Assembly (NCBI GenBank): GCA_038258905.1
Contig: JBBSPJ010000001.1
Coordinates: 1 to 44,246 of the forward strand
Direction of reading: 5' to 3'
Length of the DNA stretch: 44,246 bases
From: Cytophagales bacterium
Lineage (GTDB): Bacteria; Bacteroidota; Bacteroidia; Cytophagales; Cyclobacteriaceae
Shown: piece after piece, positions 1-44,246 of the stretch
How the letters are laid out: each line of letters starts with the position of its first letter
How positions within the stretch are numbered: the stretch's first letter is position 1
Program-made: the position numbers and the translations under genes
The notes under the pieces: model-generated
What the model saw: the letters and a program-made list of their open reading frames with translations, nothing else
Told to the model about the DNA's origin: nothing
The model's database searches: none

Positions 1-138
1 ATTTGAAAGAATACAGTCGCATAAGCAAAAAGACCTCTACCAACTATTACCTAATAACTGGCTGGAATACAAAATTACCGGTAACAAAAATTAAAGTATT
101 ATCCTATCTTTAAAAGTATGGGATCCTCGGATGCTTAC
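1..138 (+). mobile_element. Right end of an IS66-family insertion sequence (continues left of the window)
   Basis: Transposase C-terminus at 2-94, then a terminus reading GTAAGCATCCGAGGATCC on the minus strand from 138. IS66 inverted repeats begin GTAA. Confidence 0.8.
2..94 (+). CDS. tnpC: IS66 transposase, C-terminal fragment (5' truncated by window)
   Basis: Manual translation FERIQSHKQKDLYQLLPNNWLEYKITGNKN* matches the IS66 C-terminal pattern (RI..H....L..LLPxNW). Not in the ORF track. Confidence 0.8.
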   Translation, partial: FERIQSHKQKDLYQLLPNNWLEYKITGNKN

Positions 139-230
139 AAAGAGATAGCATAACCTCAGATTATTGAGTTGTTCTACACTTTTCTGAATGAAATTTACTA
201 TCAATTCAGTGAATAATAGACTCAATAAAA

Positions 231-776
231 CTACAAATTTGAATTGTCTTTATTAAAACAAGAAGGTAATACAACAAATCTAGTAGGCTTTAATTCTGAC
301 CAGTAATAAGAGATTGAGTTATTGATGTTAAGTGATAATAGTCTTATTAATTCAAGATAAATATAAGGTTCTATGGGTGCCTTTAATTTATATTTTTTCA
401 TATAATACTTAAGCCACTTTAAAAACGTGTTTACATGATTGTATTTAGCTACCCCAAGTATTAGCAGAATGGTGGCATATCCGATCCTGTCATTAAATAT
501 ATTTGGCAACTGGCTTTTTATCCTCAATAGAACATTTAAACAATCAGGTGTTACTCCCATGCATAAAGCCATATCAGTTTTTCTGAGTACGTAGTAATCC
601 ATCAAATCGCATAGCATTTCCGGAGTATAGTGCACAGTAAAAGTTAATTGTCCATTTATATGTTGAACCATTAAATCAGGAGCAGCAGTCATTCCGAAAA
701 TTTGTGGAAATTCGTCACTGCAGAATTCAGCTAATTCTAATTCTTTTTCTTCGGAAAGGTTTTGTCTCTTAGGCAT
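231..776 (-). CDS. Divergent Xre/MbcA/ParS-like antitoxin (HTH plus toxin-binding-like domain)
   Basis: HTH-like LRKTDMALCMGVTPDCL followed by DRI...LG...F.KWL........PIE, the layout of Xre/MbcA antitoxins of RES systems. Confidence 0.55.
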   Translation of the reverse strand: MPKRQNLSEEKELELAEFCSDEFPQIFGMTAAPDLMVQHINGQLTFTVHYTPEMLCDLMDYYVLRKTDMALCMGVTPDCLNVLLRIKSQLPNIFNDRIGYATILLILGVAKYNHVNTFLKWLKYYMKKYKLKAPIEPYIYLELIRLLSLNINNSISYYWSELKPTRFVVLPSCFNKDNSNL

Positions 777-822
777 TTTTATAATAGTAGATTTGACTAA
801 CTGCTATATTCTAGAAAAAGAA

Positions 823-3024
823 TCAACCTGTGACTATTAATTCTTCTAAAACTTCTTCTATTGTGTCAAACACAAAACTATCGGAATGCCCTAAACTTTT
901 TGCAATAGGGGTTAAATCTTGATATATTGTTTTCACCTTATTTCTAAGCGTGTTCTTTATATATTTCTTTGCATCTTCATTATTATCTAACAATTTCTTC
1001 TTTTTGTTAAAATAATTCACTCTTTCATCAATTGATTTAGAAGATGCTTCATTTTTATTTAACCACTCATTTAAATAAGATGCTTTATGGAGTTGATTGC
1101 TGGTTTCTTTATCTAGTTTTTCCTTCTTTATCAAGTCGAAATACTCAAGTTTAATTGTCACCAATTTCTCTCCATAAAATTCTTCCCAAGTCTCAATATT
1201 ATCTTCTACAATTTTAAGTAGTTTATCAGTAATTTTATAAAAACTACATACAAATTCCGGTGCAATCTTTATCTCATCATTTGTAGGTCTGTATGTTGAA
1301 GCAACATGAAAAACTCTTGCGATTAAATAATTTTTATCTTTATTTGATAAGATAAACCTTAATTCATTGGTAGTTATGAAAATTTTATTTTCTCTTGTAC
1401 GAGCGGATTTAACATCAAGAGTGATTTCTGAAAATTTTTTTAACGGGGATCTAAGTAAAAAGTCATAGGGCTTATACGATTCAGTGACTTTATTCTCCCA
1501 GATAACCTCGAAATTCTCGACACTAAAACCTTTTAAATTCAGGCTTTTGAAGAATTTAATTATATTATCTTCGATATTTTTCTCTTTTTTTTGAAGGAAC
1601 TTATAAAAATACAATTCTGCTAATCTTCCAAAATCCTTGTTTTCACTTTTTGATATATCTGTATTTACGAAGTCACTATGATCTATTAAATAATTTGAAT
1701 TCTCCTGTGATAAAATCGTACTAACCATTGATGTGTAGGCAAGTTCTATAAGTTCATCGCTATATTCTTTTTTTATTTGATAATCATTACTAGCGGTACT
1801 ACAAGTAAGTACAAAATTATTGCCTGTAATTAATTGAATTACTTCATCTTTAAATCTCCTTTCCCAATCGTTGTCGATGGTTATGATATCTTCTTTGGTT
1901 GACCTAATTAGTCTTTGTTCCATCTGTTCCATAAAATCACTTTTTGATAAATACAAGCATCTATATTTAAATCCTTTGAAAATATCTGCAAGAAAGAAAG
2001 CATGATGAGTATAGGAGTAATAATAATTTGAATGAGAGTCAAAGTTGTCAGATAAGGTCAATTTAAAAGAAACTTTATTTTCTATTTTTCTTTTATTTGA
2101 GTGTTTTTTGCTTATATGCTCATATTCGTAATCAAAAATTGGGTCTATTTTTATGCCTGAAATAATTATCGGCATGCCTAAAACGATATATTTAGATAAG
2201 TTGCTAGGCAATTTATTGATAAATGAATTAAAACCTTTATGGTTTTTCTGTTCAGTCCAATCTTGAATCGAAAAATACATTTTATTTTCACTTATAACCT
2301 TGAAATGCCGAAAATTTATTAAGGGCAAAGTCACTTGATTATCATGTTCAAGTATAGAAATGGGGAAGTTAAAAAATACCTCAGATTCAATATCCTTCTT
2401 AATTTCAAATTTGGCATAACTCTTTTTAAATTCCCTTGCCTCCAACAGGAAAAAGGATTTTCTAAGAGACTTTAAATATTTCTCTAATTTCCTTCTTTGC
2501 TCATTTCTTATAAAATCTTCATTCGCCTTAAAGTACTTAGCCTCTCTTGTTTGTAATTCACTTTCAATATCAGAAAGCTTTTTCTTCAAATGCAGTAATA
2601 CTATCAAATGTAATCTTTCCGGAATATTATATAAATCTCTTTCGGCTTTTACCCCTTTTATATCTATATCAAATGGACGAAAGTTTTTTATCAATAAATG
2701 AAGCCTAGGTCCTAATTCCAGTACTGTCTTTGGAAATGTTTTTTTAAAATCATTTTGTAAAGTATTTTTAAGAAATTCAATTTGCCTCCAAGTGTTACAA
2801 TTATGATCAAGAATTTCAAAATCATATATATCTGTAAATGTATTAAATGATATTGGACTCTCAGCTTTTTTTAAAACCTCGTTACGCATCTTTTTTTCAT
2901 CAAATATCAAATATTCAGGTAGATTGAAAATTTGTGTGAAAACCTTAGTGATTTTAAAGAATCCACTTGAATCTTCTGTATATTTTATTTCGAGTTGCTT
3001 AGCATTTAATTGTTTAATAGTCAT
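823..3024 (-). CDS. 733-aa protein with C-terminal DUF3883/NOV-type PD-(D/E)XK nuclease domain
   Basis: GRLAELYFYKFL...VIWEN...KPYDF...LDVKS...IFITTNE...YLIARV motif series; N-terminal ~450 aa unrecognised, with a coiled-coil segment. Confidence 0.75.
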   Translation of the reverse strand: MTIKQLNAKQLEIKYTEDSSGFFKITKVFTQIFNLPEYLIFDEKKMRNEVLKKAESPISFNTFTDIYDFEILDHNCNTWRQIEFLKNTLQNDFKKTFPKTVLELGPRLHLLIKNFRPFDIDIKGVKAERDLYNIPERLHLIVLLHLKKKLSDIESELQTREAKYFKANEDFIRNEQRRKLEKYLKSLRKSFFLLEAREFKKSYAKFEIKKDIESEVFFNFPISILEHDNQVTLPLINFRHFKVISENKMYFSIQDWTEQKNHKGFNSFINKLPSNLSKYIVLGMPIIISGIKIDPIFDYEYEHISKKHSNKRKIENKVSFKLTLSDNFDSHSNYYYSYTHHAFFLADIFKGFKYRCLYLSKSDFMEQMEQRLIRSTKEDIITIDNDWERRFKDEVIQLITGNNFVLTCSTASNDYQIKKEYSDELIELAYTSMVSTILSQENSNYLIDHSDFVNTDISKSENKDFGRLAELYFYKFLQKKEKNIEDNIIKFFKSLNLKGFSVENFEVIWENKVTESYKPYDFLLRSPLKKFSEITLDVKSARTRENKIFITTNELRFILSNKDKNYLIARVFHVASTYRPTNDEIKIAPEFVCSFYKITDKLLKIVEDNIETWEEFYGEKLVTIKLEYFDLIKKEKLDKETSNQLHKASYLNEWLNKNEASSKSIDERVNYFNKKKKLLDNNEDAKKYIKNTLRNKVKTIYQDLTPIAKSLGHSDSFVFDTIEEVLEELIVTG

Positions 3025-3156
3025 TTTTTAGTTTGAGTAATTGGATAATCTCATAAAAATCAGAATCGTTTTAAAAAAAATAAGGTTAACATTCAAGGTT
3101 AGCTATATTGTAAATTTGATTCTTAGAGTTTCCTTTTTTTGATCCATTATTGACCG

Positions 3157-3187
3157 CAAAGGTATTCATTCAAATTAGGAGTTCAAA
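3157..3187 (-). promoter_or_regulatory. Bacteroidota housekeeping promoter for the DUF3883 gene
   Basis: Minus strand TTTG (3187-3184)-N19-TACCTTTG (3164-3157) matches the -33/-7 consensus. Confidence 0.7.
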
Positions 3188-3211
3188 TATTCAACGTAAT
3201 ATCTCACTTCC

Positions 3212-4438
3212 TCAATCACCTTCCACAATCGCATACCAACCGGGTTTATTGATAAAATTCTGGTTAGGGACATTATATTGGCTGTCAGTATTTACAGTGA
3301 TGCTTCGTTGTGCGTTATAGATTTCCCAACTCTTGGTGGCTAAGTTTACTTTGTAGGAAAATGCTTTGTCATTTTGATAAGCCTGAATGTATCCATATCT
3401 ATTGAATACAAACTCTGCATTTAGCTTTAATTTTTTATCTGACTTACTAATGAAATAGTCATCTTCACGACTGTAATAGTTTCTAACGGAGTCAATGAGC
3501 TTAATGGATTCACGATATGCCTGATAGTCCGCCATTACCTTAGTGGGTGTTTTGATAAAGTCATCGCCGAAACTTTGATGGATTTCCCAATTGGTTAACT
3601 CTTTATTATTACCACCAAAATACACCACATAATTCTTGTCTTTACTTTCTAAAGCGAAAGATAAGGGGGTATTCTTATTTAACTGCCAGTCCTTTTCATT
3701 GGCATATATCAACTTAAACACTTTAATAACTTTATTTTTTGTATTGCCAATCTTGAAGCCATCAGTTTTAATGATTTCACTGTAAGATATTTCAATACTG
3801 TCTAAATTCGAGTTAGAGTTATTTGTTAATGCATTTTCCGGGAATGAAAAAGCGATGCCAGAGCCTGTCGCAATTCGTGTAAATTCATCTGTTTTAATAA
3901 AAATGTTTTGCTCGATTGCTTCAAATTCAATTCCGATAGCATTATTGACTGATGTGTTGCTTTTTTTGCTTGAGATTACTTCATATTCGTTGTTTTGCTC
4001 GACTGTGTCTAGCGGCATAATATTTTCCTCTCTCTGAAATAAAGAATCTATTGAGGGTGTGTCATTATGCTTTTCTATTTGGATGGATTTTTCCTTTTTC
4101 CAGAGTTTTTCAAAGTTCACCCAACCTAATTTTTGAAACGCATACCCAACAAAACCCATTAATAGAACGATTGAAGCTGCAATAGCCATCCATGGTCTCA
4201 TGATTCTGACTTTCCCAGCTTTCTTTGGTTCATTCAAGGAATTTTCAGCTATTATCCTACTCAAGTTTTCCTTAATCTGCCCATACTTAAGGGTATCTCT
4301 GATGATTTTTTGGGTTTTAAAATCTTCATTGAAGGCTGCATCGGTCTTGCGAAGGGAATCAACCAAAGAGGTGTCTTCTAGGCTCAATTCCCTTCTAAGG
4401 TATTTTTCAATTAATAAATCTTTTTCTTCTTCGGTCAT
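3212..4438 (-). CDS. Putative membrane-anchored anti-sigma factor
   Basis: Overlaps the ECF sigma stop by 1 bp; N-terminal LIEKYL..ELS domain, one TM (WMAIAASIVLLMGFVGYAF), large extracytoplasmic domain. Confidence 0.7.
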   Translation of the reverse strand: MTEEEKDLLIEKYLRRELSLEDTSLVDSLRKTDAAFNEDFKTQKIIRDTLKYGQIKENLSRIIAENSLNEPKKAGKVRIMRPWMAIAASIVLLMGFVGYAFQKLGWVNFEKLWKKEKSIQIEKHNDTPSIDSLFQREENIMPLDTVEQNNEYEVISSKKSNTSVNNAIGIEFEAIEQNIFIKTDEFTRIATGSGIAFSFPENALTNNSNSNLDSIEISYSEIIKTDGFKIGNTKNKVIKVFKLIYANEKDWQLNKNTPLSFALESKDKNYVVYFGGNNKELTNWEIHQSFGDDFIKTPTKVMADYQAYRESIKLIDSVRNYYSREDDYFISKSDKKLKLNAEFVFNRYGYIQAYQNDKAFSYKVNLATKSWEIYNAQRSITVNTDSQYNVPNQNFINKPGWYAIVEGD

Positions 4439-5004
4439 TATAAATTGTTCTTTAGCATTTCAAGATTGTCGCTCATTAATCTCTTAGCTTGTTCAATGCA
4501 CTTCCCCTTCTTTTTTTTAATGCTATTATAAGAGCTGTAGTCATACTTTTTAGCTAGCACATCATAGTCGATTTCCCCAAAGTACCTATCCCATAAGAGC
4601 TCATAGCAAGGAGGCTTGAGCGTTTTAAGTAATTCAAGACTGCGATCGAAATCAATAAAATCATGCTCTTCACTTGGCTGTATCGTAAAATCATACTGGA
4701 TGTCACCGACTTTTTTCAATTCTTTTTCTTTTTTTCTAATAATATCTATCAACTTATTATTAGCTATTGAATAAATGTAGGTAGAGAGCTTAGAATTGAG
4801 GGAATCCAGTGTTAATTCAAAGTTCTCAATATTTAAATATACAGTACAAATCACATCTGAATAGAGGTCATCAAAATCAACATAATTATGAGTGTCTTTG
4901 TCAAAAACTAGCTTTCTTACGAGTCCTATATATTCCGAATAAAACTTCGCTATGACTGCCGAGTCATTATTTAATATTCCGGAAATGTACTTTTCATCGG
5001 TCAT
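4438..5004 (-). CDS. ECF-type sigma-70 factor
   Basis: 188 aa; region 2 (DDLYSD...KLSTYIYSIANNK) and region 4 (L.PPCYELL...Y..LA......SIKKKKGKC) typical of Bacteroidota ECF sigmas. Confidence 0.9.
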   Translation of the reverse strand: MTDEKYISGILNNDSAVIAKFYSEYIGLVRKLVFDKDTHNYVDFDDLYSDVICTVYLNIENFELTLDSLNSKLSTYIYSIANNKLIDIIRKKEKELKKVGDIQYDFTIQPSEEHDFIDFDRSLELLKTLKPPCYELLWDRYFGEIDYDVLAKKYDYSSYNSIKKKKGKCIEQAKRLMSDNLEMLKNNL

Positions 5005-5033
5005 GACGGAAAGGTAAAATAAAAAAATTGATT

Positions 5034-5067
5034 AGTGGTGACCTTTTCGATAACTGGCGATACACCT
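5034..5067 (+). promoter_or_regulatory. Bipartite motif copy 1, candidate ECF promoter
   Basis: AGTGGTGAC-N15-CGATACACCT ending 16 bp before the ATG at 5084; identical boxes recur at 5494-5527. Confidence 0.7.
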
Positions 5068-5083
5068 TCAAAATTTAACAACT

Positions 5084-5476
5084 ATGAAGGATAAAAATAT
5101 TTTACTAGCCTACGAAACAAAAAAAGAAATTGATTCAAACACAGTACATGTCACGTTCTTCGATTACTCTGAAAAGAAAATCGGAGCCTACTCTTTAAAT
5201 CATACCAATCACTCCAACAAAAGATCTCAACAAAGAGGCATCATCAATGAGATGATTTTTATGGCTGCCGGCTTAGGAGATTGCACCTATAAACAAGGCT
5301 TAGCCTATTATGCTATTTCTGAAAAGGCTAGAAAGCAGGTAGATAACAAACAGCTCGCTGGAAGACTGAAGAACCTAGTCATTGTAATGAATGATGCAAA
5401 AGGTACTTTGATTACCTGCTACAAAAATAAAAATGGAGCGAGAAATATTGCCAAAAAGAAAAAACGCCTGGCATAG
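5084..5476 (+). CDS. DUF4258-like small basic protein
   Basis: HTNHSNKRSQQRGI...LVIVM...GTLITCY resembles the DUF4258 pattern (T.HA..RM.QRGI...LITVY). Confidence 0.65.
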   Translation: MKDKNILLAYETKKEIDSNTVHVTFFDYSEKKIGAYSLNHTNHSNKRSQQRGIINEMIFMAAGLGDCTYKQGLAYYAISEKARKQVDNKQLAGRLKNLVIVMNDAKGTLITCYKNKNGARNIAKKKKRLA

Positions 5477-5493
5477 AAATATTTTTTTTACAA

Positions 5494-5527
5494 AGTGGTG
5501 ACAAACCTACTTTTCTCCGATACACCT
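5494..5527 (+). promoter_or_regulatory. Bipartite motif copy 2, candidate ECF promoter
   Basis: AGTGGTGAC-N15-CGATACACCT with a spacer unrelated to copy 1 but of identical length. Confidence 0.7.
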
Positions 5528-5617
5528 CTACAAAAGAATAAAGCTATAGAAAACATGAGTACAAAAGAACAGTGCAAATTACTGAAAGCAAAGCAAAATA
5601 TGGAAACAATAATAAAA

Positions 5618-7822
5618 ATGAAGACGATTCTACTCTACGTGTTATTTATGATCAGCACGATCGCACCTGCCCTCTCACAAGAGGCTTCTGACGAGGCAGT
5701 TATTATTGATGGTAAGTATCAGCTTGATCTATTGTTTTACCGCAACAATATCAGCAGAACTGAACTAAATAATTTAAAAAGGGTCGGCTGGCAAGTCAAT
5801 GACTTTAACCCTTTGAGCCTAGAAATTATAAATGCCAATAGACTACTCAGGATTTTACACAGTAGCCCTGCAAAGCTGGTGCTGCAATTGCCCAATGACT
5901 TGTCTTTTGAGCTGACCAAAAACGATATCAAATTACAACTTTTGGAGAAACAGCTCCCAAGCATAAAAAGCGCCTCTTTTCTATTTAAACAACTGCAATT
6001 GTGGAAGTATAGAGAAGAACTAAAGGGTGCCAAGGAGACCGATTTCACCCTAAGCAATACCATTGCATTTGACGTGGCTATAGATGATGCAGAGCGAAAT
6101 TTGACTTCCTTTTCTTTATATCTAATTGACAAAAAAGATACTTTGGCTTATTATGATTTTAACCGTGTGGAAGGTGCCCATCAGGAAGCTCTCCCTAAAT
6201 ATGTGAACTCTGATTGTGAGCCTTTCACCAGGGAAACGTTATTTACTAGATACCAAAACGCCTATAAACGACCTCCTTTACCTATAAGATTTAATCCAGA
6301 CCGTTTTAAAAGAATACATAGAACTTTTACGATTTACTTTGATCAAAACTCATCTTTCTACCCAGATGAGCAACTCAATCCATTGAAGGAATTTTTGAGC
6401 CATTCGGATTATGAACTTAAGAAATTTCAGATCTACTCGTACAGTTCTGTTGAAGGAGACTCTGCAGTTAACCTTAATCTGATGAAAGAAAGAGGTGCCA
6501 TCCTGAAGCGCATTGTAAAGGAGTTGCCTTACAAGATCTCAGAAATTGAATCATTCGAAGCTGAAAATTGGACACTTTTCGAGGAGCAAATTGAAAAGGA
6601 TCAGTTGCCGAACCATTCAAACGCAGAATGGAAGGAGGCTTTCAAAAATGATTCTGTGTTACAGTCGCTAGCGTCGCTTTTAAAAAAGCAACGCTATGCC
6701 AAAATTGAACTCTATTTGGAAAAAGAAAAAACCAAGGAAGAACTGGCTACAGAAATAGAGAAAATAAATGACCAACTAACAGCCAGTTTCAAACTATGGT
6801 TTAAAAATAAACGAAGAACAGGGCAGTACCTGCACCTTGATTTAACCGATGAAAAGCTGGTACAAATTACTAGAAAAATGGTAGGTCTCTTGTATTTCGC
6901 TGCAGAAGAAAGTATAGAACAAGAAACCTTCTTGAATAAGTATAGAGAACTCCCTTCCTCAAGGTTTTTAGGAGACGAAATAATGATCTATTTGTTTTAT
7001 CAACCTGAAAAATTTCATCTCGATATTCCTTCTGACAGGCATTTGCTTAATGTTTTCAATTCTGCAAGAGACCGGATTGTTCAAATGCCTAACAATGCAG
7101 CCAATCATCAATTATTTTATGATGTGCAAAAGGTAATTTTCTCGCAAGTTGAGAGTGGAAAAATAACATCTAACATCATGTATGAGATGAGTTACCCCGA
7201 TCATTTGAATATAGATCCTTACTATATGCTTTATTTAAAGCGAAAAGCTGCATTTATTGAAGCAGGTATTTTACAACCTGAGATTGAAGAAGGCTTAGCA
7301 ACTCAACCTGATATTGATGATGCTACCAAGTTACTCAAGTCGGAATACTATCGTTTTTTGAAGGGTTTAGTGGTGAAAAACACATTGGATCTACTACCGA
7401 ACGCAAGCGTTTCACGAACAGACTGGTATCTTCCCTTTGATCAATATGATTTTTTATGGTATCAAAACAACTACTGGGACGCGAAAAACACCATGCGTCT
7501 CGATACAGCCATTAGCATAAAAACTCAGTATGAGATACTACAGAAGTTGCTCAAAAAACCAGGTAACCTATGCAGATACAGCCTAGAGCATTTAGCGGTA
7601 GATTTTTACCATAAGCTGCTCATTCATGCAGAGGTAAATGAATTACCCATATACATCGACGAAGCATTAGATTATTTGATGAACTACTACAAAAAGAATA
7701 ACAAGTATGTGTCAGCAGAGGATATAAAGCAAATATCATCCGAATTCTATACCATAAATCGATTCCTACATTATACCCAAATAAAGGAATGGAAAAAAGA
7801 GGTGAAAAAAATAAACCAGTAA
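5618..7822 (+). CDS. Exported protein with central OmpA-like peptidoglycan-binding-type domain
   Basis: Start moved to the in-frame ATG at 5618, which gives a signal peptide (MKTILLYVLFMISTIAPALSQ); IYFDQNSS...IYSYSSVEG....NLNLMKERG...QRYAKIEL is OmpA-like. Confidence 0.65.
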   Translation: MKTILLYVLFMISTIAPALSQEASDEAVIIDGKYQLDLLFYRNNISRTELNNLKRVGWQVNDFNPLSLEIINANRLLRILHSSPAKLVLQLPNDLSFELTKNDIKLQLLEKQLPSIKSASFLFKQLQLWKYREELKGAKETDFTLSNTIAFDVAIDDAERNLTSFSLYLIDKKDTLAYYDFNRVEGAHQEALPKYVNSDCEPFTRETLFTRYQNAYKRPPLPIRFNPDRFKRIHRTFTIYFDQNSSFYPDEQLNPLKEFLSHSDYELKKFQIYSYSSVEGDSAVNLNLMKERGAILKRIVKELPYKISEIESFEAENWTLFEEQIEKDQLPNHSNAEWKEAFKNDSVLQSLASLLKKQRYAKIELYLEKEKTKEELATEIEKINDQLTASFKLWFKNKRRTGQYLHLDLTDEKLVQITRKMVGLLYFAAEESIEQETFLNKYRELPSSRFLGDEIMIYLFYQPEKFHLDIPSDRHLLNVFNSARDRIVQMPNNAANHQLFYDVQKVIFSQVESGKITSNIMYEMSYPDHLNIDPYYMLYLKRKAAFIEAGILQPEIEEGLATQPDIDDATKLLKSEYYRFLKGLVVKNTLDLLPNASVSRTDWYLPFDQYDFLWYQNNYWDAKNTMRLDTAISIKTQYEILQKLLKKPGNLCRYSLEHLAVDFYHKLLIHAEVNELPIYIDEALDYLMNYYKKNNKYVSAEDIKQISSEFYTINRFLHYTQIKEWKKEVKKINQ

Positions 7823-7848
7823 AATAAAACAGTAAAATATAATTAATT

Positions 7849-8170
7849 ATGGGAGAGATATATAGAGCAAAATGTACCGATTGTGGATTTAGTTCAGAAT
7901 TCAAACTAGGAGGTAGCAGAATGAATTTCAGAGAATACCAGCCGGTACCAGCCATTAACTTGGCGGCAAACACCTTCGAAAACCCTAATTATGCGGAGGC
8001 TCAAAATGATGGCAAGTATAAGTTTTTTTTGGGAAGAGGATATGTTTGAGGCCAACGAGGACTCTTATGAAATCAATTATTTTGATCTCACTATACATAG
8101 TCACGGAAATTTCTGCACGGAATGCCAGAGTTTCACTCTCATTTTTAGAAAATTCATGTCGTTTGACTAA
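7849..8170 (+). pseudogene. Zinc-ribbon protein (CxxC...CxxC) frameshifted at a T8 tract
   Basis: CTDC in the first frame; deleting one T from 8023-8030 gives a 106-aa ORF ending ...GNFCTECQSFTLIFRKFMSFD* at 8170. Confidence 0.7.
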
Positions 8171-8211
8171 AAAAATTATACTAACTGCATTTGATTAACC
8201 AATAAAAATAT

Positions 8212-10230
8212 ATGAACATAAACACAATTTTCAAGAACGATAAAATGAATAGCCAGACATTATCAGTTACAGAGCAAAAGTCCTTACATAATGGACAAGA
8301 AATTTTTGAACTCATCAATCGAAAGATTTTAGAAGCTGAAAAAAGTATTCTGATTGCTGCCGCATGGTTTACAGATATTGAAATTTTTAATGCTTTGGTG
8401 CAGAAATTCAATGAAAACCCGTCAATTGAAATAAAAATCATCTTAGACGACAATAAAGATAACTATGTCATTCCTTTTAATGACTTGGCTCATATGGGAG
8501 CTAAAATTAGGGTCATCAAAAAAGAATCCGCATTTGGGAAAATGCATGATAAATTTAGCATTTTTGACTCCAAACAGTTGATCACAGGATCTTACAACTG
8601 GAGCAAAAATGCCAGAATGAATAATGAGGAGAATATTATTTATACCGAGATTGAGCAAACTGTTAAGGAGTATTTGGACAAATTCAATCAACTGGAAGAA
8701 AAGTCAGTAAACTTTGACCCCAATAACCTCAATAAAATTAGTGACAATGTAGTTCCAGAGCTAAAAGTAGAGTCTGCTGATGAGGTAATAGCCGAATATA
8801 AAGCGCAGCTAGATGAACTTATTTATGCACAGGTGCATAATTATGATGACAAGAAGCTGCAACAAGTGGGGAGAGAAAGAAGTGAAAATTGTCAAGGAAA
8901 TTCCCCTAATCTAGAGAATGAACTAGACACCGTTTATACTGACTTTCTACGTGATATTCAGCTTTCCTCAGAAAAAAAGGAAATCATTAAGTCAAGCTTA
9001 AAGGAGCAGTTTACACGTTCAAAAAGTCAGTTAGAGCTAAAACTCCAGCATGATCATGAGCTTATTGCTCACGAAAGCTCTATTTATCATCAAAATAGCG
9101 ATGAGCAAATAAGCTTATTACGCGAAGATAATATTAGCTTAGAAACCACTATAACAAGCATTGAAGAAAATAAAATAAAGCGGGTAGAGGAGCAAATTGA
9201 AGGTACCTATACAGAAATTGAAAAGATTAATTCTGATCATTTCAGACCAAAACTAGCGCTATACAAGTTTATTCCTAACCTTGTGTTACTAGCTCTTGTA
9301 TTGGCTTATGTAGTGCTATTTTATTCTTCGGCAGCTTACATTCTGATTTATTCTGGAGACGATGCCAAAAAAGCACAATTAGCTGGTAGCGTTGTAGCTT
9401 CACCGGAAATTTTTGATGGTTCAGCCATCCCAAAAGCAATTGAGAAGGGTGGAGTAGGCGTATTCTTCATTTTGCTTGTGCGAATTTTTATCCTAGGCTT
9501 ATTATTTGCAATTAATGTATCTGTAAAAACCACTTGGATAAAATACACATTGCTATTGTTCGCCATTTTAGCCATTGATGTATTTGTTGCCTACAAAGTG
9601 GCAGAATCTATCCACAATGCCGAGTATTTAGCAGGGAGAATTAGTGAACAGTGGAGTTTCGCTATGATGTTTTCGAATTCTGATTTTTACTTAGTTTTGA
9701 TTTTTGGCTTGTTTGCGCTACTGACCTTAGAAGGATTAATGAAGATCATTTTAGAGACACTAGATGAGAGGAATGGTGATATTAAATATCTGCTATCTAA
9801 GGAAGCCATCAAAACTATTGAAAGAAAAGCGGAAGAATTTAAGGAGAGTAAAAGTATGTTTCTCGAAGACTTAAGCAATTCAAAAGCTAAAATAGAGCAG
9901 AATATATTAAATATTGAAAAGTTTAGCAGCCAGAAAAATGAATACAAAATAAGTGCCGAAAGAAAGAAAAATCATCTGACAGCTAAATGTGAGCATCAAA
10001 AAGGAATGTTTGAAAATATCACTAACATTCACCTCACTAAAATAGATAACGAGAACTTCACTTTTTCTACCATTTATATTCAAGACAGAATCTCCACTTT
10101 CGTGCGCGGCTGGAAAGACTATTTGCACTCTTTCTTTTCGAATGGTCTAGCCATCAAACATTCCTTGGAGGCAGATGCTCAAGTAAAGCAATGGAAATCA
10201 AACAACTTGAAAAAAGCGAACCATTCGTAA
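8212..10230 (+). CDS. PLD (single HKD, Nuc-like) domain fused to coiled-coil and multi-TM membrane domain
   Basis: HDKFSIFD...ITGSYNWS..A...NEEN (HKD at 8545-8568); long helical region; about 4 hydrophobic segments; C-terminal coiled coil. Confidence 0.85.
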   Translation: MNINTIFKNDKMNSQTLSVTEQKSLHNGQEIFELINRKILEAEKSILIAAAWFTDIEIFNALVQKFNENPSIEIKIILDDNKDNYVIPFNDLAHMGAKIRVIKKESAFGKMHDKFSIFDSKQLITGSYNWSKNARMNNEENIIYTEIEQTVKEYLDKFNQLEEKSVNFDPNNLNKISDNVVPELKVESADEVIAEYKAQLDELIYAQVHNYDDKKLQQVGRERSENCQGNSPNLENELDTVYTDFLRDIQLSSEKKEIIKSSLKEQFTRSKSQLELKLQHDHELIAHESSIYHQNSDEQISLLREDNISLETTITSIEENKIKRVEEQIEGTYTEIEKINSDHFRPKLALYKFIPNLVLLALVLAYVVLFYSSAAYILIYSGDDAKKAQLAGSVVASPEIFDGSAIPKAIEKGGVGVFFILLVRIFILGLLFAINVSVKTTWIKYTLLLFAILAIDVFVAYKVAESIHNAEYLAGRISEQWSFAMMFSNSDFYLVLIFGLFALLTLEGLMKIILETLDERNGDIKYLLSKEAIKTIERKAEEFKESKSMFLEDLSNSKAKIEQNILNIEKFSSQKNEYKISAERKKNHLTAKCEHQKGMFENITNIHLTKIDNENFTFSTIYIQDRISTFVRGWKDYLHSFFSNGLAIKHSLEADAQVKQWKSNNLKKANHS

Positions 10231-10279
10231 TAAATCTTCTTAACACCCTGTAATACTGTATTTTAAATTTTATTCAAAA

Positions 10280-11293
10280 ATGATAAGAATAAGTTATATC
10301 ATATTATCCGCATTACTATTTATATCTTCCTGCACAAAAAAGCAGGAAGTTGACAATCCTCAAGCTAAGAAGGTTGTTACCAGCTATGGAAATAATATTG
10401 TTGTCCTAACAGATTTAAGTAATAGAATAGATAGCAAAAAAAGTGTTCATGATACAACAATCCTTGGCATTGTTGTAAAAAATATGAAAGGTCTCATTCA
10501 AAATTCACTTCAATATAATATTAAGGACAGGCTGAAAATACGAAGTATTAATGTCTTTCCGACAGATCAATTTAGAGAATCCCACAAGGAAGTATACTTT
10601 GATATTAATCTTGACCAGTTTACTAATGAATTGGCCTTATCAAATTATTTGTTCCATGATAAATCAGGAGATAATTATGATGGGCACATCACAAAGATTC
10701 AAAAATCTGTTAATCAACTTTATGAATACACTCAGGCAAATAATATTGTAGGAGCTGATATGTACGAATTCTTGAAAGATGATTTACAGAGTAATTTAAT
10801 AGATTTAAAATCAGATACTATAAGTGCCTTTGGTGCGCCATTTGTAAAAGCGTACAAAAATAAGGTCATCATACTTACTGATGGATACATAGAAGCTGGA
10901 CGTTATGGTGATGATCCAGGTATGGTCAGTAAGAATAATCCTAACGAGCTAAAATATTTGAGTGGTAGTGTCATTAAGAGATTCCGTCTGACCTACAACA
11001 ACTCTGATTATACGAATGTGCAAGAGTTCTATAAAGCCGAGAAATGGGGTATTACTCCTGTAAGTAATCAGTATTTGAGCAAGTCTGAAATTTTAATAAT
11101 GGAAATAGACGATAGAAGCATTGTTAAAGGTATGAGTACAGTTTCTCCTAGTGATGGGGAAATCATTAAATTGTTTTGGTCCGATTGGCTCACTAAATCA
11201 GGAATACCCCAAGGCAATTTCAAAATTTATGATACCGCTAAGAGTCAACAAGAAGCAGAGCACCGGATTAAAGAGTTTTTGGAGGTCAAGTAA
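10280..11293 (+). CDS. Lipoprotein with vWA-like fold
   Basis: SPII signal (LLFISSC); IVVLTDLSNRI (variant MIDAS DxSxR) and VIILTDG. Confidence 0.7.
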   Translation: MIRISYIILSALLFISSCTKKQEVDNPQAKKVVTSYGNNIVVLTDLSNRIDSKKSVHDTTILGIVVKNMKGLIQNSLQYNIKDRLKIRSINVFPTDQFRESHKEVYFDINLDQFTNELALSNYLFHDKSGDNYDGHITKIQKSVNQLYEYTQANNIVGADMYEFLKDDLQSNLIDLKSDTISAFGAPFVKAYKNKVIILTDGYIEAGRYGDDPGMVSKNNPNELKYLSGSVIKRFRLTYNNSDYTNVQEFYKAEKWGITPVSNQYLSKSEILIMEIDDRSIVKGMSTVSPSDGEIIKLFWSDWLTKSGIPQGNFKIYDTAKSQQEAEHRIKEFLEVK

Positions 11294-11738
11294 TTGGCTG
11301 TGCTTATTTCTACGATAAAGTTGAGGCGCATCATTGAGAGTTCACTGAGAATGTAAGGCGCAAATAAGCAATGTCGACCATTGAAACGTCATCGTAACAT
11401 AGCCTTTAAAGTTGAAATAGTGGCAATCCAATCGAAAAAAGCATTCTATAAATCATAATTTTATCTTTATAGTATAAATCACTTGGATATTAGCTCGTGA
11501 ATACTTAGATCTAGTTTTTTGTAAATGCCTTACAATTAGTAATTCGAAGTTCGTAACTAAAGAGTATCCTTCCAAATAGATTTTACACATTCAATGACTT
11601 AAGTAACTGAAATGCCTTTATCAGGAAGAGGGCTTACTCTACCCCTGTTGGTTTTTCGATCTAAGAAGTTTTCGTAATTATTGTTTTGAATATAATCAGC
11701 CACTGTATTAAGTTAAGGCTATAGTCTTCAATGGGTAT

Positions 11739-11774
11739 AAAATAAGAAAGCCGTCAGGACCCCTCCCAACGGCT
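11739..11774 (-). terminator. Rho-independent terminator
   Basis: AGCCGTTGGG-AGGGGT-CCTGACGGCT 10-bp stem whose two G-U pairs form only on the minus strand, followed by TTCTTATTTT. Confidence 0.7.
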
Positions 11775-11818
11775 AATTTCAACCAAAACCTTACAAAGTC
11801 ATTAACTTTTATAAGATA
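11740..11818 (-). ncRNA. Candidate small RNA (about 75-80 nt)
   Basis: TATATTTA -7-like box at 11829-11822, U/G-rich single-stranded body, intrinsic terminator; no ORF. Confidence 0.4.
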
Positions 11819-12361
11819 TGATAAATATAGAAAAAAAATTGCAGTTTAAAAGAGAAAAAAGAATATTTGTAACTGGTATCTAAACTAAATCAATAAAGAT
11901 GATCGTTGACGTACATGGTGCTAGTTTAATATTTTAATAAAATTGAGCATAACTGTGTTTTAGGCAAAACTTCGAAACAGGAATATTTCGATACATAAAT
12001 ATATAAATGGGTCTGGATATAAATACACTTTTATATAAGGACATACTTACATAAATGAGTCTATATATGTGTATATTGATGCGTAAATATATAGTTATCC
12101 TTTTCTAACTTAAGAGGCTATGGAAGAAGAAAAATTTACTTATTCGTTTGACCCAGTCAGGTCTGATTTATACGATGAGATTATGCTCGCTTTGAGAAAG
12201 TATAACGAAGGCAATTTACCTTTGATGGAAATAGAGAAGTATAGCAACTTCGACATTCAAGAAGCCAAAAACTATTCATACAATCAAATGCGTAAAAAAT
12301 ATACATAAGAGGTAAATATTGATAATTACTAATACTTCTATTCCGTACTACACACATCTTT

Positions 12362-12625
12362 TTAACTTCTAAAGATAGTCTTTTTATAAAAATAGTTACC
12401 CATATAAAACTCGTCATAATATGTGCAGTCAAGTCCGATATAGGAATGTTTGGGTTTAAAATCTTTTCTCAGCACAAAAGCACCCAAGTTCTCTTTAGTT
12501 ATATTAGCCTTCATTAAATCAATCTTTTGACAGAAAATATTATTTTCCCTGTTAACTATAGAAACTAATATTATTTGCAGCACTCCACAAATAAAAAATA
12601 TAAAAGAAATAAAGAATTCTAACAT
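12362..12625 (-). CDS. Second immunity-like membrane protein, paralog of 12634-12969, probably C-terminally disrupted
   Basis: RENNIFCQKIDLMKANITKEN versus RERSIFLQKISFMNRRITCEN (12/21 identical); lacks the second TM in frame. Confidence 0.6.
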   Translation of the reverse strand: MLEFFISFIFFICGVLQIILVSIVNRENNIFCQKIDLMKANITKENLGAFVLRKDFKPKHSYIGLDCTYYDEFYMGNYFYKKTIFRS

Positions 12626-12633
12626 TCCTATTT

Positions 12634-12969
12634 TTAGGGTAAAATAGTTGTAACTATAAAAATTAGGGCAGCAAGAACCAGAGATATTCTTATTGTTAAA
12701 ACAATAAGCCTAAATTTCTTTACTACCTCAGCGTAATCTGGATTATCCATATTGGATTCTTTAATTATGACAAAGTCTAGATTATTTTTATAAGTAGGAT
12801 CAAAATTAAGATTTCCAATTTGAAAGGTGCTTTTATTTTCACAAGTAATTCTTCTATTCATAAAGCTAATCTTCTGTAAAAAAATACTTCTTTCTCTTTT
12901 ATAAATAATTAATGAAACTATAAATACAACTATAGAAACATAGGCTAAAATTCCCAGAAATGTATCCAT
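12634..12969 (-). CDS. Putative cognate immunity protein, 111 aa, two TM helices
   Basis: ATG (MDTFLG) 1 bp after the Rhs stop; hydrophobic N- and C-terminal helices; very AT-rich. Confidence 0.7.
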   Translation of the reverse strand: MDTFLGILAYVSIVVFIVSLIIYKRERSIFLQKISFMNRRITCENKSTFQIGNLNFDPTYKNNLDFVIIKESNMDNPDYAEVVKKFRLIVLTIRISLVLAALIFIVTTILP

Positions 12970-12970
12970 A

Positions 12971-15900
12971 TTAGTCTCTTTTAAGTTCAAATCCACTAAA
13001 TATACTAGCATTGATAGAATGCCCTGCTGACAATCCAACATCTTCCTGTGCCCCTAATCTAAAACTGTGAAATCCTAAATGATCAAATTTTATTTTAGCC
13101 TCTAAGCCAGGTGCTCCAATTCCAAACTCAAAATTATTAAAACTGCCATCTGCATTATTTTGTAACTTTATTTTAATGTCTCCGGAAGTTGATTCAAATC
13201 TACCGCCATAGGTTATATATCTAGGGCTATTTGTATTGGCACGCCTGTTGCCATTAATAAATTCATTTAAATCATACTCTACTTTCATAACCTCCACACT
13301 TCCAGCATCAACGCTAAAACCCGACACCCCAATGTCATTAGTAAAATTAGCACCAACTTTATAAGTAAAGTCTACCTTATTTACAATCCCCATTTCCAAA
13401 TTAGTATCCCACCCTGGCCCCCCATCGACTATTAAATGGGATACAGTTTTGCCCGTTGATGTGCTAGTGTAAAATACACCCCACTCCTTTCCATCATAAA
13501 TTACCTCCGAATTTGGAATCAACAGACTTTTAAACCAAGCTGTAGCTTTCCATTTCCAGCCTCCATCAGGATCAATACCATTAACCGGATCATTCCCCAT
13601 CCCCAAGTAAGGACTAGGATATTGCCCGTATGGATCGGTTGACAACCATCTACCAATAACAGGATCATACATCCTTAACTGAAACGCATTCCAATTAGTT
13701 TCTTCATCTTTTTCAGCATATGCACCCTGATAGCCGTGGCGCCAGTATTTGCGCTCTAGCTTTCTACTTTCCATTGCCAAACCAAATGGGTAATTATCAG
13801 TAGCAACTGCAATATTTCCATAGATATGATTAACATCCATGTCGTCAAAATACGCTGTCACGTTCCGCTCGTCCTCATTACTAAAGTAAATATACACAAA
13901 GCCCGGTTTTGTAGTAGTTATTTCAACGGATAATTCTTCAAAAAGGTGGCTAGCCATCGCACTTGTATCTGTGGGGATCCTGGCTTGCTCACTTACCTGG
14001 TCGAAACCAAAATCTATTAAATTAAAGTCGTCATCATATAACAAATAGTTAAGGTATTGCTTCGGCTGGTTTTCGTCCATATCATCCCAAGCTGCTAGTC
14101 CTGCAAAAGATGCCTGGTCAGTTACATCAAATATATTACTGATTCCTTCACCACCTGAAGGAAGACCAAAGGCCGCAGCCAGATAACCAGCTAATAATGG
14201 AATTACATTAGTTTGACTTCCTGTACCGGCTAGGTATTTGGCTTGAATTTTAGCGTGTACTGTATCTCCCGGGAATACCCTTAAGCTAATCCCACCACCA
14301 ATAGGTTGAGCTGCTGCACCATCCAGCACATTATTAATTCGTACTGATCTATTAGCTCCTGGCACTATGCTATCTGAGGTATGATTCAGGTAACTGCCTA
14401 ATGGCAAAGAATTGATTCCACTGAAATACTGGATTTCCTCTGCTACACGCTCATCTTCCATGGTAGCCAGGTAATTTACACTATCTCGTCCGCCAATTAC
14501 AACCCGTACATTACCTAAATGGTCTTTCACCTCATAAAAATAGGATCCGCCTTCCTTTTCTAAATAAGGACGATAAGCACCCAATCTACTTGCACCGTAT
14601 ACCGGGGTTTCATAAACGAAAGGTTCTTCTTCACTTTGTATGGCTTCAACATAAATATTCATTACCGTGCCTGAGGCATCTCTAACATACCAAGTTTTAA
14701 ATTGGGCCTGGTAAGTACTGTCGTATGCTGTTTTGCTCAAACGGAAACCCTTATTGTCATACTGGATATGCATAATAGTGTCTGACTTGGCTTCGCTAGC
14801 ATACACCGTTTCTACCTTGCCTACTACTTCATAGTCAACCACCAGTTTATCAGCACCAGATGTTTGGCTGATCATTTGCCCAATGGCATTGTATTCGTAT
14901 TCGACCATTGTGGTATCACCTTGCATTACCCTGAGCAAGCGGTTGCTCTCTGGCGCATAATCGTAGGTTAAACTATGCAAGGCATTACCATTTTCATCAG
15001 TCCTACTCAGCCCTTTTATATTTCCATTGGCATCATATCCTGTTATGGTAACGTCATATTTGCCTTCATCCATAAAAGTGCCCGCTGGTGTAGTTCCAAA
15101 ATTAGCAGTTTTCAATTGCTGGCGCTGATCATAGCTGTAACTATATGCCTTTTTCTGGCTACCATCTACCGGGCTGTGCCATTCCTGGGCTTGTATGTTA
15201 CCGGTAAATTGAGCCTCGTCAGGAAAATTACTCTGGCTTATACCAGTGGTTGCTATTTGTGCACTGCTATAGTCTTCCGGGTGATAGTTCAAAACCATAC
15301 CAAAGACGTCCTGGCCATCTCCTCCTGGATCTATGTCAGGATTACCTGAATTTATAGCCTTTAACTTGCCATCTACAGTATACAGGTAGTCCATGCCCTG
15401 ATCGGCTTGAACTAAAAAAGCTCTTTTTAATGGTCCGTGCAAATAATAATCATAGCTTGCTTGATGTATTAAATCCTCTTTATTGGTTATTTCTAACTGG
15501 CCATTATAAGAAGGTGCTACTGTTCCACTATACACACTCTCAAGCCTACTATCTTCGTCATATTCATAATAATGATAATACTCATCTTGATTACCTGCCT
15601 GGTAGGCTACTTCTTTCACATTACCCGAAGGGCCATACTGGTAGGTAATAGTTTTTACACCCAGGCTTTTAATATCCTGGACCATTTGTAACAGCCTGCC
15701 CCTTTCATCATATGAATAAAATGTTTTATGTAAAGGGCTTTCTGAATCTGCTACATAATATTCAGAAGCAGAAACCGATCCCATTACGAATGATTGTGGT
15801 TCACTTGATGGATAATCAGACATTGGCTTATCATAATAGCTTTTGTTGATGTATTTTTTAATGCCGCTATTTTCAGGGAAATAACCGGCATTACCATACT

Positions 15901-18316
15901 CATCCAGCAAAGAGATAAGTCCTTCCCCATCAAATGCGTACTGGCCATCTTCTGCTTCAAATTCTCCGCTTTCAACTGGCCTTAGTTGCTTATCATAATG
16001 CGTGTAGCTTAATTTACCTTCAATTTTTTGCTGTGCATTTTGAGAAAATCGGATACGCCCATCTTTGGCATATTTAAATTCTGATCTTCCACCATCTTTT
16101 TCAGTTACAGCAGTGGTAAAACCTTTCCAGTTATATTCATAAGTGGTTTTATCAATGTTCTCAAATGGCACACCGCTCTGATATTGTTTTAATCCATTGG
16201 GTGTAATGTTACATACAACCTGCCCTTTGTTGTTGTAGTATGTGTGGCTTAATAATTCTGGTACTGAACTTATGCCATAATAGGCGCCTATTAGTTGCTG
16301 TCCATCATAATTTTGGTATTGAGCAGCTAACCTCCCTTCAGCATCTCTAGTTTCTATTTTATAAAACTTAGGCTCATCTCCACTTTGTCCTTCAAAACCT
16401 AATTCGTTTTTTCTAATTTCTAAATATTCAACCAATAGAGGATCAGTATTAGCAACCTCCTTTTTCAATTGGGTGGGAACATGCTCGCTTCCTGCCGTGT
16501 AAGCATCTCCAGGTTTTGTTTGACCTATAATTTCGCCAGAACCATCTTCTGTATACAAGGTACGGCTATAGGGGTATCCTGTTGATGCAGTAAGTGGCTC
16601 ATTAATAGAAGAATTGTTACTGCTACCATTATTATTGCTGTAATACCAGCCAAGTGTCCCTGCCTGTGTTTGATCCATACTATTAGGAGCATCCCTCTTC
16701 ACTAAATCAAAATCATCTGCATTATAACCGGAGGCAAAACCTTCCTGATATTCAAAATAAGTAGGGAATACAATTGCACAACCGTCTTCATTTAGCTGAT
16801 TGTTCGAGTTGCTGGTAATAATGGGGGCAGCCATAGTTTGCACCACAGGGCGGTCATATGCATCCCTTATATTTTGAGAAGCTAGGATTACCCCTTTGCT
16901 CAATACTTTACTTTGGCTTTGCAAATGTTGCCCTTTGGTATCATAGTAATTACGGCTTTGTGCTATTTCTTCCCCGTAATCATTATAGGCAGTCATTTGG
17001 GTGTAGTTCATATCCAAATCAGGATCGTTTTCACTAAGCCTTGGAGGTGCATACTCCAATATTAGTTCAGCACCAGTTGTTAAGGTCATACCGGGTTTTA
17101 TAACTACTTGTGAATTTGATTTAACGGTTGCCGCAAAATGCTCTAACACTAAATTTTCAGGGTCATCAAAAGCCTCATAGCCAAATTCAGTAGTCAAATC
17201 CTCTGGAAGATTTACAGGACAAGGTTGCTCAATAGTTATATCTCTGCCTCCAGCAAATATTTTTACAGGTGGTATGGTCAAGCAATAATCGCCAATAGAA
17301 TTGTTTTTGGCAGGTTCAAGCCTGTAACTTCCCAAATCACTATTTACTGTAAACGTAAAATTGCCGCCGTTCTGATCAATCAATATGTCATTGCCGCCAT
17401 CTTGGGACACAGCATAAAAGTTGGTTAATTTTGTAATGCCTGGAAACCTCAATGTATAGGTTTCGCCTGGTTTTACCTGATAACCTTCCTCATAAGTCAC
17501 TAAGCCTGGCCCTATTATTTCAGGCTCAGGATCGGTATCATTAAAACAAGATGGTACCACTTTTACTGTTTTTGATGGACCACCACCTTCAAAATTTAAA
17601 CCAGCATTATCCCTCAATTGAGTAGCAAAAACATAATCCCCAAAAGTCTCAGCTGTACAATTAAGGGTATAAGTTCCTGAATTATCAGTTAAACCACTTA
17701 TACTTTTTTTCTGTTGTCCGTCTAAGGTCACTGTATAATTGATACTACCAATTAACTCCTGCTCTTCAGCAGAAGGTTGAAAGAATAAAGTAACAGTTTT
17801 GGGAAAAGCATCATTTTCATATACTAAATCTTCACCTAACTTGTAATATGCATTATTGGTTAGTTCACCACCAGGATTTACGCCTCTATAAATAATATAC
17901 TTCAACAAAGGCTTCCAATTTTCAGCACTACAGCTTGCAAAAACACCCTTTCCTCTAACTGTTCTTTGCTGAAAAATAGTAACTTCTACTACTCCGGCAA
18001 CTTCAGGGTTGAAAGTAATTTCGAGAGGTACAGTCCAGGAATTATTGTTGCCACTACTCGTCTGAAGATCAAATCCGTTGGAAGGGACTACATCATCAAC
18101 ATCCGTAACCGATTCTAACCTGACGATTGTACCACTGCCACAAACATAAGTAGAATATTGCGCTTGAGGTTGCCCGTCTTCATTAGTATACCGTACCGAA
18201 TTAGTACTTAAACTCTCATACTTTATGAAAGTAGGGATTTCCTGAGCATAGATTTGACTAACTCTTAAGAGAAATACTAAAAAAATTATTATATAAGTTA
18301 TAAATGACTTTTTCAT
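12971..18316 (-). CDS. Rhs/YD-repeat polymorphic toxin (TcC-like) with signal peptide
   Basis: Signal peptide; many YxYD repeats; YEVKDHLGNVRV; core RMYDPVIGRWLSTDP...SPY...NDPVNGIDPDG; about 195-aa C-terminal extension. Confidence 0.93.
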   Translation of the reverse strand: MKKSFITYIIIFLVFLLRVSQIYAQEIPTFIKYESLSTNSVRYTNEDGQPQAQYSTYVCGSGTIVRLESVTDVDDVVPSNGFDLQTSSGNNNSWTVPLEITFNPEVAGVVEVTIFQQRTVRGKGVFASCSAENWKPLLKYIIYRGVNPGGELTNNAYYKLGEDLVYENDAFPKTVTLFFQPSAEEQELIGSINYTVTLDGQQKKSISGLTDNSGTYTLNCTAETFGDYVFATQLRDNAGLNFEGGGPSKTVKVVPSCFNDTDPEPEIIGPGLVTYEEGYQVKPGETYTLRFPGITKLTNFYAVSQDGGNDILIDQNGGNFTFTVNSDLGSYRLEPAKNNSIGDYCLTIPPVKIFAGGRDITIEQPCPVNLPEDLTTEFGYEAFDDPENLVLEHFAATVKSNSQVVIKPGMTLTTGAELILEYAPPRLSENDPDLDMNYTQMTAYNDYGEEIAQSRNYYDTKGQHLQSQSKVLSKGVILASQNIRDAYDRPVVQTMAAPIITSNSNNQLNEDGCAIVFPTYFEYQEGFASGYNADDFDLVKRDAPNSMDQTQAGTLGWYYSNNNGSSNNSSINEPLTASTGYPYSRTLYTEDGSGEIIGQTKPGDAYTAGSEHVPTQLKKEVANTDPLLVEYLEIRKNELGFEGQSGDEPKFYKIETRDAEGRLAAQYQNYDGQQLIGAYYGISSVPELLSHTYYNNKGQVVCNITPNGLKQYQSGVPFENIDKTTYEYNWKGFTTAVTEKDGGRSEFKYAKDGRIRFSQNAQQKIEGKLSYTHYDKQLRPVESGEFEAEDGQYAFDGEGLISLLDEYGNAGYFPENSGIKKYINKSYYDKPMSDYPSSEPQSFVMGSVSASEYYVADSESPLHKTFYSYDERGRLLQMVQDIKSLGVKTITYQYGPSGNVKEVAYQAGNQDEYYHYYEYDEDSRLESVYSGTVAPSYNGQLEITNKEDLIHQASYDYYLHGPLKRAFLVQADQGMDYLYTVDGKLKAINSGNPDIDPGGDGQDVFGMVLNYHPEDYSSAQIATTGISQSNFPDEAQFTGNIQAQEWHSPVDGSQKKAYSYSYDQRQQLKTANFGTTPAGTFMDEGKYDVTITGYDANGNIKGLSRTDENGNALHSLTYDYAPESNRLLRVMQGDTTMVEYEYNAIGQMISQTSGADKLVVDYEVVGKVETVYASEAKSDTIMHIQYDNKGFRLSKTAYDSTYQAQFKTWYVRDASGTVMNIYVEAIQSEEEPFVYETPVYGASRLGAYRPYLEKEGGSYFYEVKDHLGNVRVVIGGRDSVNYLATMEDERVAEEIQYFSGINSLPLGSYLNHTSDSIVPGANRSVRINNVLDGAAAQPIGGGISLRVFPGDTVHAKIQAKYLAGTGSQTNVIPLLAGYLAAAFGLPSGGEGISNIFDVTDQASFAGLAAWDDMDENQPKQYLNYLLYDDDFNLIDFGFDQVSEQARIPTDTSAMASHLFEELSVEITTTKPGFVYIYFSNEDERNVTAYFDDMDVNHIYGNIAVATDNYPFGLAMESRKLERKYWRHGYQGAYAEKDEETNWNAFQLRMYDPVIGRWLSTDPYGQYPSPYLGMGNDPVNGIDPDGGWKWKATAWFKSLLIPNSEVIYDGKEWGVFYTSTSTGKTVSHLIVDGGPGWDTNLEMGIVNKVDFTYKVGANFTNDIGVSGFSVDAGSVEVMKVEYDLNEFINGNRRANTNSPRYITYGGRFESTSGDIKIKLQNNADGSFNNFEFGIGAPGLEAKIKFDHLGFHSFRLGAQEDVGLSAGHSINASIFSGFELKRD

Positions 18317-21300
18317 TTTTCAAGGTTGTTTTTCGCATAATTATAAACCATTTCACTTATTGTCCTATCTACCGGATAGAAGAATTCCTTATAGGTACGG
18401 ACAAGTTTACCTGAATTATCGTACTCAAAGCGGGTATAAAGATTATCCTTATCTAAAATATGGGTAATTTCATTGCTAAACTGATCATAGACATAGCTAA
18501 CTATTGGAGAATGAATAGGGTGAATTCTAAAATCATCCATGTATACAGCCCTAATTGCATCATTAAATGTTCCAATACGAAGTTCCTGTGTACCCTCAGG
18601 GATAGAAATATCAATGTTTAATAAATACCAACTTTTCGACTTTTGTCTTTGTAATACAGGACTATTGGCTGCTATAATTTGACCATCAGCTTCTGCATAA
18701 AGACTCACTCTTTCCATTTCTGACGCACTTTCAGCATCACCCGGTAAGTAGACCCAAACACTTGCCCTGAAATCTTGTGAAAAATCCGCTTCATTGGAAT
18801 TCATGGTATATGAAAAGCCTTCATTTCCAATTGGAATAAGCAAGCTATAAGTACCCGTATGAGATCTTGCAGTAGAAACATTTCCTTGATTTCTATTGAT
18901 TCCGTTTTCCTCAAAATCATTCCCGTCAAAATATTCAGCACCACTGCTCGTAACTTCATAATAATTAGCATTAACGGCACTTAAAGTAGTTTGACATTGA
19001 CCCGGATCTTTTTTGGCTACTGCAAACCGGCCGTTCATATCCTTTTGTTCTAAAATATGAGAATAAACATCAATAAGTGTTATCTCGCTTTGTTTTTCCC
19101 ACAATCCATTGTTTTCTGAAACTGCGTAATCAAAAGGGTTAGCTACAAAATCATTTATAGGATATGTTCCATCAGCTTGCAGTTGAGCTTGTCCGTTCCA
19201 TGAATAAGTGGATTTTTTACGGTAAATACCCTCCTGTACCCCTTCATTTAAAATAGGAATTTGATTAGACCAAACAGTTCGTTGGGCCGAAAGTAATCCT
19301 AATTTATCAATGTTTTCACTAAGAATAGGCAAGGTATCATTATCTATTCTGACTCTAAAAACGTCCATAGCAGCTAACTGGGTCAACATATTTTTACCTC
19401 CATACATAGACAGTCCTAAACTATCTTCGTATTCTCTAAGCTGGTACGCAGGTAGGCTCTCGTTCAAGAAATAACTACCATAACTATCTTTACTGATTGT
19501 CTTAAGAACCTGCCCACTAAACCAGTCGAAAGCCATATTCCAATTTTCTGAAACAAGGTTTCTTTTATGGTCGGTAGTACGCTGACCCAACATAATATTA
19601 GGGTATTCTACCTTTTGGCTAAAAGAAAGTAAATCCTGCATATTACCTTTTTCATTTTTAAAGGTTCTAAATTCATGAAATGCCTGACTTATTTTTCCCT
19701 GATTATTAAAATGTCTATCAAGAGCCTCATCAAATTCATCTCCTCTATTAAAAAAATCATGTAGGTAGATGTATTCATTCTCAGTTAACAATTGATTTTG
19801 AGCTCCATAAAATCGAACAGCCTTCAAATTTCCAACCTGCACAGAATAATTCTTAAAAGTGATAGGGTACTGGATCCGAGTATCGTTAGGAACTGTAATT
19901 TCTACAGAACTCATTTCGCTACATTCGCGCAAAGCCTCAAAGCAAGAAACACCATTACAGTATTCATAATCTCCCTGCTGTCCATCACATGTGCTTCTAA
20001 TCGATTCGCATTCTGGCAATGTACAGGTATAACTTCGGTCATCAGTTCTGAATTCTCCATTTAGTCTTTGCACCATAGATGAATCAAAAACTTGAAAATC
20101 ATATTCAATCCTACCTGGGATAGCTACACCATTAACCTCTTCAGTAACTGAAACATTTTGATAAGTGACTCCGGGAGAGGGTAACTCATTTGCCATCCCA
20201 TAAATTGAGCTATATGAATTAGAAATAAATTCAATCAAATCCCTTTTAGATCTGATAGGTGTCGCTACATCTAAATACTGAGGGTTAATTTTATAGTCAA
20301 TATTCTGTGATTCAAAGCTTGTTACACCATTTTTATAACTGTATTTTGTAGCATTTTTGGTTCCAGTAAATGCATTATTCAAACTGATTTCCCTAACTCT
20401 AATACGACCACCACCGATCTCTTTTCCATTATTCAGATAAAGCAATCCTCCTACAATGTAGTCAGGCCAATTATTTGGCACATTAAATTTCACCTTTTCT
20501 AAACCTATTACACCGCAATAATTATCATCTTTATATTCTGGCCAATCGTACCAATATGTACTTTCTGACAAAGGATCGACAGTATTATTTATTTTAAAAA
20601 AAACTTTATTGTTAGAATCATCAATTTGATGTAATTCTAGATTTTCTAAAGAAATGTTTTTAGGCCCAAAGACTCTATTAATTCCGCATTCCAGAATATA
20701 ATCTTTAATATCACTTACACCTTTAGATGGAATTGATTCGATAACTCTGTCAGTAAACAAACGAAAAGATGCATGAATATCGAGATCATGATATTCACCA
20801 ACTTTAATATAATCGCTAAGTTTTTGTCCAGTAGAAAATAATTCTACCTCTAAGTAATTATTTGAATTAATTTTTGCGTCTTTAACTGAGAAGAACGGTT
20901 TTTTATTTAAAATGCTAACCATTGAATCGGTTTCATATTCGATATTTATTTGACTACTTAAAGCCGTTTTTATTGTTCTCAGCGAAAAAACATCTTTATT
21001 TTTAGCAGATATAAGCGTCACATATTTTGATTCATCAACATTGTTTGAAGAATTTCTGTGATAATCAGACTTAAACATATTCCAGTTGTCGTATGCATCT
21101 TTATCGAAAGGGGGGTTTTTTGTTTTATAAACTGTCTTGAAAGCTCCATTTAAAGGAAAAATCAAAGATAACCCTGCCTGTGAATTCAAATAATGCAATT
21201 TAAAAATGTTTCCATTTTTTTCCATAATAGTTGCATAAACCTGCCTAATATTACCTTGTAATGTCTTTTCAAACTTAATAATATCTCCTAATGCAAGCTT

Positions 21301-23673
21301 ACCATCCACCTCTTCAAGCGTACTATCATTATAAATTTTAACTTGAATGCCTTCTGTAGGTAATTCATACTCGAAGGCGACTCGAGGAATAATAGATTCT
21401 TCATTTTTACCTAAAAACTGAATTTCGTTTAGAGTAAGTTTTCCCGGATTAATATTTGTAGGACTGTTCCCTTGAAAGCTATTGGGAGTTTCTGGCTGTA
21501 AACTGTAGTCATAAGAAAATTTTATTGATCTAATAGATTTATCGTTTAAATCCCTTTCGTTTAAATCTTGTACCCTGTATAAGCTTATTTTATCTAATCT
21601 CAACAAAGGTCGTCCTATCTGTCCCCCCGAGTTAGGGTTCATGCAGTTTTGTAAGCAATTTTTATAACCGTCGAAGTCAGTTCCAAATGTATTATCACAT
21701 TCAGTATTACATTCAGAATAATTGGGGTATTCATAGTAAGGAGAAGAGAACCCCCCTCCCCATAAATTGGTTACCTCGCGCCCATCTATCCTTTCCGACC
21801 TAGAAAATAATGCAACATGAGTTCGAGTAAAAACAGAATCTAAGTAATAGATTTGCTTCCTTCCATGAGAATAAATATCAGTTTGGTTATCAACATCTTT
21901 ATGAAATCCTTGGGCTGGATTCCTCCATTGAAAATCATTTACGTATTTTTCATAGCTAAAACCTACCCAATATCCCCAGTCCTCCTGATCAAGTCCAGGC
22001 ACTCCTCGATCCACATAGTCCGGACCGGTTATGGCTGTTAGTAACCATTGGTATGCGTATGGCTGTGGCTCTCTTCTTTCATGATATTGACCAGTTGGAT
22101 TATCAATTTTCTGAGCACGAAAATATTCACCATAGGTATATACTGGCAATGAAAAATGATAGGTCATCCCATCACTTTTTGTTATTTTGTATGCCCCTAT
22201 TTGGTTCCCAATGTTCATTCCTTCAAATTCCACTGGTTGATTGATATAATCTTTATAGGAAACTAAACCTTTAGAGTTAGCTAAACCGTTCCTGATTTCA
22301 AGATTGGTAAAATATGCTACATCCTTACTACCTGCTAATTGTTTTTCTTTGTAACCTTTAGTTTGACCACTAATTATATTATCTGATTCAAATCTTTGAT
22401 CTGAACTATTATAAATCATTTCTTCCGAATGCACTGCTGAATTAGAAAAATCATTAACAAATCGGTAGCCAACCTTTCCAAAGTACTTTTTACGTTTTTC
22501 AAAAGACAAATCACCTTCTTGTTCTTGTCTAAACAAGCTAATATTGTCAAAAATATATGGCCTGATAGTGCCACTAATACCCTGGGCATTTACAGCATAG
22601 TAATCATAAGCTGGAAAATTACCCCCACGTTGTTGGTCTGCACTTTTACTTTCAGCAAAATCGACATCAGGATCAAGTAATGAGTAAGAATCAAAACTAG
22701 TATTACCGTTTCCCGAATTTTGGTATGCCTCATCAGCGTTTACTGAACCATAAACGAATAAGTAATCTTCCTGATCAAGCCAATACCGAAGGTAACTGTA
22801 GCCGAGGGTAAAAACTCCAACGGGTGTGGGAATTGGTACAGAAACGCTCCATCCACTATTACTCCAATCATTACCATTATTATTTGCCTGACTTACAGAA
22901 ATCCCGAGAGCAGATAAGGAAGGTTTAGTACCACTAGTTGACAATGAAACTGCAAGTAGTGAACTTGATCTCCCTGAGCTTTCAACTGAAGACACACCAG
23001 CATTAAAACTAACTGATTCAAAATTTGTATTAATTCCAATGGATCCAGCAATATTCTGACTTTTCACTGTTGTAGACCCAGAAGTAACACCACCACCTAA
23101 GCTATAGTATGACTCCCCAAATGGCGAAATCCCCACAGTAACTCCTAAATATCCGCTTATTTTGCTATCTTCAGCGAATTTTATAGGGACAGATAAACCC
23201 ATATAACTACCAACACCCCAACCCAAATATGTATCGTGTGATACTTGTAGACCTACACTAGCTCCTGGTAAGCCATAGCCAAGTGTTCCAGTATGCCTTT
23301 CCCCACCTTCATTATAGTCTTTAACAACCCTTGTCGCACCAACTTGGTCATCTGCGTAACCGTTTACAGTCCTTGTTATTGCTCCTGCATTAACCGTCCA
23401 TCCCAAACCTACCCACGAAGCCTCTTCTAACGGCTGTATTCCAGCATGATATGAAATTGATAAAGGATAACCCCCTTCTGGCCCCGGAACTTCGAGCAAT
23501 GGAAGACTATATGTAAAATCTCCAGAAGAAAGGTTTACCATATCATTTACATCAATGGGCTCGAAGCTCGTATATTCTGGTGCAGTAGGCCCTGAAGTTT
23601 GTGATAATACTACATTTGAGCTTAAGCAAAAAATAAATATAATAATCTTCGTAAATAAGTATTTGTTTCTCAT
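18313..23673 (-). CDS. Large exported YD-repeat protein, TcB/SpvB-N-like
   Basis: Signal peptide; VNLSSGDFTYSLPL...YPLSISYHAG...WVGLGWTV..GAITR N-terminus; CBM-like domain and YVYD...FEYDNSGKL near the C-terminus; 4-bp overlap with the Rhs gene. Confidence 0.8.
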   Translation of the reverse strand: MRNKYLFTKIIIFIFCLSSNVVLSQTSGPTAPEYTSFEPIDVNDMVNLSSGDFTYSLPLLEVPGPEGGYPLSISYHAGIQPLEEASWVGLGWTVNAGAITRTVNGYADDQVGATRVVKDYNEGGERHTGTLGYGLPGASVGLQVSHDTYLGWGVGSYMGLSVPIKFAEDSKISGYLGVTVGISPFGESYYSLGGGVTSGSTTVKSQNIAGSIGINTNFESVSFNAGVSSVESSGRSSSLLAVSLSTSGTKPSLSALGISVSQANNNGNDWSNSGWSVSVPIPTPVGVFTLGYSYLRYWLDQEDYLFVYGSVNADEAYQNSGNGNTSFDSYSLLDPDVDFAESKSADQQRGGNFPAYDYYAVNAQGISGTIRPYIFDNISLFRQEQEGDLSFEKRKKYFGKVGYRFVNDFSNSAVHSEEMIYNSSDQRFESDNIISGQTKGYKEKQLAGSKDVAYFTNLEIRNGLANSKGLVSYKDYINQPVEFEGMNIGNQIGAYKITKSDGMTYHFSLPVYTYGEYFRAQKIDNPTGQYHERREPQPYAYQWLLTAITGPDYVDRGVPGLDQEDWGYWVGFSYEKYVNDFQWRNPAQGFHKDVDNQTDIYSHGRKQIYYLDSVFTRTHVALFSRSERIDGREVTNLWGGGFSSPYYEYPNYSECNTECDNTFGTDFDGYKNCLQNCMNPNSGGQIGRPLLRLDKISLYRVQDLNERDLNDKSIRSIKFSYDYSLQPETPNSFQGNSPTNINPGKLTLNEIQFLGKNEESIIPRVAFEYELPTEGIQVKIYNDSTLEEVDGKLALGDIIKFEKTLQGNIRQVYATIMEKNGNIFKLHYLNSQAGLSLIFPLNGAFKTVYKTKNPPFDKDAYDNWNMFKSDYHRNSSNNVDESKYVTLISAKNKDVFSLRTIKTALSSQINIEYETDSMVSILNKKPFFSVKDAKINSNNYLEVELFSTGQKLSDYIKVGEYHDLDIHASFRLFTDRVIESIPSKGVSDIKDYILECGINRVFGPKNISLENLELHQIDDSNNKVFFKINNTVDPLSESTYWYDWPEYKDDNYCGVIGLEKVKFNVPNNWPDYIVGGLLYLNNGKEIGGGRIRVREISLNNAFTGTKNATKYSYKNGVTSFESQNIDYKINPQYLDVATPIRSKRDLIEFISNSYSSIYGMANELPSPGVTYQNVSVTEEVNGVAIPGRIEYDFQVFDSSMVQRLNGEFRTDDRSYTCTLPECESIRSTCDGQQGDYEYCNGVSCFEALRECSEMSSVEITVPNDTRIQYPITFKNYSVQVGNLKAVRFYGAQNQLLTENEYIYLHDFFNRGDEFDEALDRHFNNQGKISQAFHEFRTFKNEKGNMQDLLSFSQKVEYPNIMLGQRTTDHKRNLVSENWNMAFDWFSGQVLKTISKDSYGSYFLNESLPAYQLREYEDSLGLSMYGGKNMLTQLAAMDVFRVRIDNDTLPILSENIDKLGLLSAQRTVWSNQIPILNEGVQEGIYRKKSTYSWNGQAQLQADGTYPINDFVANPFDYAVSENNGLWEKQSEITLIDVYSHILEQKDMNGRFAVAKKDPGQCQTTLSAVNANYYEVTSSGAEYFDGNDFEENGINRNQGNVSTARSHTGTYSLLIPIGNEGFSYTMNSNEADFSQDFRASVWVYLPGDAESASEMERVSLYAEADGQIIAANSPVLQRQKSKSWYLLNIDISIPEGTQELRIGTFNDAIRAVYMDDFRIHPIHSPIVSYVYDQFSNEITHILDKDNLYTRFEYDNSGKLVRTYKEFFYPVDRTISEMVYNYAKNNLEK

Positions 23674-23711
23674 GGTCTTGGCATTAATTCAGAAGTATAA
23701 TATAAGTTCTT

Positions 23712-24344
23712 TTAAATATCTTTTAATAAAAACTCTCTCTTAAAAATCATATTTTTAAATTCAAATACGTACTCCTCCATACCTTCCAGTAGGGGTTGTA
23801 CCTTAATTATAACAGCTCCGCTATATTTGTCTAATTTTTCGAATACCATCAACACTTCATCACTTTTTGCCAAGCCATAGAAATTTTCATATCTGTAATC
23901 CGATAATTCTATAGATCTATTTTCTATGGTAAGGTCAACAAATGAATTTAACCTGAATGATAAATTCTGCAATAAGCTGGAGTATTGACCCCTTCCTAAT
24001 TTATTTTTATTTAACAATGCTTCACCTGCATGAGAAATAGATAATTGAAAATAGCTATACTTACCATAAAAATTTTGCAACGAGTCTCTTTGCTTGATAA
24101 AAGAGGCTTTGTCTAAATTATGGTCAATATATTTATCTACCCAGTAGGAAGTTGGCAGATAAGTGACAGTCATTTTAATTCCATCTTCTTCCTCAATCTT
24201 TGTATATCCACTTGCTTCACTATGGATATATTCTACCAAAGCTTCACCGTTCTCAAATTCAAGATTCTCAGAAGTGCAAGAATATAGTAGCAGCAAAAAT
24301 CCTGGTACTACTGATAAAAAGGCTGTCAAATTATGGCATTTCAT
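23712..24344 (-). CDS. Lipoprotein of unknown function
   Basis: Lipobox LLYSC followed by acidic residues; operonic between skp and the YD gene. Confidence 0.7.
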   Translation of the reverse strand: MKCHNLTAFLSVVPGFLLLLYSCTSENLEFENGEALVEYIHSEASGYTKIEEEDGIKMTVTYLPTSYWVDKYIDHNLDKASFIKQRDSLQNFYGKYSYFQLSISHAGEALLNKNKLGRGQYSSLLQNLSFRLNSFVDLTIENRSIELSDYRYENFYGLAKSDEVLMVFEKLDKYSGAVIIKVQPLLEGMEEYVFEFKNMIFKREFLLKDI

Positions 24345-24354
24345 ACTACTATCA

Positions 24355-24879
24355 TTACTGTTGAAGCCTCTTCAAGATGTCCTCTGTAACATCAAGCTCT
24401 TCTTTGGCAAATGCTAAATTTCCCACTTGCGTTGCACCCAAGATCACATCAAATCCCTCATCATTCGCAAATTCTGTAATGACCTTATTTATTTTTTGAG
24501 AAACCTCTGCATTCAATTTACTTTCCTCTTCCTGAGCTTTTTGATTTATAGCTTGCTGATATTGTTGCAGTTCAGTGATTTTTCTGGTGATTAATTCTTC
24601 AGTTAACTGACGTTCCCTTTGACTAATTTTTTCTTTATCATCCATCAATTTTTTTCGTTCCTTATCAAGTTCGCTGCTTAATGTATCTAAGTTAGCACGC
24701 CACTCGATTTTTCTTTTCTCCATTGTCTCCTTTACCTTTTGCATGCCTTCGTATTTATTTAAAAGCACAGCAGTATCTACATAAGCCACTTTTAGATTTT
24801 TAGAGTTGGACTCATAAATAGCATAGCTGCTTACTAATATGGCTACTATGCTTAGTATCAATGTTAATTTTTTGTTCAT
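24355..24879 (-). CDS. ompH: OmpH/Skp family periplasmic chaperone
   Basis: KVAYVDTAVLL, long coiled coil, I..FA...GFDVILG...LAFA...LDVTEDILKRL. Confidence 0.9.
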   Translation of the reverse strand: MNKKLTLILSIVAILVSSYAIYESNSKNLKVAYVDTAVLLNKYEGMQKVKETMEKRKIEWRANLDTLSSELDKERKKLMDDKEKISQRERQLTEELITRKITELQQYQQAINQKAQEEESKLNAEVSQKINKVITEFANDEGFDVILGATQVGNLAFAKEELDVTEDILKRLQQ

Positions 24880-24884
24880 AAGAA

Positions 24885-25382
24885 TTATTTTACTCGAAAC
24901 GTAATAGTTTCTTCAACACCGTTAAATTCCGTACCCAAGATTAACTCATCTTCAGTCAAACTCACTAAATTCCAAATTTCAGGCTCCAAACCGGACTCTT
25001 CATCTGGGTTTCCAGTAGCATGTTTTATCAACCATGAAAATTTTGTTTCATTTTCTAAAAACTCCCATTCACCAATATAATTGATCAAATCACTACACCC
25101 GCCATTATCATCCGGTGCAGAATAGCTGGTTATTGTGCCATTGTCATGTTCAATAGTTCCATCGGCTGAAAAAGTAAAAGTATTGTCGGCTCGCATTTCG
25201 CCACCTATTCTACATTCTTCAAATTCATCTGATTCATCATAACTAGATTCGGCTTCATACCAATCTTTAGAGCTGCCACCGGTTAACAAATCACTTTTGC
25301 TTAATTCGGCATTGTTTTCATCATCAGGATTACAAGCCATCATTATGCTCATTATTATTACAAGTAAATTCATCTTTTTCAT
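24885..25382 (-). CDS. Lipocalin-like lipoprotein
   Basis: Lipobox MMAC-NPDDE; LLTGGSSKDW...C...DNTFTFSADGT...GEWEF...LTEDELIL. Confidence 0.75.
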   Translation of the reverse strand: MKKMNLLVIIMSIMMACNPDDENNAELSKSDLLTGGSSKDWYEAESSYDESDEFEECRIGGEMRADNTFTFSADGTIEHDNGTITSYSAPDDNGGCSDLINYIGEWEFLENETKFSWLIKHATGNPDEESGLEPEIWNLVSLTEDELILGTEFNGVEETITFRVK

Positions 25383-25483
25383 AAGTTTAATTTTAATTAT
25401 TCAATATTTATTCTTTCTATTAATGGGTTTTCTTTGAATCTTTTTTATTCACATCATCCGCAGTTTGAATAGCATCACCCTCT

Positions 25484-26986
25484 TTATTCTACTGTTTTAA
25501 TTCTTCCACCATTCACCACTTTAACATTTCCAGGTAAACCCTCCGTTATTTTTGTTAGTCTCAATTCTCCGTGAATAGTTAAATCCACACCACTGACCGT
25601 GAGACTAGCCCCTTGATTTTCAACCACAACTTCTATTAAATCACATTCTTCTATCGTGTTTACCGTCACATCTTTTCCTATAATAAAAACTTTGCTTCCG
25701 AGAGAAGGAATTTCGGAGGTTACTTCACCATCTTTTTCCCTTGCCCAAATCGCATCATTCCAGTTGCCATTTCTCACAGCATAAAATTCACCAGCTCGTA
25801 AAGATTTCTTTTTACTATAGATTGTTAAGTCCGGAATTAATTGATTTGTAATTTCACAATAATAATTAGCTGATTCATCAAAAGAACTACCCAGTATCAG
25901 CTTATCATTGTTTTCCGAAGGAATAATCTCTTCGTTTTTATACCATTGATATTGATTTTGGGTACCTTCTACTTCTACAGTAAATACATCCCCCCCCCTT
26001 TCAAAAAAAGTATTTACTGAATCTTGGGAATCGTAAACAATAAAATATGGTTTTGAACTTCCGTCATTGTGAAAAAACGGTTCTAAGTCTCCAAAATCCA
26101 ATTGCATTTGATCAACATATATACCAACATCAGATAGATAAGGATGGAGGTATAAATCACCTACGGAACTCAGATTCGTCAATGCAAAGGAAACAAAATA
26201 CAAGTTCTCAGACTGAGCTAAATTTGGTAGACTTCCTGTAAATGGTGTTCCTACCATACGTAGATTAACTAGCTTTGTCAAATTACCAATTGAGGAAGGC
26301 ATGGAACCAGTAAATAAATTATAGCCTAAGAAAAGATCTGTAAGGTTTGTACAGTAACCAATTGCCTCTGGAAATTGTCCTTCAAATAAATTATCTTCTA
26401 TTTGCAAAACTTCCAACCCCTTCATTTTGGATATATCTGAGGATATTTCTCCACTAAAGGAATTGAAACCTAAGTACATTTCCTTCAAACTATATAAATT
26501 ATAGAATTCGATGGGTATGTTTCCATCAAAATTATTCCCATATATATCAAGGAATTCAAGATTCTGGAGGTTTCCAATAGTGTTAGGTAATTGCCCATTA
26601 AAACTATTGTATCGAAGGCCTAAATATTGTAATCCATGTAAATTTCCTAAGCTCCTAGAAAGATTACCTTCCAGAAAATTATATTCTAACCATAATTCTT
26701 CCAGTGACAACAATTCATATAAACTTTCAGGAATCGATCCTTCCAAATCATTGTATGATAAATCTAGTAAAACTATATCTCCATTTGCTATAGTAACCCC
26801 AAACCATTCATCTAAAGGTTCCTCAGACATCCAGTTTGTATTATCAAACCAAAAATCCCCATTGGTATTATTATACAAATCTTCCAAAGCTTGTCTTTCT
26901 ACTGCATCAGGCACATTTCCTTCTTGTGCAATGGACTGACGGTAAATAAAAAAGGAAATTATCAGAATTATAAATTTCAATTTCAT
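25484..26986 (-). CDS. Exported leucine-rich repeat protein (plant RLK-type LRR) with Ig-like and G8-like C-terminal domains
   Basis: ERQALEDLY...W.GVT cap; about eight 24-aa LxxLxLxxNxxxGxIP repeats; YQWYKN...YYCEITN; GNWNDAIW. Confidence 0.88.
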   Translation of the reverse strand: MKLKFIILIISFFIYRQSIAQEGNVPDAVERQALEDLYNNTNGDFWFDNTNWMSEEPLDEWFGVTIANGDIVLLDLSYNDLEGSIPESLYELLSLEELWLEYNFLEGNLSRSLGNLHGLQYLGLRYNSFNGQLPNTIGNLQNLEFLDIYGNNFDGNIPIEFYNLYSLKEMYLGFNSFSGEISSDISKMKGLEVLQIEDNLFEGQFPEAIGYCTNLTDLFLGYNLFTGSMPSSIGNLTKLVNLRMVGTPFTGSLPNLAQSENLYFVSFALTNLSSVGDLYLHPYLSDVGIYVDQMQLDFGDLEPFFHNDGSSKPYFIVYDSQDSVNTFFERGGDVFTVEVEGTQNQYQWYKNEEIIPSENNDKLILGSSFDESANYYCEITNQLIPDLTIYSKKKSLRAGEFYAVRNGNWNDAIWAREKDGEVTSEIPSLGSKVFIIGKDVTVNTIEECDLIEVVVENQGASLTVSGVDLTIHGELRLTKITEGLPGNVKVVNGGRIKTVE

Positions 26987-26988
26987 AG

Positions 26989-28152
26989 CTATCGTATTTC
27001 TTCAATTATTATATCAGTAACTTTCATCGGACTAATGATTACACTTTGCTTTGATCCTGCCTTTTCCAGTCTACCTCGTCTATCTTTTCCTATCGCCACA
27101 AATTCGTAGGTATTGGGAGGCAAATCAATAAGAAAATTAAAAGATCTGTCCAATTCAAATTCCAATAGTGCCTTAGCGAAATTATTGTTTAATTCAGAAT
27201 CTTTATAGTCCACTTGTTGATAGACGAACATTCTTAATTCTACATATTTTCTAGCAGCTGCAAAACTTCCATTTCCATAACCTGACAGGCATCCTTGATA
27301 AAAATTAGAGTTTTCAGTCACTACTTGCCATCCGTAGTTTGTGTATCCATCTATATTATGGAATTCTTTAGGAATCATTGCGAGTGAATAAAGAGTATTT
27401 CCTGATCTATTGGATAATGCTATATTCGCTTCATCAGTTTTTGAAGATTGAATACCTTGCAACCTTCCCAAGCCTTTGTCTTCATTCCTTCTTATCTGCA
27501 GATTTTCCCCGCTACTCAACAATATTTGAATCTTTAGAGTATCTTCTCCTAAAGTCATTTCCTGCGTAACTTCTGGAAGATAAATGTCGCTAAACTGATT
27601 ACTCGGAGGTATAAAGAAATTTAGATAATCATTCTGGACAATTTGATGATCTCTGTTCTCTATATATATCCATGTATTTGTCCCATCAAAATATGGCCAT
27701 GTACCTTGAATACCACTGAGTGGTTTTATATACTTCTCATAGTCTGAATTATATCCTGTATATGGGAAATACACAAATTCATTTCCTTGACGAGTATAAT
27801 AATCTTCAATCCTACCATTTTTATAGGATGTAAAGTCACCTTTTACTTTGATAATTCGATTAGAAACTACCTCAACCACTGGTATTCCAATCTCATAAAT
27901 AGTTGCCATGGGTATCAAATATCTGGCATTTACAAATTTTAATTTTACACCGTCTTGATAAGCTTCAAAGAAGTCCTGATTATTAATATCACTTAATACA
28001 CAAATATTACTTATAATATGTTGAGGGGAGAAATCAACTTCAGGGGCTTTTCGAATTTCTTCCAATTCTTCATTTTCACAAGACATCACCCCAACAGTAA
28101 GTAATATCAGTAAAAGTCCAAGGATTATGCTTATAAACTTATTAGTAACCAT
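26989..28152 (-). CDS. Lipoprotein sharing an 88-aa C-terminal domain with 28209-29267
   Basis: Lipobox VMSC-ENEE; C-terminal EFELDRSF.FL..LP...AIGKDRR. Confidence 0.75.
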   Translation of the reverse strand: MVTNKFISIILGLLLILLTVGVMSCENEELEEIRKAPEVDFSPQHIISNICVLSDINNQDFFEAYQDGVKLKFVNARYLIPMATIYEIGIPVVEVVSNRIIKVKGDFTSYKNGRIEDYYTRQGNEFVYFPYTGYNSDYEKYIKPLSGIQGTWPYFDGTNTWIYIENRDHQIVQNDYLNFFIPPSNQFSDIYLPEVTQEMTLGEDTLKIQILLSSGENLQIRRNEDKGLGRLQGIQSSKTDEANIALSNRSGNTLYSLAMIPKEFHNIDGYTNYGWQVVTENSNFYQGCLSGYGNGSFAAARKYVELRMFVYQQVDYKDSELNNNFAKALLEFELDRSFNFLIDLPPNTYEFVAIGKDRRGRLEKAGSKQSVIISPMKVTDIIIEEIR

Positions 28153-28208
28153 AGTATTAAATTAATCTGAAACTTCAGTATTAAATTTGTTCAGTATATT
28201 TTTTAGAA

Positions 28209-29267
28209 TCACCTTATATCCTCTACAATTATTGTAGATAATTTTAATGGTTCAATTACAACATCTCGTTTCCATCCCACTTTTTCAAATCTATCTCTTC
28301 TGTCTTTTCCAATAGCGTAAAAATCATAACTTCCACTTGGTAAATTGACTAAAAACCTAAATGAACGATCCAGCTCAAATTCATAAATAGATTTTTTGAA
28401 ACCGGTACTCAATTCTAAATCGTTAAAAATTCCTCTAGGGTAAACTAACATCATTACTTCTTCATATCTACGGGCGCCTGGATAGGATCCTTCAACAGTA
28501 CCTAGTGGAATACTCAAATTAAAATCAGGTTCAAATACATACGCTAAATCATAATCCTTCTTAGTAAATTGAACCTTATCATTTGGAGAACAAGGGCCTT
28601 CAAAATCTCCATGTCTTAAATGAGCTTCTACTGCCGAAATACCGATTTTCAGGCTTTTTCTATTTGATGGGTTACCGGGAGGTAAATGACATACTATACC
28701 TTTATTATAAACTGTATCTATTTTAAAAGACTTGTTTGGATTGAAATTTAATAGAACTGTTGTCTCTCTCCCCCCTATGATCTCAATAGTATCTTCTCTA
28801 CAGAATGTGTTCTCTCTTGAGTATAGCTGTATTAAACTATCGTTTTTGCTTTTTATAAACGAATACCCCTCTGAAAATTCAAGATCTAACTTTTTATATT
28901 TTTCGGGTAATGACTTTATTCTTACACCAATACAGATTGTGTTATATAAACCCGTATCGAGTATATGTTTGCCAAGATATATTCCGGAATCCAAAAGATT
29001 AATAGGTGCTAAAGTCTCCGAGCTAAATGTATACGATTCAACGTTGTCGCCACTTAATGTTATTTCATCGATTATCACAGAAACATCTGTAATACTATCG
29101 TGAAACCATTCTACACTGGATAAATATAATTCAACTGCTCCTTCATCTGAAGGAATTGAAACATTCTCAAACTCACTTTCATTACATCCAACAGCAAGCA
29201 ATCCTAACAAAACGAAGCATAACTGTACGCTTCTGATTGTAATAAAACCCGATAAAATTTTTTCCAT
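28209..29267 (-). CDS. DUF4382-like lipoprotein with inserted CHxPPGNP...AHLxHGD module
   Basis: Lipobox AVGC-NESE; V.V.IDEI...INLLD....LG...L..G.Y..I and LLNFNP.KS resemble DUF4382. Confidence 0.65.
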   Translation of the reverse strand: MEKILSGFITIRSVQLCFVLLGLLAVGCNESEFENVSIPSDEGAVELYLSSVEWFHDSITDVSVIIDEITLSGDNVESYTFSSETLAPINLLDSGIYLGKHILDTGLYNTICIGVRIKSLPEKYKKLDLEFSEGYSFIKSKNDSLIQLYSRENTFCREDTIEIIGGRETTVLLNFNPNKSFKIDTVYNKGIVCHLPPGNPSNRKSLKIGISAVEAHLRHGDFEGPCSPNDKVQFTKKDYDLAYVFEPDFNLSIPLGTVEGSYPGARRYEEVMMLVYPRGIFNDLELSTGFKKSIYEFELDRSFRFLVNLPSGSYDFYAIGKDRRDRFEKVGWKRDVVIEPLKLSTIIVEDIR

Positions 29268-29275
29268 CTATGTAT

Positions 29276-30631
29276 TTATTTATTTATAGCTTCTTTCTTT
29301 TTTCCTTTAATTTCAAAACCTATCCGATAAATCAATCTGTTGGGGCTATTCCAAAAACTATCCTCGTCAAGGAAATTATACAGTAACTGCATATTGCCAT
29401 TAACATTTTTACTAATTCTAAATTTCATCATTAATCCACCTAACAGATTGTTATCAACTTGATAATTAAGGTGCTCTTCTATGGGTGTCTTTCTCAAAGT
29501 TTCATATTCAGCATGTAAGTAAATGTTCTTAAAAAGTGCAAAATCTGAAAAGAAACGGCCTCCGTAAACCTCATTTTCTCTAGTTAAAAAATTCTTGCTA
29601 TTCGTATCAATGCCTACTCTATAGGTTGCACCTAATCCTAAAGCAAGCTTAGGAAAAACTAAATAAGAGACTTGAGGAGAAATATCCACTCCAAAGGGAT
29701 CTCCTGAATGGATTTGTAAATTTGTTCCAAATATAAACCTTTCAATTGCAGGCTGGTCTTTTAAAGGATTGATAGGTTTGTCCTTTAATTCAGAAAGTGA
29801 TTTGACCTCACTATACTTTTTCTTGTATTTTGAAATTTCTTGTTGTGAATTTTTAATTCTATCATTGAAATCTTCTTGGCTACCCTGATCTTTAAACTTT
29901 TGAAGCTTTTCCCTTAGTTTATTGTCGGTAAAATCGCGTGATTGCTTTGATAGGTAATCTTTTTTGCTGTATCCTTGTAGGTTATCTTTATTTATTACTT
30001 GATCAACGGGACCTTCTTGTGTTGAATTCGACTGATTTTTTAATTCAGTTAATTGATCATTTTTCCCGATTTTGTTTTTTGCTCCTTCATCTACTTTATT
30101 GATTAGCTGTACGCTTTCACTTTTAATTTTCTCTCGAATGGTAGCTGAATCGAATTTTACTTTTTTAAATTTTTGTAACTTTTCAGTGTATTGTCTTTTA
30201 CTTTGCTTAATGGTATTTATTGAATTTTTACCCCTTTCACTGCCCGAGTTTAGGGGTTGGCGTTGATCAGCAATTTCTAGTTTCTTAAGATGGCGTTCAT
30301 AGCGATTATTGAATTTTTCCTTCTCGTTACTTTCAATATCTTTAATTCTATTCTCGTACCCTTTTCTTCTTTCTAATCTTTTATCGGAAATTGTGCTGGA
30401 GATGGATTTACTGGGTTCAGCTTTAATTTTATTTCCAATATTTAAATTTTTAGACTGATTAATTAGCTGACTTTCAACCTTATTGGAGGAATTTCTTATT
30501 ACAATTGAGTCATTATTACTTATGGTGAGAGCACTATCTTTGGAATTTGTGTTTTGATCAGTAGTACTGCTTTGAGCAAAAACAGTATGAAAAGCAAATA
30601 TTAAAAAGTATACAGTTAGGAGAATCTTCAT
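29276..30631 (-). CDS. Exported protein: long Lys-rich coiled coil plus C-terminal outer-membrane beta-barrel
   Basis: Signal peptide (AFHTVFA-Q); last ~150 aa are alternating amphipathic strands (VDISPQVSY, LALGLGATY, YGGRFF, IYLHAEYE, YRIGFEI). Confidence 0.7.
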   Translation of the reverse strand: MKILLTVYFLIFAFHTVFAQSSTTDQNTNSKDSALTISNNDSIVIRNSSNKVESQLINQSKNLNIGNKIKAEPSKSISSTISDKRLERRKGYENRIKDIESNEKEKFNNRYERHLKKLEIADQRQPLNSGSERGKNSINTIKQSKRQYTEKLQKFKKVKFDSATIREKIKSESVQLINKVDEGAKNKIGKNDQLTELKNQSNSTQEGPVDQVINKDNLQGYSKKDYLSKQSRDFTDNKLREKLQKFKDQGSQEDFNDRIKNSQQEISKYKKKYSEVKSLSELKDKPINPLKDQPAIERFIFGTNLQIHSGDPFGVDISPQVSYLVFPKLALGLGATYRVGIDTNSKNFLTRENEVYGGRFFSDFALFKNIYLHAEYETLRKTPIEEHLNYQVDNNLLGGLMMKFRISKNVNGNMQLLYNFLDEDSFWNSPNRLIYRIGFEIKGKKKEAINK

Positions 30632-30956
30632 TAAGGTCTTGGTTAAACAAATAACGTCACAATACTAAGGCAATACAATTTGTTAACCTAATCCTAACTG
30701 TTAAGAAAAGTGTATATAGAGTGTAATGATTTAATTAAAATAAATTATCAATTTATTGCAATTTATTTAATTATAATTTAACTTAGTAGGTTTTCTTATT
30801 AGTTAATAAGTCTATTTTCATGTTACACCCTATATTTAAAGCAGAATAGATTGATTGACTTTTACCTACACTAATTACTATAAATCGAATCGAATCATCA
30901 AAATTAAAAGAAGCTTCATGTAAGCTATTTGTGACTTTTGAATTATTTCATATATT

Positions 30957-30988
30957 CAAAATTATAATCGCTTACATAAACTTTCAAA
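30957..30988 (-). promoter_or_regulatory. Candidate housekeeping promoter for the toxin operon
   Basis: TTTG (30988-30985)-N20-TAATTTTG (30964-30957); a chance match in AT-rich DNA is possible. Confidence 0.45.
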
Positions 30989-31054
30989 ACATAAACCTTT
31001 CATTTTAAAGTTATGATACTTTATTTCTTTCTACTAATACTTACAAGAAAGGCC

Positions 31055-31519
31055 TCATAGGAGACCTTCATCTGCAAAGCTTAGATAGCTTCCTGCGGTT
31101 AGGATGATGTGATCAAGGACTGGAAGATCTAAAAATACCCCGGCAGCTTTTATCTTTGCAGTTAGTTGCAAATCTGCTTGGCTAGGTTGCTTATTGCCAC
31201 TAGGGTGGTTATGGATTAAAATGACACTTGAGGCATTGCATAATAAGGCATGTTGAAATATCACCTTGGGGTCAGCTACGGTTCCGCTTATGCCTCCAAT
31301 AGAGATGACTGTAAAGCCTTGTACATTATTAGCTCTATTTAGGTAAAGACACATAAAAGCTTCTCTAGTTTCGATATCAATGGGATAAATCTTCCTTATG
31401 TAGCTAGCTACATTTTCGGAGCTCGTAACTTTGATGGCGGGTATCTGATTTTTTACATTGTACGTTGCCTGTAATTCTGCAACGACTTTTTTGAATGTTT
31501 TTACTGCATTAGTTTCCAT
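31055..31519 (-). CDS. radC: RadC/JAB-domain protein
   Basis: REAF...LNRAN...ISIGGISGTVADPK...HNHPSG...PSQAD...LDHIIL. Confidence 0.95.
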   Translation of the reverse strand: METNAVKTFKKVVAELQATYNVKNQIPAIKVTSSENVASYIRKIYPIDIETREAFMCLYLNRANNVQGFTVISIGGISGTVADPKVIFQHALLCNASSVILIHNHPSGNKQPSQADLQLTAKIKAAGVFLDLPVLDHIILTAGSYLSFADEGLL

Positions 31520-31535
31520 AATGATTGATTTAAGT

Positions 31536-31698
31536 GAATAAAAATTATGGATATTTTGAAGGCTAACGCAGTGGCTTATTCAGAATAAGCAAATATTGGG
31601 CGGTGCCAGGCTAAAAAGTCCCGGTATTTTCCGGGATGGTTTACGGTGGGTATTTGTATTTCAGAATAAGAGCCTAACTTAATCCAGAATTTGTATTC
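31536..31698. promoter_or_regulatory. Long imperfect stem-loop upstream of radC (ssDNA promoter/ssi-like)
   Basis: Outer arms 31536-31552 and 31682-31698 pair at 15/17; middle arms 31575-31595 and 31651-31670; inner TCCCGG/CCGGGA. Confidence 0.6.
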
Positions 31699-32020
31699 TA
31701 TCCTTCGAGTGCAATTAGACAAAAAAAGAAGAGATTACTACCAAAAAAAGGGAGAGTCATAAAATTTGATGTTCTGTAAAAAATACTTGTGATCAGTAAT
31801 AATTAAGTGAAATTCAAGTATCAACTATATTTAATATGCAGTAGGTTCTGGATTTTAATTCCCATAGAAAATGATTTAACAAACTAAGTTCAGAATCAAA
31901 TTTAAGGTGATTTGATTAGCTCATTCTTTTTTAGGTTCGGCTAGTTATCACTTCTAAAAAAAGATTCTAATTTGATAAAATAATAAAATTTCTGTGCCTT
32001 CGAGATAGAGTTTGGAGCGC

Positions 32021-32051
32021 AAAAAAAGCAACGTTTTTAAAACGTTGCTTT
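32021..32051 (-). terminator. Rho-independent terminator after ssb
   Basis: AAAGCAACGTTT...AAACGTTGCTTT palindrome with a T7 tail on the minus strand. Confidence 0.8.
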
Positions 32052-32069
32052 AATTAGATTTCAGAAGAT

Positions 32070-32381
32070 TTAAAGTACTTTGAAGTTTTCAACTATGATA
32101 TTGGCATTATTGTAAGTATTGCCATCTTTAGTTGAGGTGGAAGTTTCGTAATCGCCTTCAATGTAAAACTGATTGCCTTTTTTAAATACATCGAGTTGCT
32201 TTTCTGAAAATTTGGTGGCAAACATAATGCAATTGTGCCATACTGTTTTTTCAACTTTTTCACCATTTTTGTCTTTGTAGCTTTTGTCTTCAGCCAAAGA
32301 AAAAGTAAGCATTTCTTTTTTGTTTGATGTGTTGTGAACTTTAGCGTCTGCGCCAATGTGTCCTGTTCCGATGGTTTTCAT
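32070..32381 (-). CDS. ssb: Single-stranded DNA-binding protein (short, no acidic tail)
   Basis: GHIGADA...FSLA...YKDKNGEKVEKTVWHNC...KKG...YIEG OB-fold pattern. Confidence 0.92.
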   Translation of the reverse strand: MKTIGTGHIGADAKVHNTSNKKEMLTFSLAEDKSYKDKNGEKVEKTVWHNCIMFATKFSEKQLDVFKKGNQFYIEGDYETSTSTKDGNTYNNANIIVENFKVL

Positions 32382-32416
32382 AATTTTTAAATTTTAGAGT
32401 TAATAATAATTTTATG

Positions 32417-32656
32417 TCTGAACGATTGGGTATTACTTTAACAGATAAAAAAGGAAAATGAAAAGCTACTCGTAGCAGTAAATTTATTTATGTAAGAAAA
32501 AAATTTTTCATCCTTTAGGAGCTGATTAAAAATTCCTGTTCTTTGACTATAAAAATATGGCCATTAACCTCAAAAGATAAAAGAAAACCAAGGCCGAAAA
32601 CAGACCCGTGCAATGATGTTCAACATAGTAACAAGAAACTGTTCCAATCGTGCAGA
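32417..32656. promoter_or_regulatory. Branched stem-loop upstream of ssb
   Basis: TCTGAACGATTGG and CCAATCGTGCAGA pair at 12/13, enclosing AAAGGAAAATGAAAA/TTTTCATCCTTT and GCTAC/GTAGC. Confidence 0.5.
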
Positions 32657-32915
32657 GATCTACATAGAAAAAAGAGACATGAAAAAGAAAATATGGCCTC
32701 AATCGTCTAGTTTGAAGCCTTTTTCCAAAGCTCGATATAGGATAAAAAATATAACACCTATTGAGAGAAATTCGAAATGAGAAATCTGCTCTTAATTGGA
32801 ATCACTTTCTATTCAAAATCATGACAAAAACTTAAAATTTATCATCATTAAGCTAGCAACCCATATAAATAAAAGTCCCGTCTAATTTAAAGTGAATTAC
32901 TATTAATGGATCACT

Positions 32916-33066
32916 GCGCAAAAAAAACGTCAATGTGGCTTTCCTTAATGCCGCGAGAAAATTTCCTTCAAAATTTTCCGGCATGAAAGCCTCAGTGCCC
33001 TGTGTTTAGCGTTTCTTTTTGCGAAGGGCAGGGATTTGCCGGAACGGAAATAGGCCGTTTTTGCGC
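32916..33066. other. GC-enriched multi-branched inverted repeat structure
   Basis: GCGCAAAAA/TTTTTGCGC closing stem; nested GGCTTTC/GAAAGCC, ATGCCG/CGGCAT, GAAAATTT/AAATTTTC and TGCCCT/AGGGCA. Confidence 0.6.
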
Positions 33067-33339
33067 GGCTTAACTAAGCTTAGGTAACTGAAAGTTAAGT
33101 GTGATTGTGTAAAATAGGCCGTGGGCTGGTCAGGCTCTTAAAAGTCGGCTTGTGCAGCAATTTAGCAAGCAAACGATCTTTTATGTGCCTGATGCGAGAA
33201 TAACGGCAAAGGAAATGGGTGTACCTTCTTCAATTGGTTTGCTAACGACTATAAATCTAAAAAGTGGTTTTAAACTAAAATATTTACCTCCACTTTTGGG
33301 ATTTGGGAGATAAATCGACATTAGATCCATGCACGACCG

Positions 33340-33392
33340 ATCAGGGATAGAAGTGGAAATCCTTTTGCCCCTTATTTCAAGGGCAAAAGATT
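33340..33392 (-). other. Inverted repeat plus nic-like sequence (candidate oriT, or tra terminator)
   Basis: CTTTTGCCC-N10-GGGCAAAAG followed on the minus strand by ACTTCTATCCCTG, loosely similar to RP4-type YATCCTG. Confidence 0.3.
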
Positions 33393-33429
33393 GCAACAAA
33401 TAGCCCGGCTGATCGCCAAAAAAAATAGA

Positions 33430-33924
33430 TTAAAAATTTTCAGTATATGAAGTGGTTTTTGATACTTCATTTTGATTTTGACTAAATTCTATTGTTTCTA
33501 CTATTTCACCATCTGCTTTGATAGTTATCACCATAGAAAAACTATAGTCTGTATCGTCCGTGGCATCGATTGTTGGGCTTGTATTTATTCCGAAAGTGCA
33601 AACACTTAGTGGAACTGACGAGTTGACTGTAAGCTTTGAAATTAAATTATCTAAATCTAAAGTTGAACTTGTATAATCTCCAGGGCTATTTAAGTCCAAT
33701 ATTAAAGAATCTGGTGAAATTAAAGGTTCAATGTACTCTAATTCATTCGTTACTCTTGCAAAAGTAAAGATAAATAATGCTTGAAATCTGTCATAGTCTC
33801 CTGTTGCTGAGAATTCAATTGTAACATTTTTGTCTACTGATGCTTCTGGTTCTTGCGTATCCTCTCCGCAAGAAAATAGTAAACTAAAAAGTACTGCGAA
33901 CATTCCATATTTAAGTTTTTTCAT
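33430..33924 (-). CDS. Acidic lipoprotein at the distal end of the tra operon
   Basis: MKKLKYGMFAVLFSLLFSC-GED lipobox. Confidence 0.7.
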   Translation of the reverse strand: MKKLKYGMFAVLFSLLFSCGEDTQEPEASVDKNVTIEFSATGDYDRFQALFIFTFARVTNELEYIEPLISPDSLILDLNSPGDYTSSTLDLDNLISKLTVNSSVPLSVCTFGINTSPTIDATDDTDYSFSMVITIKADGEIVETIEFSQNQNEVSKTTSYTENF

Positions 33925-33937
33925 TTGTTTGTCGGTT

Positions 33938-34398
33938 TTAGTTAAGCTCTATTATTTTATTTGAATTACGTGCTTTTTGCACAAGATCTCTAATTTTATC
34001 AGCAATATCTGATTGCTTAATGCCGGCAAAGGCTATTTTTTTTGACTAACATCCATTGTAAAAAGTTGTAAAGTCATTAGTCCAAATATGCGCATAAAAA
34101 ACGGTTGTAAAATGGTATAATCTTTCACCCTATAAAGCTCCAAAGTGTTAGCTGTATAGGGAAATAAGCCTGTTCTCACTTTTATTGTTTGAATATTAAC
34201 AGTGTATCTAATGTTTCTTGTATAAAGAAATGATATCCAGAAACATGCCAAAAAAATAAAAAATCCAAAAATAGCAAAAGGGTAATAAAAAGCAGCAACA
34301 ATAAATAATGAACCAATTATTAGATATTTAAACGCTTTATAAATTGCATAACTCACGGCAGGCGTCAATATTAATGGATAGGTTTGTGTTGTTTTCAT
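33938..34398 (-). pseudogene. Bacterial PH (bPH_2)-domain membrane protein frameshifted at an A8 tract
   Basis: Two TMs, then GLF....LELYRVKDY...QPF.MRIFGL; adding one A at 34036-34043 continues IAFAGIKQSDIADKIRDLVQKARNSNKIIELN* to 33938. Confidence 0.75.
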
Positions 34399-35045
34399 AA
34401 GTCAGTAGCTAGTTCTAAAGTAGATTTCCATAATTGATAGTAGGAAGATTTTTTCTTAAGTGGTTTCAGACATTTTATTGAAGGTCTTTTTCTAATGGCT
34501 TGAATATGCTTCCAGTATTTGAAATCAGACACTTGTGTTGAATGGCGTGAGCCATCAACACAAGCTATAATCTGATCTCCCCTTAATTCATATTTAAAAT
34601 TGCGTTTATTAATAAAGTGGTCAATTTGGCAATCCTGAATGTCTCCTTTGGTTGTTGCAGGAAATAAAGTATAAAAACATCTTACTGCGGGGAGTAAAGA
34701 GGTGTAATAATGAATGTGTTCTTCATTAGGGCTATCTCCTGTAATAATCACGGCGTATTTATCTAATTCAAGTATTTTAGCATTGATATTTAAGTAGATC
34801 AAAGCATTAGTGTAAGTGTCACTGAAAAGTATATTTCTGCACTGCAGAGCAGTTGATCCTAAAATAAAGGCCGTTCCTTTCGAGCTTGGTATGCATTGAG
34901 CTAATCCTAGAAGTTCGGTTGAAACAATATTTTCCTCTAAATCATAGGTATAAAAAGACACCTGGCCATGCCGATTGCTTGACCAGTTATCTTTAAACAT
35001 AGTTAAAATGTTGAAATCTATATTTAGTAAATCCAGAACGCTCAA
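34395..35045 (-). CDS. ICE hypothetical protein, possibly degenerate Toprim/primase-like
   Basis: Operonic position in the tra cluster; weak Toprim-like pattern without clear catalytic acidic residues. Confidence 0.45.
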   Translation of the reverse strand: MSVLDLLNIDFNILTMFKDNWSSNRHGQVSFYTYDLEENIVSTELLGLAQCIPSSKGTAFILGSTALQCRNILFSDTYTNALIYLNINAKILELDKYAVIITGDSPNEEHIHYYTSLLPAVRCFYTLFPATTKGDIQDCQIDHFINKRNFKYELRGDQIIACVDGSRHSTQVSDFKYWKHIQAIRKRPSIKCLKPLKKKSSYYQLWKSTLELATDL

Positions 35046-35050
35046 AACTA

Positions 35051-36028
35051 TTATCTTTTAGGACCTGAATATTTTTGTTCTTCCTCCATCTGCGGTTCAT
35101 TTTGCGCGCTGTCAGATTTAGGATTTAATTCAGCTCCGCTCATATCTTGTGAGTGAAGTCTTTTGACTGAATCTTTACTTAATTGCGGGCCATCAGCTGT
35201 AATTCTGCTGCTTGCCTCCATGACATTGCTGAGATCATTCTTTGCATCTTTGTCATTAGGGTTTGTAGCAATTCTTCTTTCTATTTGCTTTCGTGCCTCT
35301 ATAATTGCGCTTTTAAATCCGGATGTCTGCATGTATTCAGCTTGGCTCATGGTGGTCTTCTTTTCAGTAGCCTGTTTTTGATCTTTTTCTTTATTTTTAA
35401 GCAGAATAGCTTTAATCCCTGAAATCAGCATGTAAGATAGTCCACCATCAGCAACCATGGAAAGTACTAAAAGAGATCGGTTAGATCTGAGTCCTTTACT
35501 TTCTGTCTGGTCTATTTGCAAGGTGGTGCCATCATTGAGCTGGATTTCTTTACCTTCACGAAGTTTCTTTTTCTGCTCTGGGGTCAATTGTTGGTCATTA
35601 GCTCTTTCAGGAATTTGTATTACATTTGGATCGTAGCTTAAGATCTGCCGCGTTTCTTTATCGTATTGATAGATTCTTTTTTGATCGATTCCATCCTTAT
35701 CAGTTAATGTTTTAGGCAAGCTTTTGATTGCGCCAGTTTCAAGATCTCTTTGCTCTTTGGCGGTGAGTTGTCCGTTCTTAAGAGCTTGCTTGAAAACAGG
35801 GTCTACTTGTAAAGTGGGTTTATTGTTAGCATCCTTGACTATTGATAAGCGGGCCAACATAGATTTGATTTCTATTTGTTCGTTTTTTAGATCTTTAAGC
35901 TCCACCACATCAGTTCTACCTCCATTTTTAAGCGTTTTAAGCTGATCATCAGAGATGGTGTATTTACCATCTTTGTAGAGTCCGAAAGACTTCATTTGTT
36001 CAAGGGGCAATCTTTTTAAGGCTTCCAT
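35051..36028 (-). CDS. DUF4099/DUF3945-family ICE protein
   Basis: LP..Q...FGL...L.NGGRTD...ARLS...QYDKETRQ...LTPEQKKKLREGKEI.L.DGT. Confidence 0.75.
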   Translation of the reverse strand: MEALKRLPLEQMKSFGLYKDGKYTISDDQLKTLKNGGRTDVVELKDLKNEQIEIKSMLARLSIVKDANNKPTLQVDPVFKQALKNGQLTAKEQRDLETGAIKSLPKTLTDKDGIDQKRIYQYDKETRQILSYDPNVIQIPERANDQQLTPEQKKKLREGKEIQLNDGTTLQIDQTESKGLRSNRSLLVLSMVADGGLSYMLISGIKAILLKNKEKDQKQATEKKTTMSQAEYMQTSGFKSAIIEARKQIERRIATNPNDKDAKNDLSNVMEASSRITADGPQLSKDSVKRLHSQDMSGAELNPKSDSAQNEPQMEEEQKYSGPKR

Positions 36029-36029
36029 A

Positions 36030-36656
36030 TTATCGTTGTTTAGTTAAGTTATCTGTAAAATATTTTAAAGGATCTATCGTCTTATTACCCTTCTTTATAG
36101 TAAGGTGTAAATGATCACCGGTAGACCTTCCAGTGGTGCCACTTATTGCAATTATTTCATTGGGATAAGTAGTCAATCCTTCTTCTATTAAAATTGCTGA
36201 AAGGTGTCCATATGTTGCCGTATACTCTTTGCCGGTAATTTCTATAAAATTGCCTATTACAGAGGTATAGCCTATTTTAGTGACTCGACCATAAAAGATT
36301 GAGTGAATGCTATCTTTGCTGGTATTGATGTCAATCCCTTGGTGAAATTGTTTAAGGTGGGTAATAGGGTGCGTTCTGTAGCCATATTTAGAGGTAATTG
36401 TAAAACCTTTAGTAGGTAGTACCACCCTATTTTTATATTCTTCCAGCAGGCTATTGGTAAAAGACCATTTCTTTAGATATTTTGATTGCTCTTGGTAATT
36501 ATGCTGCTTTGCGTTTATAGCTGCTTGAGCTATATAGTAATTACTAAGATTAATAATTGTTGAAGGCTGAATATATTGAGCATTGATTTGACCCAAGCTA
36601 TTTTGCAAGTTTATCCATGTGGATAAAATAAATCCTATCGTTATAATTCTAATCAT
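36030..36656 (-). CDS. M23 family peptidase (conjugation-associated)
   Basis: ITSKYGYRTHPI...HQGID...YGHLS...G.STGDHLH (HxxxD, HxH). Confidence 0.93.
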   Translation of the reverse strand: MIRIITIGFILSTWINLQNSLGQINAQYIQPSTIINLSNYYIAQAAINAKQHNYQEQSKYLKKWSFTNSLLEEYKNRVVLPTKGFTITSKYGYRTHPITHLKQFHQGIDINTSKDSIHSIFYGRVTKIGYTSVIGNFIEITGKEYTATYGHLSAILIEEGLTTYPNEIIAISGTTGRSTGDHLHLTIKKGNKTIDPLKYFTDNLTKQR

Positions 36657-38653
36657 CAGCTCGTTTTAACTGTTGGTTTAACTATATAAGCATCAACTAT
36701 TTCACTTACCTCACTTCTAATTTTCATGAAGTTATCTCGGACAATTTGTTCCTGATTACCCTTCATATCATAATATTTGGGTAGTTTTTGATAATGAGTT
36801 TCTTCCTGTTCTAAAGCATCTTCATCTAATGTGATTTTACAATGGATGTTGGAGGATTTATATTTTCCATTATATTTAGGTGCTTCCTTTGCAATTAAAC
36901 CAACTATTTCACCGGTATTAAGCGAAGCAATTTTTCCGGCAGGAATTAATGGGTCATTTTTTTCATTCATTGAAACTGAGGTCCTGGATCGGTCAATAGA
37001 AACGCTTTCAGACAATTGCTTTCTTTTGCCAAAAAGTCTTTCTAACCACTCCAAAGTTTCTTTATTTCTAACAGATCCTGAAAGCACATTTCCGATGACA
37101 GCTGTAATGGTGGTGGCTGTGTCTTTTCCTTGCAGCTGCCTGAGTTGAGGTATTTCCTGTAACCCGAGCAGGACAGCAACCTTGTATTTCCTTGCAGTTG
37201 AGATCAGGTTTTCAATTTTATGAATGTAGAGCGTTGGTGCTTCATCAGCTATAATGGCAGTAGGGAGATTGCCTTCAGTGTTGACCAGCCTTGTCAATCT
37301 ATTGACTACAGTAGCATAGCAAGTTGAATTGATGTTTTGCGTAGCTGAACTATTAGCAAGCACAAGTATAGAAGGACTTTCAGGGTTAGAAATTTTCAAG
37401 TCAAAATCATCCGCTGAGAATACCCACGCTGTTTCGGGAGTATTTAACCTAGAGATAAAAATTTTAAGTGTACCAATTTGACCCTCTAACTGATCATAAG
37501 CCTTTTTTTCCAAGGCACTTTGGAAAGGACTTAACAATGATTCAAGTTCCGGCAGATCCCCAAGACAAGTAAATATCTCCTGATAGGTTTTATTCAAAAA
37601 GGCCAATAAATGGGCGAAGGTTGAATATTTTCCATCATGCGTTCTTGAAATAAAGTAGATGCATGAAGAAAGAAAGTTAACTGCAGATTGAGTAAAGAAC
37701 TTGTCAGATCCACCGGAGCTTTCAGATTTTTGTAGCGACTGAACAATTGCTTCCGCTGTCTCCGAAGCATCGGCCACAGTCTTAAAGTATTCCCTTTTCA
37801 TGGGATTGATTCTTCTTGAATGTTCTATATCATCAAGATTGATGACATGAAACTTAAAGTTTTTATTATTTCCCTTTTGTTTGGCCAGCAGGTAATGATA
37901 ATAGGCTATTTGTCCCAGGTTTGGAAAGGCAAAATCATAGAGGCACATTGTGTAGCCTTTCTGAATCATTTGCCTGATATAGGGATTTACTACACCATAT
38001 GATTTTCCAGATCCGGGTGTTCCAATTAGTAAGGTTCCTCTGAATGGATTAACAATATTAATCCATCCCTGCTGTACCTTTCTTCTGTAATAAAATTTCA
38101 TGGGAATGTTGATAGAGTAGTCATTGTACTCAAGTTCCTTGTCCTGAAGAAAGGACTCCCCTTCCATGTTCCATTCATCTTTGCCGAATCCACTTTTGAT
38201 GAATTTAGAAATATTGTCCAGGCTAATATGTATGAGTATAGCCCCGATTATGGAGGCTAAAATATAGGCTAGTTCAGATACACTTGTAAAGGGTAGAAAA
38301 ATTTGGTTAAACTCAGTATTGTATAAATAGATAGAGCCAAAAAAGAGTAATAAGCCAAAAGTTAGTGGAAAAATAATGGTTTTTTTAGGATCTAAATCCA
38401 ATGCTTTTTTTGATTTGGTTCCTATACCTGTAAGGCAAAGTAAAGCAAGAATTGTGAGCTTGCTGTAAAGTAGGTTTTCATAAATTGGAAACTTATACAA
38501 TTTTGCAATTAATGTTCCTACATGTTCATTGATTACTGAATTGGCCATCAACTCGTAAGAGTAGGCAAAAAGAAATATTTCAAGAGCTACAAGCAGGTAG
38601 ACAGCAAATTGAAATGTGCCATGAAGTTTAACAAGTTCTCTTTTCTCCTCCAT
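36656..38653 (-). CDS. Type IV coupling protein (VirD4/TraG-TraD family, Bacteroides MobC-like)
   Basis: N-terminal TMs; NIVNPFRGTLLIGTPGSGKS Walker A; IIADEAPT Walker B; TARKYK...LGLQ. Confidence 0.93.
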   Translation of the reverse strand: MEEKRELVKLHGTFQFAVYLLVALEIFLFAYSYELMANSVINEHVGTLIAKLYKFPIYENLLYSKLTILALLCLTGIGTKSKKALDLDPKKTIIFPLTFGLLLFFGSIYLYNTEFNQIFLPFTSVSELAYILASIIGAILIHISLDNISKFIKSGFGKDEWNMEGESFLQDKELEYNDYSINIPMKFYYRRKVQQGWINIVNPFRGTLLIGTPGSGKSYGVVNPYIRQMIQKGYTMCLYDFAFPNLGQIAYYHYLLAKQKGNNKNFKFHVINLDDIEHSRRINPMKREYFKTVADASETAEAIVQSLQKSESSGGSDKFFTQSAVNFLSSCIYFISRTHDGKYSTFAHLLAFLNKTYQEIFTCLGDLPELESLLSPFQSALEKKAYDQLEGQIGTLKIFISRLNTPETAWVFSADDFDLKISNPESPSILVLANSSATQNINSTCYATVVNRLTRLVNTEGNLPTAIIADEAPTLYIHKIENLISTARKYKVAVLLGLQEIPQLRQLQGKDTATTITAVIGNVLSGSVRNKETLEWLERLFGKRKQLSESVSIDRSRTSVSMNEKNDPLIPAGKIASLNTGEIVGLIAKEAPKYNGKYKSSNIHCKITLDEDALEQEETHYQKLPKYYDMKGNQEQIVRDNFMKIRSEVSEIVDAYIVKPTVKTS

Positions 38654-38658
38654 CTTTA

Positions 38659-39201
38659 TTAATTTATAGGTATCCTTAATCCAGCTGAAAATATGAATCT
38701 GAATCTTTCACTCCTTGGCGCCCAGAGCCAAATGCTATTTTGGTTAGAAAATGTAAGTTCCATTCTATTGGGCAAAGTCTGAGATATCTCAAATCCAAGA
38801 AATAGGGCTGATGTAAATTGCAGGTTGTTGGCCCCTAACCCTGCTCCTACATTCAACCTGGTCATGGTATTGATTTTCTTGAAAAGTATAGGTTTAAAAT
38901 TGACACCAAAAAGGAGTGTTTCATATGGCTTATTGGCACTAGTTGAGTCTATTCTTAGAAACTTACCTTGGGTTCCTTGGCTAAAGACCGAATCCGCTCT
39001 TTGAAGTGTGTTGGGTCTGTGATAGAAATTTCCAAATATCTCCCATCTGTTATAATACTTGGTGCTGAACTCGTAGGATATTTCTGTCATGTAGATATCT
39101 CTAAAGTCATATCCCACTTTAGCACTCAAGTACTTACTTCCTATTTGCGCTTGTGCAGTATAGAAAGTAAACGCTAGTATGATAATTAATAAGGCTTTCA
39201 T
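38659..39201 (-). CDS. traO: TraO-like outer membrane conjugation protein
   Basis: Signal peptide, amphipathic beta strands, position directly after traN. Confidence 0.65.
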   Translation of the reverse strand: MKALLIIILAFTFYTAQAQIGSKYLSAKVGYDFRDIYMTEISYEFSTKYYNRWEIFGNFYHRPNTLQRADSVFSQGTQGKFLRIDSTSANKPYETLLFGVNFKPILFKKINTMTRLNVGAGLGANNLQFTSALFLGFEISQTLPNRMELTFSNQNSIWLWAPRSERFRFIFSAGLRIPIN

Positions 39202-40019
39202 AATGTGTCTGCTGCTAATAGGTCTGAATAATCAAGGTTAATTTTAAGTGTTCTGCCAGAGATTTGATCCTCTGATAATTCCACCGTCAGGACTTTATTA
39301 TTAGGATAGGTGAATTTCTTGAAAACATAAATATTTCTGAATTTCTTCTTAAAATATTCTGGCTCGTATAGCTGAAAAGTAGGCTCCACCTCTATTGATT
39401 GCACATTTGTGGCTTTCACTATTTTCTTGTCTTCTATTTTAAATCGGATCTGATCTATGTCGTATTTAATGTTGGTTTTATTGGTGAAGGTGATATCAAT
39501 AAAGATATAATTATCGACTGTGAAAACATTGTTAATGGCGCCTGTTAGTCCATATTGAGTACTATAAACAGCATGCATTCTCTGTTTTTGTTTATAGGCT
39601 GTTAAAGCAAAACCTTTTAGCTCCGCTTCTGATAAATCACCCGGGGCAGTTTCTATCGGCAAAGTATGTTCTTGTTGAATCACGATCCGGGTGACTGTAT
39701 TTTCAGCCCTTGAGGTATAGAATATTTCATATTGAGCCATAAAAGATTTGGAAACAATAGTTACTATACCAATAGATTGAAATGGGTTTTCAGGTACTCC
39801 CTCTGTTCTTATTCTGACCAGGTTGGGCATAGGGAAATCGCCCTGCATATGCTCGGTGGAAATATCGGTATATTCAACGTCTTCCGGAGAAATAAAATGC
39901 AGAGTAGCATTTTCATTGATATAAATTTTCGGCAGTTCTTTTTGCGTGGTACCGGTTATTGTTTGAGCAAGAGAATTAAAGCTCACTAAAAATGTTGTTA
40001 TAAGAATTAAGTTTTTCAT
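39198..40019 (-). CDS. traN: Conjugative transposon TraN (DUF4138)
   Basis: HFISPE...YTDIS...NKTNIKYDID.IRFKIEDKK..KATN.Q...KFTYP..KVL.VELSE..SGR. Confidence 0.9.
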   Translation of the reverse strand: MKNLILITTFLVSFNSLAQTITGTTQKELPKIYINENATLHFISPEDVEYTDISTEHMQGDFPMPNLVRIRTEGVPENPFQSIGIVTIVSKSFMAQYEIFYTSRAENTVTRIVIQQEHTLPIETAPGDLSEAELKGFALTAYKQKQRMHAVYSTQYGLTGAINNVFTVDNYIFIDITFTNKTNIKYDIDQIRFKIEDKKIVKATNVQSIEVEPTFQLYEPEYFKKKFRNIYVFKKFTYPNNKVLTVELSEDQISGRTLKINLDYSDLLAADTL

Positions 40020-40125
40020 GGTTTTAGTTTTTTGAGGATTCTACAATTAGATTACACTAAATCTTGTCATTTACTTTTGGTTTCAAGTAGCTACAAATGA
40101 TTCTCATTTAATCGCCTAATAGGCG

Positions 40126-41313
40126 TTATTTAATTAATTTTGCATTGTCACTGAGTTGCTTTTTATCTACTAAGTATAGGAAAGTGCCATACTTGACATT
40201 GACCTTATTTTTCTTGATAGTCTTAGATAATGCTTGTGATGTGTTTTGTGTGATACTGGTCAAGAGCTGTCCTAACACATTTCTATTATCGGAACCTTGG
40301 GCTCCCTGCCCTAATGTCTGCGTTCCTTGGCCACCTAGATTTTTAGAAAATTCCCTGAATTCGCTATCAGGAACATAAATACCTTCGATGCCGTCATTGT
40401 CGTACACAGTCAGGTCAATCGGATATATTTGATCACCTAACATAACCGAGGTGATGGTCAGTGTAACTCTCTGAGATTGATAGCCCTCAATTGTGGCAAA
40501 TATGTAGCTGTTCTTTTTGAGTAAAGCTGTTCCAATGTATATATCATCCAGAAGCCTTATTCTGATCCTGTTGCCTAATCTTCCTTTTTTGATATCCTCG
40601 TCAATAATGGCCTTAATAAAGGTTTCCTCGTTGTCCCTCCTGATAGTATTGAAGGTGGGCTGCATATTGCTGGCCTTGGTAACATTGACAGGATCTTGCT
40701 TTTCCAGAGCAATTTGTTGTTGCTGTGCAAGTAATTGCTGCTGCCTTTGGTATTCGGGATCTGAAGCCTTGGTCATAGAATCAATCATGCTCATTTGGGC
40801 TTTGAATAATTCCATTGGGTCTTCATAATTGTTTCGACCACCGGCATTAGAAAGGGCTTGACTATTGGCATTTTCTTGAATGGATTGAACTGCCTTGTCA
40901 AAATCACTATTATCATAGTTTGAGCTTTTAGTTTGCCTCTTTTTTATGGGTTTTTGCATTTGATCAAAAACTCTCTGCAAACTATCCAGGGTCTTCTTAT
41001 CCTCATACAAATTAGTTGTTTCAGGTGGCTTGCTTTCTTCCAGCTGTTGCAGACCTTTTATGGCAGTGTAGCCATCATTAGCATTTTTATAGATGTTCTG
41101 TGTAGCTGCAAATTTATCATCTAAAATGGACTGGTTCACAGCCTCTGATACATTACCTATTTCTGACTGAATTTGCTTGCTATCCACCAGGTTACTTGTC
41201 TTTTCATTCCCATCAGCAATAGATTTATAGCCATAAAACAATAGGAATGTGAAGGGTAAAATCAATAGTGGTAACACATATTTGGGTTGTTTAAAATCTA
41301 TTTTCATGATCAA
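40126..41313 (-). CDS. traM: Conjugative transposon TraM (VirB10-like)
   Basis: KYVLPL TM; FNTI...IKAIIDE...RIRIRLLDD...VYDNDGIEGIYVP.S..RE. Confidence 0.92.
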   Translation of the reverse strand: MIMKIDFKQPKYVLPLLILPFTFLLFYGYKSIADGNEKTSNLVDSKQIQSEIGNVSEAVNQSILDDKFAATQNIYKNANDGYTAIKGLQQLEESKPPETTNLYEDKKTLDSLQRVFDQMQKPIKKRQTKSSNYDNSDFDKAVQSIQENANSQALSNAGGRNNYEDPMELFKAQMSMIDSMTKASDPEYQRQQQLLAQQQQIALEKQDPVNVTKASNMQPTFNTIRRDNEETFIKAIIDEDIKKGRLGNRIRIRLLDDIYIGTALLKKNSYIFATIEGYQSQRVTLTITSVMLGDQIYPIDLTVYDNDGIEGIYVPDSEFREFSKNLGGQGTQTLGQGAQGSDNRNVLGQLLTSITQNTSQALSKTIKKNKVNVKYGTFLYLVDKKQLSDNAKLIK

Positions 41314-41723
41314 TTTTTATTAAGGATTTCTAATTCTTTTATTGCTTGCTCTACCAGCATGCTATCTTGCAGGCTTATGGATTCTTTTTTTATAATTTCC
41401 GCTATGATTTCAGTCCAGTAGTCGATTTCGGCTTGCTTGAGTTGTATTTCCTGTAGCTCATTTATATTATTGTTAATCTCCTGTGGACTTTGCTGCATTT
41501 GCATGGTTGGAATACCAGTTCTTGGCTGCCTTTGATAGATTACTACTGCCGTTATAGATGATGTGATGATCATCATAATCATTAGCACATATATGATTTC
41601 CGGGTGTGTTTCGAGAAATTCCTTCATCTTTCCATTCGTTTTATTATAGATGGGTTCAAATTCATTTTTAATTGCTTGCCACAGAGTAGCATCTCTTTGT
41701 TTGGGTTTTATCTTCCACATCAT
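41310..41723 (-). CDS. TraL-position single-TM conjugation protein
   Basis: Overlaps both traK and traM by 4 bp; one TM; ends with L...DS....A...L. Confidence 0.6.
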   Translation of the reverse strand: MMWKIKPKQRDATLWQAIKNEFEPIYNKTNGKMKEFLETHPEIIYVLMIMMIITSSITAVVIYQRQPRTGIPTMQMQQSPQEINNNINELQEIQLKQAEIDYWTEIIAEIIKKESISLQDSMLVEQAIKELEILNKN

Positions 41724-42328
41724 AGCGTTCGTTTTTCAATGATTTCCAAATCTTTGTTTTCAAGCGTTTTCCAGTTAGTTATGAGTACTCCATGGCTATT
41801 ATTTTCACTTCTAGGAATGTCTCTCACGTAACCTGTAGTAATCAAGCTTCTCTTAGTTACCCTGCTTCGCCTTTCTATGGTCTGTCTGCCGTAGAAAGTG
41901 AATTGTTGCTTGTTCATCACTACAGAATCAGTCTGAATTGATAGCACAGAACTCGATGAAAGTATGGTATTGAAGTAGCCCTTTTCTTTCAGGTTATTAT
42001 ATTGATTTAAGCCTGTCTCATCAATGAGATACATGGCTTTTTTCATTTGATATTCGATGTGTTTATCATCTGGAGTAATTGAAAAAAACAGGCTATGAAA
42101 CAGGTCTACGGCTGCTTTATATTCTACCGGTCTATTGACTGCCATGTCGGTTTGAGTTGCCTGTAATGGTGTATTACCAGCCAATATATAAATGCTTTTG
42201 CGTGCATTATTTATTTGCGAATTGGCTGTATAAAAGGCTATACAGACAATAATGATGGCTGTGATCATGCTCCCTATTGAAACCATGGTGGACAGTCGAA
42301 TTTTGTCTTCTATGTTCTTGATTATCAT
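41720..42328 (-). CDS. traK: Conjugative transposon TraK (VirB8-like)
   Basis: KNIE...FHSLFFSITPD...AMYLID...Y.NLKEKGYFN...Q.IERRS...RSL.T.G...RSENN.HG. Confidence 0.95.
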   Translation of the reverse strand: MIIKNIEDKIRLSTMVSIGSMITAIIIVCIAFYTANSQINNARKSIYILAGNTPLQATQTDMAVNRPVEYKAAVDLFHSLFFSITPDDKHIEYQMKKAMYLIDETGLNQYNNLKEKGYFNTILSSSSVLSIQTDSVVMNKQQFTFYGRQTIERRSRVTKRSLITTGYVRDIPRSENNSHGVLITNWKTLENKDLEIIEKRTL

Positions 42329-42339
42329 ATCTATTTCTT

Positions 42340-43506
42340 TTATTTCATCACTCCTTTTGTCAATACCACTTTACCTGCCCTTGCCATACTGCCACCTGCT
42401 CTTCCACCTTGTGTGGCTGCTGAGCTTACACCGGAGGTTGAGATAATCCAAGTTGAAATGGAGGGTACTGTTAAAATACCTATTGCCCCCACAACAAAGG
42501 TGACCAGGACAATACCAAAGCTTAAATAGCCATTGGTGGTAAGCCAGGCTATTTTTTCAAGTGTATCAACTGTGGGTGAAGTAGTTAATAATTCCGCATA
42601 TCTGTCTACCTCAGCCTGCATGGCGTATTGAACTAATAAAGAAATGATGTAGAGAATCAAATAAGCTATCCCGGAATATAGATTAACGCTTACAAATCTT
42701 GCTATCCATGTGACCAGTGCATCTCTGTAAGCCGGTAGAATACTCATGGCCACCGCAAATGGCCCTAGCACCACCAGCACCGATGAATAGATAATCTGGA
42801 AAATAAAGATGAGGTAGGTGGCTATTCTAAAAATCCATAGCGCGGTTAAATCAAGTATTTGGGTGATGAGCAATGAAAAGCTAGTTTGCATCCTGATGCG
42901 CATTTTTAATAAAGGCTTTAAGATCTGATCTGAAAAAAATCCTTTCGTTCCATCAATGGCCTGATCTATAAGACTTTTATCAGCCTCTTCTGCCTTAGCT
43001 GCAGCTAATTCTGTTTCAGCATTATAATCGACCATTTTATCTGACAGCTGTATGATATAAGACCCTCTGATAAGTCTTAAGCTATTGGTTTCAATGCGTG
43101 TCTCATTATATAAGGCTTTTGTTTTTTTAGCGACTATTTCTGTTGGAAAAGCAATGATTCGACAAAAAACTGTCCACCAGATAGTAATCATCACTAATGC
43201 AAAAGGTCTTAGTAAGGGCATGATTTCAATTTTTTTATCTCCTACCATCATTTCATAAGATTTGATAGAGAAAAATATGAGCATAAAGATGGCCGCTAGG
43301 GCCTGGGCTTCGAAAACAAAAGGTATTTGGTGTTGGTAGGCGTAATCCTTCATTTGTTCAAACCACTCGAACATCCCCTCATCTAACAAATCATCCCCTT
43401 GAGTGAATTGTACAATTTTCTGATGGTTGGGATCAGGGACAGGTGCTTGAGCGAAAACCATTCCGCTCAGTAAGCACAAAACAATAAAAAGGTATAGAGC
43501 TTTCAT
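42340..43506 (-). CDS. traJ: TraJ-like (VirB6-like) polytopic membrane protein
   Basis: PLLRPF...LGPFAVA.SILPAY...WIARFVSV.LY...VPSISTWII; directly upstream of traK. Confidence 0.88.
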   Translation of the reverse strand: MKALYLFIVLCLLSGMVFAQAPVPDPNHQKIVQFTQGDDLLDEGMFEWFEQMKDYAYQHQIPFVFEAQALAAIFMLIFFSIKSYEMMVGDKKIEIMPLLRPFALVMITIWWTVFCRIIAFPTEIVAKKTKALYNETRIETNSLRLIRGSYIIQLSDKMVDYNAETELAAAKAEEADKSLIDQAIDGTKGFFSDQILKPLLKMRIRMQTSFSLLITQILDLTALWIFRIATYLIFIFQIIYSSVLVVLGPFAVAMSILPAYRDALVTWIARFVSVNLYSGIAYLILYIISLLVQYAMQAEVDRYAELLTTSPTVDTLEKIAWLTTNGYLSFGIVLVTFVVGAIGILTVPSISTWIISTSGVSSAATQGGRAGGSMARAGKVVLTKGVMK

Positions 43507-44246
43507 TTTGCTAGGGTTTTAGTGTTTTTCATGATTTCATCAATAATTTCTTTGTAGCCTCTTGTAGGCTTGAAAACCTCTTTGTCAGCCTTCATTTCAT
43601 TTGTTCTCTTGCTGATGTCGAGAATCGTTTTAGCCACCCTTTTTTTATATCCCCAATTATTGTAGAGCTTTTCCATATCAAGCATTATCCTATGGTACAT
43701 GAGCATCCTCTGTCCTCTTTCCATGTCTGCAGTTTTAGCTACCTCGTAGGATTCCTGAAGGGCTTGATATTTAAGATTGAACCAATCTACAGAACCAGTT
43801 TTAGCCATGTAGGCAAACTCTTCAAGGCTTAAATCTGTAAAGGCTCCTCCCTTGTCATCTTCTGTCAAAGCTTCAAGTTCCTCTTTATAATAAAGTATGT
43901 ATAAAGGATCTCCTCCGGACAGATCACCGGAAATACGCACGATTTCTTTAAGGGCTGTCTTTTTTATTTCCGCTTGCTCCTTCTCATACTGCTTGGTCGC
44001 AGTATGCATTAGAATTGCCGCTCCGTACCTCAATGTTTGTGGTCCTGCTGGAGACAGAGGTCTGCGATCGGTTTTATGGTAATCCTGGTGGAAGCCCCAC
44101 GTTGACCACCAGAGTGGATTGGTCGGAACGCCAAAAACTCTCCATGGATCTGGTGTAAAGTTGTTCCAAGCTGTCATTACCATTCTTCTTTGTTGATTGA
44201 TCACATGCCCATCGTTGATAGGCACTTGTGCCTGTAGATTAAATGA
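43503..44246 (-). CDS. Exported conjugation-region protein (TraI position), 5' truncated by window
   Basis: Frame is open to the window edge (SFNLQAQ-VPIND, end of a signal peptide); overlaps traJ by 4 bp. Confidence 0.65.
   Translation of the reverse strand, partial: SFNLQAQVPINDGHVINQQRRMVMTAWNNFTPDPWRVFGVPTNPLWWSTWGFHQDYHKTDRRPLSPAGPQTLRYGAAILMHTATKQYEKEQAEIKKTALKEIVRISGDLSGGDPLYILYYKEELEALTEDDKGGAFTDLSLEEFAYMAKTGSVDWFNLKYQALQESYEVAKTADMERGQRMLMYHRIMLDMEKLYNNWGYKKRVAKTILDISKRTNEMKADKEVFKPTRGYKEIIDEIMKNTKTLAK

Follow-up and report, generated by a model that had tools for sequence, protein, structure and literature searches.

How could a toxin shell release its cargo without a T6SS or a TcA subunit? 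For teneurin-like shells this is unsolved according to their authors, in the parts of that paper covered (PMC13018210). The same question is raised by a locus in the window analyzed here, a stretch of 44,246 nucleotides from a Cytophagales bacterium. The locus is a mobile-element copy of a common Bacteroidota module in which a variable antibacterial toxin is likely packed in a two-protein shell. A membrane barrel for delivery is predicted to be part of the module, which has no needle or pore subunit of the kind usual for such shells. It is a concrete candidate answer to the release question, namely, a barrel built into the shell.

Locus organization

Positions 12362-30631 of the window contain eleven ORFs in a contiguous run, all on the minus strand.

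29276..30631, minus strand, g1: 451-aa OMP, lineage specific and Rhs/YD linked (AF2; Foldseek to Ail/OmpA)
28209..29267, minus strand, g2: 352 aa, lipoprotein-like, N-terminus weakly similar to DUF4382, variable accessory (only two full-length homologs)
26989..28152, minus strand, g3: 387-aa lipoprotein-like protein, variable accessory (C-terminal domain shared with g2, 51% over 97 aa)
25484..26986, minus strand, g4: 500 aa with signal peptide, LRR, and weak Ig, candidate adhesin (domain scan)
24885..25382, minus strand, g5: 165-aa lipoprotein, weakly lipocalin-like, below cut-off (profile search)
24355..24879, minus strand, g6: OmpH/Skp-like chaperone, core gene (PF03938)
23712..24344, minus strand, g7: 210-aa lipoprotein, core gene, best marker (unnamed family; profile survey)
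18313..23673, minus strand, g8: 1786-aa YD protein, core gene (fold model; CBM-like domain)
12971..18316, minus strand, g9: 1781-aa Rhs protein, core gene (TIGR03696; motifs)
12634..12969, minus strand, g10: 111 aa, two TM helices by prediction, putative cognate immunity (1 bp past the Rhs stop; hydropathy)
12362..12625, minus strand, g11: 87-aa g10 paralog with a single TM helix, putative immunity gene, either a second or a degenerate one (similarity to g10)

The gaps in gene order are 8, 56, 2, 101, 5, 10, 38, -4, 1, and 8 bp. The first-pass annotation had described 11 co-oriented, tightly packed genes, and this description holds, with 10 bp or less in 7/10 gaps and a maximum of 101 bp. The identical core order recurs in many families, so the tight co-oriented layout is not due to chance. 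The start of g10 is most likely the ATG at 12969 (111 aa), 1 base past the Rhs stop. A start at 13041 is less likely. A terminator-like hairpin is present at 11749-11774. The sigma-70 promoter scan was near chance (94 versus 82.6), using a consensus unsuited to Bacteroidota promoters.

The OmpH label given to g6 was borne out by PF03938 above the Pfam cut-off (E 1e-25), and the Rhs label of g9 by a TIGR03696 core above cut-off at residues 1509-1585. The LRR of g4 was confirmed, with a weak Ig domain in addition. For g5 the lipocalin label is weak only (E 0.12; homolog, E 7e-4). The "related lipoproteins" g2 and g3 have a C-terminal domain of ~90 aa in common (51% identity); the rest is not shared. 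The proposed paralogy of g10 and g11 holds at 30% identity over 84 aa. Both giant proteins, g8 and g9, have signal-peptide-like hydrophobic N-termini by sequence and hydropathy reading, as proposed. No VgrG, PAAR, Hcp, TcA, or TpsB family matched any of the 34 ORFs scanned in the window, and no T9SS C-terminal domain (CTD) family was found on either giant at E 0.01, in line with the earlier reading.

A conserved four-gene module

Only four of the 11 genes are the conserved unit. They are, in order, ompH (Skp-like), the 210-aa lipoprotein, YD, and Rhs. The profile of the 210-aa lipoprotein matched 87/400 sampled Bacteroidia genomes. In the 69 loci surveyed around it, YD was found in 68 and ompH in 62. 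The reverse survey of the closest 80 YD loci found the lipoprotein in 69 and ompH in 64. Nine YD loci carry the insert described below and have no lipoprotein in the stretch covered; some of these end at a contig edge. The four short YD proteins found without the insert have neither ompH nor the lipoprotein in their loci. The lipoprotein and ompH are genuine partners, conserved beside YD/Rhs, as had been supposed.

The view of the 11 genes as one self-contained apparatus was not supported by this survey. Genes g2 and g3 were found in 0/149 related loci and g5 in one other, and the C-terminal domain of g4 was found in 3/80. The expected co-occurrence of the accessory genes was seen for ompH and the lipoprotein, and for g1 in its own lineage; g2 to g5 are variable extras. 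The g4 C-terminal domain occurs on proteins beside YD/Rhs in loci L139, L148, L158, and L223. The one g5 homolog, 33% identical, is in L219, where it adjoins g1 and comes after a full core.

The suggestion that the locus is widespread yet undescribed was upheld. The module is in about a fifth of the sampled Bacteroidia genomes, most without a T6SS. We found no publication describing it in searches that covered mainly the main texts of non-subscription papers; supplementary neighborhood tables, such as those of PMC3482391, could mention it. A metagenome scan with the 210-aa lipoprotein found no relative. The module is apparently an undescribed, widespread variant of the Rhs/Tc-BC polymorphic toxins, with predicted export and pore functions.

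The YD shell protein and its barrel-like insert

g8 contains a signal peptide, an SpvB/Rhs-type shell start, a barrel-like insert, the shell, a CBM4/9-like domain near the C-terminus, and a YD end. The AF2 model of residues 26-920 had a pTM of 0.79. The model matched an Rhs core with a Z of 13.8 (220 aa, 3.4 A) and SpvB-N with a Z of 11.8 (241 aa, 4.0 A). Foldseek matched it to TcdB2/YenB with a probability of 1.0, but the TM-score was about 0.2 and the rmsd >20 A. Searching the PDB by sequence found no TcB or TcC for YD or Rhs, and fold comparison alone revealed the likeness. The "TcB-like" label of g8 is accordingly kept by fold and dropped by sequence, with no Pfam or PDB match for the single protein. 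Among 27 relatives, Pfam gave a weak SpvB match in 1 and DUF6531 in 11, all below cut-off. No beta-propeller family matched, and none was among the fold matches for residues 26-920. By fold only, the model makes g8 a B-type subunit with an SpvB-type N-terminus and a YD shell.

22750..23343, minus strand: barrel-like insert in g8, residues ~111-308 (AF2; composition; fold alignment)

The model gives the insert two stem strands of 23-24 residues plus some seven or more short strands that are amphipathic and rich in Gly/Ser. It aligned with a Z score of 8.9 to the designed barrel TMB10 (108 aa, 2.6 A), 7.5 to KdgM (113 aa, 3.8 A), and 6.8 to the Hbp barrel (126 aa, 4.2 A), and these scores are close to the tool's stated noise level. 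The pLDDT was <50 at model residues 173-239, which is a third of the insert. Across 34 rows, the insert had a median Gly fraction of 0.18 versus 0.08 and a charged fraction of 0.11 versus 0.23. Alternation of hydrophobic and small residues was higher in the insert than in the shell in 66/66 rows. Against the Atlas the insert matched unnamed clusters only, all <0.9. The insert is conserved and is probably a membrane barrel, judging from the model and composition, and it is a candidate built-in replacement for TcA. This predicted barrel within the YD protein was overlooked by the first-pass annotation.

The Rhs toxin, its tip, and putative immunity genes

g9 contains a signal peptide, a variable N-terminus, YD repeats, and the Rhs core. 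It encodes the autocleavage motifs RWLSTDP and DPDG, the latter at residues 1582-1585. Both motifs are present in 25/25 related complete Rhs ORFs with a DPxG.

12971..13561, minus strand: 196-aa C-terminal tip, putative toxin (beta-rich by inspection)

The tip matched no Pfam or NCBIfam family. The 24 tips compared (g9 and 23 relatives) are 192-250 aa long and gave zero pairwise BLAST matches at E 1e-3. An ORF lies downstream of Rhs in 18/23 relatives. The alignment score of g10 and g11 was reached by 0/2000 shuffles. It is highly probable that g8 and g9 form a predicted two-chain toxin cocoon with immunity. The 18 genes directly after a related Rhs gene include 11 that are membrane-like and 7 that are soluble, and the background by the same crude rule is 42%. 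The idea that all tips act in the envelope is unsupported, as 7/18 downstream genes look soluble.

Partners of the shell

g6 is the OmpH/Skp-like core protein. An x-x-A/G-Q cleavage site was found in 1/71 members of its family and is present in two housekeeping OmpH proteins of the same genome. The N-terminal membrane anchor of g6 is probably left uncleaved, to judge from this motif. g7 belongs to a family in which the Cys is kept in at least 90% of 135 members. This family has no shared match to Pfam, the PDB, or a named Atlas family. The modeled complex of YD residues 26-825 with the lipoprotein scored 0.38 versus 0.00 for the best control (contacts agreeing to 54% or more, with a partner pLDDT of 79 or higher), to be read against a mark reached by 116/157 solved and 2/215 mismatched pairs, with 18/157 solved pairs and both mismatches at 0.60 or less. 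The model points weakly to g7 as a YD partner.

A LolA3-family gene (NF053579) is present in 37/69 loci, typically between YD and Rhs. It is missing at this locus, and it was not detected in this genome, which is 88% complete. The g6 anchor and the LolA3 gene were both overlooked earlier. Deletion of LolA3 leaves gliding and amylase secretion unaffected, as far as the parts of that paper covered go (PMC11885536). The module is a candidate job for LolA3. In the tractable model F. johnsoniae, LolA3 (Fjoh_0605) is six genes from the T2SS cluster (Fjoh_0611-0616), judged by locus tags alone.

The g1 barrel

In g1, a signal peptide is followed by a disordered stretch and long helices (80-290), and then by an OmpA/Ail-type barrel of 8 strands (299-442). 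Its long form adjoins Rhs/YD in 13/16 other loci and the full core in L155, L159, and L219. It is likewise found next to YD genes that lack the insert and next to solitary Rhs genes. This OMP was rejected as a monomeric export pore, since a barrel of 8 strands is too narrow for passage of a folded cocoon or of a 200-kDa protein. g1 is likely an anchor or export accessory. That it has a part in export or anchoring at all is slightly favored. Homology of g1 to the ~800-aa OMP described below is not supported (hhalign probability 24%).

Export route

The outer-membrane partner in the 80 carriers was the T2SS in 37, an uncharacterized ~800-aa OMP in 33, both in 5, and neither in 5. A secretin or the long OMP is thus present in 75/80 carriers, compared with 3 and 3 of 80 non-carriers. 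In the full sample, a secretin was found in 44/87 carriers versus 17/313 non-carriers, and it lies within 35 kb of the module in 23. The T2SS was rejected as a universal route because 43/87 carriers have no secretin. On the YD tree, most of the ~800-aa OMP loci group in a single clade (5 changes versus 20.6 shuffled), so the mutual exclusion of this OMP and the T2SS rests on few events. Secretin and GspE were not found in this genome, at 88% completeness, or in four close relatives (G883-G886), and the long OMP was not found in any of the five. Export fully explained by T2SS or T9SS without the accessory genes had been named as counterevidence. Such counterevidence is partly present, in that across the class a T2SS or the ~800-aa OMP accompanies most copies of the module.

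TssD (Hcp) was found in only 1/80 carrier genomes and not in this genome. The lone VgrG-like gene of the genome is on another contig, among gpW/baseplate-like genes. No TpsB family matched in the window, and the YD barrel-like segment is internal, not C-terminal as in a T5SS. TcA (PF03538) was not found in the genome, in a search without a positive control at 88% completeness. SprA is present in this genome, and GldN is present in 78/80 carriers and in 72/72 near-complete ones. The T9SS CTD scans detected such domains on neighbors elsewhere and not on g8 or g9. In many loci the protein encoded upstream of ompH has a CTD-like C-terminal tail of ~100 aa, and one such neighbor has a true type B CTD. 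The profile of this tail matched no protein in the window.

Comparison to known systems

The module resembles the B/C subunits of the Tc (ABC) toxins (TcdB2-TccC3, YenB-YenC) in its two chains, SpvB-type start, YD shell fold, Rhs core with autocleavage motifs, and variable tip. Unlike them, it carries a signal peptide on each chain and an insert that is amphipathic and barrel-like, along with putative immunity genes and a dedicated Skp and lipoprotein. It has no TcA family in the window and no FG-GAP/propeller family match. With T6SS Rhs effectors (Tse5, RhsA, RhsP, Tse15) it shares the shell fold (Z up to 13.8) and a polymorphic tip with an immunity gene, putative here. It differs from these in its two chains and signal peptides and in the lack of PAAR, VgrG, or Eag. 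The tip of Tse5 is delivered from its shell to membranes, according to the parts of the paper covered (PMC10684867).

The TcdB/TcaC-pathway and signal-peptide ("T2SS") toxins of Zhang et al. 2012 have the same signal peptide, SpvB-like start, RHS repeats, and order of toxin and (here putative) immunity genes, and they occur in Bacteroidetes, in the parts covered (PMC3482391). The TcdB/TcaC definition given there includes an integrin-like propeller after SpvB, whereas none was detected here. The parts covered contain no OmpH, lipoprotein, LolA3, or gsp-cluster neighborhood, and "T2SS" is their default class for signal peptides. Bacterial teneurin-like proteins are also Sec-exported surface YD shells with a polymorphic toxin inside and no obvious delivery machine (PMC13018210, in part). 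They differ in being single chains; the parts covered mention neither a barrel insert nor a Skp partner, and "Bacteroid" is absent from the main text of that paper. In many genomes the genes flanking the module are of the gsp types known from the Bacteroidota T2SS (C. hutchinsonii CHU_3195-3199; F. johnsoniae Fjoh_0611-0616). "Rhs" is absent from the main text of both papers on the Bacteroidota T2SS/LolA3. The module is a candidate cargo for this poorly understood T2SS.

Proposed mechanism and alternatives

Sec would carry YD and Rhs across the inner membrane, and the two would combine as a single hollow shell with the self-cleaved 196-aa tip inside. The barrel-like insert of YD would enter the outer membrane of a neighbor and act as a release channel. 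Eag chaperones hold the membrane segments of T6SS Rhs proteins. Here the membrane-anchored Skp and the 210-aa lipoprotein may keep the aggregation-prone insert safe in the periplasm, and the lipoprotein may also tether the shell. The outer-membrane step would use an interchangeable partner, such as the T2SS, the ~800-aa OMP, or, in this lineage, g1 with a host translocon such as the T9SS. The tip likely attacks membranes, and g10 and g11 may guard the inner membrane against it; g2 to g5 may be optional surface or adhesion parts. The overall model, a T6SS-independent and TcA-free polymorphic toxin with barrel-mediated release, is in our judgment evenly poised. A broader version is doubtful. It would make the module a class-wide Bacteroidota system of contact-dependent killing, in which a single-chain TM barrel of its own replaces TcA or the T6SS spike, a membrane-bound Skp and a lipoprotein act as dedicated chaperones, and the outer-membrane exits are interchangeable. 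The system would also be a main cargo of the Bacteroidota T2SS, with the ~800-aa OMP and g1 marking two undescribed routes of export or display.

The barrel could instead sit in the outer membrane of the producer. Skp would pass the protein to BAM, the insert would be an anchor or exit pore, and the shell would hang from the barrel, so that the module would in part export itself, as an autotransporter does. Skp is known to escort unfolded OMPs, which fits this reading, and the insert does align to porin and autotransporter barrels. LolA3 and the lipoprotein would suit outer-membrane assembly, and the 5/80 carriers without a T2SS or long OMP would be accounted for, as would this genome and G883-G886. 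But the barrel is internal, with about 1480 residues after it and no terminal beta-signal, and its aromatic girdle residues are few by inspection. An even strand number would leave both shell parts in the periplasm, yet the shell bears adhesion domains, and CBM, PKD, or LRR domains on shells suggest that the shell faces outward. A large translocon gene is also kept in 75/80 carriers. We regard the producer-membrane barrel as unlikely and lean, by a little, toward insertion of the modeled barrel into the target membrane.

It is less likely still that the host T9SS exports the shell through a cryptic or partner-borne sorting tail. The T2SS and OMP neighbors would then serve other substrates, and the insert would be passive cargo, folded within the shell. 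SprA, the near-universal GldN, and the CTD-like tail upstream of ompH fit such a route, but the T9SS is common throughout the class, so its presence is uninformative. The lack of a CTD family on either giant and of a CTD-like tail in the window argues against it, as does the enrichment of secretin in carriers. The shell might also be mainly an adhesion or recognition structure, or be aimed at eukaryotes, and g10 and g11 would then not be immunity genes. The CBM, PKD, LRR, and tail-fiber-like neighbors are consistent with this, as is the occurrence of related shells in teneurins and in mosquito SGS. So is the cellulose-use defect of a Cytophaga hutchinsonii T2SS mutant, in the parts of that report covered (PMC5553014). 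We consider this reading quite improbable in view of the intact autocleavage motifs (25/25), the unrelated tips of narrow length, the small variable genes directly behind them, and orphan Rhs cassettes. A core with autocleavage motifs, variable tips, adjoining small genes, and orphan cassettes are the toxin-immunity pattern of the parts covered of PMC3482391.

Mobile element

31055..44225, minus strand: conjugative-transposon backbone with traJ, K, M, N, MobC/T4CP, M23 peptidase, DUF4099, ssb, and radC (family scans)

The locus had been called possibly ICE-carried, and the operon is indeed cargo after radC on a conjugative element. No convincing att repeats were found. Contig C70 has another radC-ssb copy, which shares 89% identity as far as window position 31044 and then gives way to different genes. 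The ICE location is a possible way for the weapon and its putative immunity genes to spread.

Operon and genomic setting

Eleven ORFs on the minus strand fill positions 12362 to 30631, running from gene 1 at the 30631 end to gene 11 at the 12362 end. The intergenic gaps are 8, 56, 2, 101, 5, 10, 38, -4, 1, and 8 bp. The co-oriented, tightly packed arrangement described in the first-pass annotation is therefore borne out, with 7 of 10 gaps at 10 bp or less and a maximum of 101 bp. Family scans of 34 window ORFs agreed with its OmpH, LRR, and Rhs labels. They matched no T9SS tail, VgrG, PAAR, Hcp, TcA, or TpsB family; it had also reported the last five as absent and had seen no clear T9SS tail on either giant protein.

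The host assembly, from a member of the Bacteroidota, contained 4.5 Mb in 580 contigs and was 88% complete; the window is one whole contig. Most of the nearest named loci are of Cytophagales type, which makes this the probable order of the host. Upstream of the operon are traJ, K, M, and N, a coupling protein, ssb, and radC. A second radC-ssb copy, on contig C70, keeps 89% identity as far as window position 31044, immediately beyond radC, after which its genes differ from the operon. Because identity ends there and other genes follow, the operon is, judging by sequence, cargo that a conjugative element carries at a variable site. Only one of the related loci read had a tra gene nearby, so the suggested ICE carriage holds as a feature of the window copy and not as a general trait. 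The left-hand genes (231 to 11293) are possibly more ICE cargo. Among them are genes for an ECF sigma factor and for proteins with NOV_C and PLD domains, the latter with a weak DrmC match; no defence system was assigned among them.

Conserved core

The 210-aa lipoprotein (gene 7), used as a single query, matched 7 of 400 genomes of the phylum. A profile of 11 sequences matched 87 of 400 genomes of the class at 113 places and none of 10 genomes of the host's family. These 87 carriers include the unpublished genome G481, which is counted only there and in the secretin total (44/87). We read 69 lipoprotein loci: nine came from the single-query search, and 60 of the 87 genomes contributed a high-scoring place each. 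YD (gene 8) was present in 68, ompH (gene 6) in 62, the N-terminal part of Rhs (gene 9) in 48 (stretches of 20 kb at most), and a LolA3-family gene in 37. In a separate, independent search, the YD N-terminus gave at least 594 loci. The best 80, a few of which overlap the 69, contained the lipoprotein in 69 and ompH in 64.

Genes 2, 3, 5, 10, and 11 had no homolog in the 149 loci. The gene 4 C-terminal domain occurred in three, and gene 1 in two, of the best 80 of at least 594 YD loci. A longer read of one of these loci, L219, placed homologs of genes 5 and 1 behind the full core. By gene order and sequence, the conserved unit is ompH, lipoprotein, YD, (LolA3), Rhs, and a small variable gene; genes 2 to 5 are excluded because the core recurs and they are rare or absent. 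Of the proposed eleven-gene unit, ompH, lipoprotein, YD, and Rhs recur; genes 2 and 3 (0/149) do not, and 1, 4, and 5 are rare. The co-occurrence expected of the baits was found for the lipoprotein and for the long form of gene 1.

YD is in several pieces at L139:9905-15556 and L085, from assembly errors or decay. Proteins with a common coiled-coil C-terminal domain, which we take to be tail-fibre-like, occur at L011:3336-4445, L181, L154, and L156. They are found in 25 of the best 80 of at least 594 YD loci, with as many as six in a row ahead of ompH, and are candidate receptor-binding parts. Locus L155, a typical Bacteroidota module with gene 1, lies on a contig of an assembly labelled Methylomonas; the contig is probably misbinned.

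YD protein and its partners

No sequence search linked YD to TcB. Among 27 relatives, sub-threshold matches were to DUF6531 in 11 and SpvB in 1. An AlphaFold2 model of residues 26-920, built from 66 sequences, had a pTM of 0.79. Foldseek matched it to TcdB2 and YenB with probability 1.0 and low TM-scores. VIA-align gave Z scores of 13.8 (Rhs core), 11.8 (SpvB-N), and 11.6 (Tc holotoxin BC chain). The TcB-like label is thus upheld by modelled fold and not by sequence. A CBM4/9-like domain lies near the C-terminus.

Residues 111-308 or so form an insert, predicted to consist of two long stem strands plus short hairpins. Glycine is abundant in it and charged residues are few (medians, 34 rows), and in 66 of 66 rows its hydrophobic/small alternation is higher than that of the shell. 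Against transmembrane barrels it scored Z 8.9, 7.5, and 6.8, values close to the tool's noise range; pLDDT is below 50 for model residues 173-239. By a composition rule applied to a fixed stretch, 110 of 144 YD proteins were scored as having the insert. Thirty of the 34 misses belong to loci with the lipoprotein, many of them close to the threshold; the remaining four are short YD proteins whose loci have neither ompH nor lipoprotein. Nine insert-bearing YD loci without lipoprotein were seen.

The module OmpH has a hydrophobic N-terminus without a cleavage motif (motif in 1/71), unlike two housekeeping OmpH proteins of the host genome. A third host OmpH likewise seems to be anchored, which means that the module is not alone in this. 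No known family was matched by the lipoprotein. The predicted complex of the lipoprotein with YD residues 26-825 scored 0.38 versus 0.00 for the best control, with contact agreement of at least 54% and partner pLDDT of at least 79. Of the solved pairs, 116 of 157 attained that mark, as did 2 of 215 mismatched ones; 18 solved pairs and both mismatches did so with 0.60 or less. The model weakly suggests that the lipoprotein is a YD partner.

Rhs protein and following genes

Rhs contains both cleavage motifs, which are kept in 25 of 25 relatives having a DPxG. Its tip, the putative C-terminal toxin, has 196 aa, and 23 related tips, no two of which matched, measure 192-250 aa. Genes 10 and 11 are paralogs, as annotated, and because both encode membrane proteins, the sequence suggests a membrane-acting window tip. 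An ORF directly follows Rhs in 18 of 23 relatives. Eleven are membrane or lipoprotein-like and seven soluble (background 42%), so the related tips probably have mixed targets.

The host genome contains three more Rhs loci (G000:C125:3488-10918, C277, and C444; L135-L137). One has a second long gene 1 directly before a 2044-aa Rhs, and one has a short insert-less YD.

Candidate export routes

The following counts use 80 carriers (87 minus G481 and the six weakest) unless stated. Of 87 carriers, 44 had a secretin, versus 17 of 313 non-carriers; in 23 it lay no more than 35 kb from the lipoprotein, with neighbours of GspD, E, F, and pilin types. Many secretin-less carriers have an OMP of about 800 aa and a gene of about 370 aa directly upstream of the core, and genomes with such loci mostly lack T2SS. 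Only this long OMP was present in 33 and only secretin in 37; 5 had both and 5 had neither. The 80 sampled non-carriers had each in 3. The threshold between the long OMP and a common paralog of about 570 aa (E 1e-30) was set after score inspection. As read, the OMP adjoins a YD gene in two of the three long-OMP non-carriers. Long-OMP loci fall largely in one clade of the YD tree (124 rows, midpoint root; 5 changes versus 20.6 shuffled), so independent events were few. The protein matched no Pfam or NCBIfam family and may itself be a new exporter.

At L023:10578-14140 and 21 other loci, the long OMP has an inserted coiled coil and precedes the shorter gene. Many unrelated proteins encoded immediately before ompH (L023:13028-14140, L079, L093, L106, and others) carry a C-terminal T9SS-tail-like domain of about 100 aa. 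This domain matched no CTD family in the member scanned, was not found in the window or host genome, and is possibly a new sorting signal. At G000:C21:3334-13939, a distant paralog of the long OMP, about 563 aa, precedes 2276-aa and 689-aa secreted proteins, presumably TANFOR/FN3-like; similar paralogs occur in many genomes.

The host genome (88% complete) encodes SprA; secretin, GspE, and the long OMP were not detected in it. Secretin and the long OMP were also not found in four close relatives, three of which carry long gene 1. The gene 1 product combines a coiled coil with an 8-stranded barrel. Short relatives consisting of the barrel only are widespread: within the order, the profile matches 116 of 151 genomes. 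The long form, however, adjoins Rhs or YD in 13 of 16 other loci; the rest are L124, L127 (fragment), and L221 (contig end). In the YD tree, all four gene 1-linked cores group within one clade (support 0.995), which includes T2SS-linked loci as well. A 743-aa open frame at G821:C1:5043819-5045819 has four matches to the gene 1 barrel profile, which suggests tandem small barrels.

Proposed mechanism and alternatives

The module would operate as a cocoon of the Tc BC or Rhs type. Beyond the fold and neighbourhood data, we infer the following chain, which builds on the roles of Skp, Eag, and BAM. YD and Rhs would both pass Sec. The anchored Skp and the lipoprotein would keep the amphipathic insert soluble, and YD and Rhs would together enclose the cleaved tip in a shell. 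The complex would be displayed outside by a variable route, adhesion domains would bind a neighbour cell, and the insert would enter its outer membrane, releasing the tip. We give the whole chain an even chance.

The main rival, in which the barrel sits in the producer's own membrane, is rather unlikely. Export by T9SS alone with a passive insert is less probable still. GldN is present in 78 of 80 carriers, so T9SS help may exist, but T9SS cargo has a sorting tail, and none was found in the 34 window ORFs. A non-antibacterial role is the least probable. The built-in pore of the preferred chain, should it prove genuine, would make this a new route of delivery, a reading we hold to be rather unlikely.

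The module falls outside Tc toxin complexes, which contain TcA, a family matched by none of the 34 window ORFs. It also falls outside T6SS effectors (TssD in only 1 of 80 carriers; no PAAR, VgrG, or Hcp in the window). No description of the module was found in the portions of the literature searched, which included parts of PMC3482391, PMC11885536, PMC5553014, PMC13018210, and PMC10684867. Elsewhere in the host genome (G000:C15:12442-25252), a VgrG-like gene has gpW/baseplate-like neighbours; we take this locus to be, probably, an extracellular contractile injection system.
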